NCBI GenBank assembly: GCA_036272255.1 | Contig: DATAZC010000034.1 | Location: forward strand, 716-64,715 | DNA from: Acidobacteriaceae bacterium | GTDB taxonomy: Bacteria > Acidobacteriota > Terriglobia > Terriglobales > Acidobacteriaceae | Reading direction: 5' to 3' | DNA: 64,000 bases | Shown: positions 1 through 64,000 of the stretch, piece by piece | Layout: each line of letters starts with the position of its first letter | Numbering within the stretch: the stretch's first letter is position 1 | Position numbers and translations under genes: made by a program | The notes under the pieces: generated by a model | Told to the model about the DNA's origin: nothing | The model's input: only the letters and a program-made list of their open reading frames with translations | Databases searched by the model: none

Positions 1-1
1 T

Positions 2-883
2 GTGCGCTACGACCTGGCTTTAGCTCAAATGGCAAATGGCGAGAACGCAGCCGCTCTGGTAACCCTCGCCCCCGCCGCCGATGACGATCCGGGCATCCTT
101 CGTCTCCGTGCTTCGTTTGAAGAACAGGCGGACCAGCTTGACGCCGCGTTCCGCGATCTTAAGCAGGCGGTGGAGATGAACCCGAAAGATGAGCGCAATT
201 ACATGGATATGGCGCTGCTCTGTCTGGATCACGAGCAGGACCAACGTGCGGCCGACGTAATGACGGTCGGCCTCCGGTATCTTCCGGATAACGCCGCGTT
301 CTACACCATCCGCGGCATCGCCTACACGCAGCTCTCGAAAACCGAAGATGCAGAGAAGGACTTTTCCCGCGCCGCTGAACTCGATCCGAATAATCCTTTT
401 GGCCAGTCGGCTCACACCATCCTCTACCTCCAGCGGGAAGAGCCCGAACAGGCCCGGCAATCGTTACAGCGCCAGGTCCGCCTGCATCCCGCCGACGCCA
501 CTGCGAATATCCTGCTCGCCGATTTGCTGCTGCATCAGGGCGCCGTTCGCGGGCAGCCCGAGTGGGAGCAGGCGAAAGCGGCCGTATCCCGTGCTCTGAA
601 GGCCAAGCCGGATTCTGTGGATGCTCTCAATCTGGAAGGCCGCATCGACTTTGACGAGAACCAATACGACACTGCGCATCAGGTGCTCGATCAAGCGCGC
701 CGACTCGATCCTGACAACCCGACCACGCTGAATCGGCTCCTGCTGGTCGATCGGAAACTTGGCCAGGAGGACGAAGCGCACGTAGTTGCCGGTCGTCTGA
801 GGAAGCTGCTGAGTGCGGAAACCCGCCATAATCAGGACGCGATGCGAACCAGCGAGCAACCCCCGCCCGTCGCCCCCAACTAA
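2..883 (+). CDS. TPR-repeat protein (5' end outside window)
   Basis: ORF is open from the window edge. It shows repeated ~34-aa helical units with TPR-like spacing, e.g. AAFYTIRGIAYTQLSKTEDAEKDFSRAAELDPNNP and PDSVDALNLEGRIDFDENQYDTAHQVLDQARRLDPDNP. Confidence 0.7.
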   Translation: MRYDLALAQMANGENAAALVTLAPAADDDPGILRLRASFEEQADQLDAAFRDLKQAVEMNPKDERNYMDMALLCLDHEQDQRAADVMTVGLRYLPDNAAFYTIRGIAYTQLSKTEDAEKDFSRAAELDPNNPFGQSAHTILYLQREEPEQARQSLQRQVRLHPADATANILLADLLLHQGAVRGQPEWEQAKAAVSRALKAKPDSVDALNLEGRIDFDENQYDTAHQVLDQARRLDPDNPTTLNRLLLVDRKLGQEDEAHVVAGRLRKLLSAETRHNQDAMRTSEQPPPVAPN

Positions 884-898
884 GCTAGCGGAGATCGG

Positions 899-1981
899 TC
901 AGGCGACACGAACGGAACTATTGATTCGGCTGACGGAGTTTCGGATGCGCAGTTCCGTTTCCAGAACGATCTCTCGCCGCGGATCCGCGGATCCGCCAAT
1001 CCGTTCGAGCAGAAGACGTGCCGCAGCGTATCCGAGCTGGTAGCCGGGTTGATAGATGGTGGTCAGCGCAGGATCAGTCAGCTCGGTCTGATCCAAACCG
1101 TCAAAGCCGATGACGGAGACGTCTCGAGGGCAGCGCAGTTTGGCGTCGCGGATAGCGAGCAATGCGCCCATCGCCATGAGATCGTTGGTGGCGAAAATAG
1201 CTGTCGGACGCGGCAACAATTGCAGCAGCCGGCCCGCCGACGTGTAGCCGCTCTCGCGGTCGAAGAGCGCTTCCTGAATGTATTCAGGATTGATAACGAC
1301 CGCTGCATCCTGCAGGCACTGGCGGAAACCATTGAGCCGTTCGCTTGCGTTGGTCAGATGGGAGGGACCGGAGATGACGCCGATGGTTCGGTGACCCATT
1401 TCGAGCAGATGGCGCGCCGCTTTGTAGCCACCCTCCCGATTGGCTACGGTCACGAAGTCTCCTCGCCACCCTTCCGGCCGCCGATCGATGCAGACCACCG
1501 GGGGACCGCCAGGGGTTTCCACGATAACGCTGTCGGGAGCGGGAATGATCAGAATGCCTGAGGGAAGAAAGGAGCGGATCTGGCCGAGATAGGTTCGTTC
1601 CTTATCGGGATCGTCATCTGTGTTACACAAAACCAGCCGATACGAATCTTTGTAAGCGACGTCTTCAATCCCGCGCACCACGCCGGGAAAGAAGGGATTG
1701 GTGATGTCGGGAATAATCATCCCGATCATGTTGGTTCGGTTCATGCGGAGCCCGCGCGACAGCTCGTTGGGCTCATATCCGAGACTCTTGACGGTTCGGA
1801 GCACCCGCTGACGAAGGGGTTCGCGCACTCCCGCCGTTCCATTCAGGACGTGTGAAACCGTGCCCAGAGATACAGACGCGGCACGGGCGATCTGTTGCAT
1901 GGTGACGCGCGAGGCCGGCTTTACCGGTTCGGCCGCCGGTTTTGTTTTAGCGCGATTGGGTGCCGGTTCTTGTTTGGTCAT
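899..1981 (-). CDS. LacI-family transcriptional regulator
   Basis: N-terminal HTH (VTMQQIARAASVSLGTVSHVLNG) followed by a periplasmic-binding-protein-like sugar domain (IGMIIPDITNPFFPGVVRGIED). Its ATG overlaps the TGA of the upstream gene as ATGA at 1978-1981. Confidence 0.9.
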   Translation of the reverse strand: MTKQEPAPNRAKTKPAAEPVKPASRVTMQQIARAASVSLGTVSHVLNGTAGVREPLRQRVLRTVKSLGYEPNELSRGLRMNRTNMIGMIIPDITNPFFPGVVRGIEDVAYKDSYRLVLCNTDDDPDKERTYLGQIRSFLPSGILIIPAPDSVIVETPGGPPVVCIDRRPEGWRGDFVTVANREGGYKAARHLLEMGHRTIGVISGPSHLTNASERLNGFRQCLQDAAVVINPEYIQEALFDRESGYTSAGRLLQLLPRPTAIFATNDLMAMGALLAIRDAKLRCPRDVSVIGFDGLDQTELTDPALTTIYQPGYQLGYAAARLLLERIGGSADPRREIVLETELRIRNSVSRINSSVRVA

Positions 1982-4164
1982 TGCGAGTCAACGACGCATC
2001 GGAATCCGATGGACGCCGAACGGTCAAGGCTGGGCGCCATCAACAGGTACTTACCATGCTGCGAAAGCTGCCATGCCTGGGGGAAGTACCACCGCGAGCC
2101 CTGCGGACGATAATGGCTGCCACCACGAAGCACAGCCGCAGCCGTATGCTCGTCGGTAAATTCGTCTGTCCACTGCCACACGTTGCCCACGAGATCCATC
2201 ACGCCGAACGGGCTGGCGCCCGCAGGATGCGCCGCTACGTCGCTGGCCGGCTCCTCGTCACGGCCTGTATCTGTGACAGGTATCAAGTGGCCGGGCTGCG
2301 ATTGTGGCGCGGCGTTCCCCCAGGGATACACTCGGCCGTCGGTGCCCTGCGCGGCATACTGCCATTCCCATTCGTGGGGGAGCCGCTTGCCCGCCCATCG
2401 CGCGTATGCGCGCGCATCCTCCAGAGAGACCCAGGTCACGGGTTTGTTGGCCCAGCCGTCCGGATAGGTGCCGTGCGCCCAGTCCTTGAGGAAGTTGTGA
2501 TCGTCGGCAGGATGATAGCGGGTGGCATCCAGAAAACGTTTGTAATCCGCATTCGTGACGGGGTATTGATCGATCCAGAAGGAAGCAATCTTCGCTTTGT
2601 GCTCGTGATAGCGTCGGGCGGAAGTCTCCCAGGGATACTGGAAGTCGACTCCTTCGTCGTTGGAGCCCTCGATTTCGATTCCATTGACGCGGAAGACATA
2701 GTCTGCAGCGGGAATTTGAACCATTCCCGGTGGCTGTGCCACCGCGGGTTTTGTTGGTTCGATCGCGACCAGCTGCTGGGGCAGCGTATGCCACTCCTCG
2801 GAGAAGTCGCTCAGCGGATGCTGCGCCAGGGCATGCATCCTGGGGAGCAGGGAATCGAGATGCGCGTCGGATCCCGTCGTTTCCAGAACTGCGCCGAAGC
2901 CCCTGCTTTCCATTTCAAACGATAATACAGACTCGTTGCCTTCCCGTTCGGGATGAAGTTCCACCCCGTGCCACAAGTCGAAGTAGCGTGCACCATCTTT
3001 CCAGGGGACGATAAGCTGCCGTCCAGACACGGGGTAGCCGCTGCGATTGACCACCGTCCATAACGTCTCCGCCGCACCCGGCCATTCACTGGCAAAGACG
3101 CCGAAGCGTTGGGTGGGAAAATGCGGGCTCCATTGCGGGCTGATGAGCAGCTGGGGGAACGCCCGCTCAATCGCCGCCGTGCGACGCAGGGCTTCGGCAT
3201 CTCTCGGGGTAATCTGGTTCCAGATCCCCCAGATGTTCTCCCAGCTTTCAAAGCCGGCGCCATTGAAGAACGCCTCCTGCAGATCGTCGGTATGATCATG
3301 GGCCCAGCGATCGGAGATATTCACCATGTGGCGAGGCTCGAGCCATTTGTAGCGGCTCACGGAAGGAACGAACTTATATTCCCAGTATCCCCAGCTCATG
3401 GTGTTGTAGTTCAGCATCTCTTCTGAGCCCGGCCCGAGTTCCGGCTCCAGGGCCAACGGGTGCCCGACTTTCTCTGAAGCCTCAAGAAAGATGTGGGGAA
3501 CGCCCTCCAGCGTGTCGCCATTGATGCCGTCGGCGTTCACTGCTGTCAGCTCGCGCGCAATTGCCTCCGGGTCGGAAACTCCCTCTTCGTGCGTTCCCTG
3601 ATCCCAAAGCATGATGGGAAAGAGCACGCGAACGTTGTGCTTGTGGAAGTCGGCAACCATCTGCCGCACCCCCTCTACGCCGCCCGGGAGATCCCGGAAC
3701 AGGTCGTATTGATTGCGGCTGTCGATGCCTATATTTGAATACGTGTGCCAGACCAGAACGCTGTCGATGCCTCCGTACCGGTGATCGACATCGTCGAGAT
3801 AGCGATCGACGGTGTAACGGCGTGCAGCTGGATCATAGAAGTAACGATCATGGACCATCATTTGCGGCTGAACGAAAGCAGACTGAGTCCACTGGAGGGC
3901 GGGATTCTTGTAGGCGCTGTCGTCCAGGCCGGTACGAATGCGTCTTTCGTTACGCCAATGCGTGATGTCGCGAAGCCAGTCGTCAATCTGCATCCTGCTG
4001 CAGGTCGCCGGGGGGCCTGAGGCGTTCCATTCCGGAATCGCTCCGCATGTAGGCCCCGGAATCTGTTCGAAGACGGGACGAACTACAGTGTCCTGGCCCC
4101 AGGAAGGTGAAGTCGTCAGCGTTGCGACGAGTGCGAACACTGGAAAAATCAGGGATTTCTTCAT
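1978..4164 (-). CDS. Secreted two-domain protein: unassigned N-terminal domain fused to a C-terminal FGE/SUMF1-type (sulfatase-modifying-factor fold) domain
   Basis: Start chosen at the internal ATG at 4164 (MKKSLIFPVFALVATLTTSPSWGQ, signal-peptide-like), preceded by GAGGGAA. The C-terminal ~270 aa carry FGE-fold hallmarks: YPVTNADYKRFLDAT, RLPHEWEWQYAAQG, GNVWQWTDE, RGGSHY. Confidence 0.75.
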   Translation of the reverse strand: MKKSLIFPVFALVATLTTSPSWGQDTVVRPVFEQIPGPTCGAIPEWNASGPPATCSRMQIDDWLRDITHWRNERRIRTGLDDSAYKNPALQWTQSAFVQPQMMVHDRYFYDPAARRYTVDRYLDDVDHRYGGIDSVLVWHTYSNIGIDSRNQYDLFRDLPGGVEGVRQMVADFHKHNVRVLFPIMLWDQGTHEEGVSDPEAIARELTAVNADGINGDTLEGVPHIFLEASEKVGHPLALEPELGPGSEEMLNYNTMSWGYWEYKFVPSVSRYKWLEPRHMVNISDRWAHDHTDDLQEAFFNGAGFESWENIWGIWNQITPRDAEALRRTAAIERAFPQLLISPQWSPHFPTQRFGVFASEWPGAAETLWTVVNRSGYPVSGRQLIVPWKDGARYFDLWHGVELHPEREGNESVLSFEMESRGFGAVLETTGSDAHLDSLLPRMHALAQHPLSDFSEEWHTLPQQLVAIEPTKPAVAQPPGMVQIPAADYVFRVNGIEIEGSNDEGVDFQYPWETSARRYHEHKAKIASFWIDQYPVTNADYKRFLDATRYHPADDHNFLKDWAHGTYPDGWANKPVTWVSLEDARAYARWAGKRLPHEWEWQYAAQGTDGRVYPWGNAAPQSQPGHLIPVTDTGRDEEPASDVAAHPAGASPFGVMDLVGNVWQWTDEFTDEHTAAAVLRGGSHYRPQGSRWYFPQAWQLSQHGKYLLMAPSLDRSASIGFRCVVDSQ

Positions 4165-4421
4165 ACGTTCCCTCGCAGGGTGGTTCCACCACGGAAGGAG
4201 AAATATAAAACCTTTCAAGAAAGATGTGCTAACAGTTTCTGGCTTTGCAGAAAAAGAACGCCCCTTCTGTCATGACCACCGGGAATTCGTCTCTTTCTGA
4301 GACGTGGTGCGAAAGTGGCTTGAGGGCCTGATTCAAGAGGGTTGAATCGCAGTGGGCCGGTTTGGCGGAAGCGTCGCTACCCAAGAGCCATGAGCAAAAA
4401 TAGGACAACCGCAAAAAAATG

Positions 4422-4450
4422 TTGACAACACTTCAGGTCGAAGCATAGGT
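4422..4450 (+). promoter_or_regulatory. Possible sigma70-type promoter for the receptor gene (TTGACA with a weak -10)
   Basis: Perfect TTGACA at 4422-4427. Only a weak -10 candidate (CATAGG/ATAGGT) lies 16-17 nt downstream. Confidence 0.25.
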
Positions 4451-4465
4451 TCTTCAGCGGGAACT

Positions 4466-4479
4466 TTGAAAGCTTTCAA
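4466..4479. promoter_or_regulatory. Perfect 14-bp palindrome TTGAAAGCTTTCAA, candidate LacI-family operator
   Basis: The sequence is self-complementary. It lies in the divergent intergenic region between the FGE-fusion/LacI operon and the receptor gene, about 60 nt upstream of the ATG at 4538. A near-identical site occurs at 37644-37657. Confidence 0.4.
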
Positions 4480-4537
4480 GCCGTATTTCGCAATTGCTCA
4501 GGCGGGAGCGGCAGCAGGAAAAGGGAGACCACTGGCC

Positions 4538-7500
4538 ATGGCGTCAATTTGCAAGCGTTTCACGCTTTACGCACTCACTATTTTGACTCTGGCGTTTATC
4601 GGAACCAGCCAAAGCTGGGCTCAATACGCCAGCGGCCTTGAGGGCACGGTCGTCGATCAGAGCGGCGCCGTCGTTACGGGCGCGCAGTGCTCGGTGATCA
4701 ACCAGGACACCGGGATTCGGCAATCCGCAAGCTCCGATACCCAGGGCTACGTTCGCTTTTTGAAGCTCCCTCCAGGACATTACCGCATCGAGATTGGGGC
4801 TCCCGGATTTGAGAAATGGGTTCAGCGCGACGTTCTGGTCGAAGGATCGGAACTGCGGACCTTCTATCCTTCGCTTAAGATTGGCCAGAACTTCGCAACC
4901 GTTGAGGTGCACGGCGAGAACGAAGCGCTTGAGACCGCGCAGGGTACGGTGAGCCGCACCCTCGAACAGCAAACAGTCTCCGAGGCTCCACTGGTCGGAC
5001 AGGATGTGTACGCCAGCGTCGCGTCGCTGGCTCCAGGAATGACTGGGCTGGGCGACGCTTCGGGGTCCATCGCATCCGCCGGATCGCAGGGAACCAACAG
5101 CTTCGTCACCGAGGCCGGTTTCCAGATCAACGCCGCCGGTCAGCGCCAGGATGCCAACGAGTTTCAGGTGGATGGCACCAGCGTGATGAGCACCTCACGT
5201 GATGGCGTGGTGAATATTACGCCCGAACCCGACACGATTAGTGAAATGAAGCTGACTTCTTCGACCTTCAATGCGGACGAGGGCCGGCAAAGCGGCGCTC
5301 TGATCGAGGTGTACACCAAGCCTGGCACGAACAACTTCCACGGCTCACTCTCCGAAATGCATACCGACGCTGCCATGACCGCACGCACGGTCTTCGAAAC
5401 CCAGGTGCCGCACTCCCTGCGCAATGATTTCGGCGGCACTCTGGGCGGACCGATTTTCAAGAATCGTACCTTTTTCTTCGGATCGCTTTTCTGGATGCGC
5501 AGCCTGATCGGCGAGACGCTGAACGAAACCGTGGAAACGCAGGGCTTCGAGCAGTACGTCGAACAGAACTATCCCAATTCGATGGCGGCAGGTTTCTTCA
5601 AGGCTGCGCCGCCTGCCGCCTATCCCGTGAAGAACTTCCTCACCGTCGCTCAGGTGGAATCGCAGTACGGGAGCACCTATGCCCCGCCCAATATTCCGGC
5701 GAACATGGTGGCCGAGGGCGAGAGCATCGTCAACGCGTCGCCTTCGAACAACGGATTCCAGGGCCATCTTCGCATCGATCACAATTTCCGCGGCGATCGC
5801 GACAAGCTGTTCTACAGCCTCTTTCGGAACACCACGCAGGCAGAGAACGCAAATATCCGCACGGTCTACTCGTATCTTTCGCCGGACAACTCGTTCTACA
5901 ACAAAGTCGATTACCTGCACACCTTCTCCGCTTCTCTTGTCAATGACGTGAGTGCCGGGTTCGTGCGCACCTCTGGCTCGCAGCCGGCGCCACTACCGTC
6001 GCTTCCCAACGTCGCATGGATCGGCGGCATCGATGCCACCTTCTGGCAATGGGGACCCTCTGGCTGGGTGCAGAACAACTGGTATGCGCACGACGCTCTC
6101 AACTACACGCGCGGCGCCCACACCTTCCGCGTTGGCATCGACGTCGATCGCCAGCAGGACATGGACAACTTCACCAACGGCGACGACCGGCCCTACTTCC
6201 TGATGCTCAACGTCCTCGACATGGCGGCGGATCATCCGTTCGAGCAAAGCGGTCCGGTGCTTAATCCCAAAACCGGTCAGGTGGCTACGAATCTCTATCA
6301 GCGCGTTCTGCTGCTCTATACCGCGCCGTATGTTGAAGACGACTGGAAGATTAATCATCGTCTGACTCTCAACGCGGGGATTCGATTTGACTACTTCGGT
6401 CATCTCTCCACGATGGAGAATGGCCAGAGCCCGGTTTCCTTCTTCACGCCTGGAACCGGTTCCGACTTCGCAGCCCAGGTCGCCAACGGCTCGATGGTGG
6501 TGCGCGGGAACAACGGAATCGCCACCAACCATGCCCAGTATCGCTTCGCGCCTCGCCTCGGCTTTGCGTGGGACGTCTGGGGCAACGGCCACACCGCCAT
6601 CCACGGCGGCTACGGACTGTTCAATAACAAAATCGGCGAATACGGCTACGTCAACAACATGCGGGAGAACCCACCCAACGATGTGAATCCAGTGGTGAGC
6701 ATCTTCACGCCAGGTGAAACGTTGGCCAACATGTCTTACGGCACCAGCAGTTCCGGAGCCACCGGATTTGCACCGCCGCCAGGCATCACCTTCCAGGTGG
6801 ATTCCCACGGCGGCATTGTCGGCTCGCGTATTTCGGTGGGCGGCATCGATCCCAACCTCAAATCTCCGCTGGTCCATAGCTGGGCTTTGGGTGTGCAGCA
6901 GAAGATCGGCGGATTTGTCGCGGAAGGCGACTACTTCGGAACCGCCAGCCGCAACCTGTACCTCCAGACCGACGTCAACCGGTTCGCTGGCGACGAGATC
7001 ATCAACAATGGCAACCTCGATCGGCTCAATCAGAGCTTTGGTGAGGTGTTGTACGGCAGAAACGACGGCATCGCCAACAGCGATCTTGTGGCATTTGCCA
7101 TCTCAAAACATTTCTCAAAGGGATGGAATTTTCATGCCATTTACACCTTTGGGAAATCGCTGGATTACACCAGTGACAACGACAACGGCGTAGATGGCAC
7201 GGCGGCAGAAGCTGTGCTGGATGCGCAAACACTTGCCGGGCAGTATGGACGCTCGGATTACGACTCGCGTCACCGGTTCTCGGCCGACGCGGTATGGAAT
7301 GCGCCTTCCTTTCACGAGGGTGTAGCGCATGCCATCACCAGCGGCTGGACCTTTACGCCGGTCGTCATCCTTCAGTCCGGTCAGCCGTTCACGGTTTACA
7401 CCGGAGCCCAGTATTCCTCCGGTGGCGACTATAACGGCGATGGCTGGGACTTTGACGTACCTAACGTTCCCTCTTTTGGCAATCACATCTCCACCAGCCG

Positions 7501-7813
7501 TTCCAACTTCCTCAAAGGGCTTTTCCCAGCCAGCGCTTTCCCGGCGCCGGCTGCAGGAACCGAGGGGAATCTTGGCCGTAATACGTACGACGGTCCTGGA
7601 TTTGCGAATGTAAATCTCTCCGCGGAGCGCAGTTTCAACCTTCCCGTTCTCGGCGACAGGGGTAAGCTGGAGCTTCGCGGCGAGTTCTTTAATTTGTTTA
7701 ATCGAGTGAATCTGACTAAGCCGGTGTCTGACCTGTCGAACACCCTGTTCGGGTATTCGACCAGTCAGGATTCTCCACGCTTCATTCAGCTCACTGGGCA
7801 CATCCGCTTCTGA
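4538..7813 (+). CDS. TonB-dependent-receptor-like outer-membrane protein with N-terminal carboxypeptidase-regulatory-like domain
   Basis: Start at ATG 4538 (AAGGGAGA upstream) with signal peptide MASICKRFTLYALTILTLAFIGTSQSWAQ. CarboxypepD_reg-like segment GTVVDQSGAVVTGAQCSVINQDTGIRQSASSDTQGYVRFLKLPPGHYRIEI, a long beta-rich body and a C-terminal ...IRF ending in aromatic Phe (OMP beta-signal). Confidence 0.85.
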   Translation: MASICKRFTLYALTILTLAFIGTSQSWAQYASGLEGTVVDQSGAVVTGAQCSVINQDTGIRQSASSDTQGYVRFLKLPPGHYRIEIGAPGFEKWVQRDVLVEGSELRTFYPSLKIGQNFATVEVHGENEALETAQGTVSRTLEQQTVSEAPLVGQDVYASVASLAPGMTGLGDASGSIASAGSQGTNSFVTEAGFQINAAGQRQDANEFQVDGTSVMSTSRDGVVNITPEPDTISEMKLTSSTFNADEGRQSGALIEVYTKPGTNNFHGSLSEMHTDAAMTARTVFETQVPHSLRNDFGGTLGGPIFKNRTFFFGSLFWMRSLIGETLNETVETQGFEQYVEQNYPNSMAAGFFKAAPPAAYPVKNFLTVAQVESQYGSTYAPPNIPANMVAEGESIVNASPSNNGFQGHLRIDHNFRGDRDKLFYSLFRNTTQAENANIRTVYSYLSPDNSFYNKVDYLHTFSASLVNDVSAGFVRTSGSQPAPLPSLPNVAWIGGIDATFWQWGPSGWVQNNWYAHDALNYTRGAHTFRVGIDVDRQQDMDNFTNGDDRPYFLMLNVLDMAADHPFEQSGPVLNPKTGQVATNLYQRVLLLYTAPYVEDDWKINHRLTLNAGIRFDYFGHLSTMENGQSPVSFFTPGTGSDFAAQVANGSMVVRGNNGIATNHAQYRFAPRLGFAWDVWGNGHTAIHGGYGLFNNKIGEYGYVNNMRENPPNDVNPVVSIFTPGETLANMSYGTSSSGATGFAPPPGITFQVDSHGGIVGSRISVGGIDPNLKSPLVHSWALGVQQKIGGFVAEGDYFGTASRNLYLQTDVNRFAGDEIINNGNLDRLNQSFGEVLYGRNDGIANSDLVAFAISKHFSKGWNFHAIYTFGKSLDYTSDNDNGVDGTAAEAVLDAQTLAGQYGRSDYDSRHRFSADAVWNAPSFHEGVAHAITSGWTFTPVVILQSGQPFTVYTGAQYSSGGDYNGDGWDFDVPNVPSFGNHISTSRSNFLKGLFPASAFPAPAAGTEGNLGRNTYDGPGFANVNLSAERSFNLPVLGDRGKLELRGEFFNLFNRVNLTKPVSDLSNTLFGYSTSQDSPRFIQLTGHIRF

Positions 7814-7876
7814 CCGGGACGCCGGGGCCCGGCTGTTATCGGGCGCCCGGCTGCAGAAGCAAGGTGACCTCCCGTG

Positions 7877-7920
7877 AAAGAGCGGCTGCAGTCACAAACC
7901 GATTGCTGCCGCTCTTTTTT
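7877..7920 (+). terminator. Rho-independent terminator after the receptor gene
   Basis: GAGCGGCTGCA (7880-7890) pairs with TGCTGCCGCTC (7904-7914) with one mismatch. The loop is 13 nt and the stem is followed by T6 (7915-7920). Confidence 0.6.
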
Positions 7921-7940
7921 CAGCTGTGACGAGGATAGAA

Positions 7941-8927
7941 ATGTTTCAGCCGGACACGTATGGGATCGCACTTCTGCTCATGCTCATCAGCATGTTCTGC
8001 TGGGGCTCCTGGGCCAATACACAAAAGCTTACGGGGAGCTATTCCTTTCAGCTTTTTTACTGGGACTATGTCCTTGGCATCCTGCTGGCCAGCCTGTTGT
8101 GGGGGGTAACGCTGGGCACCCTGCACGGTGGACCCACCGCGTTCTTCGCTGATCTCAGCCAGGCGAGCGGGACGGCCATCACCTATGCGCTGATCGGCGG
8201 GATCATATTTAATGTTGCGAATCTCCTGCTGGTGGCGTCGATTGCTATTGCGGGCATGGCAGTGGCTTTTCCTGTCGGCATTGGTCTTGCGCTCGTCGTC
8301 GGCGTTGTCTTCAACTACATCGTGCAGCCGCGCGGCAACCCGTTGCTCCTCTTCGGAGGACTCATTCTGATCGTGGTCGCCATCGTCGTGGACGCGATCG
8401 CCTACCGTCGCCGCGAGCCCGCGAAGGGCGTCAGCCGTCGAGGAGTTCGCCTCGCTATCGCCAGCGGCATTCTTATGGGGCTGTTCTATCCCTTTGTCGC
8501 CCGGGCCGGTATCGTCGTCCATCCTCTGGGTCCCTACTCGGTGGCGTTTGTTTTTTCTCTCGGCGTTTTGCTCTGCGCCATTCCGTTCAATGCCTGGCTG
8601 ATGCGCCACCCCATTACCGGCGAGCCGCCTGTCTCCATGTCCGGCTACTGGCGAGCGCGAGCGGGATGGCATTTCTGGGGTATCGTCGGCGGCATGATCT
8701 GGTGCACCGGGGCACTTTCTAATTTTGTGGCTTCACATACCCAGGTCGTCGGACCCGCCATCTCCTACGCAATCGGTCAGGGAGCCACCATGATTTCTGC
8801 TGCCTGGGGCGTGTTTATCTGGCGGGAATTTGCAAATGCGCCCGCCAATTCACGCCGTCTGATTCCCATCATGTTTATCTCTTTCCTTTTTGGTCTGGCA
8901 GCCATCGCAATTGCACCTCTTTATTGA
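7941..8927 (+). CDS. DMT-superfamily sugar permease (GRP/RhaT-like, about 10 TM segments)
   Basis: ATG at 7941 is preceded by GAGGA (7931-7935). The protein is very hydrophobic with repeated TM segments, and the N-terminal CWGSWANTQK motif resembles glucose/ribose-porter-type DMT permeases. It lies directly upstream of ribokinase. Confidence 0.6.
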   Translation: MFQPDTYGIALLLMLISMFCWGSWANTQKLTGSYSFQLFYWDYVLGILLASLLWGVTLGTLHGGPTAFFADLSQASGTAITYALIGGIIFNVANLLLVASIAIAGMAVAFPVGIGLALVVGVVFNYIVQPRGNPLLLFGGLILIVVAIVVDAIAYRRREPAKGVSRRGVRLAIASGILMGLFYPFVARAGIVVHPLGPYSVAFVFSLGVLLCAIPFNAWLMRHPITGEPPVSMSGYWRARAGWHFWGIVGGMIWCTGALSNFVASHTQVVGPAISYAIGQGATMISAAWGVFIWREFANAPANSRRLIPIMFISFLFGLAAIAIAPLY

Positions 8928-8946
8928 TCACGGGACACCGCTCATT

Positions 8947-9891
8947 ATGTCGAAATCGATCGTAGTGGTTGGAAGTCTGAATATGGATCTGGTAGCCCGC
9001 GTCGATCGGATTCCCGTTCGGGGCGAGACCATCATCGGGCTGGACTTCAAGACTTTTCCTGGGGGTAAGGGCGCCAATCAGGCCACCGCGGCCGCACTTC
9101 TTGGTGGGTCCGTGAAGATGATCGGCAAACTGGGCAGCGACCCATTCGCCGCCCAGCTGCGCAACAGCATGGAAAGCGCCGGTGTCGACGCTTCCTGTGT
9201 CGAGAACGTCGCGGGCCCTTCGGGGACCGCGCTCATTGAATCCTCCGTTGACGGCGAAAACAGTATTGTTGTCATCCCCGGCGCCAACGCACGTTTGCTG
9301 CCCGAGGATATTGACCGCTACAGCGCTGCGATCGAGCAGGCAGCACTGGTCCTGGCTCAACTCGAGATTCCCCCTGAGACCACCGAATACCTCGCGAGGA
9401 AAACCTGCAAGGCAGGTGTGCCGTTCATCCTCGATCCGGCGCCGGCTTACCCTTTGTCGCGCGATTTGCTTTCCCAGGTCACCTGGTTGACACCTAACGA
9501 GACCGAGAGCCTGCTGCTCCTCGGTCTCGATCCTGGCGGCGAAAGCTCTCTCCCGGTCGCGGAAACCGCGAATCGCCTTCTCGATATGGGTGTTCGCAAT
9601 GTCATCCTCAAACTCGGCGCGCGTGGAGTCTACCTGGCCGGACAGGATGTCGAGCCGGTGGCGGTTGCAGGGTGCGAGGTTAAAGTTGTCGACACCACCG
9701 GGGCCGGCGATGCCTTCAATGGAGCCTTTGCCTACGCCCTGGTCCATGCCGCAATGCCCGCAAGAGAAGCGGCAGAATTTGCCTGTGGAGCGGCGGCGTT
9801 GTCGGTGACACGCCCGGGCGCTCAATCCTCCATGCCGGGTCTGCGCGAATGCGAGCTGTTCCTCGATGAGTGCAGAGCCTTGCAACCATGA
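8947..9891 (+). CDS. rbsK: Ribokinase (PfkB family)
   Basis: VVVGSLNMDLV, FPGGKGANQA and the C-terminal VVDTTGAGDAFNGAF motif are classical ribokinase/PfkB signatures. Confidence 0.85.
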   Translation: MSKSIVVVGSLNMDLVARVDRIPVRGETIIGLDFKTFPGGKGANQATAAALLGGSVKMIGKLGSDPFAAQLRNSMESAGVDASCVENVAGPSGTALIESSVDGENSIVVIPGANARLLPEDIDRYSAAIEQAALVLAQLEIPPETTEYLARKTCKAGVPFILDPAPAYPLSRDLLSQVTWLTPNETESLLLLGLDPGGESSLPVAETANRLLDMGVRNVILKLGARGVYLAGQDVEPVAVAGCEVKVVDTTGAGDAFNGAFAYALVHAAMPAREAAEFACGAAALSVTRPGAQSSMPGLRECELFLDECRALQP

Positions 9892-9895
9892 AATC

Positions 9896-12007
9896 ATGCG
9901 CCGTCGCGACTTCTGCCGCCTGTCCGCCGCCGGTGCTTCCGCCTGGCTGACTCACCCCTTCGAGGCTTTTTGCCTAAGCTCCAATGCGTCGCCCTGGCCC
10001 TCTTCGCTTTACGCCAACAACCGCGCGCCTCTGCTGAACTCAAAATTTGTTCGCCTGCCACTCGGCAGCATCGCGCCCGCAGGATGGCTGAATGACCAGC
10101 TACATCTTCAGGCCACTGGCCTTACCGTTCGCCTTGGAGAATTGTGGGATGTTTTGCGAGAGTCCGCGTGGAAGGGCGATGTGGAAAAACATGTCACCCC
10201 GGAATGCTGTACGGCGCGCTTCGCTCCACGCTGGCTGGAAGGCGTCACGCTGCTGGCCGGCGTGTTGCATGACGAACGAATCCGCCGCATCACCGACCCC
10301 TACATGGAGTTCATCCTGCGTGTTACGGACTTGCCTTCTGTAACGCCGAGCCTGATCGCCTGGTTTCATCTGGGCCGATTCCTCCCCGACTATTACGAGT
10401 TGACTCACGATGAGCGTGCGCTCCGGTGCGCTGGCGCTATCCTTCGCTACGCCGATCAGGTCCACACTTCGAAAGACATGGCCGTAGTGGATCCCTCGCG
10501 GCTGGGCATGCTGCTCAATATCGGCTGGTGGCATTACAACCAGACCGGAGATACCGAGACCCTTGCGATTATCGATCGCTGTGCCCGGGACTGCGTGAAG
10601 GACTGGATGACCTGGTTTGTGAACTTCCCTCGCGATCCGCAATACTTCGCCCACTTTCCCGATCGCACAGCCGAGAAGCCCGGCGAAAGGCCCGAACGCT
10701 GGTCGCGGCACGGCGTCAACGTCACCCAGGCCATACAGTATCCACTTCTCTGGTTTCTGCGCTCGCACGACCCCACGAATATAGACAGCGTCCTGCAGGG
10801 TATTTCGAACCTCGATCAGGGCTACGGCCAGGTGGGCGGCCGTTGGAACGCGGATGAATGGCTCGCCTCGACTGACCCCGTGCAGGGCACCGAACTCTGC
10901 GACGTCGAGGAATTGCTGTTTTGCCTGGAGAATGGTCTGGCCGTCACGGGGATCACAGCGTTCGCGGACCGCGTCGAGCAGCTCATCTTCAATGCGTTTC
11001 CTGGAACCTGCACGGCGGATATGTGGGCTCACCAGTACGACCAGCAGGCGAACCAGGTCCTGGTCTCGGTCGCCGATCGGCCGTGGCACCTGAATGACCG
11101 GACCTCGAATATTTACGGCTTCGCTCCCAACTTCCCGTGCTGCCTCTCGAACATGCATTCGCCCTGGCCTCGATTTGTGCGGTCGATGTGGCTCGCGACA
11201 GCCGACTCCGGCGTGGCTGCCGTTCTGTACGGGCCGTGCAGAGTCGAGGCGCGGGTCGGAGAGAACCACAGTGTCATCATCGAAGAGCAGACTGACTACC
11301 CGTTCTCCGATCAAGTGCGTTTCGTCATTCGCACGGCGGAGCCAGTCTCCTTCCCGATCCACTTTCGCATCCCCGCCTGGTCTGACAGCGTTGATTGCTT
11401 TGTGAGTGGCAAACGCTTCGAAGGGCCGATCCGGGCTGGCGACTTTCTGCGCTTGCATCGGACATGGCGAGACGGAGATGTCGTCGATCTGAAGTTTCAC
11501 TTTAAAGTTCATACCGAGAACAGGCGAAACAATGCAGCTGCGATCGCCTGGGGGCCGCTCTACTTCGCGCTGCGGATCGGAGAATCCTTCCGCAGGATTG
11601 ATCTGCCCGGAATCCCGACTCCTGCAACATGTGTCAATTGGGAGGTGACTCCTACAACGCCATGGAACGTTGCATTGGCGATTGATCGGGACCATCCTGT
11701 GTGCGAGATGGCGCGCAATCCGATTGGATCGATGCCGTTCGCCCAAAAAGGTGAGCCCGTTCGGCCGCCCGAAGCAGACGACTTCTCTCCATGGCAGGGA
11801 GACGCGCCCCTGATACTTCGGGTCAACGCCAAAGAAGTGGCGGATTGGAAGATGAACGGCGCCAATGCCGCGTCTGTCCCTGTAAGTCCTGTCCGCTCGA
11901 AACCTGCCGGCAAGGTCGTCGAACTCATTCCTTATGGATGTTCACGCCTGCGAATTTCCGAGTTTCCCGTCGCCGCGCCTGAAGACGTGGAGACCCCGGG
12001 CGACTGA
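9896..12007 (+). CDS. GH127/DUF1680-like glycoside hydrolase (beta-L-arabinofuranosidase-like) with Tat-type leader
   Basis: MRRRDFCRLSAAGASAWL is a twin-arginine-like leader. An E-x-C element (GTELCDVEE) lies 80 aa upstream of a Cys-Cys element (NFPCCLSNMH), matching the Glu/Cys3 zinc site and Cys nucleophile layout known for GH127 HypBA1. Confidence 0.6.
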   Translation: MRRRDFCRLSAAGASAWLTHPFEAFCLSSNASPWPSSLYANNRAPLLNSKFVRLPLGSIAPAGWLNDQLHLQATGLTVRLGELWDVLRESAWKGDVEKHVTPECCTARFAPRWLEGVTLLAGVLHDERIRRITDPYMEFILRVTDLPSVTPSLIAWFHLGRFLPDYYELTHDERALRCAGAILRYADQVHTSKDMAVVDPSRLGMLLNIGWWHYNQTGDTETLAIIDRCARDCVKDWMTWFVNFPRDPQYFAHFPDRTAEKPGERPERWSRHGVNVTQAIQYPLLWFLRSHDPTNIDSVLQGISNLDQGYGQVGGRWNADEWLASTDPVQGTELCDVEELLFCLENGLAVTGITAFADRVEQLIFNAFPGTCTADMWAHQYDQQANQVLVSVADRPWHLNDRTSNIYGFAPNFPCCLSNMHSPWPRFVRSMWLATADSGVAAVLYGPCRVEARVGENHSVIIEEQTDYPFSDQVRFVIRTAEPVSFPIHFRIPAWSDSVDCFVSGKRFEGPIRAGDFLRLHRTWRDGDVVDLKFHFKVHTENRRNNAAAIAWGPLYFALRIGESFRRIDLPGIPTPATCVNWEVTPTTPWNVALAIDRDHPVCEMARNPIGSMPFAQKGEPVRPPEADDFSPWQGDAPLILRVNAKEVADWKMNGANAASVPVSPVRSKPAGKVVELIPYGCSRLRISEFPVAAPEDVETPGD

Positions 12008-12169
12008 ACGCGGCCGCACTTTGATTCGCGGACAACCCTGTGGTCATCGATCACGGGATCTTGTTGGTCGGACTGGAACACAACGGGATCCAGCTTTTAC
12101 GCAACGTCCTCTTTGGAGACCATGCGAGCGAAGCGCAGGGCAATCCGCGGCAAAAAGGCTCTGGAAACT

Positions 12170-12385
12170 TTACCCCCGCAAATGACTCTCCCCGTCGGAA
12201 GGCTGGGGTCGGGCGGCGATGCAGGCAGGGATGCTCACACAGGATGAGCTCCGGCGTTTGCGCCGAAGATAAATTTCAATGCCGACGAGAAACGCAATCA
12301 CGGCCAGAGCCACTATGCAGAAGAATTCCAGGGAGCCGTCGCCGTTGTCCGGAGAGAAACCAAAAATCCGCTCGATAAAATCCAT
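12170..12385 (-). CDS. Small (71 aa) single-pass membrane protein, unknown function
   Basis: ATG at 12385 is preceded by GGGAGGG. The sequence is MDFIERIFGFSPDNGDGSLEFFCIVALAVIAFLVGIEIYLRRKRR: a short N-terminal motif, one TM helix and a basic tail. It is divergent from the giant operon. The 241-aa ORF-track version is rejected. Confidence 0.5.
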   Translation of the reverse strand: MDFIERIFGFSPDNGDGSLEFFCIVALAVIAFLVGIEIYLRRKRRSSSCVSIPACIAARPQPSDGESHLRG

Positions 12386-12454
12386 GCGCCCTCCCGTGCA
12401 TGCTGCATAATACCCGGCCCCGCTGTTTCTGGAAAAAAGATTCTCTGTTTTTTG

Positions 12455-12484
12455 TTGACTGAGGTCGCGATGCCAGTGTAGAAA
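12455..12484 (+). promoter_or_regulatory. Possible promoter for the six-gene operon
   Basis: TTGACT (12455-12460), an 18-nt spacer, then TAGAAA (12479-12484), about 110 nt upstream of the gene A start. This is a by-eye match only. Confidence 0.2.
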
Positions 12485-12592
12485 TTCAAACTCTGTTTCG
12501 TTCCAGGTTTTCGACGCTCTCCCCGCTCTCATGCTGCGGCGCCGATAGACTCCCCTCTCGCCCGAAGTTTTACAAGACGGTAGGCAGGCTCC

Positions 12593-13243
12593 ATGAGCAC
12601 ACTCGGGTTCGTTGTGCTGATCTGTCTGTTCGTTCTGGTGCTGGGCATCTGCATCGGATTGCTGCTCGCGCTGTGGTGGAGGCGCAGGCATCCATCCCCT
12701 TTGCCGCCTCCACCGCCTCCACCGCCGTGTCCGCCAACCTACAAGATTCCCGATCAGCTCGGCGAGACCGATCTCACCACGCAAATCAGCGTGCGTCTCA
12801 TGGGCACAACGGCCAACGGAGTTCCACTGGCCGCCGGCACTGCTGCACCCACCAGCGTTATCTGGGTTGACCACGGCAATGAAGTCCTTGTGCATCTGGA
12901 CTCGACCGCGGTGCGCATTCTCGATCGCATGGTGTTGGTATCGGTCGATCTGGAGACCGACCAGACCGGCCGCACTCCGTTGATTTGCAGCTTCGCAGTC
13001 AGTGGCGCCGGCGAACTCGGTGGTCTCGCGGCGACCACCGACGAATTACCGCGCGGACTTGGATCACTCGCCTCGGCATGGGGCGCTCAGTTACAAACGG
13101 CGGTCTGGTCCACCCTGATGGGACTGGTGAATGATCACGCCTCGGAACGGAGCCTGACCCCGCGTGCACTCTCGGCCAGCGCCGGAACCCTCAGCCTGAA
13201 CGCAGGAGCTGCGCTCACCACAAGCCCGGGAGGCGCGGTATGA
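12593..13243 (+). CDS. Operon gene A: N-terminally membrane-anchored protein with polyproline linker, unknown function
   Basis: TM helix LGFVVLICLFVLVLGICIGLLLALWW, then RRRH, then PSPLPPPPPPPPCPP, then a ~160-aa globular part. Its stop overlaps the gene B start (ATGA, 13240-13243). Confidence 0.75.
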   Translation: MSTLGFVVLICLFVLVLGICIGLLLALWWRRRHPSPLPPPPPPPPCPPTYKIPDQLGETDLTTQISVRLMGTTANGVPLAAGTAAPTSVIWVDHGNEVLVHLDSTAVRILDRMVLVSVDLETDQTGRTPLICSFAVSGAGELGGLAATTDELPRGLGSLASAWGAQLQTAVWSTLMGLVNDHASERSLTPRALSASAGTLSLNAGAALTTSPGGAV

Positions 13244-16200
13244 GCGACGGCCTCGGTAACGAAGTTCTCGATCTGGGCAAGGCGATCGGCCTGTTCGACG
13301 ACAGCGGTAATCTCCAGCCGCATTGGTTCGAGAATCCTCTGGGCAACATCGAAAGCATCTTCACGACGGATACACAGCGAGCCGCGTTTCTACGCGTGCT
13401 CGACGCACTGCTTGCGCCGGTCCAGTTGCCTGATCTTCCCGCGAATGAAACCTGGCATCCGTTGTTCGGAGATCAGACACGCGGCAATGCCTATCTCACC
13501 GTCAACACCACCAACGGAGTCACCTTCGGCTTTGCCGGCGAATTCCACTCCAGCGATGGTCCGCCGCCGCTCGCATCACTCACAGCCCATCTGCCTCTGA
13601 TCAGCGTAAACGGCGGCAACGTGACTGCAGTGGCTGGCACAGCGAATGGCCCGCTCGATGTCAGCCTCCGCCTGCATCTCGGATTTACTTTCCCGGCCGA
13701 CCCCATCGGTCTCGATTCGGTGATCGTCACCGCCAGCCTGACCCCGCTGGGAGGCAGTACACCGGCAACTCTAACGGTCGATCTTGAAGGGCTGCAACTG
13801 GACGCTACCGGCCCGAAGAACATCACCCTGGATCCATCGAACATGGGTTCGGAGTCGGTCCACCTGATCATCGGCTTTATTCAGGAGCAGCTCACACGTC
13901 TCGCAGCAAACTCGGGTGAAGCCGGAGCCGTGACCGCACACCTGCTGCAGTTACTCGGTTTCGGCGACACCACGATTCCGCAGTTCCCGTTCACGCAGCT
14001 TGGAAACCCATCCGCCATTAACACCTGGTTCGCCTCACTCCTGCAGGGAGGAGCGTCGGCTCCGGTCGTGCATTGGCTGGGCCATCTCGCCGGTCTGATC
14101 GGCGTGAGCACTCCGACCGTAACCGGGTCGGGCACTCCAGCCGATCCATGGGTTGCGCCGGTGTTGCCGATCGGTACTGCGGCAGGCTCGGGCCTGAACA
14201 TTACTTTCGCCACCACAACCGTCTCGTCCACAACCTCGCTGCTCATCGGCCTGCAGGCTCGCGTCATTCCCGGGGGAGCGAACCCGCCGGTGCGCATTGA
14301 AGGCAACGCGATCATTGCCTCGATCCCGATCACCGGCACCGGGTCCGCTGCGGTATTGCCATCCGCCTCCGTTACCGCGATTGCTCCCGGAGCTGTCGGT
14401 GCGGGAGCGCTGGTCAGCAATGCGACGATCTCCGTCGAGTCCGTGCGCGCCGGATTTAACTGGACTGGCTCCGCACTGCAGCCGCTGCTCGAGCTGGATA
14501 CAGTCACTCTCACCCTTCTCGGCGCCACCAACAGCTACGACAAAATCGACCTGACCAATGCCGACAGCGTCGCCAGCGATGTCTCCACGGCTATTGGAAA
14601 TACGATTCGCGGATATTTCGGCACCACGGGTCCAGGCAGCGATCTGGCGGCGTTAGCCGGTATCATTCCGCCGGGGAACGATCCAGCGTCGCCGCATACG
14701 GTGCGGCTGCCGCAGTTCCTTGCCAACCCTTCCCAGGAAATCGGAGCGGTCCATCGCGCCGTCCTCCTCGACAATGCCCATCCCTGGTCGCACATGCTGG
14801 AGGAGATCGGCGGCCTGGTCGGGATCACTACGGCGGTCACCGGATCCGGAACGCGCACCGATCCATGGGTTCTTGAACTCGCTCCGCCTTCCACTTTTCA
14901 CATCGAGATCGCCGCGTGGAACGACCAGACCAGCGGCGTGGCCACCGACCCTCAGAAACTTCGCATCGGACTGCGCGCGTCCTTCGAGCAGGCTCCCGTC
15001 GACGTGTACTGGCTGGCTGAGCTGCTCGCCATCGATCTGCCGCAGTCCGGTTCGGGAACCATCTCGCTCATGGCTGGGCAGCACGCCCACGTCGGTGTCC
15101 AGCCCATCCCCACGATTCCGTCCGTTGGCGGCCTATCGCTCAGCATCGCGGACTTCGCCGCGGACATGACGTTTACGCCGGGCACTCCGTTGGCATGGAG
15201 TGCAGGTCTTCAGAACGTCTCCCTCACTTACGCGGGAAACACCATTAACGTTCCGTCGATTGGCTTCCCGCTCACGGCGCCGTTCGATGTTACGAATCCA
15301 GCCGCTATTGCCGCCGACTTTGGACTGACGATTCCAAATCTGGAGTTGCTGCTTCGCCTCATCCTGGCGCGAGCGCTGTCTTCGTGGGGCGGCATGCCGG
15401 CGTTCACACTCGCCGGACTCCTTGGAGTGCACGGCGGTCTCGACGGACTTTCTGCCGACTGGCCCGCGCTTGCCGATCCCGGAGCTGCCGGCTCGCTCCT
15501 GAGCGATCCATTCACAGCGCTGCGCAACTGGCTTGCGTCGGTGGCCACCGGGGTTTCCGCCGACGGCCAGGCTTTTCTGCCGCAGATCCTTCCATGGCTG
15601 CGCGGGCTTCTTGCTGACGCGCTGCCGGCTGCTCCGGGCAACCCACTCGACGGCTTCAGCCTGCCCATCAGCGGCTCCGGAACCTACGATGATCCGTGGG
15701 CACTCCCACTCACGACAACCGCTTCGACCAACGTCGATGCACTTGTGTGGCTGGAGCCTGCCGGTCCGCCGCCCGCCTGGGCTACGCCGCTGATCGCAGC
15801 AGCGGCCGGAGCGGCGAATTTCTCAACCCTGTTCCAGGTTGCGCAAAGTATCGCGCCCTTCGTGCCTGCGCTGAGCAACAATCTCTTCGGCAACGATCCG
15901 GGTCTGCTCGCCGATGCGCTGAACTCGCTGTCTTCTCTTTTCACCACTGGAGACGGTGTCGTTCCGCTGGCCTCACAAGTGCCCACCAGCACCAACTGGA
16001 CTGCCGGCACTACGCTCTCGAGCGCGCATCCCGCACAACCATCGGATCCGGCTGCCATCACGCAAATTCTTACTCAGGTCGACACTCTTGCCGGAGGCGC
16101 GGGTGGAGCCCGCACCGTTTTGCTGCTCGGTCCGGCATTCAGCGACCACACCATCTGGACGACGCTGCTGGCCGATCCCAACGTCCACGGCACAACGGCC

Positions 16201-19200
16201 GCCGCCACCAACTTCAACCTGCGTGTTCCCGGCCTCGATCCCTCCGCCGTTGACCTCACCACGGTCACCGCCCAGGCGTCCTGGTACAGCGCCGATCTCG
16301 GCGACGACGGAACCGGCAACCTCACATCGCTCACCGCACAAATCGCCCGGCTCGTCGCGCGCGTGCAACAGCTCAACGGAACCGGGCCGGTCACCCTGGT
16401 TGCTCACTCAACGGCCGGTGTCGCCGCTCTCGCCTTCACTGCCGCTAATCCGACCCTGGTGCAGGGCCTCATCACACTGGGCACGCCTCATCTTGGCGCA
16501 TCGCTGCCGTTTCTTTCCGACAGCCGTGTGGGCGACGCACTGCGCGTCCTTCAGATCCTGCGCCCGCAGATTGCCGGGAGTCCACTCCGCGATGCTCTCG
16601 ATTTCCTGCTGCTGGCACTGGATGGCTATCAACCCGCTGCCGCTGGAACGTTGCCTGTCGCATCGGCATTGCCGGCTGGATCGTTCCCCGCGCCCATCAC
16701 CGCGCCGGCCAGTATCGACTCGGGCGGACGCCCCGTCCTCGCCATCGGTAGCCAACTCGGCAGCCGTCTGCTCGACGCGCTGAAGCCCGCACTGTCGGCT
16801 CTCGCGAATACTGCTGCTAATCCCACAACCGCGCCGGCCGCCCCAACGCATCTTGCTTTCGGCGCGCGCGCGCACATGAACCTTGCCACATCAGCTGCGG
16901 GCAACGTCGCCGTAGACACAACCATGCGCGGCGATCTCTTCCAGTTCCCGCTGCACAGCGGAGCCGCAGCCCCGCCTCATCCCGCCCACGGCCTCTACGT
17001 GCGTGCGAAGCTCACCAATCCGAACGGCTGGCTGGTGGGCGCGTCGAGTTCGTTTGCCGGAACGGGCCTGCCGCCCGTCGATGTGCGCGTGCGCTGGGCT
17101 GAGATTGGCGCCGATATCACCACCTCAACCGGGGGACTGAAAGTCAACCCGGTCGTGAATTTGCACCAGGTTTCGTGGCACGGTCCGGTCGTCGATTCGG
17201 CTTCGTTCACCGATGCCAACGCCCAGGCTCTGCTGGGCGCAGTGCTGCAGACCATCAGCTCGCCGCTTCCCGCGTCCACGTCGCCGGCTGGCATTCTGCT
17301 GTCCACACTCCAAGCCCTCAATGTCGCGGTGGTCGATAGCCACGGTGGCATCGGTATCTCTGCGGACGCCTTCAGCGCCATCACCGCCGACGCAGCCGGA
17401 TATCTGTCGACACAACTCTCCTCCGCTCTGAACTCCGCAACGAGCTTTGCAGGATTCACCGCAACCACTGTGGTCATCCCCAGCCGCGGCGTCACCGCAA
17501 CGCCGGAATGGACGATGCCCATCAGCGGGCTGCCGCTGGAAATCTACCTGCTGCCGAATCCGTGGACTATCGGCCTGCGCACGAAATCAACCGGCAGCGG
17601 CCCGGCCAGCTGGACGATCGCACCCGACACCACCCTCACGATCGATGCGAGCGTCGTGATCCCCGCATTCACTCCCAGCCTCGACGCGACCTTTACCCTC
17701 GGCGCATTTTCGTTAGGCTGGTCCAGCACGAACTCGCAGCTCACAGTGAGCGCGCAACCCTGGCTGGCACCGCTTACGCTCATCCCGGCGCCCAGTGCAT
17801 CTGCGCTTGAAGCGGCGCTGAGCAATGCTCTCCCGCGCCTGCTTTTCTCCGGCGCCGCCTCCGCGGTTCTGGAGGCGCTGGCCGGTCCAGGTCTCAAGGT
17901 TGGCCCCATCGACACGTTCTTTACGTCCATGTCGTCGGTGCTCACCGAAGCTACCGCGCTTGGCAACAGCGCCGGCACCGGACTCGATTCCACCAAAATT
18001 ACCAAGCTCCTGCAGTTCATCGGCAACATCGCTGGATTGCCGGCGGGGCCGGGCCTCACGTTGCCTGGCAATCTACAACTCACAGCTACAGGCGCAGGAA
18101 CAAGCGCCGATCCGGTGAAGGTGCAACTGGCCACCACCGCGACCATCGGTGGAGTTCTCGATTTGAGCGGTGGTGTGTCGTTCGACCAACTAACGCACCC
18201 CAGCCCTACCGGCTCTCTGGCTCTCACCATTCCGCCATCGCCTGCGACGCTGCCAGGACCGTGGCAACAAGTCATCGTTGCTTTCGGCGTCAGCTCGGCC
18301 GGCGTTACTTTATCCATCACACCCGTCACCACGCCCACCCCGACACCGGCGATTCAGCTATTGCCCACCTTCAGCGGACTTGGAGCGCTCGCGGCGGGCG
18401 CTGAAGCGTTGTTGCTGCAGGCGCTCAACGCGCTCGTCGCGGCGATCGGTCCGTCGACGGTAATGGACCTGACGCTGGATGTTGCAACGGCCCTGGGCAT
18501 CTACGACAACGTCAATCACTTCAGCACGCATGGCGACGAACTCAAGGCGATGCTGACCGGAAGCTGGCTCAGCGGCTTTACCGCCGCGCAGCGTGGCAGC
18601 ATCGCCACCGCCATCGCCGGCCTCTTCAGCGGCGGCTCGCCGCTGGCAGGAACTCTGCCCGGCACCGTTTCGGCGGGCGCAGGGCCCAACGCCGGAGTCG
18701 TGACCTGGTCTCTTCCGCTCACCGGCGGCGACAGCGGCACCATCAACGTTGCGCTCGGTTGGGATGCGAGCGGTCCGACGGCTACCGTGGGCCTCGCCGA
18801 CGTTAAACTCGCCGACGGTGCGCTCGGCATCACGGCCTCCGGCGGCTATGTCGCTGGTTCTGTGGCTGTCACCGCAGCGTTGGGCGTTCATCTTGAAAGC
18901 GCCATTGGCATCCCTCTCGTTCCCACTCTTTCGCTCATCGAAAGCGGTGGCAACTTCCAGCTCGAGCTCTACCCACTGGCCAGCGGATCGGGAACCACGT
19001 TCACCACCGGCCCCATCACCATCGACTTCATTCCGCCGGCGCTGCATATGGCTGCGAGCGGTCCGGTCGCGCTGATCGAACAGTTCCTGGTGCCGCTGGT
19101 CGGCAATACTCTGCTCTCCACTACGGCGATCAAGAACGCCTTCGCCACCACGCTCTGGACTGGCGGCCCCACCGTGCAGTCGGTGCTCACCGGCGCGCAG

Positions 19201-22200
19201 ATTGCCGTCCCCAGCGGTGGCAGCCTGGTCATCAATCCCACATTCCCCAGCATCACCGCCGTGGTCACCGGCTTGCTCAGCACGCTTGCGACCGGAGTGA
19301 AACTGCCGCTGACGAGCACGCTGAATCTTTCCCTCGTCAACACCGCCAATCGTCTCGGTGTGCGCATTGCCGGCAGCCAGGATTTTCCCATTGGCGACTA
19401 CGACCTCAGCATGCTGTTTGGCGCGCCGGTTGCGTGGGGAACCGGCTTCGATTCCGGCGTGACGGTTTATCTGTTCGACGTTGCCGGTGGCAACTTCACC
19501 TTCAATCCTGGAATTCTCGCCGTCGGCCTGGGGCTTGGCCTTACCGGCCAGAACGATGCTCCGTTAGTGAACACCAACGGATTCCGCATCGGTGGCGTTC
19601 GCCTCTACACCTTCTTCTGGGGCGCATTCTCGGGCGGCTTCAGTCTGAGCGGGCTGGGCGTCGGCGCCGAGATCGATGCGCTGGGCTTGCCGCTTTCTCA
19701 GGCCACCGGACCCAATGTGGGTGGCAATAATCCCGTTGCGTCGAGCCTGCTCGGTGGTGGTGGCGATGGCGGCAACCGAGGCGGCGACACGCAACCTCCC
19801 AATCCCGCGGTCGATGTCGCGGCCTGGTACTGGACTGCACCGACTGACTCCAACCAGCCCACTCCGCCGGCCGGAGACAGCACCTTCCATATTCTCTTTT
19901 CCGGCAACGACCAGCCGATCTGGATTGGCGTCCACGCCCAACTCGGCCCCATCTACCTCGACCAGATCGGCATTATCCTCAACGGCAACACGTCAGCATC
20001 GCTGGTCCTCGACGCCACGGTGAAGGTTGGTCCATTGACCGGCCAGGTCGACGAGCTCGGCGTGACCATCCCCTTCAAGTCCCTCATGCATCCAGGCGAC
20101 TGGACACTCGATCTGAAAGGTCTCGCCCTCAGCTTCTCCACGCCAGGCATCACCATCGCGGGAGCGCTGCTGAAGAACGACAGCGGCGGTACGGTCGAGT
20201 ACGACGGTATGCTGCTGATCCAGATCACCGAGTTCGGTCTGGTCGCGGTTGGCGCTTACTCAAAACCCACAGACGCAGAGGGCGATTACACCAGCGTCTT
20301 CATCTTCGCTGGCCTCTTCATCATCATCGGCATTCCGCCGGTGATTGAAGTCGACGCTATCGGCGTCGGCTTCGGTTATAACCGCGAACTCATCGTGCCG
20401 GACGACATCAACCAGATTCCCAGCTTCATTCTGGTCGCGGCTCTCGACGATGGCGGCGCGCTCGCCAACGACCCCATGGGCGAGCTGATGCAGATCCGGG
20501 ACAGCATCCCGGCCAAACGCGGCAGCCTGTGGTTCGCCGTGGGTCTGCACGGCACGACGTTCGTCATCGTGCACGTCACAGCGATCGTCTATGTTGCGCT
20601 CGATCGCGGCGTCGAGATCGGCCTGCTCGGCGTGGCCCGCATGGCCATTCCTTCCGACGACACAGCTTTGGTCAGCGTGGAGCTGGCCCTCAAAGCGCGG
20701 TATTCCTCGGCCGATGGCACGCTTTCTATCCAGGCCCAGCTCACTTCCAACTCCTACATCTTCGATAAAGACTGCCAGCTCACCGGCGGCTTCGCCTACT
20801 TCATGTGGTTCCCGCAGGGCCAGTTCGTTCTGACCCTCGGCGGCTACAACCCGCACTTCATCAAGCCCACGCAGTTTCCCGACGTTCCGCGGCTTGGGTT
20901 CAACTGGGGCCTGCCCGTCGGCGCCACCATCAAAGGCGAAAACTACTTCGCGCTGACCAACACCTGCATCATGGCCGGCGGCCGTCTCGAAGTGACGTAC
21001 GGCATTTCGTGCGCCTACGTTTGGTTCACTGCGTATGCCGACTTTCTTATCTCGTGGGATCCGTTCTATTACGAGATCGACATCGGCGTTTCCGTCGGGG
21101 CTACGTTCTCGATCCAGGCTTGCTTCTGGGGATTCTGCGTCGGCGTCAGCGTCACGGTCTCACTCGGTGCCACGCTCACCATCGAAGGGCCGCCACTGCA
21201 CGGTACCGCCACCGTCGACCTCGCCATATGCAGCGTAACGGTGGCCTTTGGTTCTGACGCGAATCCGCAGCCGCCCTACATCACGGACTTCAATGTCTTC
21301 GCAACGAAATATTTGTTCGGCAACGATCCCAATGGCAACGCGTTCCGCGTGGACGTCCTCACCGGTCTGGTGCCGCCATCGCCGTCAGGTGCGGCTCCGG
21401 CTCCCGGCACTTCCGATAAACCCTGGCAGATGGTGAGCGAATTCTCCTTCCAGTGCGACACCAAAATGCCGGCCACCATCACCAACGACTTCGTCTTCGG
21501 CGATCAGGACCAGAGCGGCAACGTGCACTCCATCGATCTTGCTCCCATGAACAAGGAGACGGTGGGCACCAAAATGGTGGTGACGCTGTTCGGGCTCGAT
21601 GGCAATAACTGGACGGCGATCAGCGTTCAGAGCCCGAATTCCAATGCGGATTTCCAGATCGACACGCTGCACTGGATCATGACGCCGATTGTCGGCAAGG
21701 TTTCAGAAGCCACATGGCACTGGAACGATCCATCCAACATGCCGGCCGCTGCAAATACTGTTCCCGCAGTGGTGGGCCTCACGATCCAGGGATTCTGCTT
21801 CTTCGAAGGCAAGTCGGCTCTCATTCCCATTGCGAAGCTCTACGACACAGGCGATAGCCGCCCTCTGCCCTTCGCCACCGATTTCACGCTCACCTACGCT
21901 CAATACCAGGCGTACGGCGCATCGGCAGTGCAGCTGGCCGAACTCACCGCCGCTGCCGGATCGAACAGCACACTGCTGATCGCGAGCGCCATCACCACCG
22001 GCGCAAGCGGCTTCTTCGCCGATCAACGCAGCACTGCGGGACTGCCGGTGGGTGGCAACTCGCCGGTAGCCAATCTGGCACTACTCACCGATCGCTCAGC
22101 GCCACCCCTGGTCGTTCCAATCACGACGGGTCTGACCATGAAGCCCCCGGCCTTGCCTGCACCGCCGGTCATCGTTCGCCCACCGGTCATCCTGCCAGTC

Positions 22201-23412
22201 GCGCTGCAGCAGCCTCGCCTGCGTGCGGTGCTGCGCGGCTTGCCGCAGCCGGTGAGCGATGTGCCTGCGACTCTGCGCACCACCGTGACCAAAGTTGCTG
22301 CCGCTGCCGGAGGCACGCGCATGGCAGCGCCGCTGGCAAATGCTCTCGGCTCCAGCCTGATCCGCGTGAAAGCGCCTACCGCACCGGCCGCAACAAAGCT
22401 CTCGAAACCGGGGAACACGCTGCGGACGCCCGACCTCGGATGGACCTCCGGCACCGCGCATCAGCAGGAGATGACGGACGCACTCGCCGCCTTCCAGGGT
22501 AACGGCCTCACGATTCCCGCCGGCACTACACATATCTGGGATGTCCCGGCTGGTTCGCAGCAGGAAATGGTTATCACCGGCGATTCGGCCTTCCGGATTA
22601 CGTTCCTCACCCGCGGCGGCTCTGTTCTGGGTGACAGCGAGTATCCGCCCGCGCCGTCCACGGCACCGCAAACAACTGTGCAGCTGCCGGCCAACTGCGG
22701 CATGGTTTCGATCGATTGCCTCGGCAAACTTCCTGCAGGCTCTGTCTCCGTTGCCCCAGGCTTCGCCGCTGTTGCCTTCACCGCCGCGCCCGCCGGGAAG
22801 AAGACGGTGGCCGGATGGCAGGCCGGCAATTTGCTTCCGCAGGCTGGACCCACAACCATCCTTGGCCGCGGTTCCTGCCTGATGCTGCCGCAGACGCACA
22901 TTCCGTTGCGCAACCGCCAGGCGATTGCGCAGACCATGGTCCGCGTCTCCGACGCGGTCGCCGATCAGATCGGCACCGAGACCTGGCTTCCGACCTCAAT
23001 TGGTGTGGTCATGATTCTTCTCGATCTGCAGGACGCCACCGCTACGGCCGATGGCGATCTGGCCCTGAGCGCTCAGGGAGCCACGCTTTCGACGAATCCT
23101 GTTCGCATTCTCGGCGGACGTCGCCGCGCGTTGCTCTATGACGTGAGCAATGCCGATTCCACCGCAAGCCACATCATCATCGGCGTTGCCAGCGTTACCG
23201 GCTGGCGTCTCTCCGGTGTTGTGGGCATGCCCGGCAAAGCACAGGAGTGGGCCACCGACCTGCAGGGCAAAGTCCCGGAGCACATCGTCCCCGACGGCCC
23301 GCTTACGCCCGACGGCAGCATCTCCGTCCGCATGATCGCGAATCCATCTGCCCCGGCGAATCCAGCCGCGAAAACCGGCGCTAAGCCAGCCCTTACAGGA
23401 GCCGCCCGATGA
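13240..23412 (+). CDS. Operon gene B: giant 3390-aa protein, unknown function (repeat modules, lipase-like core, DUF6603-like block)
   Basis: A 10.2-kb uninterrupted ORF, far longer than any antisense artefact ORF in this window (maximum about 550 aa). GGGAGG lies 8 nt upstream, both ends have ATGA coupling, and codons are GC3-rich. There is no signal peptide. Confidence 0.85.
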   Translation: MSDGLGNEVLDLGKAIGLFDDSGNLQPHWFENPLGNIESIFTTDTQRAAFLRVLDALLAPVQLPDLPANETWHPLFGDQTRGNAYLTVNTTNGVTFGFAGEFHSSDGPPPLASLTAHLPLISVNGGNVTAVAGTANGPLDVSLRLHLGFTFPADPIGLDSVIVTASLTPLGGSTPATLTVDLEGLQLDATGPKNITLDPSNMGSESVHLIIGFIQEQLTRLAANSGEAGAVTAHLLQLLGFGDTTIPQFPFTQLGNPSAINTWFASLLQGGASAPVVHWLGHLAGLIGVSTPTVTGSGTPADPWVAPVLPIGTAAGSGLNITFATTTVSSTTSLLIGLQARVIPGGANPPVRIEGNAIIASIPITGTGSAAVLPSASVTAIAPGAVGAGALVSNATISVESVRAGFNWTGSALQPLLELDTVTLTLLGATNSYDKIDLTNADSVASDVSTAIGNTIRGYFGTTGPGSDLAALAGIIPPGNDPASPHTVRLPQFLANPSQEIGAVHRAVLLDNAHPWSHMLEEIGGLVGITTAVTGSGTRTDPWVLELAPPSTFHIEIAAWNDQTSGVATDPQKLRIGLRASFEQAPVDVYWLAELLAIDLPQSGSGTISLMAGQHAHVGVQPIPTIPSVGGLSLSIADFAADMTFTPGTPLAWSAGLQNVSLTYAGNTINVPSIGFPLTAPFDVTNPAAIAADFGLTIPNLELLLRLILARALSSWGGMPAFTLAGLLGVHGGLDGLSADWPALADPGAAGSLLSDPFTALRNWLASVATGVSADGQAFLPQILPWLRGLLADALPAAPGNPLDGFSLPISGSGTYDDPWALPLTTTASTNVDALVWLEPAGPPPAWATPLIAAAAGAANFSTLFQVAQSIAPFVPALSNNLFGNDPGLLADALNSLSSLFTTGDGVVPLASQVPTSTNWTAGTTLSSAHPAQPSDPAAITQILTQVDTLAGGAGGARTVLLLGPAFSDHTIWTTLLADPNVHGTTAAATNFNLRVPGLDPSAVDLTTVTAQASWYSADLGDDGTGNLTSLTAQIARLVARVQQLNGTGPVTLVAHSTAGVAALAFTAANPTLVQGLITLGTPHLGASLPFLSDSRVGDALRVLQILRPQIAGSPLRDALDFLLLALDGYQPAAAGTLPVASALPAGSFPAPITAPASIDSGGRPVLAIGSQLGSRLLDALKPALSALANTAANPTTAPAAPTHLAFGARAHMNLATSAAGNVAVDTTMRGDLFQFPLHSGAAAPPHPAHGLYVRAKLTNPNGWLVGASSSFAGTGLPPVDVRVRWAEIGADITTSTGGLKVNPVVNLHQVSWHGPVVDSASFTDANAQALLGAVLQTISSPLPASTSPAGILLSTLQALNVAVVDSHGGIGISADAFSAITADAAGYLSTQLSSALNSATSFAGFTATTVVIPSRGVTATPEWTMPISGLPLEIYLLPNPWTIGLRTKSTGSGPASWTIAPDTTLTIDASVVIPAFTPSLDATFTLGAFSLGWSSTNSQLTVSAQPWLAPLTLIPAPSASALEAALSNALPRLLFSGAASAVLEALAGPGLKVGPIDTFFTSMSSVLTEATALGNSAGTGLDSTKITKLLQFIGNIAGLPAGPGLTLPGNLQLTATGAGTSADPVKVQLATTATIGGVLDLSGGVSFDQLTHPSPTGSLALTIPPSPATLPGPWQQVIVAFGVSSAGVTLSITPVTTPTPTPAIQLLPTFSGLGALAAGAEALLLQALNALVAAIGPSTVMDLTLDVATALGIYDNVNHFSTHGDELKAMLTGSWLSGFTAAQRGSIATAIAGLFSGGSPLAGTLPGTVSAGAGPNAGVVTWSLPLTGGDSGTINVALGWDASGPTATVGLADVKLADGALGITASGGYVAGSVAVTAALGVHLESAIGIPLVPTLSLIESGGNFQLELYPLASGSGTTFTTGPITIDFIPPALHMAASGPVALIEQFLVPLVGNTLLSTTAIKNAFATTLWTGGPTVQSVLTGAQIAVPSGGSLVINPTFPSITAVVTGLLSTLATGVKLPLTSTLNLSLVNTANRLGVRIAGSQDFPIGDYDLSMLFGAPVAWGTGFDSGVTVYLFDVAGGNFTFNPGILAVGLGLGLTGQNDAPLVNTNGFRIGGVRLYTFFWGAFSGGFSLSGLGVGAEIDALGLPLSQATGPNVGGNNPVASSLLGGGGDGGNRGGDTQPPNPAVDVAAWYWTAPTDSNQPTPPAGDSTFHILFSGNDQPIWIGVHAQLGPIYLDQIGIILNGNTSASLVLDATVKVGPLTGQVDELGVTIPFKSLMHPGDWTLDLKGLALSFSTPGITIAGALLKNDSGGTVEYDGMLLIQITEFGLVAVGAYSKPTDAEGDYTSVFIFAGLFIIIGIPPVIEVDAIGVGFGYNRELIVPDDINQIPSFILVAALDDGGALANDPMGELMQIRDSIPAKRGSLWFAVGLHGTTFVIVHVTAIVYVALDRGVEIGLLGVARMAIPSDDTALVSVELALKARYSSADGTLSIQAQLTSNSYIFDKDCQLTGGFAYFMWFPQGQFVLTLGGYNPHFIKPTQFPDVPRLGFNWGLPVGATIKGENYFALTNTCIMAGGRLEVTYGISCAYVWFTAYADFLISWDPFYYEIDIGVSVGATFSIQACFWGFCVGVSVTVSLGATLTIEGPPLHGTATVDLAICSVTVAFGSDANPQPPYITDFNVFATKYLFGNDPNGNAFRVDVLTGLVPPSPSGAAPAPGTSDKPWQMVSEFSFQCDTKMPATITNDFVFGDQDQSGNVHSIDLAPMNKETVGTKMVVTLFGLDGNNWTAISVQSPNSNADFQIDTLHWIMTPIVGKVSEATWHWNDPSNMPAAANTVPAVVGLTIQGFCFFEGKSALIPIAKLYDTGDSRPLPFATDFTLTYAQYQAYGASAVQLAELTAAAGSNSTLLIASAITTGASGFFADQRSTAGLPVGGNSPVANLALLTDRSAPPLVVPITTGLTMKPPALPAPPVIVRPPVILPVALQQPRLRAVLRGLPQPVSDVPATLRTTVTKVAAAAGGTRMAAPLANALGSSLIRVKAPTAPAATKLSKPGNTLRTPDLGWTSGTAHQQEMTDALAAFQGNGLTIPAGTTHIWDVPAGSQQEMVITGDSAFRITFLTRGGSVLGDSEYPPAPSTAPQTTVQLPANCGMVSIDCLGKLPAGSVSVAPGFAAVAFTAAPAGKKTVAGWQAGNLLPQAGPTTILGRGSCLMLPQTHIPLRNRQAIAQTMVRVSDAVADQIGTETWLPTSIGVVMILLDLQDATATADGDLALSAQGATLSTNPVRILGGRRRALLYDVSNADSTASHIIIGVASVTGWRLSGVVGMPGKAQEWATDLQGKVPEHIVPDGPLTPDGSISVRMIANPSAPANPAAKTGAKPALTGAAR
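14026..15720 (+). repeat. Protein-level tandem modules (~240-280 aa) inside gene B marked by [VI][TS]GSGT-xx-DPW
   Basis: VTGSGTPADPW (14119-14151, aa 294), VTGSGTRTDPW (14836-14868, aa 533) and ISGSGTYDDPW (15667-15699, aa 810). Contexts are similar, e.g. W..HL.GL[IV]G upstream and L[LR]IGL[QR]A downstream in the first two. Confidence 0.5.
16111..16512 (+). other. Lipase/PGAP1-like alpha/beta-hydrolase core embedded in gene B
   Basis: VLLLGPAF is a strand plus oxyanion-loop analogue. PVTLVAHSTAGVAALAF is a nucleophile elbow with the Ser codon at 16408-16410 (aa 1057). LITLGTPHLGA is the typical post-nucleophile LGTPHxG strand of PGAP1/DUF676/class-2 lipases. Confidence 0.5.
19948..21270 (+). 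other. Hydrophobic/aromatic beta-rich block in gene B, resembling DUF6603 (recollection, unverified)
   Basis: Motifs: GGFAYFMWFPQGQFVLTLGGYNPHFIKPTQFPDVPRLGFNW, YVWFTAYADFLISWDPFYYEIDIGVSVGATF and the TM-like SVFIFAGLFIIIGIPPVIEV. A Gly-rich hinge at 19714-19806 precedes it. Confidence 0.45.
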
Positions 23413-25232
23413 GCACTGTTCCCACTCCCGCGCCCCCCATTGGATCGATGTACCTCTTCGATTGCGTTACGCCGCCGTTGGTCGATGGAAGCTATCGCAT
23501 CGACGTGGTCACCAACGTGACCTACGACAGCACGCAGGCGCCGCTTTCTTCCAACAGCGGCTACTTCGATATTCAGGGACCCCGCTTCACGCTGCCGGCT
23601 ACCGATGTCGCCGCCGTATATCCGCCGCGCAACGGCCACGGCGGCTTCGACGAGTACATCCCGCAAATCGTTCTTTCGCGGCGCACACTGCCCTGGGAGC
23701 GCCGCCTCACATCCGACCTGGGCCCCATTGGCACTCCCACCCGCGATCAATGGACTCCTCAGCCCGACCCCTTTCCTGCCGTTCAGAACGAGCCGCAGGA
23801 ATTTGGTCCGGCGCCCTGGCTCGCGCTGCTGCTTTTCCAGGAAGGCGAATACACACTGCACCAGAATGTCGCTCTCAAGAGTGTCGTTCCCGCCGACGTG
23901 TACGGGCGGCTTGAGGTCCCGGACGGCATCACCTGCGATTCCATCGAAGTGGAATACAGTTTGCTGGAGTCGGTCATTCCCAGCCTCGACGAGCTCACCC
24001 TGCTGGCCCATGTCCGTCAGGTCAACGTCAACGACAAGGAGCTGAACGCCGCATCCGGCGATGGCCTCTACGCGGTGCTGATGAGCAATCGCATCCCCGC
24101 GCCCAACGCGAAGTTCCGCGCCTGCCTGGTTTCGCTCGAGGAACGAAGGGATCTGGTCAAAGCGGATCCTCCACCAGTCGCCATGCCGATCTTCATCGGC
24201 GTTATCGAAAATCCCGCCATCGGCCAACTCGAAGCAGCCAAAGCAGCGCCACAGCAACCAGCCGCTGCTCAGGGGAATTCTGCGGGCGTTACCAACATGG
24301 GCTCGGGCACGCCGCAACAGACGCTGATCAATCCCATCGGCAGCACGGTGCTCGCCACGGTCGCCGATCGCAACGTCGCCCCGTCGGTCAACTTCGCACA
24401 GGCCCCGCCTTTTCACATCTTCATCGGGACCAAACAGCTGGTCCTGCTGCACAGCTGGCAATTTGAATGCACCGGCGTAGGAACCTTCCGCGACTACGTG
24501 CAGCGCATCAACGTGTCCACGATGGGTACCGTCGAAGAGCAGGGCCATCCTCCGGTCATTGACACAGGCCACATCCCCATGACGGTCATGGATCGATCCG
24601 GCGTGCAGGAAGATGTGTGGTATCGCGGCCCCTTCGTTCCCATGCCGCTGACCCGCGATCCGCTCACGTATCACAGCGCCGACCAGTGCCGTCGTGTCAC
24701 TCCCGAAACCGGCGCTGAAGATATCAGCTACGCCGCAGCCTTCGAGTGTGGACGCCTGATGGCCGCCGCCGATCCTCGGCTCGGGCAGGAGTTGATGCGA
24801 TGGCGGCGTGAGCCTTACCGACAGTCGGTGCGGACCGATTCGCTGCTCGCGATTCAGGCCGCTATCCCCCTAAACCAGACACTCGATATTCATCAACCGG
24901 TTGTCCCGGTTGTAGCGGCCAATGCGGCGGGCAGCATCGTTACAGGCGTCGAGTTTGTCGGTGACAAATACGGCATTGGATCGGTGAGCGGTGCCCCGGG
25001 CCTCAATCCCGCACAACTACAACAGGCCTGGAACCTTTCCAGCGTCGCCGAAGCAACCGCGATTCTTGGCGGCGAAGCCGGGGCCACAGGGGCCGTGGTC
25101 ACCGCTCCTGCTCAGACGGTGCGCACGGCAACCACTCTCGACCAAGTGGTCGCCGATACCGCTTCACTCAACCGCCTGCAATCCGCTCGCGACCAGGCAC
25201 TGAACAGTGTGCAGCTGCAAACAGGGAAATAA
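23409..25232 (+). CDS. Operon gene C: 607-aa protein, unknown function
   Basis: AGGAG lies 8 nt upstream and its ATG overlaps the stop of gene B (ATGA). I recognised no motif. A Gln/Ala-rich linker lies near 24220-24320. Confidence 0.8.
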   Translation: MSTVPTPAPPIGSMYLFDCVTPPLVDGSYRIDVVTNVTYDSTQAPLSSNSGYFDIQGPRFTLPATDVAAVYPPRNGHGGFDEYIPQIVLSRRTLPWERRLTSDLGPIGTPTRDQWTPQPDPFPAVQNEPQEFGPAPWLALLLFQEGEYTLHQNVALKSVVPADVYGRLEVPDGITCDSIEVEYSLLESVIPSLDELTLLAHVRQVNVNDKELNAASGDGLYAVLMSNRIPAPNAKFRACLVSLEERRDLVKADPPPVAMPIFIGVIENPAIGQLEAAKAAPQQPAAAQGNSAGVTNMGSGTPQQTLINPIGSTVLATVADRNVAPSVNFAQAPPFHIFIGTKQLVLLHSWQFECTGVGTFRDYVQRINVSTMGTVEEQGHPPVIDTGHIPMTVMDRSGVQEDVWYRGPFVPMPLTRDPLTYHSADQCRRVTPETGAEDISYAAAFECGRLMAAADPRLGQELMRWRREPYRQSVRTDSLLAIQAAIPLNQTLDIHQPVVPVVAANAAGSIVTGVEFVGDKYGIGSVSGAPGLNPAQLQQAWNLSSVAEATAILGGEAGATGAVVTAPAQTVRTATTLDQVVADTASLNRLQSARDQALNSVQLQTGK

Positions 25233-25235
25233 CCA

Positions 25236-26294
25236 ATGCGCACCCCGTGGATCCAATCCAGCACCGCTCTCAAAGAACGCCTTCTGCGTCCCATCCAGCT
25301 TGATACCACCGAGCCCGAGTCGGAGATGCCTCCTTATATGGAGCTCTTTCTTTCTCATCTCCGCCTGTTGGTCGGCATCCCCTTCGATTACCTTGTCCCT
25401 GATGATCGCCTGCTCCCCGACGAGTCCATTCGCTTCTTTTACATCGACCGCTCGTGGACCGATCGCCTGGTCGACGGAGCAATCGCCGTGGGCAAAATCG
25501 GCACTCGCGAACAGGCGCATCACCAGGGCCACGCGCCTGCCGTCAACCAGCAGGTCGATCTCAGCGAGCGCATCGTGCGCACCATTCAGCGCGGCCTCCA
25601 ATCCTTTACCGACGCCAAGTCCGCCAACGATTCGAACACCGCGCCCGCCGATACCATCACCGGATTCCTGCTTCGCTCCTCCGCCGTCAGCGGATGGCCC
25701 CATATGGACGTGCGCGCCTACAAGACGGATGTCGCCGAGCCCTTCGATCCTGCCGATCCGAAAGCGCAGTCTCAACAACTCACGACACTGCGCCTCGAAC
25801 TTCTTTCTCCAGGTTTGATGATTGCGCTTTTCCAGGGCGTTCCTCAGCTTGTCATCCTTGAAGAACCGCACAACGGCGTGATGTTCGGTCTGCATGTCGA
25901 CAACGGAGTAGACAAAATCTATCTGCGCGACAACACCGGGCACCAGATTCCGATTCCTCCGGTCCCCTCACCACCCGCTGATCCCAACTACTATGACATT
26001 GAGCTTCCATTTCGTTCCACCAACAGCCGTGTCGTGCACGTGACCGAATTGCGCCGCCGTCTGAATCAGGCCATCGCGGCGCATCCGACACAGGTCAACG
26101 TCACCGGCTCCGCCAGCTTTGCCATTGCGGTCCTCGATCCCCCATGGCGCCAGCGCTTCGAGGGCACGGTCGACGAAGCCGGCACGCAGAACACCTCCGG
26201 CGGTTTCGTCGCCAACCTGCAAATTGCGCAGCGCGTCTCCGAAAATTCAACCTTCGACGAGGTTAGAAATCTGGTGACCACCTATGGCCATTAA
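25236..26294 (+). CDS. Operon gene D: 352-aa protein, unknown function
   Basis: It starts 3 nt after the gene C stop and its end overlaps gene E by 11 nt. I recognised no motif. Confidence 0.8.
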   Translation: MRTPWIQSSTALKERLLRPIQLDTTEPESEMPPYMELFLSHLRLLVGIPFDYLVPDDRLLPDESIRFFYIDRSWTDRLVDGAIAVGKIGTREQAHHQGHAPAVNQQVDLSERIVRTIQRGLQSFTDAKSANDSNTAPADTITGFLLRSSAVSGWPHMDVRAYKTDVAEPFDPADPKAQSQQLTTLRLELLSPGLMIALFQGVPQLVILEEPHNGVMFGLHVDNGVDKIYLRDNTGHQIPIPPVPSPPADPNYYDIELPFRSTNSRVVHVTELRRRLNQAIAAHPTQVNVTGSASFAIAVLDPPWRQRFEGTVDEAGTQNTSGGFVANLQIAQRVSENSTFDEVRNLVTTYGH

Positions 26295-29200
26295 CACCAG
26301 ACTTTCCTTCACTGACCAGGCAGCCGCCTTCTCGATCGCGTCCGCCTATCGCATCACGCCGAAAGTCATCGGAACGTGGAATCCTTATCTCATCCGCACC
26401 CCGCGCTTGCTGGTACCCATGCAGGTCGACGCGTTGGTCGTTCGTCCGAATGAGCCCACGCAAAGCTGGGCCGACTGCGCGCTCAAACCCGACCCGCAGC
26501 AGACCACGCCGGTCACACGATACGACATCTTGCCCACGCCCTTTGCTGAACTCAAGCAGGCGCGCACAGCTGGAGCTTATCTCCACTGGTCGCTTCCGGA
26601 TGCGCTTACCCATGGCTATGCCGATGCAACGGGGGACACGACAACCTTCCCGGCCGCACCCGATCGCTGGCTCATCCTGCGCACGTATCCATCGCCCACG
26701 ATCTTCCGCGCCGCGGCGGGCACCGTCGGCCTGCGCGGTCTCAAAGGCTGGGTTCTCCGCGCCGGCGACCAGAATCCCGTTCCCATCGATCTGGATTCGT
26801 TCACTGAGGGTCCGCCCTCACAGGACGCGATCAACAATCCGCTCACCGTTCTCGGCACGGGGGACGTAGCCTGGGCCGCGTACTACGACAACTGCGTCAA
26901 CCGTCTGGCGTTCTACGACAGTCTCAGCGATATCTCGGAAGGGCCGGTCAGTTATTTGGTGTGCGGCTGGTACTCCAATCCGGCTCAGGATCCACTGGGC
27001 GACCAGCAGGTGCACTCGCTTACCGACTTCAACAACAAGATGGAGGAATATCAGTGGCAACTCGCGCAGGGTGAGCTCGACGAATCCATCGAGCACGCGC
27101 GCAACTATGTCATCGCCGCCCGCGGCCTCGGACTTGAGACGAATCTCTTCGCTCCGTCCCTTGCCTACAACGACGCACTCAACTCAGCCGCGCCCAAGGT
27201 CGGCTTCGCTGTTTCCGACACGCCTTCCTCGATGCCGCAGTTCAGTGGCACCGGCGAGGCGCTCGGTCCCTACACCACAGATGGATCGTGGTGGCCCAAC
27301 GCCATCCTTGTGCACGGCTGCGTTGTGGCCATTGGCTGGCCCACCGTCGGCTGGCCTGGCAACGAAACTGGTCTCCTCTCCGGCGAGACCGGCGGTCCGC
27401 CGGCGGCATCGGCGATCAACGTCGCAGTGGGGAATACGCTCACGGAGGCGCTCGCCGCGCTGGTCGCGAAACAAAATAATCTGCCCAACGAAGCGCGCAT
27501 CCTCGAAGGTTTTCTCCTCAGCTCTCTGGCAGACCTTGAGCAGCCCGATGGTCGCGCGCGTCTCGATGCGCTCCTGCAGGCTACCGCATTCGGATCGCTC
27601 GACGGCGGGTCCACGACCGAGACCATCAACATCCCCGCCATGCCGGACACGCCGCCGCCGCTGCCCAAGCCGGTGCAGCCCGGCCCCGGCGTCTTCGCCG
27701 GATCGGTGGCAGCAACCAACGCGCAGCAGACGGCATTCGCCAGCGGAAAATTCGTCGAGAACACCGTCAAGCTCGGCGGCACTGCCGCGGCAAAATTCTC
27801 TGAGTCTCTGGAAACCGTGCGCGAGACCACGTTCCTGAACGGCGGACTATCGTCGGTGATCAACGCCGTCCACACTGCGCCTGCGACTCCGCAAATCCCC
27901 GCTCACACCGCTCAAGTGAATCGCGCCCTGCCTCGCCTTTTCTACCCCAGCGAGCCGGTGTTTCTGCTGGAAGGCGCCAGCCGCACCTTTAAATACGGTG
28001 CAGACAATCGCCTCTCTCAGGACGACACGCTGGTGTGCCGCCTCTCCGGTTTTTACGCTGAAGCCGTCAGCGCCAATCTTTCTTCATCCACCGGAGCGCA
28101 AGCGCTCGTCTATCGTCCCACCTCCACTGCCGATCCGATTCTCGAACGCAGCGTTGAGAACGGCAGCGTTCCGCCGGAGTGCGAAGACTTGCTGCGCGAA
28201 CTCATCGTTCTGGATCCATCGGCCGCGGTGAATCTCGCTCAGGCGGCCCTGACACCGGTCAGCCCCTTCCGCATTGCAGCGACTACGACCAATGCCGGTC
28301 CTGCAGCTCCCGTCGCGCCGCCGCCCGCCGCAACCGCCCCTACCACCGCCCAGATCAACGCCGTCGCGAAGAACATTGTCGTCGAGCAAACTGCGTGGTG
28401 GGCCACGCGCGATCCTCGCTTCGACCACGGCCCTCTGGTCGCCAACAGCGGCATCGTCGGTACGTTGCCGTCACCGATTGCCGTTACACCGCCGGTCCAG
28501 CCCTGGAATCCCATTCACCTCGACTGGCAGATCGAGTACATCCCGTCAACCAACGGCGTGGCGGACTGGACCCTTGGCGAAATTGATTACTCCAGCGATC
28601 CCACCATCGCGCCTCCGGCACCGGATCCCACGCAGCAAACGGGCGCGAACGGACAGTCCACGCAGCAACCGCCCGGCAGTCTGACTCTTTCCGGACGCGC
28701 TCATCTCACCGGCGGTGCGGCCGCAACAGCCGCAGCCAGCTTGCGCATTGCTATGACCCAGGCCCAGGCGGCGGGCGGCGCCGGTTCACTCGCGCCCAAT
28801 ACCACTGCGGCGTTTCACTCCGTCTACGCGCAGCTTGCACTCGGCTCCTACGCAAAGATGGCCGAGAACATCAAGGTCCGCATCACTCCGGCGGCTGGGG
28901 CGACAAACACCGTTCCAGCCGTCGATCGCAGCGCGCTTCAGGACATTCTCGACACGCTCGACAGTATGGACGTCCTTGCTGGAGCGGCCGACAACTTCAC
29001 CCGGCAGATGCGTGGAGGCTATCTCCCCGACGGTAAGTCGGCGCCTGCGGACCACTCGATTCCCACCCCGTTTATCCCGCTTCGTGCCGGCTTCATCCGC
29101 ATCCTGCGCCTTCGACTGGTCGACAGCTACGGGCAATTTCTCGATCTGGTCGGCTCCAGCGACACCGCGATCATCGACTCTACCCAACTCATCGAATCCG

Positions 29201-30390
29201 AGTCCCTGCAGACTCCCGGCCGCCCCGAGTTGCTCGCTTTGCCGCCGCGCTACACATCGCCCGCCCGCCTGTGGTTCCGCTACATGGCGGCAGATGGTTC
29301 CGAAAACGAAGCCAATGCGACCACATCGCCGGTTTGCGGATTTCTGATGCCGAATCACCTTGATGGGGATCTGGAGTTTTTCGATGATGCTGGCGGAAAT
29401 CTCGGTTTCGTCCGCCCCGACCCACAGGCAGGGATCGTTTGGGAAGATGCGCCGGGCATTCCATCGACCGTCGGCCAGTCACCGGCGCGCGCCGTCCCCA
29501 ATCCATATGCGGCAGGCGTCGCCGAAGGCCTGTTGCAATGGGGCCTGGCCGACGCCACCAACACCGGCCTTCCCGAGGATGCCCTCAGCGCCATGCTCCG
29601 CATCATCGACTCAACGCTGTGGACCGTTGATCCGTTCGCCAGCTCAACCGATGAGCATCTGTCTTTGCTCGTCGGCCATCCGGTCGTCATTTTGCGCGCA
29701 AGGGTCAAGCTCGAAGTCCAGGAGCCGATCGACACCTCGGTGATCAACACCAAACCGGTTTCGCTTCGACTCGGAGCACTGCCTCAATGGCAGGATGGCC
29801 TCCTCGGTTATTTCGTCAACGACGATTACACCCGCCTCTATTGTGCCGATGCCGCCATTGCCGGTTTCGCCCGCCAGGTAGGCCCCGGGCGCGGCTTCCT
29901 GCAACAGGCCAATCTCGTTCCCGACTACTACCAGACCTTCTCCGATGACATCGGCGATACCGTGACCGAAGGCAACAGTCCGGTCACTCACCCTTATGTC
30001 GACGCGGGCTTGATGACGATCCAGCCGAACCAGGAAGTTTCTCTTACTCTGCTCGTCGAACCACACTGCGTGGTCCATGCAACCTCAGGCATACTGCCGC
30101 GCAAAGAAATCGGGATGCGCCGGGAATGGGTCGCCGCTGCACTGGCCGCGCTGTCGCCTACATTTCGCTTTGGCCCGGTACTGGTCGACCCAAAGACGCT
30201 GCGCATGCCGGTGCCCAATGAGATTCACGGCACCTGGAGCTGGGATCATCGCGCCGACATTACTACGTGGGCCGAGGACCCCATCGTGGCGGCGACGCAG
30301 GACGCTCATCTTCGTCCCGACCCGGCCAGCGGCACTGAGGGCTGGATGCGAATGATGCCGCCACCGCCCCCCGGCAATTCGAAGTCCTGA
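26284..30390 (+). CDS. Operon gene E: 1368-aa protein, unknown function
   Basis: A long GC3-rich ORF overlapping gene D. Three Pro/Ala/Thr/Gln low-complexity linkers lie near 27630-27700, 28282-28353 and 28603-28680. There is no signal peptide and no credible catalytic motif. Confidence 0.8.
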   Translation: MAINTRLSFTDQAAAFSIASAYRITPKVIGTWNPYLIRTPRLLVPMQVDALVVRPNEPTQSWADCALKPDPQQTTPVTRYDILPTPFAELKQARTAGAYLHWSLPDALTHGYADATGDTTTFPAAPDRWLILRTYPSPTIFRAAAGTVGLRGLKGWVLRAGDQNPVPIDLDSFTEGPPSQDAINNPLTVLGTGDVAWAAYYDNCVNRLAFYDSLSDISEGPVSYLVCGWYSNPAQDPLGDQQVHSLTDFNNKMEEYQWQLAQGELDESIEHARNYVIAARGLGLETNLFAPSLAYNDALNSAAPKVGFAVSDTPSSMPQFSGTGEALGPYTTDGSWWPNAILVHGCVVAIGWPTVGWPGNETGLLSGETGGPPAASAINVAVGNTLTEALAALVAKQNNLPNEARILEGFLLSSLADLEQPDGRARLDALLQATAFGSLDGGSTTETINIPAMPDTPPPLPKPVQPGPGVFAGSVAATNAQQTAFASGKFVENTVKLGGTAAAKFSESLETVRETTFLNGGLSSVINAVHTAPATPQIPAHTAQVNRALPRLFYPSEPVFLLEGASRTFKYGADNRLSQDDTLVCRLSGFYAEAVSANLSSSTGAQALVYRPTSTADPILERSVENGSVPPECEDLLRELIVLDPSAAVNLAQAALTPVSPFRIAATTTNAGPAAPVAPPPAATAPTTAQINAVAKNIVVEQTAWWATRDPRFDHGPLVANSGIVGTLPSPIAVTPPVQPWNPIHLDWQIEYIPSTNGVADWTLGEIDYSSDPTIAPPAPDPTQQTGANGQSTQQPPGSLTLSGRAHLTGGAAATAAASLRIAMTQAQAAGGAGSLAPNTTAAFHSVYAQLALGSYAKMAENIKVRITPAAGATNTVPAVDRSALQDILDTLDSMDVLAGAADNFTRQMRGGYLPDGKSAPADHSIPTPFIPLRAGFIRILRLRLVDSYGQFLDLVGSSDTAIIDSTQLIESESLQTPGRPELLALPPRYTSPARLWFRYMAADGSENEANATTSPVCGFLMPNHLDGDLEFFDDAGGNLGFVRPDPQAGIVWEDAPGIPSTVGQSPARAVPNPYAAGVAEGLLQWGLADATNTGLPEDALSAMLRIIDSTLWTVDPFASSTDEHLSLLVGHPVVILRARVKLEVQEPIDTSVINTKPVSLRLGALPQWQDGLLGYFVNDDYTRLYCADAAIAGFARQVGPGRGFLQQANLVPDYYQTFSDDIGDTVTEGNSPVTHPYVDAGLMTIQPNQEVSLTLLVEPHCVVHATSGILPRKEIGMRREWVAAALAALSPTFRFGPVLVDPKTLRMPVPNEIHGTWSWDHRADITTWAEDPIVAATQDAHLRPDPASGTEGWMRMMPPPPPGNSKS

Positions 30391-30481
30391 GTTTTGCGCG
30401 TGGTTGTCTCCGCACGATCAGAAGGGTGGGGCTTTCGCCCCGAAGGAAACACCGGATTCAACGAAGCTGAGGAGCTGAACG

Positions 30482-33400
30482 ATGGCCGACCCAATCAGAA
30501 AAATCGATCCTTCCGACGTGGGCGAGAGCGGTCCGGCCTTCCTCCTCGACCACTCCGATCCCGCCGGCGTTCCACGACCCGATGTCTGGCGGCAAGCCGT
30601 CGCCGATTTCTACCAGCTCGATCTCGATGCCAGTGTGCTCTGGTCGCAGATCGGCCCCGCTCCTCTGATCGTTAACGGCGACCAGATCTTCATGGGCATC
30701 GGTCCCGACTCCGGCGAAGTGACCGATATTCTCGTCGATCCCTCCGGCGCCAGCGATCAGACCCTCTACATCACCACCGACGATGGCGGAATCTGGAAAA
30801 CGGCCGATGGCGGGTCTAACTGGAGTCCACTCACGGATCAGATGTTCTCCATCTCGATGGGAGCCGTTGCGATGGATCCGGGCAACAACAAGATTCTCTA
30901 TGGTGGGAGCGGCAATCTCTTTGATGGGGGGTCCGCTTTCACCAAGGGCGCGGGGATCTACCGTTCTGCCGATGCCGGCCTGACCTGGAGCATCGTAGAC
31001 GGCGGCTACTTCGGCAGCATCTTCGCCAACGTGGGCATCATTCGAATCGTCTGTCCCGTGCCCGACTGTTTGTTGGTCGCCACCAGCAGCGGGCTTTATC
31101 GTTCCATTGACGCAGGTCGCAACTTTGGCGCCAATGCGCCTACCTTCGACGACCGCCAACCGGTCGTGCCTGGTAAAATCTGCTGCCTGCTGCTCGATTC
31201 AGCCACTCCAGCCAGCACCGTTTACTGCGGCGTCGCCGGGACTTCCACCGATGCCAACGGAAATGCCCTTCCTAACGTTGGCCTTCTCAAGTCTACGAAC
31301 GCCGGCATTACTTTTCCCACCAACCTGTTCAGCGACCCAACCGCGCCTCAACTTCCCTATGGCTCCTTCGTCATCGCGCAGTCCTCGTTCGATCGCGCCA
31401 CCGCGAACAGCACCGTTATCTATGCCAGCGTGCAAACCACCCTCGCGAACGGCACGCCCTCGTATGTCGGCCTGTTTCGTTCCAGCAACTCCGGATCCAC
31501 CTGGACGCAACTGAACAACCTGTCCGCGGTCGCCTCAAAAAACGTACCTGGCGACACCAACAACGCCGGCTTTACCCAAACTAACTACGACCTGACGCTG
31601 GGCGTCGATCCTGTCAATTCCCAACGTGTCTATGCCGGCTTCCAGCAGCTTTGGTTGTCAGCAGATGGTGGAACGACGTTCCAACCGGCATCCATCACCG
31701 CCTCGAAGGTTCACTGGGACAATCATGTTCTCGTCTTTAGTCCCGCGACGCATCGGCCCACACCCCCCGCCGCTCCCGCTCTTATCCCGCCTACCATCCT
31801 GTACACGGGAACCGATGGCGGCATCGCGACCAGCAACGACGGCGGCAAATCCTGGAACCCCATCAACACTGGCATCGCCAGCAATCTTTTTCGCGGTATC
31901 GATATCGGCAGAGGCGGTACCGATAACGGCAAAGGTGTGCCCAATCAGTTCACTTTCGGTGGCTGCCAGGATACCGGCACGATGGGCCATCGCCCCACGG
32001 ATATCGCCGGACAGTGGCATGCCGGCATCAACGGAGATGGCTGGCTGGTGGCCGTCGACCCCACCGATCCCACGATTGTCTATGGCTTTGACGATCAGTA
32101 CTTCATCAAGTCCACCGACGCAGGCGCCACCTGGGCGGCCACCTATAACAGCCCGCTCACTATCGGAAAAGGGCTCTCCAATCCCCAGGCCAGTTTTGCG
32201 CGCGCTGTCGCTCTCGACCAGACTGGCGCTAATGCTGCCGCGCGAACCGTGTATGTGAGCGAGATCAGCGCCCTCTTCAAGAGCACGGACTCGGGCGTGA
32301 ACTTCACCGCCACTCCTCTTGCTCCGGCAGGGTTCATTACCTGCATCGTGACCACCGTTGCAGCTGCCGGACTGGTCTGGGTCGGCGCTTTCGATGGTTC
32401 TGTCCACTGCTCAGCCGATAGCGGCGTTACCTGGGATGCGGCGCCCCTGAACACTACGCCCGGCGGGGCGGGCATCCCGATGGGGCCCGTCAATTCCATT
32501 GCGGTTGATCCCACCAACGCGCAACGTATCGCTGTCGTCTACGGCGGAGTGTCCGCCATCAACGCCAAATACAGAACCCGCCACGTCTTTCTCTCCATCG
32601 ACAACGGCGCCAACTGGACCGACGTGAGCGGAACCGACGGCAACGGTCCCGTTGGAAATCTACCCGATTTGCCGTTGCGCTCCGTCGTGTTCGACACCAG
32701 CGCTACTCCTGCCGCCATCGTTGTAGCCGGCGACGCCGGCGTTCTTCGTTCTGCCGACGCCACCATCACGGGGACGGGCTCGACCGCTGTCGGTACAGCT
32801 ACATGGAAGATTTACGGTGCCGGCCTTCCCATGGTCTGCTGCAACTCCCTGGCGATCGACAACTCCGTCTCGCCGCCCGTTCTGCGCGTAGGGACTTATG
32901 GACGAAGCTGCTACGAGGTCACCCGCCCCACCGGCGGCCCCAGCTTTGCATCGGACAACAACCTGGCCTTTGGCGTGGCCGCCACAGGCCAGTCCGTCAC
33001 CCTGCCGTTCTACGTGTACAACTGCGGAAACGCGTCACTGGACATTTCCGCCAGCAGTGTCGTTGGCCCTGGCCCCTTCACTTTCGGCGCGACACCAGCC
33101 TTTCCTGTCTCGGTTGCACCGGGCGCAACCCAGGCCTTCCAGATTACCTGGGCGCCAACGGCAACGGGCGACGACTTCGTGCTTCTGCAGTTAACCACCA
33201 ACGATCCAACGCAAGCCACGAGCACCATTCCTGCGAGCGGAACCGGTGTGAACACCGGGCTCGTTCAGCGCCTCGCTACCAACCCCATCGCAAGCGTTGG
33301 CTTTGGCACCGTCACGACCGGAGCGAACCGAACCATCACCGTACAGCTCTTCAACGTGGGCACCGCGGCTCTGAACATCGCATCGATCACTTTATCCAAC

Positions 33401-33643
33401 GGCAGCGCCGACTTCTCGCTGAATCCCGCGCCTGCATTTCCAATTGCGATACCACCTGGCGGCGAATCCGATATCACCGTGCAGTTTGCCCCCTCGGGCA
33501 GCGGCGCGCTCACCGCCGAGTTCACCATCGCCAGCGACGACCCACACTCGCCGCTCAAACTCACCGCGTCGGGGACAGGTTTTCAGGCCGCCTCTGGCTT
33601 CTGGACCCAGTTCCTCACGATGCTCGGACTCGCGCATCCGTAG
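30482..33643 (+). CDS. Operon gene F: BNR/Asp-box beta-propeller protein with two C-terminal Ig-like (choice-of-anchor-D/ASH-like) domains, no signal peptide
   Basis: GAGGAG lies 8 nt upstream. At least 11 Asp-box motifs (S-x-D-x-G-x-[TS]-[WF]) are present: TADGGSNWSP, SADAGLTWSI, SIDAGRNF, STNAGITF, SSNSGSTWTQ, SADGGTTFQP, SNDGGKSWNP, STDAGATWAA, STDSGVNFTA, SADSGVTWDA, SIDNGANWTD. Two ~100-aa repeats lie at 32959-33580 (FG.....G......V.N.G.A.L.I.S). Confidence 0.85.
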   Translation: MADPIRKIDPSDVGESGPAFLLDHSDPAGVPRPDVWRQAVADFYQLDLDASVLWSQIGPAPLIVNGDQIFMGIGPDSGEVTDILVDPSGASDQTLYITTDDGGIWKTADGGSNWSPLTDQMFSISMGAVAMDPGNNKILYGGSGNLFDGGSAFTKGAGIYRSADAGLTWSIVDGGYFGSIFANVGIIRIVCPVPDCLLVATSSGLYRSIDAGRNFGANAPTFDDRQPVVPGKICCLLLDSATPASTVYCGVAGTSTDANGNALPNVGLLKSTNAGITFPTNLFSDPTAPQLPYGSFVIAQSSFDRATANSTVIYASVQTTLANGTPSYVGLFRSSNSGSTWTQLNNLSAVASKNVPGDTNNAGFTQTNYDLTLGVDPVNSQRVYAGFQQLWLSADGGTTFQPASITASKVHWDNHVLVFSPATHRPTPPAAPALIPPTILYTGTDGGIATSNDGGKSWNPINTGIASNLFRGIDIGRGGTDNGKGVPNQFTFGGCQDTGTMGHRPTDIAGQWHAGINGDGWLVAVDPTDPTIVYGFDDQYFIKSTDAGATWAATYNSPLTIGKGLSNPQASFARAVALDQTGANAAARTVYVSEISALFKSTDSGVNFTATPLAPAGFITCIVTTVAAAGLVWVGAFDGSVHCSADSGVTWDAAPLNTTPGGAGIPMGPVNSIAVDPTNAQRIAVVYGGVSAINAKYRTRHVFLSIDNGANWTDVSGTDGNGPVGNLPDLPLRSVVFDTSATPAAIVVAGDAGVLRSADATITGTGSTAVGTATWKIYGAGLPMVCCNSLAIDNSVSPPVLRVGTYGRSCYEVTRPTGGPSFASDNNLAFGVAATGQSVTLPFYVYNCGNASLDISASSVVGPGPFTFGATPAFPVSVAPGATQAFQITWAPTATGDDFVLLQLTTNDPTQATSTIPASGTGVNTGLVQRLATNPIASVGFGTVTTGANRTITVQLFNVGTAALNIASITLSNGSADFSLNPAPAFPIAIPPGGESDITVQFAPSGSGALTAEFTIASDDPHSPLKLTASGTGFQAASGFWTQFLTMLGLAHP

Positions 33644-33715
33644 TCGGAAGCGGTTGGCTAAACAAGTAGAACGTTCCAGATGGAATTAATGTCCGCGCGG
33701 TCTTAGGCCCGGCCA

Positions 33716-36370
33716 TCAGTCGCCTGGATGACCCGGCGGCGCGGCGCTCGGTGTCAGGGAGACAGGCGCAATATTCCATCCTTGCAAAAGAACGGCTGGG
33801 GTTGCGGGAGCATCGCCAGGCAATCGGGCGGTCAGAGTGACAGATTCTCCCGGTGTCAGCTCGATCCAGTTATCGGACCAGTAGACCGGCGCGATGAGGC
33901 CGCCATCCTGAGTGCGGACAGCTGCGGAGAGCTGAAACGCAAGCGTCGAGGATGTGTTGTGCAGATGGAGGTGAACCCGACGCCCCTTCGAGGTTTGCTC
34001 GATATCGGCTGACGCTTCTACCTGGGCCTTCGGCAGATTGGCCAATGCGGTCAGGTCGGCATATCGCTCGGCAGGTGTGTGCGTGTAATCGGTGCGATTC
34101 CAGTCGAAACTGGTCAGCGTGTAAGGAACCCAGTAGAAGTTGCGGCTGACGATATGGCCGTCGGCATCGGTCAGCGTGAGATCGATGAAGAAGATCCGTT
34201 CCTTGCCCGAGTAGAGGGAGTCGGGAATCGAGAAGACCTGCTGCGAGCTATCCGGAGCTGCATTGACGGGCGCATCCGCGTGATAGAGATCGTTCCAATG
34301 AATGCCATGAACCTGCACGGTTGCGTGTAATTTGCGAACGGCGTTGTAGGTGCTGTTCACCACCACGATGGTGCGATCGTCGTAGGAGTACTGGATGTGG
34401 ATTGGTTCGCAGGCTTTTTTCGCCGCGAAATAGCCCGCGTCGGCGTCGAGATAGTAGTCGTAGAGGTGCCAGATCATTGAGGGCCAGGCGTTGTTCAGCA
34501 TCCACTGGATGACGCCGGTCGAAAAATATTTGTTCTTGCTGTAGGCCTCGAACATGGCCCGTTCGGAATCGTAGGCCATGGTTTGTGCCATCCGCTCATA
34601 GTCTGCGGCGGACGACGGTGTCGCGTACATCGCGGCGATCGCTTCATCCATAACCTTCAGAGTGGTGAATTCGCCCCCGCCATTGTGATAGCTCCAGTCA
34701 GCGGTGGGCGGCCAGGCATCGGGGTCGGAAAGAAACTTCTGACGGCTGGCGAGCGAAGGAATCGCCGGACCCGGGCTCGTCTCGGTATTGAAGCCGTAAT
34801 TGCCGCCATTGTGCTGATCGACGTACCAGTAGCTGGGCGGAACGTAGTCGTAAGGGCCACTCATTTTGACGCCGTCGTGTCCGGCTAATGTGTTGGCGGC
34901 AGAAGCCGCTGCGAGCGTTGGGTTCGGCCAGTGCGTTTCGTCCTCTACCTGCAGGTAGACCTTCTCGACGTTGGCCGGAGGCGCGTTGTCGCTGCCATTG
35001 AGCCACACCAACAAGCTGGCGTGCGACCGAAGACGCAGCATCTGATCGTGCAGCGATGCTTTGGCTATATCGAGGTCGTGCGGAGTCCAGTCCTTCCAGT
35101 GCTCCCAGTGATCGCAGCAGCACCATCCGAGCATGACAAGAATGCCTTCGCGATCCGTGAGCCGGAAGAAGTCCTCTGTCTCCAGCTTGCCCTCAAGGCG
35201 AATCGTGTTCAGGTTCATGTCGCGAACCAGACTGATTTGATCGCGCAGCCGAGCCGGATCGTTGCGCAGCAGCATGTCGGGCGACCAGCCTGCGCCGCGC
35301 ATGAGAATCGGCTTGCCGTTGATGCGGAACAGGCGAGATCCATTCGCAGTCAGTTCGGAAGTGATCTCCCGGATGCCGAAGTCCACGCTTTGCGTATCGG
35401 AAACGACGCCATCCTCTGAAAAGCTCATGCTCAGATGCTCGAGATGCGGATCGCCCATCTGGTTGGGCCACCATGGCTTTGGATTATGAATGCGCAGAGC
35501 AGGGAATTGCTCCGGAGTAAAGACGACGGTCTTTTCCTCATCAGCAGCGAGTTCGACTGGCTCTTGAAACTGCACACCCGCGGCGGTTCCGCTGACCACG
35601 CCGCGAACCGGATGGCCAGCACCGTTGTGTAATTCCGCGTACACGGTTAAATCAGCGTCTTTCAGTGATTCGTCAGGGAAGTGCGTGACCGCCATCGGCG
35701 AGCGCAGCGTGACCGATCCAGTGGTGACGAGGTTGACGTCGCCCCACAGACCCATGTCTTTATCGGGAGGGGCAGGATTCCAGTCGACCCAGTTAATGCC
35801 GAGGTCCTTGTCGCTGGGCGCAAAAGCTTCGACGGCAAGAACGTTGGCAGAGCCCGGCTTCACGAAATCCGTTACGTCAAAGTCATAAGTTCGGTAAGCG
35901 CCAGCAACGGTTGTGCTGTCAGCGATGCGATGTCCATTTACCCAGACATCGCCGCGATAGTTAATTCCGCCAAAGTGGATTGTGGTGCGCCGATCGCGCG
36001 CAGCGGGTACGGTGAACTCGACCCGATACCACCAGCCGCAATGGTAGGGGCTATCTTCCGGGACCGGCAGCTCCGCAAAGTTGTGACCGAGGGGATAGGT
36101 GGCGCCAGGAATGTTGCGCAGATTCATGGCGAAATAGGGATCGGGAAAAACCTTGTCCGCTACCTGAGCGGCCAACACCGTGCTGGGCACAGTCGCATGC
36201 GGCCAGCCATCGACTGAGAATCCGGAGACGGAGATCGCGGCTCCATCGGCCTGGATTTGACAGGCGGACTGGATGCGCCAGCCATCACTCAACGGGCTGA
36301 CGCTGGTGGTTGCCGCGCACAGGGGCAGAGTGCAAAGAGTCAGGAGAAGAGTGAAGACATTGCGAGCCAT
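33716..36370 (-). CDS. GH2-family glycoside hydrolase (exo-beta-D-glucosaminidase / beta-mannosidase-like), secreted
   Basis: Start at the internal ATG at 36370 (MARNVFTLLLTLCTLPLCAATT, signal peptide). GH2 sugar-binding, Ig-like and TIM-barrel order, with RLEGKLETEDFF...GWCCCDHWEHW. Confidence 0.8.
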   Translation of the reverse strand: MARNVFTLLLTLCTLPLCAATTSVSPLSDGWRIQSACQIQADGAAISVSGFSVDGWPHATVPSTVLAAQVADKVFPDPYFAMNLRNIPGATYPLGHNFAELPVPEDSPYHCGWWYRVEFTVPAARDRRTTIHFGGINYRGDVWVNGHRIADSTTVAGAYRTYDFDVTDFVKPGSANVLAVEAFAPSDKDLGINWVDWNPAPPDKDMGLWGDVNLVTTGSVTLRSPMAVTHFPDESLKDADLTVYAELHNGAGHPVRGVVSGTAAGVQFQEPVELAADEEKTVVFTPEQFPALRIHNPKPWWPNQMGDPHLEHLSMSFSEDGVVSDTQSVDFGIREITSELTANGSRLFRINGKPILMRGAGWSPDMLLRNDPARLRDQISLVRDMNLNTIRLEGKLETEDFFRLTDREGILVMLGWCCCDHWEHWKDWTPHDLDIAKASLHDQMLRLRSHASLLVWLNGSDNAPPANVEKVYLQVEDETHWPNPTLAAASAANTLAGHDGVKMSGPYDYVPPSYWYVDQHNGGNYGFNTETSPGPAIPSLASRQKFLSDPDAWPPTADWSYHNGGGEFTTLKVMDEAIAAMYATPSSAADYERMAQTMAYDSERAMFEAYSKNKYFSTGVIQWMLNNAWPSMIWHLYDYYLDADAGYFAAKKACEPIHIQYSYDDRTIVVVNSTYNAVRKLHATVQVHGIHWNDLYHADAPVNAAPDSSQQVFSIPDSLYSGKERIFFIDLTLTDADGHIVSRNFYWVPYTLTSFDWNRTDYTHTPAERYADLTALANLPKAQVEASADIEQTSKGRRVHLHLHNTSSTLAFQLSAAVRTQDGGLIAPVYWSDNWIELTPGESVTLTARLPGDAPATPAVLLQGWNIAPVSLTPSAAPPGHPGD

Positions 36371-36466
36371 CTGCGGAAACCTTTCTGACGTCAGACTGCG
36401 GTCGTGCAACCAGGGCCCTTTTACTGCGTGAAACGAAGCGAATGCCGATCGAGCAAATTGCATTTG

Positions 36467-37600
36467 TCAGGAACGGCGGTTTCCGTTTCTGGAGTTCATG
36501 AAGGTTGTAGGTGGCGAAGCCGTGGACATGCGCACAACCAGCTCCGGCCGCGTGCGATGCAGCCGAACCTTTTTTTCTTTGCCGCGAATCGCCTGGAGTA
36601 CACGCTCGGCAGCTTCCATACCCATCTCGCGCAGGGGCTGGCGAATGGTGGTCATGGCGGGAGTCGCCACCTCAGCGGGAAGAATGTCGTCGAATCCCAT
36701 CACGGAACAATCCTCGGGTACCCGCAAGCCGGCCTCGCGTAAGCCTCGCACCACACCCAATGCCGTAAGGTCGTCGAATGCCAGGACCGCCGAGAACGGT
36801 TGGCCCGCAGTCAGCATGGCTCGCGTGAATTGCAGTCCACCTGCAAACCCCGATGCGGGCCCGGCGACGCCGGGAAGCTGAAACACCAGCCGCTCGTCCA
36901 GTTTCATGCCACACTGCGCGGCCACATCGCGAACGCCTTTCCAGCGCGGTTCGGAATCGCACAACTCCTGAGGACCACGGATCACGGCGATGCGGCGATG
37001 GCCGAGTTCGTACAGGTGCCGCATAGCCAGAGCGCCGCCTTCCTCATTGTCGACGAGGATGGAACTGGTCCCACGCGCGCTGAGATCGCGGCCGATGATC
37101 AGAATCGGCACGTTGTTTTTGCGCACGTCCCCGAGGAGATTCATCTCCTCGAAAACCCAGCTCGCGATCACGATTACGGCATCGGCGCGGCGTTCCAGCA
37201 GCATATGCAGATAGTCGTCGAAGAGGGCGCGCTGCGTCTGCACGTCCATCAACAGCGGGAAATAGGCAGATGGCTGCAGCTTTGCCTGAATTCCGCGCAC
37301 GATGGGAATGCAAAATGGATCAGAAAGATCGAAGGCAACGATACCGATGGTCTGCGTGCTGCGCCGCCGCAGGCTCCTCGCGTAGGCGTCGGGATGATAA
37401 CCCAGCTGTTGCGCAATCGTGCGGATGTGGGTTCGCGTGGTGGCCGCCACGTTTTGCGACAGGGGCGCCTCACTCAGCACGATGGAGACTGTGGAGACCG
37501 AAAAACCGCTGGCGCGCGCTATGTCGAGCAGCGTGACGTGACCGGACTTCCGTTGACCCACCTGCTCTCCTTTCGAAAATGCTCCCAACCGCGCTTTCAT
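36467..37600 (-). CDS. LacI-family transcriptional regulator
   Basis: HTH VTLLDIARASGFSVSTVSIVLSE and sugar-binding core IGIVAFDLSDPFCIPIVRGIQ. It is divergent from the second receptor gene. Confidence 0.9.
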   Translation of the reverse strand: MKARLGAFSKGEQVGQRKSGHVTLLDIARASGFSVSTVSIVLSEAPLSQNVAATTRTHIRTIAQQLGYHPDAYARSLRRRSTQTIGIVAFDLSDPFCIPIVRGIQAKLQPSAYFPLLMDVQTQRALFDDYLHMLLERRADAVIVIASWVFEEMNLLGDVRKNNVPILIIGRDLSARGTSSILVDNEEGGALAMRHLYELGHRRIAVIRGPQELCDSEPRWKGVRDVAAQCGMKLDERLVFQLPGVAGPASGFAGGLQFTRAMLTAGQPFSAVLAFDDLTALGVVRGLREAGLRVPEDCSVMGFDDILPAEVATPAMTTIRQPLREMGMEAAERVLQAIRGKEKKVRLHRTRPELVVRMSTASPPTTFMNSRNGNRRS

Positions 37601-37601
37601 C

Positions 37602-37630
37602 TTGACAGTCCGAGGGGGCCGGGCTATATT
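37602..37630 (+). promoter_or_regulatory. Near-consensus sigma70 promoter TTGACA-N17-TATATT
   Basis: TTGACA at 37602-37607, an exact 17-nt spacer, and TATATT at 37625-37630, about 50 nt upstream of the receptor start codon at 37683. Confidence 0.5.
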
Positions 37631-37643
37631 CCGCTAAATCGGG

Positions 37644-37657
37644 TTCAAACGTTTCAA
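37644..37657. promoter_or_regulatory. Candidate LacI-family operator TTCAAACGTTTCAA
   Basis: A 14-bp palindrome with one mismatched pair and a central CG, 14 nt downstream of the -10 box. Its half-site TTGAAAC differs by one base from TTGAAAG of the site at 4466-4479. Confidence 0.4.
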
Positions 37658-37682
37658 TTAATGTAATCCCTGGGGGCTGCCG

Positions 37683-40600
37683 GTGAAAACAGAATATTCG
37701 AAAAATTATCCGCTCCTGTTCAGGCTTGCATGTCTGGCGCTTGCACTCGCCGCTGCGCAGGCGGTCTTTGCCCAGGCAGGGCGTGGAGGCATCAGCGGAA
37801 CCGTCTCTGATGCCAGCGGAGCTATCGTGCCCGGCGCCTCAGTTTCGGCTACCGATAACTCCACCGGCGCAAAGCTCACTACCGTCACCACCGATTCCGG
37901 TGTTTACTCCTTTGTGTCGCTCGCTCCGGGAGTGTATGAGGTCACGGCCACCGCCAAAGGTTTTGGCACTGTGGTGCAGAAGGGAATCAGCGTCACCATC
38001 GACCAGGTTTCCTCGGTCAACTTCGCGCTAACCGTCGGCTCCGTCAATCAGGTGGTCACCGTCAACGGAACGGCTGAACTAATGGATACCAGCAACTCCA
38101 CCGTGGGGCAGCTGATTGGCACAGCCACCATCGACCGCGTCCCGCTTCTTACGCGCAATGTTTTCGATCTCATCCAGCTCAGCGCCGGTGTGACACCTGC
38201 CAACGGAGCGCCGAATTCTTCCAGCTCCTATGCGATCGAGAACATTTCCAGTGGCCGTCCCGGCGTCGACGTCTCTTCTTATTCAGTGAATGGCGCTATT
38301 GAGGGCTCCGTCTATTACATGATCGACGGCAGCCCGATCGGCATTGCGGAAAACAATCCCGCCGCCATCATTCCGGCCATGGACCTGCCCGAGGACGATG
38401 TGGATGAGGTTCGTGTGGAGACGCAAAACACCCCGGCCTCGTACCAAAGCGGTGCGGCGGGCGTGATCAGCGTTGCAACCAAGTCGGGTGGCGACAAGTT
38501 CCACGGCGACGTATTCGGAGTCTTCCGTCCCGAAGCGCTCGCTTCCAACGAGTATTTCAACAAGCAATACGACGCGCAGAACGGACTGAAGAATACGCCG
38601 CCCGCCTTCCATCGCTACCAGGAGGGCGGAGCGATCGGTGGACCGATCCTGCACGGGAAGCTCTTCTTTTTTGGCGACTACGAAGCGACGCAGCAACAGC
38701 AATACGACGGGTCAAATCGGTTTGTAGTGCCTACGACAGCGGAGCGGGCCGGCGATTTCTCGGCAAATCCTTTCACCATCTATGATCCGACGCAGCCGGA
38801 CATCGCGACCGGTCCACTAGCCGGTACCCGGCAGCCGTTTGCAGGCAACGTGATAGCCAATCCGAATCCCACGGCCGAGAAGTTTTTGGCTGAGATGCCA
38901 AAATGCAACATCAGCAACGTTCCCGGCATACCCTGCGATCAACAGTCGGATGACCTGACGCCTAACTTCTTTCTGCCGGGTCTCGATCCCACCAAGGCGC
39001 AGAAGTTCGATGTTCGCCTGGACTGGACCCCAGGCGAGAAGCAGCGCATCTTTGGACGCTTTTCGTTCGACCGCCTGTTCACTTCCACGTTTAATTCCTT
39101 CGGCAATATGTGGGATCTGAACTACGCGCAGAACGTGACGAATGGCCGCAACATTCTGCTGGCAGATGACCTGACTCTGAACGCCAGAACCGCGCTGCAG
39201 CTGCGCTACTCTTTCACTCGCCATTACGAAAATCAGGGCGGAGATCCAGGCCAGACAGGCTACGACATCACGAAGCTCGGGTTTCCAGCTTCATTGGCCA
39301 GCGAAGAGGTGTACAAACTGCTGCCGTTTGTCATATTCAACGACAACGGGAGTGGTGTGGGCGGCACCGCGGACTACAACACGTTTATTTTCGCCAGCGA
39401 GAACAGCGACGCGAGTGCGAGCCTGACGCGCGTTTTCGGAAAGCACGAAATTTCCACCGGTTTTGAATACATGAAGCGCTTTCTGAATGTCGGCCAGCCG
39501 GTCGCGCCGGCAGGTTCGTACGCGTTCGATATTTCGGCCACCGACCAAACAACCAATTCGGCCACGGGCGGCAGCGATTTTGCTTCGTTCCTGGTGGGCA
39601 TGGGCACGGCTCCCGGCACGGAGTCGGATAATTATCCAAACTTCTCGAAAGATCTCTTCGCCGCCGAAGCCAGTCCATACTACGCGGCCTTTGTCGAAGA
39701 CACCTGGCGCCCGACCAAAGCGCTCACAGTTACGGCCGGGCTCCGGTGGGATATCTTTGGTGGCCGCACCGAGCGTCACAATCGTCTCGAGTATTTTGAT
39801 CCGAAAGCGAGCGCCAGTGTCGGCGGCGTCTCGTACACGGGTGCGGAAGTATACGTGGATGGCAGTCATCGCTCTCCGTTTACAACCAATCTCACCAACT
39901 TCGGTCCGCGTCTCGGCTTCTCCTGGCAGGCCGCTTCGCATCTGGTGTTGCGCGGTGGCGCCGGGTTTTATTACGGACCCAGTTCACAGACAGTAGGCAG
40001 CGCTTCGCTCGACAGCGACGGCTTTACAACACAAACCACATGGAACGCGACCGACTGGAACAACGATCCGAACACCGTTGCCTACGATTGCTCGAACGAA
40101 GGGGTCTGCGGCGGCCAGGGCAACACCATTATGATCAGCTCGCTCAGCAACCCTTTTCCCAACGGCGTGGTCGAACCCATCAGTGCGCCTACAGGGCTGG
40201 GGAACAACCTGGGCACGACACTGAACGCCATGCTGCATTCGCAGCGTACCGCGACGACCTACAACTTCAACTTTGGATTCGAATACGAATTTCCACACCA
40301 GTTGGTACTAAGCGCAGCCTACGTAGGCAGCAGGGGCCTGTTTCTGCCGCTGTCCTCCGTAGATTTGAACCAGCTCGACCTGGGAACCATTGGCCAGTAT
40401 CAGGCTGGTCTGCTGAACACCCAGGTGCCGAACCAGTGGGCCGCGATTCAGCCCGCGACGAATGCCAATAGCGGCGCCACCTCCGTTCCGCTCTGGGTTG
40501 CCGTTCAGCCCTATCCGCAGTTCGGCAACGGCAGCTACGGAGCGGGCAACGGCGTGAACCTGCACGGCTATCCCGGCGGCGATTCCGACTACAGCTCGCT

Positions 40601-41339
40601 GCAAACCAAACTGCAAAAGCGGTTGACGCATCATTTCACCACCCTTAGCAGCTTTACCTGGGCCAAGCTGATCACCGACGACGGCAACCCGCCGTTGGGC
40701 TTCGTCGGCTCGCACCTTGGCTCGCCCCAGGACTGGAGAAACATGCAGTATGAACATTCAGTGAGCCCGCAGGACGTGAAGTACCAGTTCACTGGTGAGG
40801 TTTCCTACGACCTTCCGGTGGGCAAGGATCGTGCCGTCCAGCTCAACCGCTTTGCGGATGCCGTCCTCGGCGGCTGGACGACGAACGGAATCTTCTACTG
40901 GAGCGGCGGTATTCCTGTTGCATCGCCTCTGGTGGGGGCCGCAACGTCGTACTTCAATCAGCGCCCGGATCTGACCTGCGATCCGAGTAAAGGCGCGCCG
41001 CACACAGTGAACACCTGGTTCAATCCAACCTGTTTTGCGATCCCGCAATCGTCCTTTGTAGCCGGAAGTGCCCCGGCTTATCTCGATCATGTGAGAACCA
41101 TGGGCGCAAACGATGTTGACCTTTCCCTCTACAAAGCATTCTCGTTTGGAGAAACCCGCCAGTTGCGCCTCGATGTCTCTTCTTACAACGTTGCAAATCG
41201 CGCACAATTCGGTATGCCTGGCGTTCCCAGCATCACGGACGTACAGAGCCAGCCCGCGGAGGCGGCGTTGTTCGGACAAATCACATCGACGGTGAACTCG
41301 CCTCGGCAATTCCAGTTCGGAACGCGATTTACTTTCTGA
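37683..41339 (+). CDS. TonB-dependent-receptor-like outer-membrane protein with carboxypeptidase-regulatory-like domain (paralogue of 4538-7813)
   Basis: GTG start and signal peptide ...LALALAAAQAVFAQ. GISGTVSDASGAIVPGASVSATDNSTGAKLTTVTTDSGVYSFVSLAPGVYEVTA, a large beta-barrel body and a C-terminal ...GTRFTF. Confidence 0.85.
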   Translation: MKTEYSKNYPLLFRLACLALALAAAQAVFAQAGRGGISGTVSDASGAIVPGASVSATDNSTGAKLTTVTTDSGVYSFVSLAPGVYEVTATAKGFGTVVQKGISVTIDQVSSVNFALTVGSVNQVVTVNGTAELMDTSNSTVGQLIGTATIDRVPLLTRNVFDLIQLSAGVTPANGAPNSSSSYAIENISSGRPGVDVSSYSVNGAIEGSVYYMIDGSPIGIAENNPAAIIPAMDLPEDDVDEVRVETQNTPASYQSGAAGVISVATKSGGDKFHGDVFGVFRPEALASNEYFNKQYDAQNGLKNTPPAFHRYQEGGAIGGPILHGKLFFFGDYEATQQQQYDGSNRFVVPTTAERAGDFSANPFTIYDPTQPDIATGPLAGTRQPFAGNVIANPNPTAEKFLAEMPKCNISNVPGIPCDQQSDDLTPNFFLPGLDPTKAQKFDVRLDWTPGEKQRIFGRFSFDRLFTSTFNSFGNMWDLNYAQNVTNGRNILLADDLTLNARTALQLRYSFTRHYENQGGDPGQTGYDITKLGFPASLASEEVYKLLPFVIFNDNGSGVGGTADYNTFIFASENSDASASLTRVFGKHEISTGFEYMKRFLNVGQPVAPAGSYAFDISATDQTTNSATGGSDFASFLVGMGTAPGTESDNYPNFSKDLFAAEASPYYAAFVEDTWRPTKALTVTAGLRWDIFGGRTERHNRLEYFDPKASASVGGVSYTGAEVYVDGSHRSPFTTNLTNFGPRLGFSWQAASHLVLRGGAGFYYGPSSQTVGSASLDSDGFTTQTTWNATDWNNDPNTVAYDCSNEGVCGGQGNTIMISSLSNPFPNGVVEPISAPTGLGNNLGTTLNAMLHSQRTATTYNFNFGFEYEFPHQLVLSAAYVGSRGLFLPLSSVDLNQLDLGTIGQYQAGLLNTQVPNQWAAIQPATNANSGATSVPLWVAVQPYPQFGNGSYGAGNGVNLHGYPGGDSDYSSLQTKLQKRLTHHFTTLSSFTWAKLITDDGNPPLGFVGSHLGSPQDWRNMQYEHSVSPQDVKYQFTGEVSYDLPVGKDRAVQLNRFADAVLGGWTTNGIFYWSGGIPVASPLVGAATSYFNQRPDLTCDPSKGAPHTVNTWFNPTCFAIPQSSFVAGSAPAYLDHVRTMGANDVDLSLYKAFSFGETRQLRLDVSSYNVANRAQFGMPGVPSITDVQSQPAEAALFGQITSTVNSPRQFQFGTRFTF

Positions 41340-41355
41340 TGTAGCTGACCGAAGA

Positions 41356-43479
41356 TCAATCCGCAGCGCCGAGTCGCATTTCCGCCGTGCTCACAGAAAA
41401 TCCGGTTGGACGGAAGATGTCCGCCACCACGCGTCGTAAGCCGTTCATCGAAGTGGTGGCGCGGATCTGCATGTCCTGTCCTGGCATGACGGGAGCGAGC
41501 GGTTGCACACTCCCATCAACGGGCAAATCGTCGTATCCATAAAACAACCAGCGAACGGAGTAGCCGCGCAGCGTATAGGCGGGCAGCGCTGTGCGGGTAA
41601 CGATGTGCAACGTGAATTCGTCTCCGGTGGCGCGGATCGTGAGGCTCTGGATTGGGCTCGCCTCCCGTCGCAGGGCGTCGAACGAGGGCTTTCGGCCGGC
41701 GTAAAGATCAACGATTCCATGCACTCTCTGGCGAAGGGCCCCTGCTCCCTTGTCGCCGGCAATGGTTCGATAGTCGTTGTAGTCGAAGTAGATGGCGCCG
41801 GCAACCTCGGGAAATTCGCGGAACACCGCGGTGTGGTCGCGAATGATGCGGATTCGATGTTCGTCGCCGGGAGGCATCGTCGGCTGGCATTCGCACCAGC
41901 CATATTCGGAGATCACGATGGGTTTGTTTGGGAAGGCCTTGCGGGTGCGGTCAAGACAGGATCGCAGTTCCACCGGACCGCCGGGCGACCAGCTGCCGTA
42001 GTATTCGTTGACGGAGATGAAGTCTAAATCTCCCGCCATGTCGGCTTCGGGATGCTCCTGAAGAGAATTCGAAGCGTAAGTCAGAAGGCGCGATGGATCG
42101 AGGGTCCGCGCTTCGTCGGCAAGCTTCCGGGCAAAGGCGCGCGAAGCTGGATTCTGGCCGTTGACCTCGTTGCACAGGCCCCAGGAAACGATGCAGGGAT
42201 GGTTGCGGTCGCGGCTGATCATCTCGCGCAGCTGTTCCACACCGTTCGAGTCGAGTTGCGACTTGAGTTCTGGCGACAGGTTGTCAAAGGTGGCAGGTCC
42301 CCAGGCCGGCACTTCTTCCTGCATGAGAATTCCGTGACGATCGCAGAAGTCGAGAACCCTTTGGTCCTGAGCCCAGTGAACGCGAGTGAAGATGCAGTTC
42401 AGGTCTTTCAGGTCGCGATGGTTCGCATCGATCCAGGCGGTTGGCTCCGCCATGCCGTATTCGGGATGGCTGCCGGCCATGCGCTCAACGCCGAAGAGGG
42501 ATACGCGCTCGCCGTTGAGATAGAACGATGAGCCGCGCGTCTCAAATTTGCGAATGCCAAAGTGGTCAACGCAGGTATCCAATTGTCCATCGGCTTCGAC
42601 GGTGGCTTCGGCCCAGTAGAGATGGGGGGCGTCAAAGTGCCAAAGGCGAGGGGAATCCATCTGGATTGGGTCCAGTACGATTTTCGTCACGGACCGCGGC
42701 GGCAGATCCGTTTGTCTCGCAATGCGCATTTGCCGGGAGCCACTGGTTTCTTCGCGCAGTTCAGCTGACAGACGGGCGCTCCGCGCGGCCGGTTGGGTGT
42801 TGCGCACAACCGCGGCCAGCGACACATGGGCCGTGTTTCGCTCAAGATCAGGAACGGCATCGATTTCGAGTCGTTCAATAAAGACCGGCGCCGACACTCG
42901 CAGGTGGACCGGGCGGGTGATCCCTCCGTCGTTGGCCCAGTCAAAGGACTGCATTCTGGGCAGCATGGTCTTCGAGAAGGAGTTATCAACCCGAACGGAT
43001 AGATCATTCGGCTGACCGTAGCGCAAGGCGGGAGAGAGATCGCAAGTGAAGGCTGTATAGCCTTTTCCCACGTGCTGACCGATCACCTTCCCATTGAGAA
43101 ATACAGATGCGGTGTGAAAGACGGCTTCGAATTCGACGCGAACGAAGCGGTGGCGCCAGGCTTCAAGCGCGATGATTTCTCTTCTGTACCACGCGACGCC
43201 GACGTAGTCCGGCGAGCCGCTGAGCGATTGCCAGGTGTGGGGCACGGAGACGGTTTGCCAGTCGGTGTTGAAGGTCGTCGCGCCGGCGGCAGAAGAGGCG
43301 GCGCCTGGATCGAGGCGAAATTGCCAGCCGTCCTCCAGATCGATGGCCTCGCCGCCCAGGCTCGCTGCGCGGGAATCTGACTCGGCAGCGAAAGCAGCGG
43401 AGAGCGAGAATGCGGAGGCGGCGCCCAGTGCGGACACGCTCGACAGGAGTTTGCGTCTTGAAATCATAGAACCCTTCAT
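41356..43479 (-). CDS. GH2-family glycoside hydrolase (beta-galactosidase/beta-glucuronidase-like) with Tat-type leader
   Basis: Start at the internal ATG at 43479 (MKGSMISRRKLLSSVSALGAASAFSLSAAFA). NHPCIVSWGLCNEVNG is acid/base Glu context and PIVISEYGWC is nucleophile Glu context. Confidence 0.85.
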   Translation of the reverse strand: MKGSMISRRKLLSSVSALGAASAFSLSAAFAAESDSRAASLGGEAIDLEDGWQFRLDPGAASSAAGATTFNTDWQTVSVPHTWQSLSGSPDYVGVAWYRREIIALEAWRHRFVRVEFEAVFHTASVFLNGKVIGQHVGKGYTAFTCDLSPALRYGQPNDLSVRVDNSFSKTMLPRMQSFDWANDGGITRPVHLRVSAPVFIERLEIDAVPDLERNTAHVSLAAVVRNTQPAARSARLSAELREETSGSRQMRIARQTDLPPRSVTKIVLDPIQMDSPRLWHFDAPHLYWAEATVEADGQLDTCVDHFGIRKFETRGSSFYLNGERVSLFGVERMAGSHPEYGMAEPTAWIDANHRDLKDLNCIFTRVHWAQDQRVLDFCDRHGILMQEEVPAWGPATFDNLSPELKSQLDSNGVEQLREMISRDRNHPCIVSWGLCNEVNGQNPASRAFARKLADEARTLDPSRLLTYASNSLQEHPEADMAGDLDFISVNEYYGSWSPGGPVELRSCLDRTRKAFPNKPIVISEYGWCECQPTMPPGDEHRIRIIRDHTAVFREFPEVAGAIYFDYNDYRTIAGDKGAGALRQRVHGIVDLYAGRKPSFDALRREASPIQSLTIRATGDEFTLHIVTRTALPAYTLRGYSVRWLFYGYDDLPVDGSVQPLAPVMPGQDMQIRATTSMNGLRRVVADIFRPTGFSVSTAEMRLGAAD

Positions 43480-43716
43480 TCCAGCTTGCGCCGCTGGAAC
43501 CCATATCGGCCCATCCAGGCGGCGATGACAGGGTAGCTCACACGCTCGGCGGGTGTATTTGCCAGGGACGACGGCGTGGCAGGAGATTGAGATCTCCTGC
43601 GTTTCAATGACGGACGGAACTTTGTAAGGTAAGATTACAAATCGACGGGGGGCGCCTCGGAACCCCGATCCCGAGTGCTCGCCGCTGCTGTCCGTTCTGG
43701 ACGGAGGTCTCAGCCG

Positions 43717-44838
43717 ATGTGGAAATCGCTTCCTCTTCTTTTCGTCGCGCTCGCCGCAATGGCCCAAACTGCGCATCCGATTCTGCCCGTAGGATCGCCC
43801 GCTCCCGATTTCGCTCTCCCGGGTGTGGATGGGAAGGTTCACAAGCTCAGCGATTACGCAACGAGCCCCATTTTGATGGTTGCCTTTATGTGCAATCACT
43901 GCCCGATCTCGCAAATGTATGAGCAGCGAATTCAGAAGATCTATGACGAGTACCGCTCAAAGGGAGTAGCTGTCGTTGTGATCCAGGGTAACGACCCCAA
44001 TGCGATCCGGGTGGATGAGTTGGATTCGTCCGACGTGAGCGACACGCTGGCTGAGATGAAAATTCGGGTGCGGTATAAGCACCTGACGTATCCCTACCTG
44101 TACGGTGGTGCAACCCAGCAGGTGACGCGTGCTTACGGACCGCAGGCCACGCCGCATGTCTTTATCTTCGATCGCGAGCGGCATCTCCGTTACGAAGGCC
44201 GGATCGACAATAGCTACCGCATCGAACAGGTACGCACGCAGGATGCACGCGATGCGCTCAATGCATTGCTGGCGAATCAACCGGTGAAGGTAACGCATAC
44301 CGGCGTATTCGGATGTTCGACGAAGTGGAAGGAGAAGGCTGAGGAGAAGGAAGCGGCACTGGCGAAGATCGATGCGGAACCGGTAACGCTGAAAAAGGTG
44401 AGCGGACTGGAACTGGCGAAGCTTCGCACCAACCCCACCCACCAGATGATGCTGATTGACTTCTGGGCTACGTGGTGCGGCTCGTGCGTGGCTGAGTTTG
44501 CGGACTTGCAGGAAAACCTTCGCCGCTATGGACTACGAGACTTCTCGCTTGTGACGGTCTCTGCAAACCAGCCCGAAGAAGAGGCCAGCGTCCTCCACTT
44601 CCTCCAAAAGCAACACGCCACCAGCCGCAACTTGCTGTTCGACTCCGACGATACTGAGTCATTGCAGAAGGCTTTCGATCCGGCGTGGGATTCGGCAGTT
44701 CCTTACACGCTGCTGCTGTCGGGGGACGGCAAGGTGTTGTACAAGCAACTGGGCACCGCCGATATGCTGCAGCTGCGGCGCACGATTCTTGCCAATCTTC
44801 CATCGGAATATATCGGGTTCAATCGATACTGGCAGTAG
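43717..44838 (+). CDS. Secreted double thioredoxin-fold (redoxin/AhpC-TSA-like) protein
   Basis: GGAGG lies 9 nt upstream, with signal peptide MWKSLPLLFVALAAMAQT. There are two CxxC sites: MCNHCPIS and FWATWCGSCVAEF. Confidence 0.8.
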   Translation: MWKSLPLLFVALAAMAQTAHPILPVGSPAPDFALPGVDGKVHKLSDYATSPILMVAFMCNHCPISQMYEQRIQKIYDEYRSKGVAVVVIQGNDPNAIRVDELDSSDVSDTLAEMKIRVRYKHLTYPYLYGGATQQVTRAYGPQATPHVFIFDRERHLRYEGRIDNSYRIEQVRTQDARDALNALLANQPVKVTHTGVFGCSTKWKEKAEEKEAALAKIDAEPVTLKKVSGLELAKLRTNPTHQMMLIDFWATWCGSCVAEFADLQENLRRYGLRDFSLVTVSANQPEEEASVLHFLQKQHATSRNLLFDSDDTESLQKAFDPAWDSAVPYTLLLSGDGKVLYKQLGTADMLQLRRTILANLPSEYIGFNRYWQ

Positions 44839-44861
44839 GAAATCGCCAGCTTTGCATTTCG

Positions 44862-47324
44862 TCAGGGAGTCGACGGCTGTGTCATGACCAGTGCCCAAAT
44901 GGCCATGGGGCGCATGTACATCGACGCGCGGAAATTTCCGTGGACATCCCAGGCCTCAGGAGTGCGGAACCAGTAGCCGCGGCTCTGGTAGATCACGTGA
45001 TAGAGTCCCCACGCAGTTTTGTACGCCTGGGCGGTCATATTTTCCTGAAGCATAAGCGCAGCAAGACTTGATGTAGTTCCCACCCAGACTTCGCGGGCCT
45101 GCTCATTATTGACGACGGTGCCATCGGGGTTCATGCCGTTGGCGGCGCCCAGATTCCCTCCGCCGAATTTCAGAACATTGAGCGTATAAATCTTGCGGAG
45201 CGTGGCCACCTGCATGGAATGCGGAATGAGGTCGCCGAGTCCGGTCATGTTCGCATACCACTGGCCGGCGAGCTGATCGGCCTGGATGCCGTCGCGGGAC
45301 GCTCCAGTAGCTTCGTAGCGAAAATAGCTACCGGTCCACAGCGCCGCAATGTACGTCTTTTGCGCTTTCAGAAACATAGCGTGGTAAGTGGCTTCAGCCT
45401 GGCTATCGCCGAGCACATGCGCGGTCTGTGCTGCTGCGCGCAATGCGCCTAACCATAAATTGCCACTGTAAGCGCTGACGCCGGAGACGACCCAGGAATC
45501 GTACGTCTGGTCGGGATACCCGCTGTTCTCCGGCACGCCGCCAGGGCCGTTGAACTGCGAGAGGTAGGTGATGGCCTGTTGCATGGCAGGCCACATGTCG
45601 CGGAGAAAGTCGCGGTCCAGACTGCCGGTCAGCGCATAGTCGCGCCATGCTATCAGGACAAACTTGGAGTTAAGGTCCTTCCAGTTATTCGTATCCTGCC
45701 AGCCTGGCTCGTTGACCAGGATAAATGGATCGCCGGAGGGAACGCCGAGGTCGTGGGGAACCGCGCCGCTTCTCTTACGAGGGTGCAGAACGGGATGGTG
45801 AAGCTGTTGGCTCTTCCACACCCACAGTCCTTGCTGGGGGTATTCGCGCGGCACGGTCGCAGCGAAATCGCGCAGCTCCTGCTTTTCGATTTGCGGCCAA
45901 AATTTGAGCAAAGGAAGCGATGAATAAAAACGCACGTCCAGCGTTCCGTAGTAGGCGTAGTCAAAACATTCCAGAGACGCGAAATGAGCCGGGCCTTGAG
46001 GATCTTCGCCGGGCTGTCGACCCCAGAAAGAGCTGCCGTCGGCAAGCTCGTAGAGTTCGTTGAACAGCATTCCGCGGAGCCAGAGCGGCTTACTCGCGTC
46101 GTTGATGTAGGGCGCCTGCCAGCGATCGATTGCGTTGCTCCAGTCAGTGGCGTGCAGCAGACCGTCGCGCGCGATGGCCCATGCCTCATTACCGTCGTGG
46201 CCGTAAAAATCGGTATAGCGGCGGTACCAGACGCGGCCGAGGCCAAACTGGACGGTCGGAAAATCCCACGCAATCACCATGGGAATCGTTTTGCTTTCTC
46301 CTGGCTGCAGCGTGAAGCGGATCGTAATTGCGCCCGCAAGCTTTTCGCTGGCGCTCACCCAGCTGGTGGAGTCGTTGGACAGCGATCCATCTTTCGCGAA
46401 GCTTTCCCATACGCTTTTGCCGTCACCGTCCGCCTGAAAGGTTGTCTGATAGTCCACGGTAACGCCGGGTACTTCGAGAGCTGCGATGGCGAATTGTCCG
46501 GAAGAAGGAGCGGGTTCGGTGCCGGCGCGTTCACGATCAAAGACGATGCCCTTCATGGTCCCTGCAGACGTCAGCGTCTCGCTGGCGAACCGATCGAAAT
46601 TCCCGTTACTCGATGCATCTTTAAACGTCTGGCCGCTTCCCCGAAACCAACCGCCCATATTCGTCCACGAAAGCAGGAGCGAAATATGAACGGCACGACG
46701 CGTCGGATTGTCAGCATGCCAACGGTAGACGGCGACCGGAAAGCTGGTCTCCTTATAGTTGTCCGGGAGGATGGGAGAAAACTGCTCGAGCACAACATGG
46801 GCAGGGAAGCTGTGCAGGCGATAGTCGTACCAGGATTTCGGGTAGAGCGCGCGATAATCGCCAGCACCGGCCGGATAATCCCAGCGCCAGCTGGAGAGTT
46901 GCTTGCCTTGTGGGTGACCGGACATCAGGACCTGAGCAAAGCCGTGCGCATCTCCATCGGACTGCTGAAGCATTGCGAACTGATTAGCGTCGACCGTCGC
47001 ATATTTGTCCACTCCGGGCTCAATATGCCAGCGAACGAAGTCTCCGCGAAAAGAGCGGAGGAATGTGCCTGCGCCGAAGCCTCCGACCGGCGCCCCCTGC
47101 CAGATTCCGTCATCGATCTGGTCTGGCTGAATCGCTCTGCCGTGACCAGGCAGTGGTTGACCCAGAGGACGGCTCCAGGCCGCGAAAGGAATTTCAGGGG
47201 CAGCCCACCCCATGGGCACGATGGCGAGGGTCAGTCCAGCGATCGAAACAAGACCAGAGAGGAACCGCCGAATGGATCTGGAGAAAGGATTTCGCTGGTT
47301 AGCGCTCACAAGGGCTCCGTTCAT
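44862..47324 (-). CDS. GH116-family beta-glucosidase (GBA2/glucosylceramidase-like)
   Basis: N-terminal GAPVGGFGAGTFLRSFRGDFVRWHI motif and a large (alpha/alpha)6-type C-terminal domain typical of GBA2-type enzymes. The N-terminus is signal/anchor-like. Confidence 0.75.
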   Translation of the reverse strand: MNGALVSANQRNPFSRSIRRFLSGLVSIAGLTLAIVPMGWAAPEIPFAAWSRPLGQPLPGHGRAIQPDQIDDGIWQGAPVGGFGAGTFLRSFRGDFVRWHIEPGVDKYATVDANQFAMLQQSDGDAHGFAQVLMSGHPQGKQLSSWRWDYPAGAGDYRALYPKSWYDYRLHSFPAHVVLEQFSPILPDNYKETSFPVAVYRWHADNPTRRAVHISLLLSWTNMGGWFRGSGQTFKDASSNGNFDRFASETLTSAGTMKGIVFDRERAGTEPAPSSGQFAIAALEVPGVTVDYQTTFQADGDGKSVWESFAKDGSLSNDSTSWVSASEKLAGAITIRFTLQPGESKTIPMVIAWDFPTVQFGLGRVWYRRYTDFYGHDGNEAWAIARDGLLHATDWSNAIDRWQAPYINDASKPLWLRGMLFNELYELADGSSFWGRQPGEDPQGPAHFASLECFDYAYYGTLDVRFYSSLPLLKFWPQIEKQELRDFAATVPREYPQQGLWVWKSQQLHHPVLHPRKRSGAVPHDLGVPSGDPFILVNEPGWQDTNNWKDLNSKFVLIAWRDYALTGSLDRDFLRDMWPAMQQAITYLSQFNGPGGVPENSGYPDQTYDSWVVSGVSAYSGNLWLGALRAAAQTAHVLGDSQAEATYHAMFLKAQKTYIAALWTGSYFRYEATGASRDGIQADQLAGQWYANMTGLGDLIPHSMQVATLRKIYTLNVLKFGGGNLGAANGMNPDGTVVNNEQAREVWVGTTSSLAALMLQENMTAQAYKTAWGLYHVIYQSRGYWFRTPEAWDVHGNFRASMYMRPMAIWALVMTQPSTP

Positions 47325-47461
47325 CTGACTGAGTTCGCACGACCCATTAGCGATTGCGCGCAGCGGGGAGGCGGTGCGATACTTCTTCTTCCCTGAGATA
47401 CTAATGAAAGTTTAGGAAGTCAATCAAAGCGTTTCCCGCTGACAGGTGGAAGTGTACAGCA

Positions 47462-48574
47462 ATGATTTCTCCGGCACGATTTCGGCGGCATCCTGCTTCA
47501 TTACGAATCGTCCGGATTGTTCTGTGGACAGCTGCGGCCGCGGCAATCACTGGCTGCGCGCCACAGACCACACAGCAAGCACCACGGGTCCCAACGGCTC
47601 CTGCATTGCAAACGAAGGCGGCGGCCGCTCCCGGACCGCAGGCAGGCAGCGTCCCGGTAGCGCTGGGTCCAGCCTTAGATCAGGTAAACAGGCCTGCGCC
47701 GCATCTGATCGCGTATCTGTTTGCGGGCAAGAAGACAACCTACACGGAGCTGTCGCCCCACGTAAGCTTTGGGAGGATTACGGAGCTTTATCTTGCTTTC
47801 GCGGATCCGCCGAAATGCACGGGTGTTTGCAGCGCTGACAGCGACATGCATTTCTCCATTGACGGAGAAACCGATGCCGACATCGACCGACTCGTGGGAG
47901 CAGCGCATGCTGCAGGCGTAAAAGTCGTGGCCTCAATTGGAGGAGGAGGCGGGGACCAGCGCATCATTCAGTTCTACAACGCTGGCTTGTCCGCGCCGCT
48001 GGTAGCTTCGCTCAATGCATTTGTTGCCCAGCACCAACTCGATGGCGTTGACCTCGACATCGAAGATCCGAGCAATATGGGTCAGCCTTTTCTGGCTTTC
48101 ACCACCGCGCTGACCAGCACATTCCATCCGAAGGGAAAGCTGGTAACCGCTGCGGTGGCAAAGTACCTGCAGGCATCCATGCCGGACGCCGCGCTCCGCC
48201 AGTTCGATCTGCTGAACGTGATGTGCTATTCGTCCTACAGTGCGGCAGTGGCAGCGCTCAATTTTTACGCCGGCGATGAGAAAATTTCGCCGGCAAAGCT
48301 TGTGCTGGGTGTGCCTTTCTTTGGATCGAACGACGATGACAGTCGCGAGGAAAGCTATCAGGCGATTCTCGCTGCCTATCCGAATGCCTGGAAGGTGGAT
48401 CTGGCCGGAGGCGGAGCTCTCGACGACGGACAGGCATTTCACTACGTCGGAGAGACCACCATGGCGGCCGAAACGCAGCTCGCCAGGAAATATGGCGGCG
48501 TGATGTTCTGGGACTGGATGGGGGATGCTGCGGAACCGCACTCCCTTCTGCGCGTAATTGAAAACAACTTGTAG
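47462..48574 (+). CDS. GH18-family lipoprotein (chitinase / endo-beta-N-acetylglucosaminidase-like)
   Basis: Lipobox-like AAAAAITGC. The catalytic DxxDxDxE motif is present as DGVDLDIE. Confidence 0.8.
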   Translation: MISPARFRRHPASLRIVRIVLWTAAAAAITGCAPQTTQQAPRVPTAPALQTKAAAAPGPQAGSVPVALGPALDQVNRPAPHLIAYLFAGKKTTYTELSPHVSFGRITELYLAFADPPKCTGVCSADSDMHFSIDGETDADIDRLVGAAHAAGVKVVASIGGGGGDQRIIQFYNAGLSAPLVASLNAFVAQHQLDGVDLDIEDPSNMGQPFLAFTTALTSTFHPKGKLVTAAVAKYLQASMPDAALRQFDLLNVMCYSSYSAAVAALNFYAGDEKISPAKLVLGVPFFGSNDDDSREESYQAILAAYPNAWKVDLAGGGALDDGQAFHYVGETTMAAETQLARKYGGVMFWDWMGDAAEPHSLLRVIENNL

Positions 48575-48588
48575 CAGAGGTCGACAGC

Positions 48589-49797
48589 TCAGCTCGCAGG
48601 ACTGTCCTGCGGGAGCAGTGCAGGCAGGCTGATTCTGAGGCCTACTTCGATGCCTCCCCATAGTACGGCGGCTTTGCCGAGCACCCCTGAGCGGATATGG
48701 GGAACCGCAAACTCGCTGTCAGCAAGTTTGGCCCGAACGGATTTGAGCAGTACGGGATGGCTGCCGACATCGCCGCCCAGCAGGACGAGTGCCGGGTTGA
48801 GGATGAGTGAGATGTTGACGATGACGTCGGATAGCAATTGAGCGCGATCTTCGACAATATGATGCGCGCGGGTGTCGCGCCCGGCAGCTAAATCAAGGAT
48901 GGCCGCAGCTTTCAGTTGTCGTCGCTCCACGCGCGACTCCGAAGGATCGAGCTTCCAGCTCTTCTCGATTCCCTTGATCGAGAGCACCTTTTCCAGCTCC
49001 CCGAAACGATGCAGGGTGGGGTGTCCTGCGGAGACATTAGGCAGGCGTAGATAGCCGATTTCGCCGGCGGACCACTGGGACCCATGGTGAAGTCTTCCGC
49101 CGACCATGATGCCGGCGCCTACTCCGACCCCGATGGCGATATACACAAAATTGTCTTCTCCCTGAGCCGAGCCACAATAGCGCTCGCCCTGCGCCGCCAG
49201 GTTTGTGTCGTTCTCGATCAGGACGGGACACGCAAATATTTTGGACAGCATGGAGCGCAGCGGCACGTTGCGCCAGTTGTCGAGCGGGCTGACCGCCAGC
49301 ACGAGGCCCTTCTCCACATCGGTGATCGCAGGTACGCCAACCACAAGCGAAACCAGCTGAGCGCGGGATTTCTTGCGCTCACGCAGCATCCGACTCAACT
49401 CGGCCGCGATCATGGAGCAGATTGCCTTGGGCGTAGTAGAGCGGTTGGCCAGGGCAACCTCGCTTCGCGCCAGCTCTTCGCCGTTGAGATCAGCCAGCAT
49501 GAAGCTGACGGAGCGAGCGGCGATCTCAACGGCCGCCGCGCAACCGCGTTCGGCACGGAAACGGATCATGTCGGGGGGCCGGCCCCCATTGGACGTTCCT
49601 TCGCCGAGTGGGGCGATCAGACCGGCAGATTCCAGCCAGGCCACCACATTGGTAACGGTCGGAGCGCTCAATCCGGAGGCTCGGACCAGGTCCGCTCTCG
49701 AGCAAGCGCCCGCTTCCCGCAGCAAATGCAGAATGCTGAGGGCGTTGGTATAGCGGAGAAGGAACGGCCGGCCAACCGGTACTCGCGTTTTTGTCAT
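48589..49797 (-). CDS. ROK-family transcriptional regulator (NagC/Mlc-like)
   Basis: N-terminal winged-HTH (ILHLLREAGACSRADLVRASGLSAPTVTNVVAWLESAGLI) plus a ROK sugar-kinase-like body (GVGVGAGIMVGGRLHHGSQWSAGEIGY). Confidence 0.85.
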   Translation of the reverse strand: MTKTRVPVGRPFLLRYTNALSILHLLREAGACSRADLVRASGLSAPTVTNVVAWLESAGLIAPLGEGTSNGGRPPDMIRFRAERGCAAAVEIAARSVSFMLADLNGEELARSEVALANRSTTPKAICSMIAAELSRMLRERKKSRAQLVSLVVGVPAITDVEKGLVLAVSPLDNWRNVPLRSMLSKIFACPVLIENDTNLAAQGERYCGSAQGEDNFVYIAIGVGVGAGIMVGGRLHHGSQWSAGEIGYLRLPNVSAGHPTLHRFGELEKVLSIKGIEKSWKLDPSESRVERRQLKAAAILDLAAGRDTRAHHIVEDRAQLLSDVIVNISLILNPALVLLGGDVGSHPVLLKSVRAKLADSEFAVPHIRSGVLGKAAVLWGGIEVGLRISLPALLPQDSPAS

Positions 49798-49823
49798 GAT
49801 GCGTTTAGCTCGGTGTCAGCGGG

Positions 49824-50582
49824 CTACCGTCCCCGTCCCAACCAGAGAATTGCATTCTCAAACAGGCGATTTTGAATGTCGCTGGTGAAAATTTTGTCGC
49901 CGTGTCCCATGTTCACGTAGAGCATTCGATACCGGGTGTTGGTCCAGACCACAGGCAGATCGCCGGCCACCAGGGTATCTTTCCAGCCCAATGGATAGTT
50001 GGAAGGAGCGAGGGAGAGCAGTACCTTCACATCCTTGTTATCGCGCGGGTCAGGCCTCCAGATGTACCACTCATTAGCGGGCGCCACAAAAGTCGAGGGC
50101 AGACCGCGGGTAACCGCGTGGGTGCGATTATCGACGATGAGAGTTGCCGGCATCGGCGGCCAGTTATTTGATGCGAAGACAGCGCCGCCAAGGAAATCGA
50201 CGAACCATGGCCAGTTCGTCGAGGAATCGTTGTAGCCGGCGATGTGAAAGCCGAGCCAACCTCCACCCCCCTGCATATATTCCGAAAACGCGGTTCGTTG
50301 CTGTGGAGTAGAGGGCAGTTCGTCGAGCCACAGGAAAAGCTGATATTGCCGAAGCGTGGCGAGGTTCATTTCGTCAAAATCGGTCGTGGCTCTGAAGACA
50401 AAGTGGTCTTTCGCCGCCAGCGCTTGCAGAAAGGGAACCGCCTGCTCCGCAAACGTCACATGGTCCGGCTCCGTGTGCTCGGAATAGAAAGCAAGCACCT
50501 GAAACGACGGCTCCTCCGCGCGCAACAACGCAGGGCCGCACGCGACCACGGCCAGGAGGGCGATACTCAGCAGCAGTCTCAT
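49824..50582 (-). CDS. ThuA-domain protein, secreted
   Basis: Start at ATG 50582 (MRLLLSIALLAVVACGPALLRA), overlapping the upstream stop as ATGA. ThuA-like GGGGWLGFHIAG...HAVTRGLP...EWYIW...VNMGHG. Confidence 0.7.
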   Translation of the reverse strand: MRLLLSIALLAVVACGPALLRAEEPSFQVLAFYSEHTEPDHVTFAEQAVPFLQALAAKDHFVFRATTDFDEMNLATLRQYQLFLWLDELPSTPQQRTAFSEYMQGGGGWLGFHIAGYNDSSTNWPWFVDFLGGAVFASNNWPPMPATLIVDNRTHAVTRGLPSTFVAPANEWYIWRPDPRDNKDVKVLLSLAPSNYPLGWKDTLVAGDLPVVWTNTRYRMLYVNMGHGDKIFTSDIQNRLFENAILWLGRGR

Positions 50583-51370
50583 GGATGTGCCGCCCACAGG
50601 ATTGCGTTGTGAAAAAGCGTTGTGTAGGCCGTGTTCTGAAATAGTTCAGGATGGTGGCCCATAAAGATATATACGTTGCGCGCCTTCACATGTTCATCGG
50701 TCCAGATGACGGGGTGGTCTCCCATCTTGAGTTTCGAATTCGGGCGATACGTGTTCTCGTCCACGCTGGCAAGAACGTGAACGTTGGGTCGGGGACTTTT
50801 GTCGTAGGTGTACCACTCCTCATCCTCAATCTGAAACGAAGTGCCCAGTCCTTTCATGATGGGGCTCGCGGGATCCTCCACTTTGACGGTAGCCGTCGCG
50901 AAGGTGGCGATGTAGTCGGTGAATTGAATTCCACCCATAAACGAAGAGAACCAGTCCCACAGTCCATAGCCGTCGAAGTGGCCCAGGAGTGTAGCGTGAT
51001 GGAATCCGATCCAGCCGCCTCGGCCGTTATCGATGTACTTCTCGAAAGCGCTCACCGCCGCAGGGGACCAGCCATAGGGCGGATAGTTGAGCTGGATGAA
51101 CAGCTGATAGTGCGAGAGGAAAGCGTCGTCGATCCTGCTCGTGTCTTCGAGATAATCGATGGCAAAATTGTCGCGGACGGATTCCTGCTGCAGCCATATT
51201 TTAGAGGCGTCGACATAGGGCTTGTGGATGCCGCCCTTTTCCGCAAGGGCTACCACGTGAAACCTGGGCGGCGCGTTCTGGCCTGGGGCCGCGGCCACGG
51301 ATCCGAAAAAGGCTACTGCGCAGTACCTGGCCAGCCCGGTGCGAATCTTACCGACAAATCCCTTGCTCAT
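50579..51370 (-). CDS. ThuA-domain protein (tandem paralogue)
   Basis: Start at the internal ATG at 51370 (MSKGFVGKIRTGLARYCAVAFFGSVAAAPG). GRGGWIGFHHAT...SPIMKGLG...EEWYTY...IFMGHH parallels the downstream paralogue. Confidence 0.7.
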   Translation of the reverse strand: MSKGFVGKIRTGLARYCAVAFFGSVAAAPGQNAPPRFHVVALAEKGGIHKPYVDASKIWLQQESVRDNFAIDYLEDTSRIDDAFLSHYQLFIQLNYPPYGWSPAAVSAFEKYIDNGRGGWIGFHHATLLGHFDGYGLWDWFSSFMGGIQFTDYIATFATATVKVEDPASPIMKGLGTSFQIEDEEWYTYDKSPRPNVHVLASVDENTYRPNSKLKMGDHPVIWTDEHVKARNVYIFMGHHPELFQNTAYTTLFHNAILWAAHP

Positions 51371-51550
51371 CGCTTGGCTCTTCACTAATACTAAGGAATC
51401 ATTACGAAGTATTGCACAGAAGGGAAGCCCGCGATCGAATCTGAAAGTCGGCACCTGGCGTCGTCGGAACGAGAGGGACAAAAGCTGGGTCTTCAGCGCT
51501 CGCAGCTCAAGAGCTGTTCCGCGGTTCATCGAGCCCCCCGGCAATTCTTA

Positions 51551-52612
51551 TTGCCCGGCTTGGTTGCGGTGCTGTTCTCTGGATTGTTGAACCTGTCAGT
51601 CCAGGCCCAGGAAGTTGCGCCGCTTCAGACCGCTCTCATCAACGCACGCGCGATCGCGGTGAACTCGACAACCCACCGGGTATACGTGGTCGACCAGCCG
51701 AGCGGCCGCGTAGTGATGGTGGACGAAATGAACGATGCATCGACCGCAATCGCAGTGGGAAAGGCGCCGGATGCGCTCGCCATCGACCCACTCCTAAACA
51801 GGATTTACGTCGTGAATTCCGGCAGCGACACGGTTAGTGTGATCGATGGAGCGACAGAGACAGTGACGGCCACGGTTCCTGCGGGGCGAATGCCGTATGC
51901 AATTCAGGTCGATCCGCAACTGCACCGGGCTCTGGTCGCGAATACCTATAGCAGCTTCGTTACGCAGATCGAGGGGCCCACCAACCGGACGACATCGCTG
52001 CCGCTGGGCGCACGAGATGCGGTCGCCCTGGATACAAAGCTCCATCGCGCTTACCTGGTTGGTTACGAGGACGCCGGACTGCTGGTTTTTGAAGAAGGCG
52101 CGGGAACACAACGACGCGAACCCACCGCTATGCACTTATGGGGGCTCGCCGTGGATGAAGCGCGAAGTGTTGTCTACGCGACCGAGTCGCAGAGCAGTGC
52201 GGTCCTGGCACTCGACGAGAGGTCAGGCGCAAAAGCGACGATTCCCACCGGTAATTTTCCCTGCGCCGCTGCCGTTGATCCGCGCACGGGAATTGTCTAT
52301 GTGCTGAATTACGGCGATAACAGCGTCACCGTTGTTGACCGGTCCGTCGGCAAAGCCATTGCGACGATCCCGGTAGGCGATCGTCCGGAGGCGATTGCTG
52401 TAGATGGGGCGACGGGCCTTGTCTATGTCGCGAACACACACGGCGACAGCGTCAGCGTGATCGACGGCAGGTCCAGAAAAGTCATAGCGACATTGCCGGG
52501 CGGTCGTAATCCCTACGCGATAGCAGTCGACGACGCGCGTGACGAAGTCTACGTGGCGAATTTTGGAACGCCCTCTTACACGAAACTCAATACCGCTTCG
52601 CTCCGACGCTGA
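51551..52612 (+). CDS. YVTN-family beta-propeller repeat protein, secreted
   Basis: Repeated ~40-aa units: RVYVVDQPSGRVVMVD, RIYVVNSGSDTVSVID, IVYVLNYGDNSVTVVD, LVYVANTHGDSVSVID, EVYVANFGT. Confidence 0.8.
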   Translation: MPGLVAVLFSGLLNLSVQAQEVAPLQTALINARAIAVNSTTHRVYVVDQPSGRVVMVDEMNDASTAIAVGKAPDALAIDPLLNRIYVVNSGSDTVSVIDGATETVTATVPAGRMPYAIQVDPQLHRALVANTYSSFVTQIEGPTNRTTSLPLGARDAVALDTKLHRAYLVGYEDAGLLVFEEGAGTQRREPTAMHLWGLAVDEARSVVYATESQSSAVLALDERSGAKATIPTGNFPCAAAVDPRTGIVYVLNYGDNSVTVVDRSVGKAIATIPVGDRPEAIAVDGATGLVYVANTHGDSVSVIDGRSRKVIATLPGGRNPYAIAVDDARDEVYVANFGTPSYTKLNTASLRR

Positions 52613-52645
52613 GCTCTCTCTCCGGGCAGATACGTGCGTCGAACG

Positions 52646-53746
52646 TTACTGCTGCATAACGCCGTACTGAAGCCGTGGAGGCAGACGGCAACCGTCTCTC
52701 TCCGCCACGGCGAGAGTGAGCGCCTGAGGAACCAGCAGCGCGGTGATCGCCTCCCACGGCTCCTCAACATCCGCAATGGTTACGGGAAGCAAAAGCTCCG
52801 TTGGCTGATGCTCGTCCGCGGAAATGAGCACGGCTTTGCCGCCGCGGCGGTTGCATTCCTGTGCCAGGCTGACACCCAGGGAAGCGACCCGGCCGAGTGC
52901 CAGAATGATCGCCACATGAGTTCGATCCACGTCGAGGTTGGGGCCATGACGGAAGCCGGCGCCAGTATGCGCCGCTGCTCGGTGCCCCGTGATTTCCCGG
53001 ATACAGAGCGCGCTCATGATGGCAGCCCCATAAGCCGCGCCTCGACCAACAATTTCAATATTTGCAGCACCGCGACAAAACGCTTCCAGATCGGTGCGCA
53101 TGGCAAATACTCGGTCAAGACTGCTGGAAAAGATATCCGCAGCCTGCTCCGCAGCTTTCTGCCACTTACGGGCGAGGATCTCGGACGCGAGAATGATGGC
53201 TGCCGCCGTTGCGTTGGTGTATGTCTTGGTCGCATTGCCGTATTCGGGCCCAGCCAGGACAGGAAGCTTTTCTTTGGCGAGCCGCCAGCAAGTGCTTGCC
53301 GCGTTGTTGCAGATAAGTCCGGCGGGCCGCTCACCGAGTTGCCTGAGCAGTTCAACGATCTCAGCGCTTTCCCCTGAAGCCGTAAGCAGCACGGAGAGAG
53401 ACGCGTCGCTCCATACCGCTGGACCGTAGTGGAGCCACTCTCCGGCATCGAGTGAAAACGATGGCCTGCCCATCGACTGCAGCAGGGTCGACCCGCTGAG
53501 GGACGAACAAAAGGACGCTCCCATGCCGATAAAGAGTACGGGCCCCGGATTTGCGGCCAGCGCACGAAGCCTTGCCATCTGAGAGCGCAGGTCCGGGTCG
53601 GCACGATAAGCAGTAAGCAACTCGCGAAGACGAACCGGTTGCTCCCGACACTCCATCTCCAGGATTTGGGTTCCGCTCGCAGAGAGCAGTTCGGCGGGCG
53701 GCTCTATCCCGGAGATCCAGCGCGGCGCTTGTTGGTTCGATTCCAT
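52646..53746 (-). CDS. SIS-domain sugar-phosphate isomerase/deaminase (GlmS-C/AgaS-like)
   Basis: Two SIS modules: VLFIGMGASFCSS...LLTASGESAEIVELL and EIVGRGAAYGAAIMSALCIRE. Confidence 0.75.
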   Translation of the reverse strand: MESNQQAPRWISGIEPPAELLSASGTQILEMECREQPVRLRELLTAYRADPDLRSQMARLRALAANPGPVLFIGMGASFCSSLSGSTLLQSMGRPSFSLDAGEWLHYGPAVWSDASLSVLLTASGESAEIVELLRQLGERPAGLICNNAASTCWRLAKEKLPVLAGPEYGNATKTYTNATAAAIILASEILARKWQKAAEQAADIFSSSLDRVFAMRTDLEAFCRGAANIEIVGRGAAYGAAIMSALCIREITGHRAAAHTGAGFRHGPNLDVDRTHVAIILALGRVASLGVSLAQECNRRGGKAVLISADEHQPTELLLPVTIADVEEPWEAITALLVPQALTLAVAERDGCRLPPRLQYGVMQQ

Positions 53747-53831
53747 CGTGAGGTCCGTCGTCTCCGGGACTTTCTGATTAAGGTTTATAAAGATTTGAGT
53801 AAAAGGCTATCATTTCGATTCGAGGTCAGCT

Positions 53832-55205
53832 TTGCTGAGTCCCGTATCCACCCCGGCGCGCGTAAATCAACATTTTGTCTGGCGCGTTTGCCTCATCGCC
53901 GGCCTGGGAGGCATTCTCTACGGCTACGATATGGGCATTATCGCAGCGGCGCTTCCTTTCGTTCGGAGAACTTTCGCTCTTGGCACAAAGATGGAAGAAG
54001 TCGTCGTCAGTATCGTGCTGGTGGGCGCGACACTGGGAGCGATCGCAGGGGGCGCAGTGGCCGACCGCGTGGGCCGACGCCCTACGCTGCTGCTGGGCGG
54101 GCTGATCTTCATTGCTGGGTCATTGCTCGCGCCCCTTTCTCCCAACGTTGGAAGCTTGATTGCCGCACGCGCTCTCCTGGGCATTGCCATTGGATTCACC
54201 TCAGTGACCGCTCCGGTGTATGTCTCTGAGCTGGCTACACCGCAGTCGCGCGGGCGACTGATTGGCCTTTATCAGTTTGCGCTGACCGTGGGGATCGCCG
54301 TGGCGGACCTTGCAGGCTACTGGCTGGCGGGGCGTGCAGCATGGAGGCTGATGCTCGGGATCGGCGCTGCGCCGGCGGTGCTCTTTTTGATGCTGGCTCT
54401 GTGGCTGCCGGAGAGTCCGCGGTGGCTGGCGGCACAGGAACGCTGGTCGGATGCGAAGGCAGTGCTGAGTACGTTTACCGATGCGGTCGGAGCCAATGTG
54501 CTGCTCGATGATATTCGCGTAGGTCTCGCGGCGCCGGTCGAGAGGCGCTGGAGCGCACTGTGGAGCCCCTCTGTGCGGCGGGCCTTGATCATTGCTGTCG
54601 GCTTTACGGTTCTTCAGCAGGTCACCGGCATTAACACGATCATTTACTATGGCCCGAGAATTTTCGCGCTGGCCGGTGTGGCGTCGGACAGAAGCGCAAT
54701 TCTGGCCACCTTTATCGTTGCGGCGGTCAACGTTCTCGCGACAATCATTGCGCTGGTCCTCGTCGATCGCTCGGGACGGAAGCCTTTGCTCTATGTCGGA
54801 GTCTCGGGCATGACTCTTTCGCTGATTGTTCTTTCCGGCGCATTTCACCTTCAGGCAAACGGGACTCATCTGGGCGTGACCGCACTGGTGTGTCTGGTGG
54901 TCTATATCACCTGCTTTGCGGCCAGCATGGGGCCCATTGCCTGGATTCTGGTTTCCGAGGTGTTTCCGCTTCGACTGCGCGGCCGAGGCGTTGCTGCTGC
55001 GACCATCGGTTCAGGAACTTCGAATGTACTTGTCTCCTTGACCTTTCTTTCGCTGATCGAGACGGCCGGAATTTCCATGACGTTTCTAATTTATGCGGGC
55101 TTTTGTATCGTGACGTTGTTCTTTGTGCGATTTGTCGTACCGGAAACGATGGGCCGCGCGCTGGAAAGTATCAGTGCATCGGGTAGTAGCTCTCCCACGG
55201 CCTAA
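53832..55205 (+). CDS. MFS sugar porter (sugar:H+ symporter family)
   Basis: GGILYGYDMGIIAAA, GRRPTLLLGG, PVYVSELATPQSRGRL and PESPRWL are classic sugar-porter signatures. A TTG start is inferred. Confidence 0.9.
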   Translation: MLSPVSTPARVNQHFVWRVCLIAGLGGILYGYDMGIIAAALPFVRRTFALGTKMEEVVVSIVLVGATLGAIAGGAVADRVGRRPTLLLGGLIFIAGSLLAPLSPNVGSLIAARALLGIAIGFTSVTAPVYVSELATPQSRGRLIGLYQFALTVGIAVADLAGYWLAGRAAWRLMLGIGAAPAVLFLMLALWLPESPRWLAAQERWSDAKAVLSTFTDAVGANVLLDDIRVGLAAPVERRWSALWSPSVRRALIIAVGFTVLQQVTGINTIIYYGPRIFALAGVASDRSAILATFIVAAVNVLATIIALVLVDRSGRKPLLYVGVSGMTLSLIVLSGAFHLQANGTHLGVTALVCLVVYITCFAASMGPIAWILVSEVFPLRLRGRGVAAATIGSGTSNVLVSLTFLSLIETAGISMTFLIYAGFCIVTLFFVRFVVPETMGRALESISASGSSSPTA

Positions 55206-55233
55206 GATTGCTGTGATCAGTGACCCACCAAGG

Positions 55234-56292
55234 ATGCCGGACTCCAGAACCATGATGCCAACCGACGAAGTCGAATCCGGTGAAACGTCGCCGGAGCTCC
55301 CGGAACAAAATAGCAGAGACTGCGTTGCCGCTGTTGACATCGGAGGCACAAGCCTTCGCATCGCTCTTGCCGATATGACCGGAGACGTGGTGGCGGAGCA
55401 GTCAGCAAGTACGGTAGGCGTGCGCGACGCGGCTGCTGTCATCGAAATGATTCGCAACGGAGTTGTTGGTTTGATCGAGCAGAGCGGCCGATCGCATGAC
55501 AATCTCCTCGCCGTAGCCGCCGGCGCGCCGGGAATCACCGACGCGGACGCCGGCGTTGTTATCGCGACTTCATATTTGATGGGCTGGCGCCAGGTTCCCT
55601 TTCAGGACCTTCTGGAGAGTGCGCTCGAAGTCCCATCGGCAGTCGAGAACGATGTCAATCTCGGCGCAATCGGCGAGCAATGGCGCGGTGCCGCCCGGAA
55701 TGTCCGGGACTTTGTCTTTCTCGCGATCGGTACCGGCGTCGGCGCCGGAATCGTCCTGGACGGAAAGCTCTTTCGGGGAACGGGCTGGAGCGCGGGAGAA
55801 ATCGGGTACATGCTCGTCCCAGGTACTTCCACCGATCCTGTAGCTGACGGCGATGCAGGCAATCTCGAAAGCCTGATTGGAGGCGAAGGCATACGCGCCC
55901 AGTGGCAGAAATTGTGGGATGCGGGCGGACTTGCTCTGCCCCGGGATCTCCGCGCGACTGACGTATTTGATCAGGCCCGCGCAGGCTCTCCGCCCGCTCA
56001 AGCTGTTCTGCAGCGGTCGGCGCGACTGCTGGCGTTCGCGATTTATAACATGTGGCTCATGTTCAATTGCCCGTTGTTTGTCCTCGGAGGAAGCGTTGGA
56101 ATGCACCCGGCGCTGCTGGAGTCGGCACAATTGTCTCTGCGGGAGTTGTGCGGCGAGGCAGGGCCAGATTTGGCATTGAGCACGCTGGGGACTCAGGCGC
56201 AGCTGAATGGAGCGATCCGGCTCGCACTCGATCGAGCCAATGCCGTTCGAAAGAATGGCACTCAGTTCTCCTCGAAGAATCGTGGAGCGTAG
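55234..56292 (+). CDS. ROK-family sugar kinase (glucokinase/N-acetylglucosamine kinase-like)
   Basis: AAVDIGGTSLRIAL (ATP-binding DxGGT) and GTGVGAGIVLDGKLFRGTGWSAGEIGY. The start is at 55234 or 55252. Confidence 0.75.
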   Translation: MPDSRTMMPTDEVESGETSPELPEQNSRDCVAAVDIGGTSLRIALADMTGDVVAEQSASTVGVRDAAAVIEMIRNGVVGLIEQSGRSHDNLLAVAAGAPGITDADAGVVIATSYLMGWRQVPFQDLLESALEVPSAVENDVNLGAIGEQWRGAARNVRDFVFLAIGTGVGAGIVLDGKLFRGTGWSAGEIGYMLVPGTSTDPVADGDAGNLESLIGGEGIRAQWQKLWDAGGLALPRDLRATDVFDQARAGSPPAQAVLQRSARLLAFAIYNMWLMFNCPLFVLGGSVGMHPALLESAQLSLRELCGEAGPDLALSTLGTQAQLNGAIRLALDRANAVRKNGTQFSSKNRGA

Positions 56293-56354
56293 TGGCCGGT
56301 ACCGCCCGTGTCGACGCGAACGCGCCCGCCAGGCTGTATGCGGGTTTCCTGAGT

Positions 56355-57404
56355 TCAGGAGCGGCTGCGCGCAGCTGACTTCGTGGAGCGAAAAGCCAGC
56401 CTGCGTTTTCTCGCCGGGCCGGTCGAGGCACGAACGGCCAGTTCCGTTTCCAGCGTGTACTTCGCGCCGAGTCTGCGCTTGAGCTTCAGCATTTTGTCCA
56501 GCGCATTAAACGCCGTAACGCCAAGAAGCTCGCGGGGCACTCTGATGGTGGTCAAAGGAGGGCGCGCCAGGAACGCAAAAGAGATGTCGTCGATGCCCAC
56601 AACCGAGACATCTTCGGGGATCTTCACGCCTGCTTCTTCCAGAGCGCTCATCACGCCCATCGCGATCAGATCGCTTCCGCAAAAGATGACCGTGGGAATG
56701 TCGGTGACGGAGAGAATGTCGCGCACCGCGGATGCCCCCGCATCAACGCGATAGTCGCAATGCGTTACCGGAAAGGGAGCCATGTTTTTGTGCTTCAATC
56801 CCGCCAGCAGGGCCTGCCGGATATTCATGGCGGTGCCGTTGGTCTCCGGACCTGCAATGACAGCCGCCCGGCGATGGCCTAAAGCAGCGACGTGCTGAAT
56901 GGCCTCAAGAATTCCCCGCCGATAATTGATCGTGATATTGCTGACCAGCTTTCGGGGAGAGTAGAAGTTGCAGAAGACCACGCCCACCCCTGATTCGGTA
57001 AGAGTGGACGTTGTAGCGTCGTCGATAGAGGAAGTCATGACGGCGACGCCGCGCGCATCGCTCTCGACGAGCTTACGGATGACGGATTGTGTTCGGGCCG
57101 GATCGTATTCGGTGTTCAACAGCAGAACATCGAAGCCACGGTCCCACGCCGCAGCCTGGAAACCGCGAATCACCTCGGAGAAATATGGGTTCGCTATCTC
57201 TGAGATCACCAGACCGAACAGGTCACTTTGGCCGGTGGCCAGCCTCCGCGCGTGAATGTTCTTGTAGTAATTCAGCTCACCAACGGCCTCGAGTACGCGC
57301 TTACTCGTTGCCTCTGAAATGAAATGGGTCTTGTTGAGTACGCGCGATACCGTCGCAGCCGAGACGCCCGCCCGGTTCGCTACATCCTTCATGGTGTAAA
57401 CCAT
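56355..57404 (-). CDS. LacI-family transcriptional regulator
   Basis: HTH YTMKDVANRAGVSAATVSRVLNK and core FGLVISEIANPYFSEVIRGFQ. Confidence 0.9.
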   Translation of the reverse strand: MVYTMKDVANRAGVSAATVSRVLNKTHFISEATSKRVLEAVGELNYYKNIHARRLATGQSDLFGLVISEIANPYFSEVIRGFQAAAWDRGFDVLLLNTEYDPARTQSVIRKLVESDARGVAVMTSSIDDATTSTLTESGVGVVFCNFYSPRKLVSNITINYRRGILEAIQHVAALGHRRAAVIAGPETNGTAMNIRQALLAGLKHKNMAPFPVTHCDYRVDAGASAVRDILSVTDIPTVIFCGSDLIAMGVMSALEEAGVKIPEDVSVVGIDDISFAFLARPPLTTIRVPRELLGVTAFNALDKMLKLKRRLGAKYTLETELAVRASTGPARKRRLAFRSTKSAARSRS

Positions 57405-57754
57405 CGTGGGTCCCTTATCTCATTGCGAAGACGGCACCGCGCACATAGAACCAGTCGCGAAGAGAAAATTGCGCTGTAACGAAGACAATCATAGCCCAGG
57501 CCATTGCCCGGGACGGGGACAAGCAGAGCCACGAACCGCGCAACATCCAGCGGCACAAACGCGGGCATTGCGAGGCGATGATCGGCAATGTGGGCCTCCC
57601 GGACACGCGTGGTGTGCGAGACAAGCGATTGTTTACGTCTTGACAGCTAGCCAGCGACTGGCTGAAGGTTTGGAAGTGCTGTGACAGTGAGCGGATACCC
57701 GAGCCTCACAGTCTGCCGATCCGGTTGTTGACTGCTCGGTTTGAGGAAGGTGAC

Positions 57755-60735
57755 GTGCGAAAGCTTCTGAGGGTGAATGTTCTGGCTGGATTCCTGCTGT
57801 CTGCACTGGCTTTGCCACTGCGAGCCGCGTCTCAGTATCCGATTCGTCTCGACGATCCCGAGGCGGTCTATCTCACGAGTAACCAGTTTCAGGTTCACGC
57901 GGATGGCACCAGCGACGACAGCGCAGCGATCCAGTCCGCCATCGACGCCGTAGAAGCCGCCCATGGTGAAGAATCCTTTTTATTCCGGAGGGACGCTACC
58001 GGATCACCCGAACCATCTATGTTTGGCCCGGAGTGCGGATCATCGGTTATGGTGCGCGTCGTCCGGTGTTTATCCTGGCCGAGAATACTCCGGGCTATCA
58101 GCAGGACCTCGGTTACATGTTTTTCTTTGCCGGTGCGCGTCCCGGCAGCGTGCACGCGCGTTGGCGCGGGAAGAGCACGCCGCGCCCGCCGACCGAGGGT
58201 ACGGTGCCGCCGAATAACACGGTGCCCGACGCCAGCCCGGGAACCTTCTATTCCGCGATGAGCAATGTGGATTTCGAGGTGGCAGCGGGCAATCCCGCGG
58301 CCGTTGCCATCCGCTTTCACGCAGCGCAACACTGTTATCTCTCGCACATCGACTTTCACATGGGCTCCGGCCTTACAGCGCTCAAAGACATCGGCAACGA
58401 AGCAGAAGATCTTCACTTTTATGGCGGAGACTACGGCATTGTGACAGTAAAGCCTTCTCCGGGCTGGCAGTTCACCCTGCTCGATTCGACCTTTGAGGGA
58501 CAGAGAATTGCAGCCATCAGCGAGCATGAGGCCGGGCTCACACTGGTTCACGATACTTTCCGTAATGTTCCTGAAGCTGTTGCCATCGATCCCGGCTATG
58601 CCGAAGAATTGTGGATCGAGACGACGCGCTTCGAGAACATTTCCGGTCCAGCGATCACCATCAGTAACGAGAAGAATGCCCGAACAGAGATTAATGCGGA
58701 GCGTGTGTTGTGTCATGGCGTAAAAACCTTTGCGCTGCTGCGCGAAAGCGGGCACGTCGTCACGGGTCGTGGCGAGACTTACATTGTTCGCTCGTTTTCC
58801 CACGGCCTGACCATGAGCGGGCCGTCCGACTGGGGCGAGATTCGCACTAACTTCGATGCGGAGCCGATTGGCGATCTGCCCTCCGCCGATGCGCCAGCGA
58901 TCCGAGCGCTGCCTCCTGCGGACACATGGGTCAACCTGCGTTCCCTGGGCGTGAAAGGGGACGGAGTCACGGATGACACCGCGGCTATCCGGAAGGCGAT
59001 TGCGGAACATCCCGTGCTTTACATACCCATGGGGCGCTATGTGGTGACCGACACGTTACGGCTGCAACCGGATACCGTGCTGATCGGGCTGGATCCCAGC
59101 ATGACGCAGTTCGATCTGCTCGACAATACTCCGGGCTTTCAGGGGCCGGGCGGGCCACATCCTTTGTTGGAGGCTCCGAGCGGTGGCCACAACATCGTGA
59201 CCGGGATCGGTCTTTCGACCGGAGGCATCAACAGCACGGCCGTGGGCGCGATGTGGATGGCCGGCGCCGATTCGCTGATGGACGATGTGCGATTCCTCGG
59301 CGGTCACGGCACGAATGCGGCTGATGGCACGCGAATAAATCCCTATAACAATACGCACACCGCCGACCCGGACCTGAACCGTCGCTGGGATGGACAGTAT
59401 CCAGGTTTGTGGATCACCAACGGCGGCGGCGGAACCTTCGCCGACATCTGGACGCCGAGCACCTTTGCGCAGGCCGGCCTTTCTATCTCCAATACTGAAA
59501 CGCCCGGTCATGTGTACGAGCTGTCCAGCGAGCACCATGTTCGCAACGAGGTCGAGCTCGATAAAGTAAAAAACTGGGAGATCGTTGCCCTGCAAACCGA
59601 AGAAGAACGTGGCGAGGGAGCATTTACGCTTCCTCTCTCGATCGCGCGCTCTGCAAATATAACGATTGCCAACTATCACGGATATCGAGTGGTCAGCAGT
59701 TACCAGCCGTTTCCTCAGGCCATCGCTGTGTCGCAGTCGGAAGGAATTCGGTTTCGCAATGTTCATGTCGACAGCGACAGTAAGGCTGCCTTCGATAACT
59801 CGGTTCTGGATGCAACGCATCATGCCCAGGTGCGTGCGCACGAATTCGCATGGCTCGATGTTCCTGGCCAACCCGCTCCTGCTTTCAAACCTGCCGCTGC
59901 GAGCGTCATCGAACCCGCTGCCGGAGTGAAGCGGCTGGCAAGCGGCTTTTTCAATATTTCCGGTGCCGCGGTCGATTCATCGGGCCGCCTCTATTTTGTG
60001 GATGCGCACTGGCAGCGCGTCTACCGCTGGGTTCCGGAAAGCAATGAGGCAATCGTCGTTCGCGATGCTCCCCTCGACCCGGTCAACCTGGGGTTCGATC
60101 GTGCCGGGGACCTGCTGGTTGTTTCCTATCAGGGAAATGGCACGGTCTACAGTCTTAAGCCGGATGCGCCGGAGGCAGGCATAACGCTGCTCAAGCCGGA
60201 GCCGGCGACAGAAGCGCCGGGAATGACAGCTCTGCTGCCCGTTGCTGTCTGGGCGAAACGGGACCTCGCCCTGCAAACGCCCTGGCATTATGTCTCCCCG
60301 GACCGTACTGTCTTCATTCCCGCCGGCGACGATTTCGTGAAGGGTCAGCTTTATTACGGCACGAAGATGGCGAACATCCTGCGGGCGTTCAGCCTCGCGG
60401 AAGTATCGCCGGGTCAGCCTTTTTACATCAGCGACGAATCGGATGAGAAGACGTTTCGCGTCACAGTGACAGCGGCGGGAAACATCGATAAGGTAGAACC
60501 CTTTGCTGAACAGGGTGGGGAGAGCGTGGCGCAGGACAAAGATGGCAACGTTTATCTGGCGGCCGGGCAGGTTCTGGTCTATAGCGCAGCCGGAACTTTG
60601 AAGGAGAAGATCGATGTGCCGGAGCGTCCGATCGATTTGATTTTCGGCGGGCCAGATCGCCGCACGCTCTACATCCTGACCCACAATTCTCTTTATGAAG
60701 TCAGGACGAAGGTCCCGGGCCTCCGTGGGTACTGA
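57755..60735 (+). pseudogene. Frameshift-split secreted protein: two pectate-lyase-superfamily (Pectate_lyase_3-type beta-helix) modules plus a C-terminal SMP-30/gluconolactonase-like propeller
   Basis: Frame 2 (GTG 57755 after GAGGAAGG) encodes a signal peptide plus ADGTSDDSAAIQSAIDAVEAAHG. The expected continuation, ILFIPEGRYRITRTIYVWPGVRIIGYG, is in frame 1 from 57970 onward, the frame of the 58033-60735 ORF. A second module reads LGVKGDGVTDDTAAIRKAI. The C-terminus reads GRLYFVDAHWQRVYRW...DKDGNVYLAAG. Confidence 0.7.
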
Positions 60736-60810
60736 ACGCACCGATCGGTTTTTGGCGCAGCGTATGCTGGGGTCAAACTTGACTTGCGATGTCGGGGATT
60801 CTGATCTGCT

Positions 60811-61899
60811 ATGAGCCGTAAAAAAAACGCCGCCGAAACCGGTTCCGAACCTGTCACCCTGAAAGTGCTGGCGGCTCATCTCAAGCTCGATCCAGCGACG
60901 ATTTCTGTTGTCCTCAACGATGTTCCGGGGCGTTCGATCCCCGAAGCCACGCGGGAACGCATTCGAGCGGCTGCACGCGAATTCGACTATCAACCCAGCT
61001 TTGTGGCGCGGTCATTGCGCAACCGGCGCACCATGACGATCGGTATCCTGGTTCCGGTCCTGGCCGATGGGTACCACGCCGAGGTGATGAGCGGAGTCGG
61101 GGATCATCTGCTTGATGAGAATTACTTTTACTTCATCGCGCACCATCGGCATCGCGCCGATCTCATTGAGCGCTACCCACAAATGCTGGTCAGCAGGGGC
61201 ACAGAAGGTCTGATCGCGATAGATACTCACATCGATCACAAGCTCAGCGTGCCCACGGTCGCCGTAGCCGGTCACCGCAAAATTTCCGGGATCACCAACG
61301 TGGTTCTGGACCACAACCGCGCCGCGGAACTAACGCTGCGTCATCTGCGCGATCTGGGCCATCGCGACATTGCCTTCATGCACGGGCAGGCGTTCAGTTC
61401 CGATTCCGATGCGCGTTGGGCCAGCCTGACCAAAGTGGCGCGCGAACTCGATCTTGTGGTGCGGCCTGAGCTGACGATTCAACTGACGAAAGACCTGACC
61501 TCACCGGAGCTTGGCTATCCGGTAGTGCAGCAACTGCTGGCTTTTCATCGGCGCTTCACGGCTCTGGTGTGTTTTAACGATATGGCTGCGATCGGCGCAA
61601 TCCGCGCATTGCACGATGCGCAGCTGCGCGTTCCCCAGGATATCTCAGTCGTCGGATTTGACGACATTCCTCAGGCGGGTTTCCAGATGCCGAGCCTGAC
61701 TACCATCCGGCAGCCGTTGCATGAGATGGGCAGGCTCGCGGCAAATCTGCTGCTGGAGCACCTGCGATCGGGTAAAACCATGCCCGCAGAGGTCTCAGTC
61801 GAGCCAAAGATCATCGTCCGCGAGTCAACGGCACCTTCACGGCGAACGGTGGCTGCCAGGAAACCCGTGAAAATCAAAAAACAGAATGTCGAGTCCTAG
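60811..61899 (+). CDS. LacI-family transcriptional regulator
   Basis: HTH VTLKVLAAHLKLDPATISVVLND and core IGILVPVLADGYHAEVMSGV. Its 3' end overlaps the next gene by 14 nt. Confidence 0.9.
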   Translation: MSRKKNAAETGSEPVTLKVLAAHLKLDPATISVVLNDVPGRSIPEATRERIRAAAREFDYQPSFVARSLRNRRTMTIGILVPVLADGYHAEVMSGVGDHLLDENYFYFIAHHRHRADLIERYPQMLVSRGTEGLIAIDTHIDHKLSVPTVAVAGHRKISGITNVVLDHNRAAELTLRHLRDLGHRDIAFMHGQAFSSDSDARWASLTKVARELDLVVRPELTIQLTKDLTSPELGYPVVQQLLAFHRRFTALVCFNDMAAIGAIRALHDAQLRVPQDISVVGFDDIPQAGFQMPSLTTIRQPLHEMGRLAANLLLEHLRSGKTMPAEVSVEPKIIVRESTAPSRRTVAARKPVKIKKQNVES

Positions 61900-63073
61900 C
61901 CTCAGACGATTGGGGAATCGGGCAGGGAAGCGCAGTTTGCTGCCGCTTTATGTCGGGTTCTTCTATACCGGCGCGACGACCGTGATGCTCGGCGCAATGC
62001 TGCCCAGGATCGCGGGCCTGCACCACCTCAAAGACAGCCAGTCTGGCGCATTGCTGCTGAGTCAATTTGCCGCCAGTGCCTGCGGCGCCCTGCTGGTGCG
62101 CCGTCAGTTTGGCAACACCCTCAGGCGTGGCTACTTGTTGATGGCCGGTGGCGCGCTCGCCCTCATGCTGATTCCCCCGGCGTGGGCCGCGGTCGCGCTC
62201 GTGTTGTTTGGATTGGGTTTGGGAATGGCCATGACATCGACCAGTATGCTCGTGACCCAACTGTTTCCCGATGCTCGCGGATAAGCCTTGTCCATCCTCA
62301 ACCTCTGTTGGAGTGTGGGAGCAACGGCCTGCCCGACGATCGTCGCTCGCCTGCCGGGCACGTATTCCCTGGGCGCTGTCTGCGCGCCCATTGCAGTTCT
62401 GAGCGCAGCGCTGGCCGCACTGTTTCCCCAAAACCTGTGGCGTGCCCCTGCTGCAGAAAATCTGCCCGCCAATGCTCGGCGGAAATCTGCCGTTTCTCTG
62501 ATCGTGGTCTTTGCCGCCATGACGTTTCTCTACGTCGGAACCGAAGCCACGATCGGCGGATGGATGAGCATGTACGCGGCCCGTGTCGCGGGTTGGAGTT
62601 TCGCTCGCAGCAATCTGGCTGCCGCGTGTTTCTGGGCTGCTTTGCTCCTGGGCAGAGGTCTTGCGCCTGCAATCCTCTTGTTCGTGTCGGAAACCCGTTT
62701 GCAACTGATATCCGTCGCTGGTGCATCCCTCGGGATTCTCGTTTTAGCGAGAGCCGAAAATCCAGTTGTGCTGCTGATTGGCGCCTGTTGTACGGGCCTG
62801 ATGCTGGCGCCCATCTTTCCCCTGACCATATCCCTATTCATCTCGAGGTCCTCCGACACCAGGAATGCTGGATGGGTATTCGCCGTCGGAGGGTTCGGTG
62901 GCGCGGTGCTTCCATGGCTGACCGGTGTGTTGTCCACTGCGGTCCACTCGCTGCGCACGGGGATCCTCGTTTCTCTGGCGGCGGATCTTGGGATGTTGCC
63001 CCTGTTGTTGCTGGTGATTTCCGCGCCGCGCGCGAACGTGCGAGATGCGGAGAGCTTAGCGCACCGCATCTAG
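61886..63073 (+). pseudogene. MFS permease (FucP/FHS-like) interrupted by an in-frame TAA
   Basis: ORFs 61886-62284 and 62288-63073 are in the same frame and separated only by TAA (62282-62284). The joined sequence, ...FPDARG*ALSILNLCWSVGA..., reads as one ~395-aa 12-TM transporter (FLYVGTEATIGGWMSMY). Confidence 0.65.
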
Positions 63074-63113
63074 AGCCGCAGGTTCGCGGTCAGCGACCAT
63101 CACGTCAGCCGAT

Positions 63114-64000
63114 TCACCACGCCAGGGTGGTAATGGAATTCTTCGCCAGCTTGATCGTCAGCGACTGATCGTGCAGGCTGCACTGAACCTGCTGATCATG
63201 GCCCTGATTGGTCAGAATCAAAACGCGGCTGCCGTCGGGGTTTTCTGCAGCAACATGGTCGATTCCCGGCACGTCTCCCCACGAAGCAAAGATTCGCGCT
63301 CCTGGACGGATGGCCTTCGAGTAGTGCGCGAAGGCGTGGGACTGGCCGCTGCGCGTGATCGCATGCGTCTTCGAGTTGAGGGTGAGCACACCACCGCAGG
63401 AAAACGGACCAAGGTCCGGCCGCCCATTTTCGTCGAGAACAAGATTCCAGCTCACAATGCACCTGGCCCAGTTTCGTAGAATCTCCGTGAACGTCCCGGA
63501 CCATTGAGCCCAGTTCGTTGCATAGTCGGGTTCGGTGTAATCCGGGCCGCCTTCTGTCCAGTACGCATTCTTCGAGGGAAACATGTCGTGGACGCGAGTC
63601 ATAGCATCGGGAGATCCCACGTATCCGTGCCATGCCACTCCGTCGACATAGCGGTAGACCTCCGGATCGCTCAGTTCATCGACCGCGCGGCCCCACAGGC
63701 TGTAGTTGTGATCGAGGATCCAGATCTTCGTATTGAGGGATGCCTGCTGCAGCGCCGGACCAAGGTGCTCTTTCACAAACGCCATCTCATATTCCTGGCC
63801 CCACATTGCCTGCGGCATCCGTCCATCCTGATCCGTGTCCACCTCATTCTGGATGGAGACGGCCTGAATCTTCACGCCCTCGGCCGCGTATCCCTGTAGA
63901 AACTTCACGAAGTACTGAGCGTAAGCCGGGAAATAATGATTGCGCATGGAACCGCCAAGCAGGGAACCACCTGCCTTCATCCAGCCCGGAGGGCTCCACG
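63114..64000 (-). CDS. GH30-family glycoside hydrolase (glucosylceramidase/xylanase-like), 5' end outside window
   Basis: AVSIQNEVD is acid/base Glu context and NAYWTEGGPDY is nucleophile Glu context. The frame stays open upstream of Met 63980 (WSPPGWMKAGG) to the window edge. Confidence 0.8.
   Translation of the reverse strand, partial: WSPPGWMKAGGSLLGGSMRNHYFPAYAQYFVKFLQGYAAEGVKIQAVSIQNEVDTDQDGRMPQAMWGQEYEMAFVKEHLGPALQQASLNTKIWILDHNYSLWGRAVDELSDPEVYRYVDGVAWHGYVGSPDAMTRVHDMFPSKNAYWTEGGPDYTEPDYATNWAQWSGTFTEILRNWARCIVSWNLVLDENGRPDLGPFSCGGVLTLNSKTHAITRSGQSHAFAHYSKAIRPGARIFASWGDVPGIDHVAAENPDGSRVLILTNQGHDQQVQCSLHDQSLTIKLAKNSITTLAW

Follow-up and report, generated by a model that had tools for sequence, protein, structure and literature searches.

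A horizontally spread multi-protein cassette of mostly undescribed families in Acidobacteriaceae, probably acting on membranes

We analyzed a 64-kb stretch of Acidobacteriaceae DNA, called the window here, and found that a block of six genes (A to F; ~21 kb and ~7,000 codons) belongs, by sequence comparison, to a conserved multi-protein system of which it is one copy and which has moved horizontally among soil-bacterial phyla. Its invariant core, as read from the loci compared, is a DUF6603 protein (B in the window) together with C, D, and E, and a beta-propeller protein is usually added. In the same comparison, the subfamily with a giant B also carries A, G, or both, two small proteins that cross the membrane once. 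Because most of the cassette proteins fall in no described family, the cassette probably encodes an unstudied molecular machine directed at membranes. In our preferred reading, to which we give a probability of about 0.35, the proteins assemble in the cytoplasm into a complex that leaves the cell non-classically, binds a target, and attacks its membrane. The initial annotation had drawn the block as an orphan six-gene operon. The six reading frames stand as drawn, but the conserved unit is a four-protein core with a swappable propeller and two membrane proteins, and the label “orphan” is wrong because the cassette is widespread, with thousands of relatives. See Table 1 for all features.

Table 1. 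Features of the cassette, with positions numbered along the window
Feature	Position	Strand	Description
G	12170..12385	-	71-aa single-pass membrane protein, divergent from A
Sigma-70-like promoter match TTTCCA-17-TATTAT	12407..12435	-	~20 nt upstream of the G ATG; consensus match only
A	12593-13243	+	216 aa
B	13240-23412	+	3390 aa
Lipase-like alpha/beta-hydrolase core of B	16273..16851	+	residues ~1012-1204
DUF6603 domain of B	19930..21312	+	residues 2231-2691; Pfam PF20248
C	23409-25232	+	607 aa
D	25236-26294	+	352 aa
E	26284-30390	+	1368 aa
F	30482-33643	+	1053 aa
Two ASH / choice-of-anchor-D Ig-like domains of F	32954..33574	+	residues ~825-1031

The coordinates and lengths of the six open reading frames given in the initial annotation were all reproduced, as were the ATGA overlaps of A/B (13240-13243) and B/C (23409-23412), the 3-nt gap between C and D, the 11-nt overlap of D and E, and the 91-nt gap between E and F. 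A is translationally coupled to B through its ATGA overlap, and C and D share a reading frame with only TAA-CCA between them. The GGGAGG, AGGAG, and GAGGAG boxes of B, C, and F are present, but they end 6–7 nt before the ATG and not at the 8-nt spacing first described. Synonymous codon use of the block correlates with that of the flanks at r = 0.965, in agreement with the earlier remark on codon style; the GC content of the block is above that of the flanks, mostly from codon position 2. The locus had also been called resident. The ameliorated codon use fits this description, but the genomic context varies among near relatives, and the flanking genes differ even in the closest cassette-bearing ones. 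Comparison with close relatives gave dN/dS values of 0.04–0.07 for B to F (0.05 over 2726 codons of B) and 0.11–0.13 for A, indicating strong purifying selection on all six. By this measure, selection on the cassette genes is as strong as on housekeeping genes.

Next, we looked at the distribution of the cassette. In ~55 of 59 species genomes, B, C, D, and E follow one another in this order on one strand; C is syntenic in 54 of the 59 loci and E in 58. The range covers at least six phyla, including Acidobacteriota, Actinomycetota, Pseudomonadota, Chloroflexota, Dormibacterota, and Binatia. Archangium has a compact version with three genes, as do plasmids of Paenibacillus and Streptomyces. One Embleya record has three matching places, and a metagenome-assembled genome labelled Dormibacterota carries a copy 82–85% identical to those of Acidobacteriaceae. 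Among individual loci, that of S. clavuligerus holds a PLAT-domain protein, that of Archangium a protein with a phage tail-collar domain, and one locus has a TIR-domain gene nearby. Searches of Pfam, NCBIfam, PADLOC, PHROGs, and PDB (the last with sequences and with profiles), together with Foldseek comparisons to PDB and BFVD structures, assigned the proteins to no characterised system, and the B-C-D-E homologues were strictly syntenic across phyla. On both counts, the earlier proposal of a candidate undescribed multi-protein system was upheld.

C, D, and E are, on the basis of these library searches, undescribed families, present in no family library and annotated as “hypothetical protein.” Neither C with 31 homologues nor E with 30 homologues had any match in Pfam, NCBIfam, PADLOC, PHROGs, or PDB. 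D had none in NCBIfam, PADLOC, PHROGs, or PDB, and 93 members of its family had none in Pfam. D is the most conserved component, at 50–58% identity between phyla; a family search returned 1120 matches, and 2881 cluster representatives (50% identity clusters) were counted at E <= 1e-3. The AlphaFold2 model of D (pLDDT 87.9, pTM 0.77) has no fold match in PDB (best E = 0.26, TM 0.1) or BFVD by Foldseek. No transmembrane segments were predicted in C, D, or E. C is fused to D in many lineages, and we also found D-E and C-D-E fusions (P0156, P0231, P0185). These natural fusions indicate that C, D, and E form one physical complex. Separately, one E homologue has a TIG domain, and in one cluster FG-GAP and EF-hand domains are fused to D.

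The large, structural-looking proteins, their lack of export signals, their horizontal spread, and the tail-collar protein of Archangium would suit a domesticated structural module of a phage or mobile element, forming a tail-like or capsid-like particle. We consider this very improbable. The core proteins have no PHROGs matches, members of the D family are found in neither 50,697 phage records nor 2.9 million IMG/VR contigs, and the D fold has no BFVD match, results that largely refute this reading. Furthermore, Pfam and PHROGs searches found no sheath, tube, capsid, portal, terminase, or integrase genes in the window cassette. Contractile injection systems, tailocins, and T6SS are likewise self-contained, horizontally transferred weapons that assemble in the cytoplasm without signal peptides. 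However, the cassette differs from them in having no sheath, tube, baseplate, or spike families, no viral occurrence, and a D fold unrelated to any viral model in BFVD.

B is collinear with its homologues over a very long distance. Residues ~540–3380 form a single collinear HSP with homologues in other phyla at 36–52% identity, extending ~2,700 residues, from sources that include Streptomyces, Cellulomonas, Variovorax, Aquabacterium, and Rhizomicrobium. B is strongly conserved along its length, and no hypervariable or polymorphic toxin region was found in it. The lipase-like core reported earlier was recovered by Pfam and profile matches as an alpha/beta-hydrolase core at residues ~1012–1161. 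Pfam Abhydrolase_1 and PGAP1 both match it below their cut-offs, and the PGAP1-like match recurs in 27 of 28 B homologues. A profile of 28 homologues matched the Burkholderia and Chromobacterium lipases 1QGE, 1TAH, and 1CVL with E = 5.5e-9, and the alignment spans a nucleophile elbow (A-H-S1057-T-A-G) and a GTPH motif (GTPHLG, 1081–1086). Across 41 sequences, H1056, S1057, G1060, G1081, P1083, H1084, and G1086 are invariant, the candidate catalytic His1204 is kept in 39, and D1160 in 34. The domain and its conserved Ser and His suggest that it hydrolyses lipids.

The nearest described enzymes are the family I.2 triacylglycerol lipases of Burkholderia glumae/cepacia and Chromobacterium viscosum, which align with B residues 1012–1161 across the elbow and the GTPH(R/L)G motif. 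PGAP1-like alpha/beta hydrolases also resemble the core, and lipase effectors of secretion systems offer a functional analogy. Unlike these enzymes, the B domain is embedded in a protein of 3390 aa, its elbow reads A-H-S-T-A and not G-H-S-x-G, and its triad Asp is a candidate only. As the compact versions do without the domain, the core activity of the system must be something other than lipolysis.

The only part of B common to the compact versions is the DUF6603 domain, which is also its most conserved part in a conservation profile. The DUF6603-like block described earlier was borne out by a Pfam match (E = 2e-126), and the compact homologues are named “DUF6603 domain-containing protein” in RefSeq. 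Pfam assigns no function to the family, and we found no mention of it in the literature searched. B thus has a catalogued domain, but none of the family libraries covers C, D, or E, the obligate partners. An AlphaFold2 model of residues 2020–2760 (pLDDT 79.7) consists almost entirely of long antiparallel beta-strands, and the domain is thus predicted to be a large antiparallel beta-sheet. The best Foldseek matches of the model were the large beta-barrels and sheets of the membrane and lipid proteins SlpA, LptD, PapC, and ApoB100 (E = 4e-5 to 1e-3; TM only ~0.2). The model shares long meander beta-hairpins with SlpA, LptD, the PapC/FimD ushers, and the ApoB100 beta-belt, and this weak likeness may reflect generic long beta-hairpins only. 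Unlike these proteins, DUF6603 has no signal peptide and also occurs in monoderms, which have no outer membrane; it has no sequence similarity to them.

F was described as a BNR propeller with Ig-like domains. Our searches agree, giving a BNR / Sortilin-Vps10-type propeller followed by two C-terminal ASH / choice-of-anchor-D domains (Pfam ASH, 69.8 bits against a cut-off of 27; NCBIfam choice_anch_D, 68.6 bits against 45). In most loci, a propeller protein follows E, either homologous or analogous to F (Sortilin/BNR, Kelch, PQQ, or PD40), and the subunit has repeatedly been swapped for a non-homologous propeller. Receptor-binding modules of weapons are likewise repeatedly replaced. One of the post-E proteins has a lectin-like match below its Pfam cut-off. 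The accessory domains (BNR/Sortilin, choice-of-anchor D, Kelch, PQQ, PD40, FG-GAP, and TIG) are normally of extracytoplasmic or surface types. None of the 15 propeller genes examined directly after E encodes a signal peptide, in monoderm and diderm hosts alike. The only conserved cysteines in F are C787 and C810, which would be weak evidence for an oxidising location.

In agreement with the initial annotation, no cleavable signal peptide was predicted in A to F, B and F included, and A alone has an N-terminal transmembrane helix. We also found no credible Walker ATPase, as the lysine of the sole [AG]xxxxGK[ST] match (E residue 912) is not conserved in the consensus, and no release, lysis, or secretion genes in the window or the inspected loci.

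B and F are charge-poor (E+K+R 5.3% and 4.7%), and in all phyla checked there are two charge classes, ~5–11% in B and F versus 10–17% in C, D, and E. This low charge may be a mere consequence of all-beta folds. As B and F are charge-poor and beta-rich with surface-type domains, they would be the cargo in a dedicated export or surface-assembly system, as a giant surface or matrix protein with its partner, and C, D, and E with A and G would be a new apparatus that carries them across the envelope or assembles them on it. The two compositional classes, the surface-type domains of F, two conserved membrane proteins alongside the cassette, and the resemblance of the DUF6603 fold to translocating barrels (ushers, LptD) all speak for such a system. 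We nevertheless regard it as unlikely, since family library, motif, and transmembrane searches found no ATPase, polytopic membrane channel, or energy source encoded in the cassette. C, D, and E have no membrane segments, A and G are missing in compact versions, and a single apparatus would need to serve both monoderm and diderm envelopes.

A has the N-terminal transmembrane helix of the membrane anchor first proposed, followed by RRRH, a poly-proline linker, and a conserved domain of ~165 aa. A family search returned 343 matches, and the helix is kept in 108 of 113 full-length members; those inspected have basic residues and a Pro-rich linker after it. By the positive-inside rule, the C-terminal domain would be cytoplasmic. 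A immediately precedes B in each of 17 close metagenome loci and is also upstream of B in Occallatibacter riparius, and it is found throughout the sampled Acidobacteriaceae clade.

G was overlooked in the initial annotation. Its single transmembrane helix is preceded by an acidic N-terminal motif (MDFIERIFGFSPDNGDGSLE), for which an extracellular orientation is predicted, and followed by an RRKRR tail. With an HMM made from 14 homologues, G was detected beside the cassette in 17 other loci (E = 6e-14 to 5e-24). G lies upstream of A in six close-relative loci, equal to four independent populations, and is the only element common to independent loci at that place; the DNA at ~12309–12416 is conserved at 75–84% in several related loci. 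In 11 loci of Actinomycetota, Variovorax, and other Acidobacteriota, it lies within ~150 nt of the stop of an F-like gene. G is single-copy in the window. It is not universal, being absent near the Occallatibacter riparius cassette.

The two functions first proposed, a lipid- or envelope-acting megacomplex and a non-classically released toxin-like assembly, are still the leading readings and are now sharper, but our data do not choose between them. In the released form that we prefer, proteins made without export signals would assemble in the cytoplasm, in Acidobacteriaceae on the inner membrane face through A, and the assembly would leave the cell by lysis, vesicles, or another non-classical route. 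The propeller and Ig domains of F would then recognise a ligand on the target cell surface, as their domain types and the repeated propeller replacement suggest, and the predicted DUF6603 sheet, if amphipathic, would bind or insert into the target membrane. In the giant form, the lipase-like serine hydrolase of B may degrade target lipids, with C-D-E as a putative structural scaffold or adaptor. More speculatively, G could be an immunity-like protective or docking membrane protein. The membrane- or lipid-directed parts (lipase-like core, DUF6603 sheet with membrane barrels and the ApoB100 belt as its only structural neighbours, PLAT neighbour, A and G) count for membrane attack, as does the accessory and mobile behaviour suggested by plasmids, variable flanks, and the Dormibacterota copy. 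The absence of export signals, the surface-type accessory domains, the propeller swapping, and the lower charge of B and F relative to C, D, and E also count for it. The missing release or secretion genes, the lack of a hypervariable region, and the housekeeping-like selection count against it.

The predicted cytoplasmic domain of A fits a complex that stays at the producer's membrane equally well. Such a complex, tethered by A to the inner face, would handle the cell's own lipids, for example in membrane remodelling or repair, lipid extraction or transfer, or lipid-particle formation; the DUF6603 sheet would offer a surface for lipid binding, as the ApoB belt does, and acyl hydrolysis or transfer would fall to the lipase-like domain. 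We hold this role to be tentative, yet nearly as likely as released membrane attack. It is in keeping with the absence of export signals from B to F and from 15 inspected F-like proteins, the conserved helix and basic residues of A, the coupling of A to B, the very strong purifying selection and high cross-phylum conservation, host-like codon use, and ApoB100 among the top structural neighbours of DUF6603. Monoderms and diderms both carry the cassette, and the cytoplasmic membrane is all they share. However, the distribution is patchy and accessory, with plasmids, sometimes several copies, and variable context, and BNR, choice-of-anchor D, FG-GAP, and TIG are typical surface or extracellular domains. 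Non-homologous propeller swapping is also hard to reconcile with a housekeeping lipid function, and the conserved acidic N-terminus of G is predicted to lie outside the cell.

Defence systems often contain membrane-disrupting effectors and repeat-domain sensors, and the cassette would fit that pattern if the propeller and Ig domains sensed an invader inside the cell and DUF6603 and the lipase disrupted the host membrane in abortive infection. An accessory, mobile, sometimes multi-copy system without export signals agrees with this, as does the TIR-domain gene near one locus. We think an anti-phage or intracellular conflict role quite unlikely, however. There are no PADLOC matches and no NTPase, nuclease, or other typical signalling module, neither the window nor the inspected loci are defence islands, the size of the block far exceeds known defence systems, and the very strong conservation is at odds with the rapid turnover typical of defence genes.

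For the released, membrane-attacking complex, a close parallel is with the Tc (ABC) toxin complexes of Photorhabdus, Yersinia, and Paenibacillus. Both are megadalton-scale, multi-subunit systems whose few adjacent genes are very large and encode no signal peptides; hosts are Gram-negative as well as Gram-positive, and the genes often lie on plasmids or islands. Both have a beta-propeller and Ig-like or sialidase-like binding modules, and both act on membranes, as we infer for the cassette. However, the cassette has no match to VRP1, the TcdA/TcdB pore, the TcA-TcB binding domain, RHS repeats, or SpvB. An RHS cocoon and a hypervariable toxin tip are likewise missing, and nothing in Tc complexes corresponds to C, D, or E, so we rejected the cassette as a Tc member. 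If our preferred reading is true, the cassette would represent a novel toxin-complex-like weapon with which soil bacteria attack membranes.

All six plus-strand genes of the cassette lie at the coordinates and have the lengths given in the initial annotation. They encode a membrane anchor (A), a giant lipase-like protein with a DUF6603 domain (B), three proteins of undescribed families (C, D, and E), and a propeller protein (F). The junctions described from the sequence are also present: two ATGA overlaps, a 3-nt gap between C and D, an 11-nt overlap between D and E, and a 91-nt gap between E and F. Purine-rich boxes do precede B, C, and F, at a distance of 6–7 nt between box end and ATG rather than the 8 nt first reported. 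Comparison with close relatives gave dN/dS values of 0.05 for B (over 2,726 codons), 0.04–0.07 for C to F, and 0.11–0.13 for A. Therefore, A to F are real genes.

Synonymous codon use in the block follows that of the flanking genes (r = 0.965), in keeping with the similarity noticed earlier. The GC content is ~4 points above the flanks and the excess falls mostly in codon position 2, so the extra GC reflects amino-acid composition; the encoded proteins are rich in Ala, Pro, Thr, and Gly and poor in Glu and Lys. GC skew is strongly negative across the cassette and near zero in the flanks. The flanks are the ordinary sugar-catabolic modules they had been taken for, namely Acidobacteriaceae genes for carbohydrate and polysaccharide use, including two large receptors, GH127, GH2, a LacI regulator, and an FGE-sulfatase-domain protein. 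In other genomes, these polysaccharide-use modules have no connection with the cassette. Scanning for promoters and terminators yielded nothing informative beyond a hairpin after the upstream GH127 gene and a promoter-like site of gene G, a small gene divergent from A, and an Rfam scan of the whole window returned zero matches.

Features of the cassette region and its flanks, in window positions
Feature	Position	Strand	Description
Receptor gene	4466-7813		Large CarboxypepD_reg + OMP beta-barrel (TonB-dependent-like) receptor in cassette flank
Hairpin	12037-12057		Terminator-like, 9-bp stem and T-rich tail; directly after upstream GH127 gene, separating it from the cassette region
G	12385-12170	minus	71 aa, MDFIERIFGFSPDNGDGSLE; one TM helix, then RRKRR
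Rejected ORF	12170-12895	minus	241 aa, overlapping A; best read as a spurious extension of the G frame into A
A	12593-13243	plus	Membrane anchor
B	13240-23412	plus	Giant (3390 aa) lipase-like protein with DUF6603 domain
C	23409-25232	plus	Undescribed family
C/D junction	25230-25238		TAA-CCA only between C and D
D	25236-26294	plus	Undescribed family
E	26284-30390	plus	Undescribed family
F	30482-33643	plus	Propeller protein
F cysteines	~32840-32911		Conserved residues 787 and 810 of F
GC skew	14000-34000		-0.10 to -0.17, over the whole cassette
Receptor gene	37683-41339		Second large CarboxypepD_reg + OMP beta-barrel (TonB-dependent-like) receptor in cassette flank

The locus had been called an orphan, and this description did not survive database searches. 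D alone gave 1,120 database hits, and an exhaustive search at E <= 1e-3 recovered 2,881 cluster representatives of the D family at 50% identity. A survey scanning one genome per species yielded 59 loci. Hosts include Acidobacteriota (Acidobacteriaceae, Terracidiphilus, Bryobacterales, and Vicinamibacterales), Actinomycetota (Streptomyces, Cellulomonas, Kribbella, Nocardioides, Actinotalea, and others), Pseudomonadota (Variovorax, Aquabacterium, and Rhizomicrobium), Chloroflexota, Ca. Dormibacterota, Binatia, and one MAG labelled "Deltaproteobacteria." Synteny holds across these phyla, with homologues of B, C, D, and E keeping their order and strand in ~55 of the 59 loci. Identity between phyla is 50–58% for D and 40–50% for E, and B gives one collinear alignment of ~2,700 residues at 36–52% identity.

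Genes beyond the cassette differ even in relatives whose D is 94% identical, and Streptomyces, Embleya, Kitasatospora, and Paenibacillus plasmids carry more distant copies. The unit has thus been mobile on an evolutionary timescale, though in this genome it is well ameliorated. A MAG labelled Ca. Dormibacterota (loci L011, DASXNH010000177.1, and L033) carries a cassette 82–85% identical to those of Acidobacteriaceae, which is either a very recent transfer or a binning error. Two loci resemble cassettes that have been rearranged or reduced to remnants: in L050 (Mycobacterium sp. MAG), D and E are separated by ~2.4 kb of other ORFs and B and C do not lie upstream, and in L054 (uncultured Alphaproteobacteria), B is missing and C is partial. 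Loci L084 and L085 were excluded from use for their fragmented appearance; a TIR-domain gene lies in the neighbourhood of the former (L084:2120-3394).

Compact versions of the cassette carry a short DUF6603 protein, which shows that the system can dispense with all of B except its DUF6603 domain. In Paenibacillus polymyxa (p-YT9A), a 908-aa DUF6603 protein is accompanied by a 714-aa C-D fusion and a 1,050-aa E-like protein. The corresponding systems comprise proteins of 1,092, 743, and 1,213 aa in Streptomyces sp. NBC_01426; 1,413, 807, and 1,199 aa on S. clavuligerus pSCL4, with a PLAT-domain protein in addition; and 951, 839, and 1,370 aa in a metagenome locus, where Kelch and PQQ propellers come next. 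Archangium has the same gene set in a permuted order (E, Collar, DUF6603, C-D). In A. primigenium, the product of the "Collar" gene, located between the E-like and DUF6603 genes (L064:7578-9611), is 677 aa long and contains a phage tail-collar domain (PF07484). Another compact locus has a MoxR/ClpB-like AAA+ ATPase, a separate 255-aa alpha/beta-hydrolase, and three small ORFs ahead of its DUF6603 gene (L065:6634-9173).

Natural fusions are frequent. C is joined to D in many proteins, D to E in proteins including P0156 and P0231, and all three in P0185; such "Rosetta-stone" fusions argue strongly that C, D, and E belong to a single complex. C and D share one reading frame in the window, and since a single C-D protein exists in many lineages, joining or splitting the two here takes only a one-codon change. 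We show that the DUF6603 protein, C, D, and E make up a conserved complex with a defined four-protein core. RefSeq labels the partner genes "hypothetical protein."

The DUF6603-like block of B was correctly recognized, scoring 422.8 bits against a cut-off of 27 (PF20248, residues 2231-2691). The domain is also found in the homologues and is the best-conserved part of B. Its predicted structure (pLDDT 79.7) consists almost entirely of long antiparallel strands. The model's only structural neighbours are the membrane barrels SlpA, LptD, and the PapC/FimD ushers, together with the lipid-binding belt of ApoB100; the E-values are significant with TM-scores of only ~0.2, and the predicted likeness is one of fold class, not of family. 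A DUF6603 profile found nothing in the PDB. Outer-membrane barrels such as LptD, ushers, and porins have a Sec signal peptide, are restricted to diderms, and form a closed barrel. In contrast, B lacks a signal peptide, its TM-scores are low, and DUF6603 systems occur in Streptomyces and Paenibacillus. In the literature library searched, we found no paper on DUF6603 (PF20248, IPR046538) and nothing relevant on giant genes in Acidobacteria.

The lipase-like core of B likewise stands. A 28-sequence profile matched Burkholderia/Chromobacterium lipases in the PDB (E = 5.5e-9), and the nucleophile elbow A-H-S1057-T-A-G aligns with the GHSQGG elbow of 1QGE. H1056, S1057, and G1060 are invariant in 41 homologues, as is the motif GTPHLG. 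Candidates for the rest of the triad are H1204 (kept in 39/41) and, neither of them invariant, D1160 (34/41) and D1128 (35/41). B itself scores below the Pfam cut-offs for Abhydrolase_1 (20.7–25.0 versus 25.8 bits) and PGAP1 (17–20.7 versus 24.3 bits), and a PGAP1(-like) match is present in 27 of 28 homologues at E <= 0.01. A serine lipase or esterase domain in B is probable. No internal repeats emerged when B was compared with itself by BLAST, and a "GSGT..DPW" motif spotted by eye was not substantiated as a repeat.

C, D, and E resisted assignment, as they had on first reading: there were zero matches in Pfam, NCBIfam, PADLOC, PHROGs, or the PDB. Searching Pfam with homologues one by one (93 of D, 31 of C, and 30 of E) gave nothing consistent, profiles of the three families found nothing in the PDB, and profile-profile comparison among them detected no common domain. 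PDB searches by sequence with B, C, D, E, and F were also negative. A weak prohibitin-like match of C (E = 0.26) was dismissed as noise. The AlphaFold2 model of D is confident (pLDDT 87.9, pTM 0.77), and Foldseek gave a best E-value of 0.26 (TM 0.1) against the PDB and zero matches against viral models (BFVD). Therefore, D appears to be an undescribed fold. The earlier view that the block has no credible Walker ATPase was upheld; the Walker-A-like string GYLPDGKS at residue 912 of E was rejected because its lysine is unconserved. In P0213, a 560-aa D-family cluster representative, EF-hand motifs and FG-GAP (integrin-type propeller) repeats are joined to the N-terminal half of D, a hint that calcium may be required and that D may touch the propeller directly.

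The BNR propeller and Ig-like domains of F score above curated cut-offs (ASH, 69.8 versus 27 bits; Sortilin-Vps10, 45.9 versus 33; BNR, 30.7 versus 27; and NCBIfam choice_anch_D, 68.6 versus 45), in agreement with the initial annotation. A match to the GH74-like/F510_1955 glycoside hydrolase equivalog of NCBIfam (90.5 bits) is under its cut-off of 175 and shows a common propeller type only. A beta-propeller gene follows E in most loci and its family varies: Sortilin/BNR in the window, Streptomyces, Variovorax, and Aquabacterium; Kelch, PQQ, or PD40 in other loci; and a weak fucose-lectin-like match in one.

No cleavable signal peptide had been seen in the six proteins, and B to F indeed have neither a signal peptide nor an N-terminal TM helix. 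By visual inspection, F and 14 other F-like proteins encoded directly after E lack a signal peptide; the exception among the 16 N-termini inspected is a detached Archangium Kelch gene with a lipoprotein-type signal. NCBIfam and Pfam scans recognized no C-terminal sorting motif in F. Choice-of-anchor proteins usually have both a signal peptide and a sorting signal, neither of which was seen in F. Among 18 F homologues, only 2 of the 12 cysteines of F are conserved, C787 (17/18) and C810 (18/18). A disulfide may link the two and would then point to an oxidising (extracytoplasmic) location. Glu, Lys, and Arg together account for 5.3% of B and 4.7% of F versus 10–14% of C, D, and E in the window, and B and F are the poorer in these residues in every phylum checked. 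This low charge may mark an extracytoplasmic destination or may simply accompany all-beta folds. We consider it quite unlikely that the cassette is an apparatus dedicated to exporting or assembling B and F. As had been stated from the sequence, the cassette has no secretion-system signature by any Pfam or NCBIfam profile.

A lies directly upstream of B in 17/17 close metagenome loci and in Occallatibacter riparius. The A family has 343 hits, and 108 of 113 full-length members keep the N-terminal TM helix, followed in the members inspected by basic residues and a proline-rich linker. By the positive-inside rule, these basic residues would place the conserved domain of A in the cytoplasm. Searches of A against Pfam, NCBIfam, PADLOC, and PHROGs found nothing. 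The size and single TM helix of A raised the possibility of a class-III holin. We did not adopt this reading, since the topology predicted from the distribution of charges is the opposite one and an endolysin is absent.

The first reading overlooked gene G, which has a sigma-70-like site immediately upstream. The G motif, [DE][FW]IE.[LIV]F..PD.G.G..E, is followed by a TM helix and a basic tail. A G HMM matched in 17 other loci (E = 6e-14 to 5e-24; for example, L036:19961-20131, L045:19937-20104, L037:18224-18406, and L039:17850-17716), only at cassette edges. G is divergently upstream of A in six close-relative loci representing four independent populations and is the sole element upstream of A common to independent loci. 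In eight Actinomycetota loci, Variovorax, and two other Acidobacteriota loci, it sits <= ~150 nt from the stop of an F-like gene. It is missing near the O. riparius cassette and from compact systems and is thus not universal.

The central proposal of the initial annotation, an undescribed multi-protein system, is supported and extended, since profile and structure searches place the cassette in no characterised system. Tc (ABC) toxins combine a TcA-type pore and shell with a TcB/TcC RHS-repeat cocoon and an SpvB/TcB N-terminal domain; Tc families gave zero Pfam or NCBIfam matches in the six proteins at E <= 0.01. Contractile injection systems and phage tail-like particles are defined by a sheath, tube, baseplate (gp25/gp6-like), and spike (gp27/VgrG) and have phage relatives; cassette proteins had zero PHROGs or Pfam matches to the sheath, tube, baseplate, or spike families. 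We rejected phage derivation, as the D family is absent from phage GenBank records and IMG/VR viral contigs and the core has no PHROGs matches, and a phage-derived particle is accordingly extremely improbable. A known defence system was also rejected, all six proteins having zero PADLOC-DB v2 matches; an abortive-infection-type conflict system is a lesser rival that we rate as improbable. The cassette is far from every known system compared.

Our leading interpretation, to which we assign a probability of roughly one in three, is a membrane-attacking assembly resembling a toxin complex, built in the cytoplasm and released non-classically. The complex would assemble in the cytoplasm, in Acidobacteriaceae at the membrane via A, and would leave by a non-classical route. 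The propeller/Ig subunit would then provide targeting, DUF6603 would bind the target membrane or become inserted in it, and the lipase domain of the giant form would add enzymatic damage. G could be a docking or protective protein. Several features are consistent with attack: accessory domains of surface type, repeated exchange of the propeller subunit for a non-homologous one, an accessory, plasmid-borne, and sometimes multi-copy distribution, and occurrence in monoderms and diderms alike. However, release genes were not found, a hypervariable region is absent, selection is like that on housekeeping genes, and compact forms lack the lipase domain. The predicted topology of A, moreover, suits retention at the producer's membrane. 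The main rival, unlikely in our judgment, is a complex that remains at the cytoplasmic membrane of its producer and handles the cell's own lipids.

We tentatively propose, at close to an even bet, that the cassette represents an unrecognised class of bacterial macromolecular machine. This would be self-contained, horizontally mobile, and membrane-targeting, on the scale of Tc toxins and contractile injection systems and made of entirely different proteins: a DUF6603 beta-sheet protein, three new families with at least one new fold, an exchangeable "receptor" propeller, and accompanying small membrane proteins. Thousands of soil and freshwater bacteria of at least seven phyla would possess it. 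Some 20 kb of strongly conserved coding sequence across phyla is a large cellular investment, for which current annotation and literature offer one DUF number only. The cassette is experimentally tractable because there are cultured, sequenced carriers (O. riparius, Variovorax dokdonensis, Kribbella koreensis, Cellulomonas sp. McL0617, S. clavuligerus, and P. polymyxa YT9) and compact three-gene plasmid versions small enough for cloning. A new membrane-attacking or membrane-handling machine would be a new class among the few large bacterial weapons and envelope systems, and it would give a function to four sizeable "dark" protein families, one with a confident fold prediction that lacks relatives. 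If true, it may also partly explain the competition or survival of abundant, poorly understood soil phyla such as Acidobacteriota.

Follow-up and report, generated by a model that had tools for sequence, protein, structure and literature searches.

The window analysed here, a 64,000-nt stretch of Acidobacteriaceae DNA, contains one uninterrupted reading frame of more than 10 kb, which raises the question of what kind of protein it encodes and what this protein works with. An initial annotation, made without database searches, described the product as a mosaic giant protein without export signal and without the hallmarks of the giant proteins commonly seen in bacteria. We compared this reading frame, its domains and its neighboring genes with their relatives in other bacteria.

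13240..23412, + strand: giant ORF, 3,390 aa, ATG start (gene call, orthologues and dN/dS)

The giant ORF is a genuine gene

A frame of 3,390 aa cannot arise by chance. The ATG is preceded by GGAGG (8 nt upstream), and ATGA stop/start overlaps with the upstream gene (13240-13243) and with the downstream gene (23409-23412) point to translational coupling of the giant with its operon neighbors. The same gene call is found on an independent JGI contig record (Ga0376694_0000152). Scanning for the locus with a 15-sequence alignment (A2), we collected from genome contigs ~55 complete orthologous ORFs (3,100–3,720 aa, collinear, from independent assemblies) in Acidobacteriota, Actinomycetota, Myxococcota, Gemmatimonadota, Chloroflexota and Pseudomonadota. 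Compared with five relatives (~3,370 codons), the giant has a dN/dS of 0.10–0.16, so the single 3,390-aa protein of the initial annotation is a genuine, strongly conserved gene under strong purifying selection. Several long ORFs (100–270 aa) do lie on other frames of the window, and high-GC DNA yields many spurious ones; that the giant itself is an assembly artefact or such a spurious ORF is nevertheless practically inconceivable, being ruled out by the JGI record, the ~55 orthologues, the dN/dS of ~0.1 and a Pfam match at E 2e-126 (see below). Conservation is even from end to end (orthologue alignment A3, conservation profile), and the same collinear architecture recurs in at least six phyla, so the word "mosaic" is misleading. 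One variant (P0337, 5,296 aa) has an alternative 3,196-aa C-terminus, which has no Pfam match.

The giant is rich in A (12.9%), L (11.7%), G (10.9%), T (9.6%), P (8.0%), S (7.6%) and V (7.1%), with many small and hydroxyl residues, and poor in K (1.36%), C (0.32%), E (1.7%) and R (2.2%), as first described. The low Lys content, however, is largely a trait of the genome, because all proteins of the window are poor in Lys (~0.5–3.5%). The low charge holds up better: K+R+D+E account for 10.2% of the giant, the lowest value among the window proteins tabulated, as compared to ~11–24% in the others (next are o457 with 10.9% and the downstream accessory protein g1053 with 11.3%; most have 14–24%). 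The outer-membrane proteins of the window have ~14–16% charged residues, and most of its other proteins have more. With ~41% A+G+S+T and 10–11% charged residues, the giant and g1053 have a composition of the extracellular type, which we take as a statistical hint.

Pfam searches of the giant and 13 orthologues revealed no NRPS/PKS, Rhs/YD, RTX, cadherin/Big, FN3 or sorting domains, in line with the initial annotation, and neither Pfam nor NCBIfam detected adenylation, condensation, KS, AT or carrier domains in the giant. There was no Pfam signal of AsmA, TamB or Chorein in the giant or the orthologues tested. The giant had zero matches in NCBIfam, PADLOC and PHROGs, PDB sequence searches were likewise empty, and nothing in the homology searches pointed to an adhesin or toxin architecture already known. 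By sequence inspection, the N-terminus is acidic and free of hydrophobic stretches; all orthologues share conserved sequence from residue ~5 onward, in keeping with the proposed lack of an export signal.

Domain architecture of the giant

The orthologue comparison shows that the giant has a fixed architecture, made of a head, three modules, a lipase-like domain, a middle region of ~870 aa, a core of ~770 aa and a tail of ~530 aa:

13240..13488, + strand: conserved N-terminal head (aa 1-83), not a signal peptide (orthologue alignment, sequence inspection)
13489..15639, + strand: three tandem ~250-aa modules (aa 84-285, 286-525, 526-800; hhalign on slices of alignment A3)
14125-14151, 14842-14868 (in the modules) and 15673-15699 (outside the module span), + strand: G-[ST]-G-T-x-x-D-P-W motifs
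16072..16914, + strand: family-I-lipase-like alpha/beta-hydrolase domain (aa 945-1225; profile search, weak Pfam matches)
16408-16410, + strand: codon of Ser1057 in the nucleophile elbow AHS(1057)TAG
16849-16851, + strand: codon of His1204
16915..19509, + strand: conserved Ala/Gly/Thr/Leu-rich middle region (aa 1226-2090; conservation profile, consensus)
19510..21819, + strand: beta-sheet core (aa 2091-2860), common to ~950-aa short-type proteins (hhalign of alignments A1 and A3)
19705-19827, + strand: Gly-rich stretch in the beta-sheet core
19930-21312, + strand: Pfam DUF6603 (PF20248; aa 2231-2691, E 2.2e-126)
21820..23409, + strand: conserved C-terminal region (aa 2861-3390, ~530 aa), specific to the giant type (orthologue alignment, tblastn)

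The initial annotation had set apart an N-terminal part of ~250 aa, of which aa 1–83 form a conserved head; aa 84–285 belong instead to the modules, as a third, more diverged copy (hhalign probability 90.7 vs aa 526–800). The other two copies, aa 286–525 and aa 526–800, are genuine repeats of one another (hhalign probability 98.7, E 3e-16). The tandem GSGTxxDPW modules noticed earlier thus find support in both the repeats and the motif itself, which occurs at aa 296, 535 and 812 and is conserved in orthologues; it opens the second and the third module, and the copy at aa 812 comes after the modules. Relatives of the N-terminal 830 aa occur only as the N-terminus of the giant family.

The middle region was initially described as ~1,100 aa of Ala/Gly/Thr/Leu-rich sequence. 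The composition is right, but the region is conserved sequence and not low-complexity filler; no relatives of aa 1226–2090 outside the giant family were detected in PDB or Pfam. The PT linker highlighted within it (TPVTTPTPTPA, aa 1695-1703, within nt 18307-18354) is not conserved in orthologues and can be dropped as a feature. At the other end, the proposed C-terminal region proved to be a conserved tail, with tblastn matches extending to about residue 3366 of the giant (~q3366) in most loci.

A lipase-like domain

Initially sketched as a lipase-like core at aa ~960–1090, this domain could be extended to aa 945–1225. A profile built from 12 orthologues matches the Burkholderia/Pseudomonas lipases 1qge, 3lip, 1tah, 1cvl and 1ys1 at E-values of 4e-10 to 2e-9, and Pfam matches stay below the gathering thresholds (Abhydrolase_1 20.7 bits, cut-off 25.8; PGAP1 17 bits, cut-off 24.3). 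Judged by these profiles, the domain is related to secreted family-I lipases and is a predicted hydrolase. It appears to share the alpha/beta-hydrolase core of the family I.1/I.2 lipases (Burkholderia cepacia/glumae, Chromobacterium viscosum and Pseudomonas LipA; 3lip, 1qge, 1tah, 1cvl, 1ex9), and common to both are an (A/G)HSxxG elbow with Ser, (T/I)GTPHxG ~20 residues further on, and a downstream His. In the giant, the elbow containing Ser1057 aligns to GHSQGG of 1qge and 7cof, and the second motif reads TLGTPHLG. Ser1057 is retained in 12 of the 14 orthologues (absent in two), and His1204 likewise in 12 of 14. No clearly conserved acid residue of a triad was seen among the 14; the candidate Asp1118 is kept in nine and lies in a probable helix.

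The differences from family I lipases are also clear. These are secreted enzymes of ~320 aa, whereas the domain of the giant is internal to 3,390 aa; the match spans only ~110–140 residues, the Ser-His spacing (147 aa) is shorter, the catalytic Asp is not identifiable, and no Lif-type foldase gene lies near the giant.

The beta-sheet core is DUF6603

The hydrophobic beta-rich block of the initial annotation corresponds to a catalogued Pfam family, DUF6603, which matches the giant with 422.8 bits (gathering cut-off 27) over model positions 1–451 of 502, and which was matched in all 14 orthologues tested. Pfam DUF6603 and the NCBI "DUF6603 domain-containing protein" are database entries only, for which we found no function, structure or paper, and the literature yielded nothing relevant on DUF6603, PF20248 or giant genes in Acidobacteria. 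The catalogued members seen are mostly short-type proteins of ~850–1,200 aa. Alignment of A1 (65 sequences) to A3 by hhalign spans aa 2092–2860 of the giant, which differs from the short-type proteins by an extra ~2,090 aa before the core and ~530 aa after it.

The AF2 model of the core (pLDDT 86) predicts ~30 strands in a large antiparallel sheet, the strands mostly having one hydrophobic face (an amphipathic sheet). No fold match was found in PDB or BFVD. The top, weak Foldseek neighbors of the model are the ApoB100 beta-belt, SlpA, LptD, FimD and TonB-dependent transporters, with query-normalised TM-scores of 0.14–0.25 (≤0.34 when normalised to short barrels, e.g. VDAC), an rmsd that is mostly 13–30 Å and 5–12% identity; ApoB100 reaches TM-scores of ≤0.27 (0.21 normalised to the DUF6603 query). 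As far as the predicted model goes, these likenesses are local strand geometry only and not evidence of homology. With respect to outer-membrane barrels, the DUF6603 family also occurs in monoderms, which have no outer membrane.

A conserved five-gene system

The giant gene lies within an operon:

12593..13243, + strand: g216 (216 aa), upstream partner, its stop overlapping the ATG of the giant
23409..25232, + strand: g607, conserved soluble partner (short-type systems have it as a fusion with g352)
25236..26294, + strand: g352, conserved soluble partner
26284..30390, + strand: g1368, conserved large partner, its start overlapping the end of g352
30482..33643, + strand: g1053, lineage-specific accessory protein (BNR/sortilin-type propeller plus ASH/choice-of-anchor-D Ig-like domains)

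The order g216, giant, g607, g352, g1368 is found in the window and in nearly all of 80 loci (L007-L086) from many phyla, usually followed by a lineage-specific propeller, Ig-like or tail-collar protein after g1368; no further conserved genes were found up- or downstream. This shows the giant to be a subunit of a conserved, hitherto uncharacterised five-gene system (g216, giant, g607, g352 and g1368). The initial annotation considered the ORF alone, and the operon with four unannotated proteins is the most informative feature of the giant gene.

Neither Pfam, NCBIfam, PADLOC nor PHROGs gave a match for g216, g607, g352 or g1368, and no PDB sequence matched them. Extending the Pfam search to 26 orthologues each of g607, g352 and g1368 returned nothing, save a Kelch propeller to which one g1368 orthologue is fused; in PDB, neither sequence nor profile searches with the DUF6603 core, g1368, g607 and g352 gave a match. 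Neither is there detectable paralogy among g1368, g607, g352 and slices of the giant. An AF2 model of a fused g607/g352 homologue (P0121) has a pLDDT of 84 and no fold match. Both fusions (g607 with g352, and g1368 with Kelch) argue for physical association of the products.

g216 consists of an N-terminal TM helix, RRRH, a poly-Pro linker and a conserved globular core of ~150 aa, whose motif VIWVDxGDEVLVHLDS is conserved in ~50 loci. Since the TM helix is followed by RRRH, the globular domain is predicted to be cytoplasmic (C-in). Beyond Acidobacteriota, few lineages have the TM helix. By sequence inspection, no TM helices were seen in the large operon proteins and no Sec/Tat signals in any component, and the conserved unit is devoid of genes for a lysis cassette, a secretion ATPase, a membrane channel or a transporter, as well as of T1SS, T5SS or sortase genes.

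g1053 has no obvious signal peptide and is confined to the closer relatives of the window locus; its position is taken elsewhere by Kelch, PQQ or tail-collar proteins. The accessory proteins as a whole (BNR/ASH/choice-of-anchor D, Kelch, PQQ propeller, phage tail-collar, BGTF surface domain) are of kinds that typically bind surfaces or receptors and are swapped between lineages, and BLASTP found no N-terminal docking region shared among them.

Distribution and short-type systems

The system is present in at least 573 species-level genomes from at least nine bacterial phyla, monoderms as well as diderms, and the giant architecture is identical in both. Carriers include soil Acidobacteriota, Streptomyces and other actinomycetes, myxobacteria, filamentous cyanobacteria and marine roseobacters. 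Some carriers can be cultivated, namely Kribbella sp., Micromonospora yasonensis DSM 45980, Actinomadura atramentaria DSM 43919, Aliiroseovarius zhejiangensis KCTC 42443 and Variovorax soli NBRC 106424. A short-type trio (DUF6603, g607/g352 and g1368) is found in myxobacteria, cyanobacteria, Streptomyces plasmids and Paenibacillus (e.g. P. polymyxa p-YT9A). Short-type systems have no lipase domain, so the core activity of the trio must be something other than lipolysis. A Hydrolase_4 gene close to one short-type locus (L004) was considered as a detached counterpart of the giant's lipase and rejected; the lipase profile does not match it even at E 10, and the adjacency is therefore probably coincidental.

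The distribution is sporadic, with cross-phylum identities about as high as those within phyla, and the locus flanks differ even among close relatives. Some loci are near integrases, transposases, conflict genes (CATRA/CHAT) or a fic toxin, and some are on megaplasmids. Such a patchy, mobile-like distribution fits an accessory "conflict" function.

Proposed function and alternatives

Our best guess, which we put forward tentatively, is that the operon encodes a complex of several subunits, independent of Sec and directed against lipids or membranes. Having no Sec/Tat signals, the components would assemble in the cytoplasm as one large complex, which in Acidobacteriota the TM helix of g216 would tether to the membrane. 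After Sec-independent release, this complex might then act on a lipid surface, for which another cell's envelope is the most plausible candidate; targeting would be supplied by the variable propeller/Ig/collar protein, the amphipathic DUF6603 beta-sheet would engage the membrane, and the lipase domain may hydrolyse ester lipids. We infer the release step purely from this scheme, because the conserved unit has no lysis cassette, secretion ATPase or channel. The topology of g216 suits an intracellular role equally well.

The same parts could indeed act inside the cell, in a conflict or defence system of the abortive-infection type, where a cytoplasmic complex, anchored by g216 to the inner side of the membrane in some lineages, would respond to a trigger (e.g. 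phage infection) by using the DUF6603 sheet and the lipase to destroy the membrane of its own cell. The large proteins without export signals or TM helices, the C-in orientation of g216, the sporadic, HGT-like distribution with variable flanks, and the company of integrase, transposase, CATRA/CHAT and fic genes or of megaplasmids are all consistent with this. We still consider it unlikely: PADLOC matches none of the five proteins, Pfam detects no NTPase, nuclease or sensor-type domains in the giant or partner orthologues, the system was not found on phages or IMG/VR contigs (frequent vehicles of defence genes), and extracellular-type composition together with surface-type accessory binders is unexpected for a cytoplasmic sensor/effector. 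A physiological role in lipid handling, in which the amphipathic sheet would bind or bridge lipid surfaces much as the ApoB beta-belt or bridge-like lipid-transfer proteins do and the lipase would remodel lipid bodies, membranes or vesicles, seems rather improbable to us. It draws on the ApoB100 beta-belt as the best, weak Foldseek neighbor, on the amphipathic strands, the lipase domain and the low overall charge, and on carriers that include lipid-body-forming actinomycetes and myxobacteria. However, the ApoB100 TM-scores are as low as given above, AsmA, TamB and Chorein give no Pfam signal, patchy distribution and variable context are atypical of housekeeping lipid metabolism, and the swapped propeller/collar partners are left unexplained.

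Size, small and hydroxyl-rich composition, tandem modules and Ig-like/propeller neighbors would also suit a classical giant surface adhesin or fibre with an unrecognised export signal. This is improbable given that there is no signal peptide, no sorting signal, no Big, cadherin, FN3 or RTX repeats and no T1SS, T5SS or sortase genes, that only three repeats are present as compared to dozens in adhesins, and that monoderms and diderms have the same architecture. Still harder to credit is a degenerate apparatus derived from phage tails (baseplate or fibre-like). Proteins with tail-collar domains do occur within myxobacterial short-type loci, a VgrG-like gene lies ~9 kb upstream of the Paenibacillus locus, and the sizes of g607 and g352 recall baseplate wedge pairs. 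But PHROGs, tblastn on 50,697 phage records and IMG/VR were all without match, for which a phage origin of the system is rejected; in addition, the DUF6603 core has no fold match in BFVD or PDB, the g607/g352 homologue has none either, and tube, sheath and spike genes are absent from the conserved unit.

Returning to the Sec-independent complex acting on lipids or membranes, its broader form would be a new class of multi-subunit machine that targets lipid membranes, with folds lacking solved relatives (the DUF6603 core, g607/g352 and g1368), spread by HGT and fitted with interchangeable targeting subunits, the giant form adding a lipase; this is possible but doubtful. A costly 10-kb gene kept under strong purifying selection with the same four unannotated partners, and found in at least 573 species-level genomes, points in any case to substantial uncharacterised bacterial cell biology in ecologically important carriers, and the defined operon, the domain map and the cultivable carriers make the function directly testable, whatever it proves to be. 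If membranes are attacked or remodelled, the system would offer new antagonistic or lipid-handling machinery and new folds, and lipases and membrane-active proteins might be obtained from it.

Comparison with known toxin systems

MARTX toxins are giant proteins (3,500–5,300 aa) whose repeat regions, thought to serve crossing of the target membrane, flank internal effectors, among them an alpha/beta-hydrolase phospholipase. The giant resembles them in size, in its repeats and in its predicted internal alpha/beta-hydrolase, but it has no RTX or glycine-rich nonapeptides, no cysteine protease (CPD) domain, no T1SS genes and no sequence similarity to them.

The proposed complex also resembles Tc (ABC) toxins, in which several very large soluble subunits lack signal peptides and come from a single operon, with a beta-propeller in the assembly; the release of Tc toxins is Sec-independent, and their receptor-binding domains vary by lineage. 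In contrast to Tc toxins, the giant and its partners have no VRP1, SpvB, TcdB_mid or RHS/YD match in Pfam, and no Tc cocoon or TcA structures are among the best 50 fold matches listed for the DUF6603 core and the g607/g352 homologue. If the broader form of the proposal given above is true, the system would be an unrecognised family of bacterial weapons or membrane-remodelling devices, of a scope like that of Tc toxins or extracellular contractile injection systems.

Genomic context of the giant gene

The key finding on the giant (a 3,390-aa protein with a lipase-like domain and a DUF6603 core) is its genomic context. It is a subunit of fixed architecture in an operon that is widespread and entirely uncharacterised, a reading that replaces the mosaic orphan of the initial annotation. 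In this compact operon, whose other members are named here by their length in aa, the gene of the giant stands second.

Table. The operon and its surroundings (window positions; strand where recorded)
4466-12007: sugar-use cluster (CarboxypepD_reg + OMP_b-brl_4 outer-membrane barrel of 1,115 aa, sugar/ureide-type permease, PfkB kinase, GH127-family protein)
12170-12532, - strand: divergent 120-aa ORF just upstream of g216, with a C-terminal TM segment (FFCIVALAVIAFLVGIEIYLRRKRR)
12593-13243: g216, TM helix, RRRH, poly-Pro and globular core
13240-23412, + strand: giant, ATG start, 3,390 uninterrupted codons
23409-25232: g607, soluble partner
25236-26294: g352, soluble partner
26284-30390: g1368, large partner
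30482-33643: g1053, 92 nt after g1368, BNR/sortilin-type propeller and two ASH/choice-of-anchor-D Ig-like domains

The giant and the gene before it share an ATGA stop/start overlap, the giant's own stop overlaps the ATG of the following gene, and GGAGG lies 8 nt 5' of the giant ATG. Among 80 loci compared by tblastn, practically all that are long enough share the operon order, and g1053 is confined to closer relatives. No further conserved genes were found upstream or downstream in the compared loci, and the flanks differ even among close relatives. The 120-aa ORF has weak tblastn matches at the equivalent position in three homologous loci (L008, L010 and L035), which makes it a candidate for a small sixth component of restricted lineage range. 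The sugar-use cluster upstream is unrelated, and its adjacency is not kept in close relatives.

TM helices are absent from the large operon proteins, and a cytoplasm-facing orientation is predicted for g216. Within the conserved unit, neither Sec/Tat signals nor any secretion ATPase or channel was found. The domains of g1053 are of kinds typical of exported surface proteins; no recognisable signal peptide was found in it, and its charged residues are very low (11.3%), as in the giant. G+C is slightly raised across the operon region (12000-34000; 0.60-0.65 vs 0.57-0.60 in the remaining window), and GC skew stays negative throughout it (-0.08 to -0.17), unlike in the remaining window. An Ala/Thr/Pro-rich coding strand, with its C-rich codons, could account for this shift; foreign origin is also conceivable.

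Conservation and composition of the giant

At least 573 genomes encode a relative of the DUF6603 region (scan with one genome per species), and about 55 complete orthologous ORFs (3,100-3,720 aa) were recovered from the best 80 loci. They come from Acidobacteriota, Myxococcota, Gemmatimonadota, Chloroflexota, Dormibacterota, Binatota, Alpha/Beta/Gamma-proteobacteria and Actinomycetota (Streptomyces, Kribbella, Micromonospora, Actinomadura). The collinear alignment of fourteen orthologues of distant lineages begins at residue ~5 and reaches the C-terminus (26-53% identity), with few gaps and fairly even conservation over the full length, and dN/dS is 0.10-0.16 against five closer relatives (~3,370 codons). 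Because of these orthologues, the collinear conservation and the low dN/dS, an assembly artefact or spurious ORF is excluded. The source record (JGI metagenome 3300036823, contig Ga0376694_0000152, 111 kb) also has an identical gene call.

The ORF observation of the initial annotation is thus confirmed, including its composition (A 12.9, L 11.7, G 10.9, T 9.6, P 8.0 and S 7.6%; K 1.36 and C 0.32%). Low Lys is common to all window proteins, the giant included; its distinctive trait is rather low total charge (10.2%; the other tabulated window proteins range from ~11 to 24%, mostly 14-24%).

Domain architecture of the giant

Table. Regions of the giant (aa)
1-83: head, conserved, acidic, without hydrophobic stretch
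84-800: three tandem ~250-aa modules
945-1225: alpha/beta-hydrolase
1226-2090: middle region, conserved
2091-2860: region common to the giant and the ~950-aa short-type proteins (which lack the N-terminal arm)
2231-2691: Pfam DUF6603 (E 2.2e-126)
2861-3390: tail, conserved

Homology between modules 286-525 and 526-800 is clear (hhalign probability 98.7, E 3e-16); 84-285 is a diverged third copy (probability 90.7). The motif G-[ST]-G-T-x-x-D-P-W, found at aa 296, 535 and 812, is kept in orthologues.

Pfam matches of the hydrolase region (Abhydrolase_1, PGAP1) are both sub-threshold. A profile built from 12 orthologues matches Burkholderia/Pseudomonas family-I lipases (1qge, 3lip, 1tah, 1cvl, 1ys1; E 4e-10 to 2e-9), aligning AHSTAG of the giant with GHSQGG and TLGTPHLG with TIGTPHRG; lipases are the only matches of the whole-giant profile among all PDB sequences. 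The lipase-type active site is kept in most lineages: Ser1057 and His1204 are each found in 12 of 14 orthologues, the nucleophile Ser being lost in the other two, and no catalytic acid was identifiable across the 14.

No relatives of the middle region were found outside its own family, and its TPVTTPTPTPA stretch shows no conservation in orthologues. The AlphaFold2 model of the 2091-2860 core (65-sequence alignment) is confident (pLDDT 86.2, pTM 0.75), with ~30 beta-strands, most of them hydrophobic on one face, and three short helices. Foldseek gave no true match in PDB (best neighbours: ApoB100 beta-belt and outer-membrane barrels, query-normalised TM <= 0.25) or in BFVD (<= 0.18). The earlier claim that known giant-protein signatures are missing holds, as Pfam found no NRPS/PKS, RTX, Rhs/YD, Big/cadherin or sorting domains in the giant and 13 orthologues.

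In a representative-library protein of 5,296 aa (P0337), homology to the N-terminal arm (modules, lipase and middle region) covers the initial ~2,108 aa. The ~3,200 aa that follow carry no Pfam domain and show no relation to DUF6603, g607, g352 or g1368. The arm can thus be joined to a different, equally uncharacterised C-terminal body.

Partner proteins and short-type systems

We found no match for g216, g607, g352 and g1368 in Pfam, NCBIfam, PADLOC or PHROGs models. For the latter three, Pfam on 26 orthologues each gave no domain (one Kelch propeller fused to a g1368 orthologue apart), neither single sequences nor profiles matched PDB sequences, and no paralogy was found among them or with giant segments. 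The fused g607/g352 homologue of Archangium is modelled confidently (pLDDT 84.2, pTM 0.78), with no match among PDB folds (best E 0.11, query-normalised TM <= 0.10). Its 1,136 relatives come chiefly from myxobacteria and cyanobacteria; all are labelled 'hypothetical', none with a Pfam domain.

The short-type unit encodes, in this order, a DUF6603 protein (~850-1,200 aa, no lipase), a fused g607+g352 (640-840 aa) and a g1368-like protein (1,050-1,370 aa). It is carried by Archangium, Myxococcus, Sorangium, Cylindrospermum, a Paenibacillus polymyxa plasmid and Streptomyces megaplasmids. Depending on lineage, the accessory gene encodes BNR/ASH, Kelch, PQQ propeller or phage tail-collar proteins, or a Streptomyces-specific family; in a haloarchaeal plasmid, a distant DUF6603 relative adjoins a BGTF surface protein.

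Distribution appears patchy and HGT-like: cross-phylum identities (~55%) equal those within phyla, and a contig binned to Dormibacterota is 88% identical. Across the whole operon (window 13240-30390), locus L009 (DASXNH010000177.1, binned Candidatus Dormiibacterota) is 82-88% identical to the window despite its assignment to another phylum; it reflects either very recent horizontal transfer or a mis-binned soil MAG contig.

Loci are occasionally linked to integrases, transposases, conflict genes and megaplasmids. In L002 (ENA ERZ25039562 contig_60863), a tyrosine-recombinase (phage integrase) gene (220-1401) lies ~1.6 kb upstream of the operon; its giant (3824-12667) is split into calls of 1,969, 98 and 888 aa, probably by assembly frameshift errors, and several further 'MFD' long-read MAG loci are fragmented likewise. 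Conflict-type genes adjoin the short-type trio in L090 (Streptomyces sp. NBC_01276 plasmid, 1074-9519 and 22757-25470; CATRA caspase/TPR protein, CHAT protein, transposases) and L087 (Paenibacillus polymyxa p-YT9A, 1-4230; VgrG-like 'baseplate assembly protein V', pentapeptide-repeat protein, GH-E nuclease fragment, ankyrin protein).

Proposed function

The conserved multi-gene unit, translational coupling and gene fusions imply that the operon proteins act jointly, and they are probably physically associated. The composition of the giant and g1053 looks extracellular-type, and the accessory proteins appear to be recurrent, swappable and of surface- or receptor-binding type. Weighing these traits together with the retained lipase-type active site, the large amphipathic beta-sheet core, the HGT-like distribution and the occasional linkage to conflict genes, integrases, transposases and megaplasmids, we tentatively favour a complex that would assemble in the cytoplasm and whose Sec-independent deployment would target a foreign lipid surface. 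The variable accessory subunit would supply targeting, the DUF6603 sheet would engage the membrane, and the built-in lipase (giant type only) would hydrolyse lipid. However, no release mechanism is encoded in the unit, g216 is predicted to face the cytoplasm, the short type has no lipase, and the nucleophile is gone in 2/14 orthologues.

An intracellular system of abortive-infection type is unlikely, if still the nearest alternative to this deployed complex, and a scaffolding or lipid-handling role at lipid surfaces is less probable again. We doubt a classical adhesin more strongly. The system was not found in 50,697 phage records or in IMG/VR, and a phage-tail derivative seems the most improbable reading.

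Comparison with known systems

Membership of Pfam DUF6603, an uncharacterised family, is the sole fully established one; judged by motifs and a partial profile match, the giant also belongs to the lineage of alpha/beta-hydrolase family-I lipases. No paper on DUF6603 or PF20248 was found by full-text search. The likeness of the DUF6603 core to the ApoB belt and beta-barrels is one of local strand geometry. MARTX and Tc toxins are functional analogies at most, because every defining feature tested of either is absent here. As nothing comparable has been characterised and two confidently modelled core components have no fold relatives, we rate the system as outside known kinds, with a putative function.

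Follow-up and report, generated by a model that had tools for sequence, protein, structure and literature searches.

Whether the very large protein encoded in the window (the whole 64,000-nucleotide stretch of Acidobacteriaceae DNA analysed here) carries a genuine hydrolase, and which residues would perform its chemistry, is the question raised by this locus. Positions 16111-16512 of the forward strand translate to RTVLLLGPAFSDH...PVTLVAHSTAGVAALAF...LITLGTPHLGASLPF, in frame within the giant ORF, with VLLLGPAF, AHSTAG and LGTPHLG starting at residues 960, 1055 and 1080, respectively. The first-pass annotation had read these motifs as the strand and oxyanion loop, the nucleophile elbow and the next strand of a lipase-type domain; all three are in frame and their spacings (~90, then ~11-14 residues) are close to those it gave. 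The reverse strand of the same segment contains a stop codon and nothing comparable. The segment comprises 134 residues, and the actual domain is larger (Table 1).

Table 1. Features of the giant ORF, its lipase-like domain and the neighbouring genes (window coordinates)
Feature	Position	Strand	Residues	Basis or remark
Gene A	12593-13243	+	216 aa	N-terminal transmembrane helix and poly-Pro stretch
Giant ORF hosting the domain	13240-23412	+	3,390 aa	ORF list, translation
Whole lipase-like α/β-hydrolase domain	15673-16824	+	~812-1195 (~385 residues)	AF2, Foldseek
Asp/His module	15925-16089	+	896-950	Conservation, DSSP, hhalign, covariation
Codon GAC, proposed catalytic acid	15952-15954	+	Asp905	
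Codon CAT, proposed catalytic base	16027-16029	+	His930	
Gly/Ala-rich linker AGGAGGAR, proposed αF to β3	16090-16113	+	951-958	
β3 strand VLLLG and oxyanion loop P-A-F-S	16117-16143	+	960-968	hhalign, model, covariation
β5 strand and nucleophile elbow V-T-L-V-A-H-S1057-T-A-G	16390-16419	+		Ser1057 codon TCA at 16408-16410
β6 strand and L-G-T-P-H-L-G-A loop	16459-16500	+	1074-1087	Aligns with lipase TIGTPHRGS
Helical lid-like insertion	16507-16623	+	~1090-1128	Model helices, profile alignment
Strand V-L-A-I-G-S, proposed β7	16735-16752	+	1166-1171	Strand 1166-1169 in model
DUF6603 region	19930-21312	+	2231-2691	
Gene B	23409-25232	+		Overlapping/abutting coordinates in cassette
Gene C	25236-26294	+		Overlapping/abutting coordinates in cassette
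Gene D	26284-30390	+		Overlapping/abutting coordinates in cassette

The domain at residues ~812-1195 is a distant homologue of the bacterial family I.1/I.2 'true' lipases. A single-sequence phmmer search of the PDB ranks Burkholderia and Pseudomonas lipases at the top (E 8e-4), pairing GHSQGG with AHSTAG and TIGTPHRGS with TLGTPHLGA, and a 5-sequence HMMER profile finds 1qge at E 2e-7 and 3lip at 7e-6 in an alignment that spans the elbow and the lid (lipase residues 125-185) and runs up to just before β7. Compared by hhalign with a profile of 121 lipase sequences, the 100-sequence family profile reaches 98% probability and E 1.5e-13, with VLLLGPAF paired with the lipase IILVHGLT; identity is ~20%. 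Judged by its sequence, the resemblance of the flagged stretch to lipases is beyond chance. An AF2 model of residues 805-1200, built with 24 diverse sequences, forms one confident unit (mean pLDDT 89.6, pTM 0.88) with a β3 strand at 960-964, and its top Foldseek matches in the PDB, at probability 1.0, are the bacterial lipases 1qge, 1tah, 2es4, 7cof, 1ex9 and 1i6w, a set made up of family I enzymes and Bacillus LipA. The α/β-hydrolase fold on which the earlier reading had been staked is present in the model and these matches, and phmmer, profiles and Foldseek agree with its assignment of the motifs. Its 'lipid or membrane chemistry' is an inference from this homology.

Lipase kinship was rightly recognized at first pass, but the nearest relatives are the family I.1/I.2 enzymes instead of the families named there (PGAP1, DUF676 and class-2 lipases). 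None of the Pfam matches (Abhydrolase_1, PGAP1, Hydrolase_4, Palm_thioest, DUF676) exceeds its gathering score. PGAP1 (PF07819; 17-23.7 bits against 24.3) and DUF676 (PF05057; 14.1 against 20.3) match weakly over the elbow-to-β6 stretch, spanning only ~50-90 residues, and giant-virus PGAP1-like proteins occur among the BFVD fold matches. Lipase_2 (PF01674) does not match the domain even at E up to 10.

The giant ORF encodes a DUF6603 protein (Pfam, E 2e-126), and the domain is a fixed, conserved module of this large family of ~3,000-residue proteins in soil bacteria. A family search returns 1,230 representative clusters at E<1e-3, of which 118 remain at E<1e-30. The usual length is 2,700-3,600 residues with the domain at ~830-1200, and DUF6603 is retained in distant members. 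The same domain position recurs in more than 100 clusters of DUF6603 proteins from soil Acidobacteriota, Actinomycetota and Gemmatimonadota, and full-length homologues reach up to 40% identity over 3,421 columns. Conservation was assessed over 100 representatives whose identity to the window sequence is 27-65%, with some counts drawn from 76. Ser1057 (93%), His1056 (95%), Gly1060 (92%), Pro1083 (97%) and G906 (99%) are retained across the 100, His1084 in only 63%, while conservation is 99-100% for D905 and 98-99% for H930 (76-100 representatives), each standing at 99% across the 100. Across residues 747-1450, D905, H930 and H1056 are the only Asp or His columns conserved to at least 85%.

In the model the elbow consists of a strand (1051-1056) and a helix from 1058, at pLDDT ~96. 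The general elbow rule, said to go back to Ollis et al. in 1992, is Sm-x-Nu-x-Sm-Sm, which the A-H-S-T-A-G sequence fits. The elbow noted at first pass as non-canonical is real and, as [A/G]-H-S-T-A-G, the family consensus (Nu-2 Ala 74%/Gly 23%; Nu+2 Ala 75%; Nu+3 Gly 92%), but less odd than proposed because Ala/Ala/Gly satisfy that rule.

The partners of the serine were expected at first pass within residues ~940-1250, where the downstream D1128 (76%) and H1204 (75%) are the candidates; no well-conserved Asp or His was found downstream of Ser1057. No acid follows β6 or β7, the canonical positions holding Gly, Ser or Thr across the family (after the proposed β7, G/A at column 1170 and G/S/A at 1171). 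D905 and H930, the best-conserved polar residues, lie upstream instead, in a module modelled at pLDDT 92-98 that runs through a turn (S/G-D905-G-V-V-P), a short strand (920-922), H930 at a helix start and a helix (937-950), after which the model has no regular secondary structure up to strand 960-964. Strand 920-922 and helix 937-950 are proposed to represent β8 and αF. The turn resembles the lipase N-D264-G-V-V, Asp and His are spaced by 25 residues here and by 22 in the lipase, and His930 in the model sits after a strand at the start of a helix, where the catalytic His of the α/β-hydrolase fold is found (PMC11878206).

When the module profile alone is compared with the lipase profile by hhalign, its best placement is lipase 257-301, pairing D905 with D264, TTLSS with QVLST (proposed β8) and AAITQIL with DEINQLL (proposed αF), with the Asp aligned but His930 five residues off His286. 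The score is marginal (16.1 against 10.9 ± 2.2 for 200 column shuffles; P ~0.03-0.06); 6 of the 200 shuffles reach it, and the ten that score best all fall outside lipase 257-301. Block covariation, uncorrected for phylogeny, ranks the block 923-927 x 1168-1172 (proposed β8 x β7) 17th of 41,041 (z 4.5) and also links the His loop with the oxyanion loop (z 2.4) and the β6 loop (z 2.5). For comparison, the oxyanion loop 966-969 x elbow 1057-1060, taken as positive control, gives z 3.0. No single-pair DCA score rises above column-shuffle noise, scores from HMMER, Pfam and hhalign do not improve when the sequence is put into canonical order, and an HMMER search of the PDB with the module alone finds no lipase. 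Aligned sequentially, Foldseek covers no more than 131-143 of LipA's 179 residues; for the 219-residue fragment 1qge_D, whose length implies an end before Asp264 and His286, it covers 185 columns.

Motif, secondary structure, the weak profile placement and block covariation agree in putting the module at the canonical β8/His position. The fold would therefore be circularly permuted, and we consider it probable that this is a permuted lipase-type domain in which His930 and Asp905 are the predicted partners of Ser1057 and which may form the catalytic part of the giant protein. The flagged segment is the centre of the domain (β3, oxyanion loop, β4, β5, Ser elbow and β6), with Ser1057 on its strand-turn-helix elbow as the predicted nucleophile and the likeliest partners ~130-150 residues N-terminal to it. 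The Asp turn-short strand-His-helix module would correspond to the C-terminal end of the lipase, 'Asp264, β8, His286, αF', joined to β3 by the Gly-rich linker as the new connection made by permutation, so that the break would fall between β7 and the acid loop and the order would read Asp-His-Ser instead of Ser-Asp-His.

The family I.1/I.2 lipases (Burkholderia cepacia/glumae and Pseudomonas aeruginosa LipA; 3lip, 1qge/1tah/1cvl, 1ex9) are the best match overall, sharing β3 (IILVHG, here VLLLGP), the x-H-S-x-x-G elbow, the β6 T-x-G-T-P-H-x-G loop, and the helical lid region with the segment before β7; their acid motif N-D-G-V-V resembles the S/G-D-G-V-V found here, with similar spacing to the His. 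They are 30-kDa secreted enzymes with a G-H-S-x-G-G elbow, whereas the present domain is internal to a far larger protein and lacks their conserved Cys pair, signal peptide and Lif foldase gene. The Penicillium funiculosum polyhydroxybutyrate depolymerase, the textbook natural circular permutant of the α/β-hydrolase fold (PMC3531081, PMC13552848), likewise has a permuted strand order. There β1-β4 are shifted from the N- to the C-terminus, by our reading with Ser-Asp-His left intact, whereas here the Asp-β8-His-αF end appears shifted to the N-terminal side; a sequence relationship between the two is not detectable. A functional analogy is offered by the ABH effector domain of the Vibrio cholerae MARTX toxin, a PI3P-specific phospholipase A1 (PMC4640098) and likewise an internal α/β-hydrolase module of a multi-thousand-residue bacterial protein, whose lipid-directed effector role illustrates how a lipase domain can operate within a giant protein. 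The RTX repeats, cysteine protease domain and type I secretion of MARTX toxins were not detected here, and no sign of domain release from the giant protein was seen.

The best-surviving alternative, itself doubtful, is a real lipase-fold module that is catalytically dead and serves as scaffold, lipid- or ligand-binding module or structural spacer. It draws on the departure from G-x-S-x-G, the missing acid at the canonical post-β6 and post-β7 positions, Pro965 in place of the lipase Gly in the oxyanion loop, the sub-threshold Pfam scores, and the replacement of Ser1057 by Gly in 6 of the 100 representatives with the remainder of the domain, including D905 and H930, kept; Asp/His conservation may therefore be independent of the serine. 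Against it, Ser1057 persists in sequences so diverged, it ranks with D905, H930 and H1056 among the best-conserved polar positions over 700 aligned residues, and the elbow remains a confident strand-turn-helix of acceptable small residues.

An active α/β hydrolase other than a lipase, namely a thioesterase, a peptidase or self-processing module, or an acyltransferase, directed at the giant protein itself or a cell-wall polymer, is unlikely. The low identity to lipases leaves room for it, Foldseek gives E-values in the same range to thioesterases, BioH, KAI2/D14 receptors and epoxide hydrolases, the fold does not reveal the substrate, and a conserved G-x-G...D-P-W motif is found in three copies along the giant protein, one of them where this domain begins. 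Family I lipases are nonetheless consistently best in sequence and structure, with alignment through the lid region, and the Pfam set matched (Abhydrolase_1, PGAP1, Palm_thioest, DUF676) is that precomputed for true Burkholderia lipases.

Less probable still is an active Ser hydrolase of canonical order, using Asp1128 ('ALDGY') and His1204 ('APTH') or a Ser-His dyad, with D905 and H930 conserved for another reason. That order is the rule in the superfamily, both downstream residues are moderately conserved, and the clade with Gly for Ser1057 retains D905 and H930; yet D1128 and H1204 are less conserved than Ser1057, D1128 falls where the lid helices end and not behind β6 or β7, H1204 is predicted to begin the next β-rich domain, and the near-invariant D905/H930 stand in a strand-His-helix context that covariation places (residues 923-934) beside β7, the oxyanion loop and the β6 loop. 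A chance order of motifs in a low-complexity protein rich in Ala, Gly, Leu and Thr (12.9, 10.9, 11.7 and 9.6%), to which the compositional bias and sub-threshold single-sequence Pfam matches might point, is vanishingly improbable and is refuted by the profile E-values, the confident model with its Foldseek matches, and the conservation of the motifs in more than 100 diverged clusters.

The giant protein lacks a signal peptide, and a search for known secretion partners gave none; its sole strongly hydrophobic window (2350-2377) lies inside the DUF6603 region. The cassette holding such proteins is conserved and without annotation. The stop of gene A overlaps the start of the giant ORF, and this gene is conserved in loci L001 and L039 but not in L041, while genes B, C and D are conserved alongside the giant gene in all three. 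No recognizable domain was found in B, C or D in searches of Pfam, NCBIfam, PHROGs, PADLOC and the PDB, and no second enzyme family was detected among the cassette proteins, in keeping with the first-pass view of the lipase-like domain as the only enzyme-like element of the operon.

A predicted Asp and His ahead of the catalytic Ser would be unusual for the α/β-hydrolase fold. D905, H930 and S1057 may constitute a working triad. The domain would then cleave esters of a lipid-like substrate, and it may supply the catalytic (effector) function of the giant protein and of the conserved cassette around it.

Translation of the flagged segment yields RTVLLLGPAFSDH...PVTLVAHSTAGVAALAF...LITLGTPHLGASLPF, in frame with the 3,390-residue DUF6603 protein (hereafter the giant protein, to which all residue numbers refer), and a stop codon is present on the reverse strand of the same segment; the coordinates, motifs and Ser1057 numbering of the first-pass annotation are all borne out by this translation. 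In a PDB search with the excised residues 900-1300, lipases of Burkholderia and Pseudomonas ranked at the top (1qge, E 8e-4, together with 1tah, 1cvl and 1ex9), pairing AHSTAG with the lipase GHSQGG and TLGTPHLGA with TIGTPHRGS. This lipase match improved to E 2e-7 with a five-sequence profile (HMMER), in an alignment that spans the lid region and ends just before β7. A comparison by hhalign of a 100-sequence family profile with a lipase profile, the latter comprised of the B. cepacia lipase (identical in sequence to PDB 3lip/1hqd) and 120 homologues, returned a probability of 98% and an E-value of 1.5e-13. Homology to the catalytic core of the family I.1/I.2 lipases is detected by both HMMER and hhalign, and these enzymes are also the top structural matches found by Foldseek.

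Matches to the Pfam families Abhydrolase_1, PGAP1, Hydrolase_4 and Palm_thioest are confined to the stretch from the nucleophile elbow to β6 and score at or below gathering. That to Abhydrolase_1 (PF00561; gathering score 25.8 bits) amounts to 20.7 bits in the full protein, 25.1-26.0 bits in the excised domain and 28.1 bits in the homologue P0102, and aligns no more than about 60 of the 245 positions in the profile. The likeness to PGAP1-like, DUF676 and class-2 lipases proposed at first pass fared less well: PGAP1-like (PF07819) remains under its 24.3-bit gathering threshold in the window (17.0-21.7 bits) and in homologues (at most 23.7 bits), DUF676 (PF05057) reaches 14.1 of the 20.3 bits of its threshold in a single homologue, and Lipase_2 (PF01674, class 2 lipases) gives no Pfam match at E-values up to 10.

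The AlphaFold (AF2) model of residues 805-1200, made with 24 diverse family members, has a mean pLDDT of 89.6 and a pTM of 0.88, and the whole stretch of ~390 residues is therefore regarded as a single folding unit; an earlier AF2 run on residues 780-1400 with 13 close fragments (pLDDT 61.5) was superseded as too weak. The top Foldseek match in the PDB is the B. glumae lipase (1qge_D; E 1.7e-4, probability 1.0), followed by 1tah, 2es4, the B. stabilis and B. cepacia lipases, P. aeruginosa LipA, a Streptomyces lipase and Bacillus LipA. Among the 50 PDB matches listed, the 45 top-ranked are α/β hydrolases with probabilities of 0.90-1.00, and one of lower rank has 0.57; a search of a viral library likewise returned α/β hydrolases, PGAP1-like ones among them. 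The overall fold, as modelled and matched by Foldseek, is a parallel β-sheet with flanking helices as in solved α/β hydrolases. TM-scores are modest (0.25-0.49), and the sequential alignments extend over ~131-143 residues of Bacillus LipA, which has 179, and over 185 columns of the N-terminal fragment 1qge_D, which has 219 residues, as would be expected if the Asp/His end of the domain lies away from where a sequential aligner searches for it. The domain is almost certainly a genuine lipase-type α/β-hydrolase domain.

Coordinates of the cassette, its surroundings and the features of the giant protein; secondary structure is from DSSP of the AF2 model
Feature	Nucleotides (strand)	Residues	Description
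Upstream neighbours	4466-12007		TonB-dependent-type outer-membrane barrel with CarboxypepD_reg; sugar/ureide permease-like transporter; GH127-like protein
Cassette	12593-30390		start/stop codons overlapping or abutting
Gene A	12593-13243 (+)		216 aa; N-terminal transmembrane helix and poly-Pro stretch
Giant gene	13240-23412 (+)		3,390 aa; start overlaps stop of A, stop overlaps start of B
Gene B	23409-25232 (+)		607 aa
Gene C	25236-26294 (+)		352 aa
Gene D	26284-30390 (+)		1,368 aa
BNR/sortilin and ASH/Ig-like protein	30482-33643		downstream of cassette
G-x-G-x(3-5)-D-P-W	14125-14160	from 296	first copy
G-x-G-x(3-5)-D-P-W	14842-14877	from 535	second copy
G-x-G-x(3-5)-D-P-W	15673-15708	from 812	third copy
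Flagged segment	16111-16512 (+)
Ser1057 codon	16408-16410	1057	TCA
VLLLGPAF		from 960	motif
AHSTAG		from 1055	motif
LGTPHLG		from 1080	motif
DUF6603		2231-2691	PF20248; 422.8 bits (threshold 27 bits)
Hydrophobic segment	~20287-20370	2350-2377	inside DUF6603
Hairpin		820-836
Helices		845-903
Turn		905	bears D905, after helices 845-903
Strand		920-922
Helix start		930	H930
Second helix		937-950
Linker AGGAGGAR		951-958	Gly-rich, between helix 937-950 and strand 960-964
Strand		960-964	VLLLG
Strand		1015-1019
Strand		1051-1056	leads to Ser1057
Helix		1058-1069	follows Ser1057
Strand		1074-1080
Helices		1090-1128
Strand		1166-1169
Helix		1177-1193

The elbow was described at first pass as non-canonical for its two Ala residues, the second of them being unusual. 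The motif A-H-S-T-A-G is real, but it is the family norm rather than a local oddity, because among 100 representatives (27-65% identical to the window) Nu-2 is Ala in 74 and Gly in 23, Nu-1 is His in 95, the nucleophile position of Ser1057 is Ser in 93 and Gly in 6, Nu+1 is Thr in 59 and Tyr in 12, Nu+2 is Ala in 75 and Gly in only 3, and Nu+3 is Gly in 92. The resulting consensus is A/G-H-S-T-A-G, with A1055, A1059 and G1060 at the small-residue positions, and the model displays a confident strand-turn-helix around Ser1057. The rule for such elbows is said to have been put by Ollis et al. in 1992 as Sm-x-Nu-x-Sm-Sm; judged from its residues, A-H-S-T-A-G departs from G-x-S-x-G but conforms to this small-x-Nu-x-small-small pattern. 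Two features speak against catalysis. Pro965 stands where lipases have the Gly before the oxyanion residue. The six representatives with Gly for the nucleophile Ser (G-H-G-x-x-G) retain D905 and H930, and their domain is probably inactivated or repurposed: either activity has been lost, or the Asp and His also have a role independent of the Ser. These six (P0064, P0100, P0111, P0113, P0118 and P0132) are loosely related, with 37-60% mutual identity.

In the α/β-hydrolase fold, the catalytic acid is located at the C-terminal end of β7 or β6 and the catalytic His in the loop between the last strand, β8, and helix αF (PMC11878206). The positions after β6 (G1081, T1082) and β7 (G1170, S1171) hold no acid here and are occupied by Gly, Ala, Ser or Thr family-wide. 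In a 76-sequence alignment of residues 747-1450, Asp or His reaches 85% conservation in three columns only, D905 (100%), H930 (98%) and H1056 (96%), with D1128 and H1204 at 76% and 75%. The first-pass annotation had expected the acid and the His within residues ~940-1250; the best-conserved candidates, D905 and H930, both lie upstream of the flagged segment. H930, conserved to 98-99% across the alignments, comes after a short strand and at the start of a helix, a setting that in the model resembles the canonical β8-His-αF context, though N-terminal to the Ser, and the helical part that follows connects to β3 via the Gly-rich linker. The candidate acid, D905, occupies a separate upstream turn, within a motif S/G-D-G-V-V-P that is followed by His 25 residues on and resembles the N-D264-G-V-V of the lipases, with H286 22 residues on. 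The candidate order is D905, H930, S1057, which differs from the canonical order of nucleophile, acid and His.

The simplest reading of this placement would be a circular permutation, in which the Asp-β8-His-αF end of a family-I-like lipase would be placed ahead of β3 and the chain break would fall between β7 and the acid loop. We lean, with some reserve, towards D905, H930 and S1057 forming such a permuted triad in an active domain. Re-ordering the sequence to the canonical arrangement (core, then Asp/His module) gave no gain in score in PDB profile/HMMER, Pfam or hhalign comparisons, and sequence alone is therefore no proof of permutation. Searched alone against the PDB by HMMER, the Asp/His module (residues 896-950) found no lipase, only spurious endoglucanase matches at E 0.1. 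A weakly positive result came from hhalign, which placed the module profile alone at residues 257-301 of the lipase profile with a score of 16.1, pairing D905 with D264, TTLSS with QVLST and AAITQIL with DEINQLL; His930 is offset in this placement owing to a difference in loop length. Column shuffles (200) had a mean score of 10.9 +/- 2.2 and reached 16.1 in 6 cases, none of the ten best-scoring ones landing on lipase residues 257-301, and the reversed module scored 11.8 and was placed elsewhere on the profile. The flanks, residues 805-895 and 1176-1330, had no significant match to the lipase profile, while residues 805-955 align to its positions 204-302 (P 0.16), a hint at strand 831-836 as another possible equivalent of β7.

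Covariation was assessed by mean-field DCA on 130 unique sequences (Meff ~113), drawn from the best 150 of ~1,200 family matches. Scores for single pairs were no better than those of column-shuffled controls, and block-level ranks alone were used for this reason. With statistics that ignore kinship (phylogeny), block 923-927 against 1168-1172, the proposed β8 and β7, ranked 17 of 41,041 (z 4.5); the His loop gave z 2.4 with the oxyanion loop and z 2.5 with the β6 loop, the Asp loop gave z 2.0 with the β6 loop, and the positive control, oxyanion loop against elbow, gave z 3.0. Block covariation, kinship ignored, places residues 923-934 beside β7 and the active-site loops.

The family I.1/I.2 lipases of Arpigny and Jaeger are secreted enzymes of ~30 kDa that bear G-H-S-x-G, a Ser-Asp-His order, a disulfide pair and a Ca2+ site whose two Asp residues lie close to the catalytic Asp and His, with a Lif foldase gene alongside. 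The domain described here instead has A-H-S-T-A, with Gly at Nu-2 in only 23% of representatives, has its candidate Asp and His before the Ser, and is internal to a 3,390-residue ORF without a signal peptide. No Cys column is conserved to 70% or more in the 76-sequence alignment, as a conserved disulfide pair would be, and the genes adjoining the giant gene have no Pfam match, to a Lif foldase or otherwise. From sequence comparison the domain is distantly related to the bacterial family I lipases and is predicted to work likewise; it is placed outside family I lipases, PGAP1, DUF676 and Lipase_2 because it falls short of their thresholds or lacks their defining features. The one natural circular permutant of the α/β-hydrolase fold described in the literature consulted is the P. 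funiculosum PHB depolymerase, in which β1-β4 are moved (PMC3531081, PMC13552848). By our own reading, that permutation leaves the Ser-Asp-His order intact, and the one proposed here would be different.

An exhaustive search of 1.84 billion representatives recovered 1,230 clusters at E<1e-3 and 118 at E<1e-30, and the family exceeds 100 clusters at 50% identity; most consist of proteins of 2,700-3,600 residues with the domain at residues ~830-1200 and an end-to-end profile match in native order. One representative, P0092, is 5,296 residues long, ~2,000 more than the others, with the lipase-like domain at its usual place (residues 873-1163). The family appears much smaller than it is in a word-indexed protein search, because only split-gene fragments are returned: 14-16 of them, under 800 residues and many with frameshift tails. 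Many public assemblies carry the giant gene in broken form, as pieces of 200-1,500 residues with out-of-frame tails (P0001, P0002, P0006, P0007 and P0014; locus L001, 8480-17559). Carrier genomes include Acidobacteriaceae, Terracidiphilus, Silvibacterium, Gemmatimonadales, Solirubrobacteraceae, Mycobacteriales and cultured Kribbella strains, and an Acidobacteriaceae MAG contig is ~90% identical to the window. DUF6603 is retained near residues 2100-2900 in the distant homologues P0138, P0144 and P0102, and one homologue carries the NCBI name 'DUF6603 domain-containing protein'. Literature searches on DUF6603, PF20248 and DUF3892 gave nothing relevant, and no paper naming DUF6603 or PF20248 was found. 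Within DUF6603, YTSVFIFAGLFIIIGIPPVIEV is the sole strongly hydrophobic segment that the giant protein contains; it may be buried in the core or insert into a membrane. The motif G-x-G-x(3-5)-D-P-W occurs three times in the giant ORF (VTGSGTPADPW, VTGSGTRTDPW and ISGSGTYDDPW), and most full-length family members have it at these three positions as well, with G812, G814, P819, W820 and W837 conserved to 96-100%; the motif may be a signature of repeated modules, or of a site for processing or binding.

The giant gene is part of a conserved cassette of four to five genes, for which no literature was found, and the order giant-B-C-D is kept in L001, a related contig from Acidobacteriaceae, in the contig L039 (40% identity) and in the contig L041 (28% identity), other phyla being included. 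The five proteins are all acidic and Lys-poor, and a signal peptide was seen in none of them. Genes A-D, and those parts of the giant protein that belong neither to DUF6603 nor to the lipase-like domain, have no match in Pfam, NCBIfam, PHROGs or PADLOC; PDB searches with B, C, D and the giant protein outside the lipase-like domain found nothing significant. Identification of the cassette as a phage, eCIS, Tc-toxin, RTX/MARTX or known defence system was rejected for want of a match to any of them. Conservation with homologous cassettes does not extend to the BNR/ASH protein or to the sugar-use genes upstream, and the flanking genes look unrelated to the cassette. The region ~14000-34000 has a G+C content of 0.60-0.65 and a GC skew of -0.10 to -0.17, with flanks at ~0.58-0.60 and near-zero skew, which could reflect proteins rich in Ala, Gly, Pro and Thr or horizontal acquisition. 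Upstream of the distant cassette L041 (positions 1-7500) are transposase/integrase genes (rve, HTH_Tnp_1), a caspase-like Peptidase_C14 and a faint M10 peptidase match, neighbours which hint that mobile islands, or ones linked to conflict, can harbour the cassette. The ABH lipase module of MARTX toxins (PMC4640098) offers an analogy, from which an attack of the lipase-like domain on membranes or lipids would be a reasonable guess. It is a rather unlikely proposition, taken whole, that the giant protein with B, C and D (and A in some lineages) forms an undescribed multi-protein machine of soil bacteria, perhaps for defence or inter-microbial attack, whose sole enzyme is a circularly permuted Asp-His-Ser lipase acting on membrane lipids; if true, it would amount to a cellular system of a new class and to the first α/β-hydrolase family with the acid/His module ahead of the nucleophile.

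The α/β-hydrolase fold is among the most studied of enzyme scaffolds and, to our knowledge, its order of nucleophile, acid and His is treated as nearly invariant. If true, an Asp-His-Ser order in a widespread bacterial family would add to that of the PHB depolymerase a second natural permutation of a different kind, and would show that annotation dependent on sequence order (Pfam, HMMER) under-calls such domains, the profile matches here being close to threshold or under it. For this large family of ~3,000-residue proteins, which lacks annotation, the lipase-like domain provides the sole functional handle, and much of the interest rests in the uncharacterised giant-protein family that this domain opens up.
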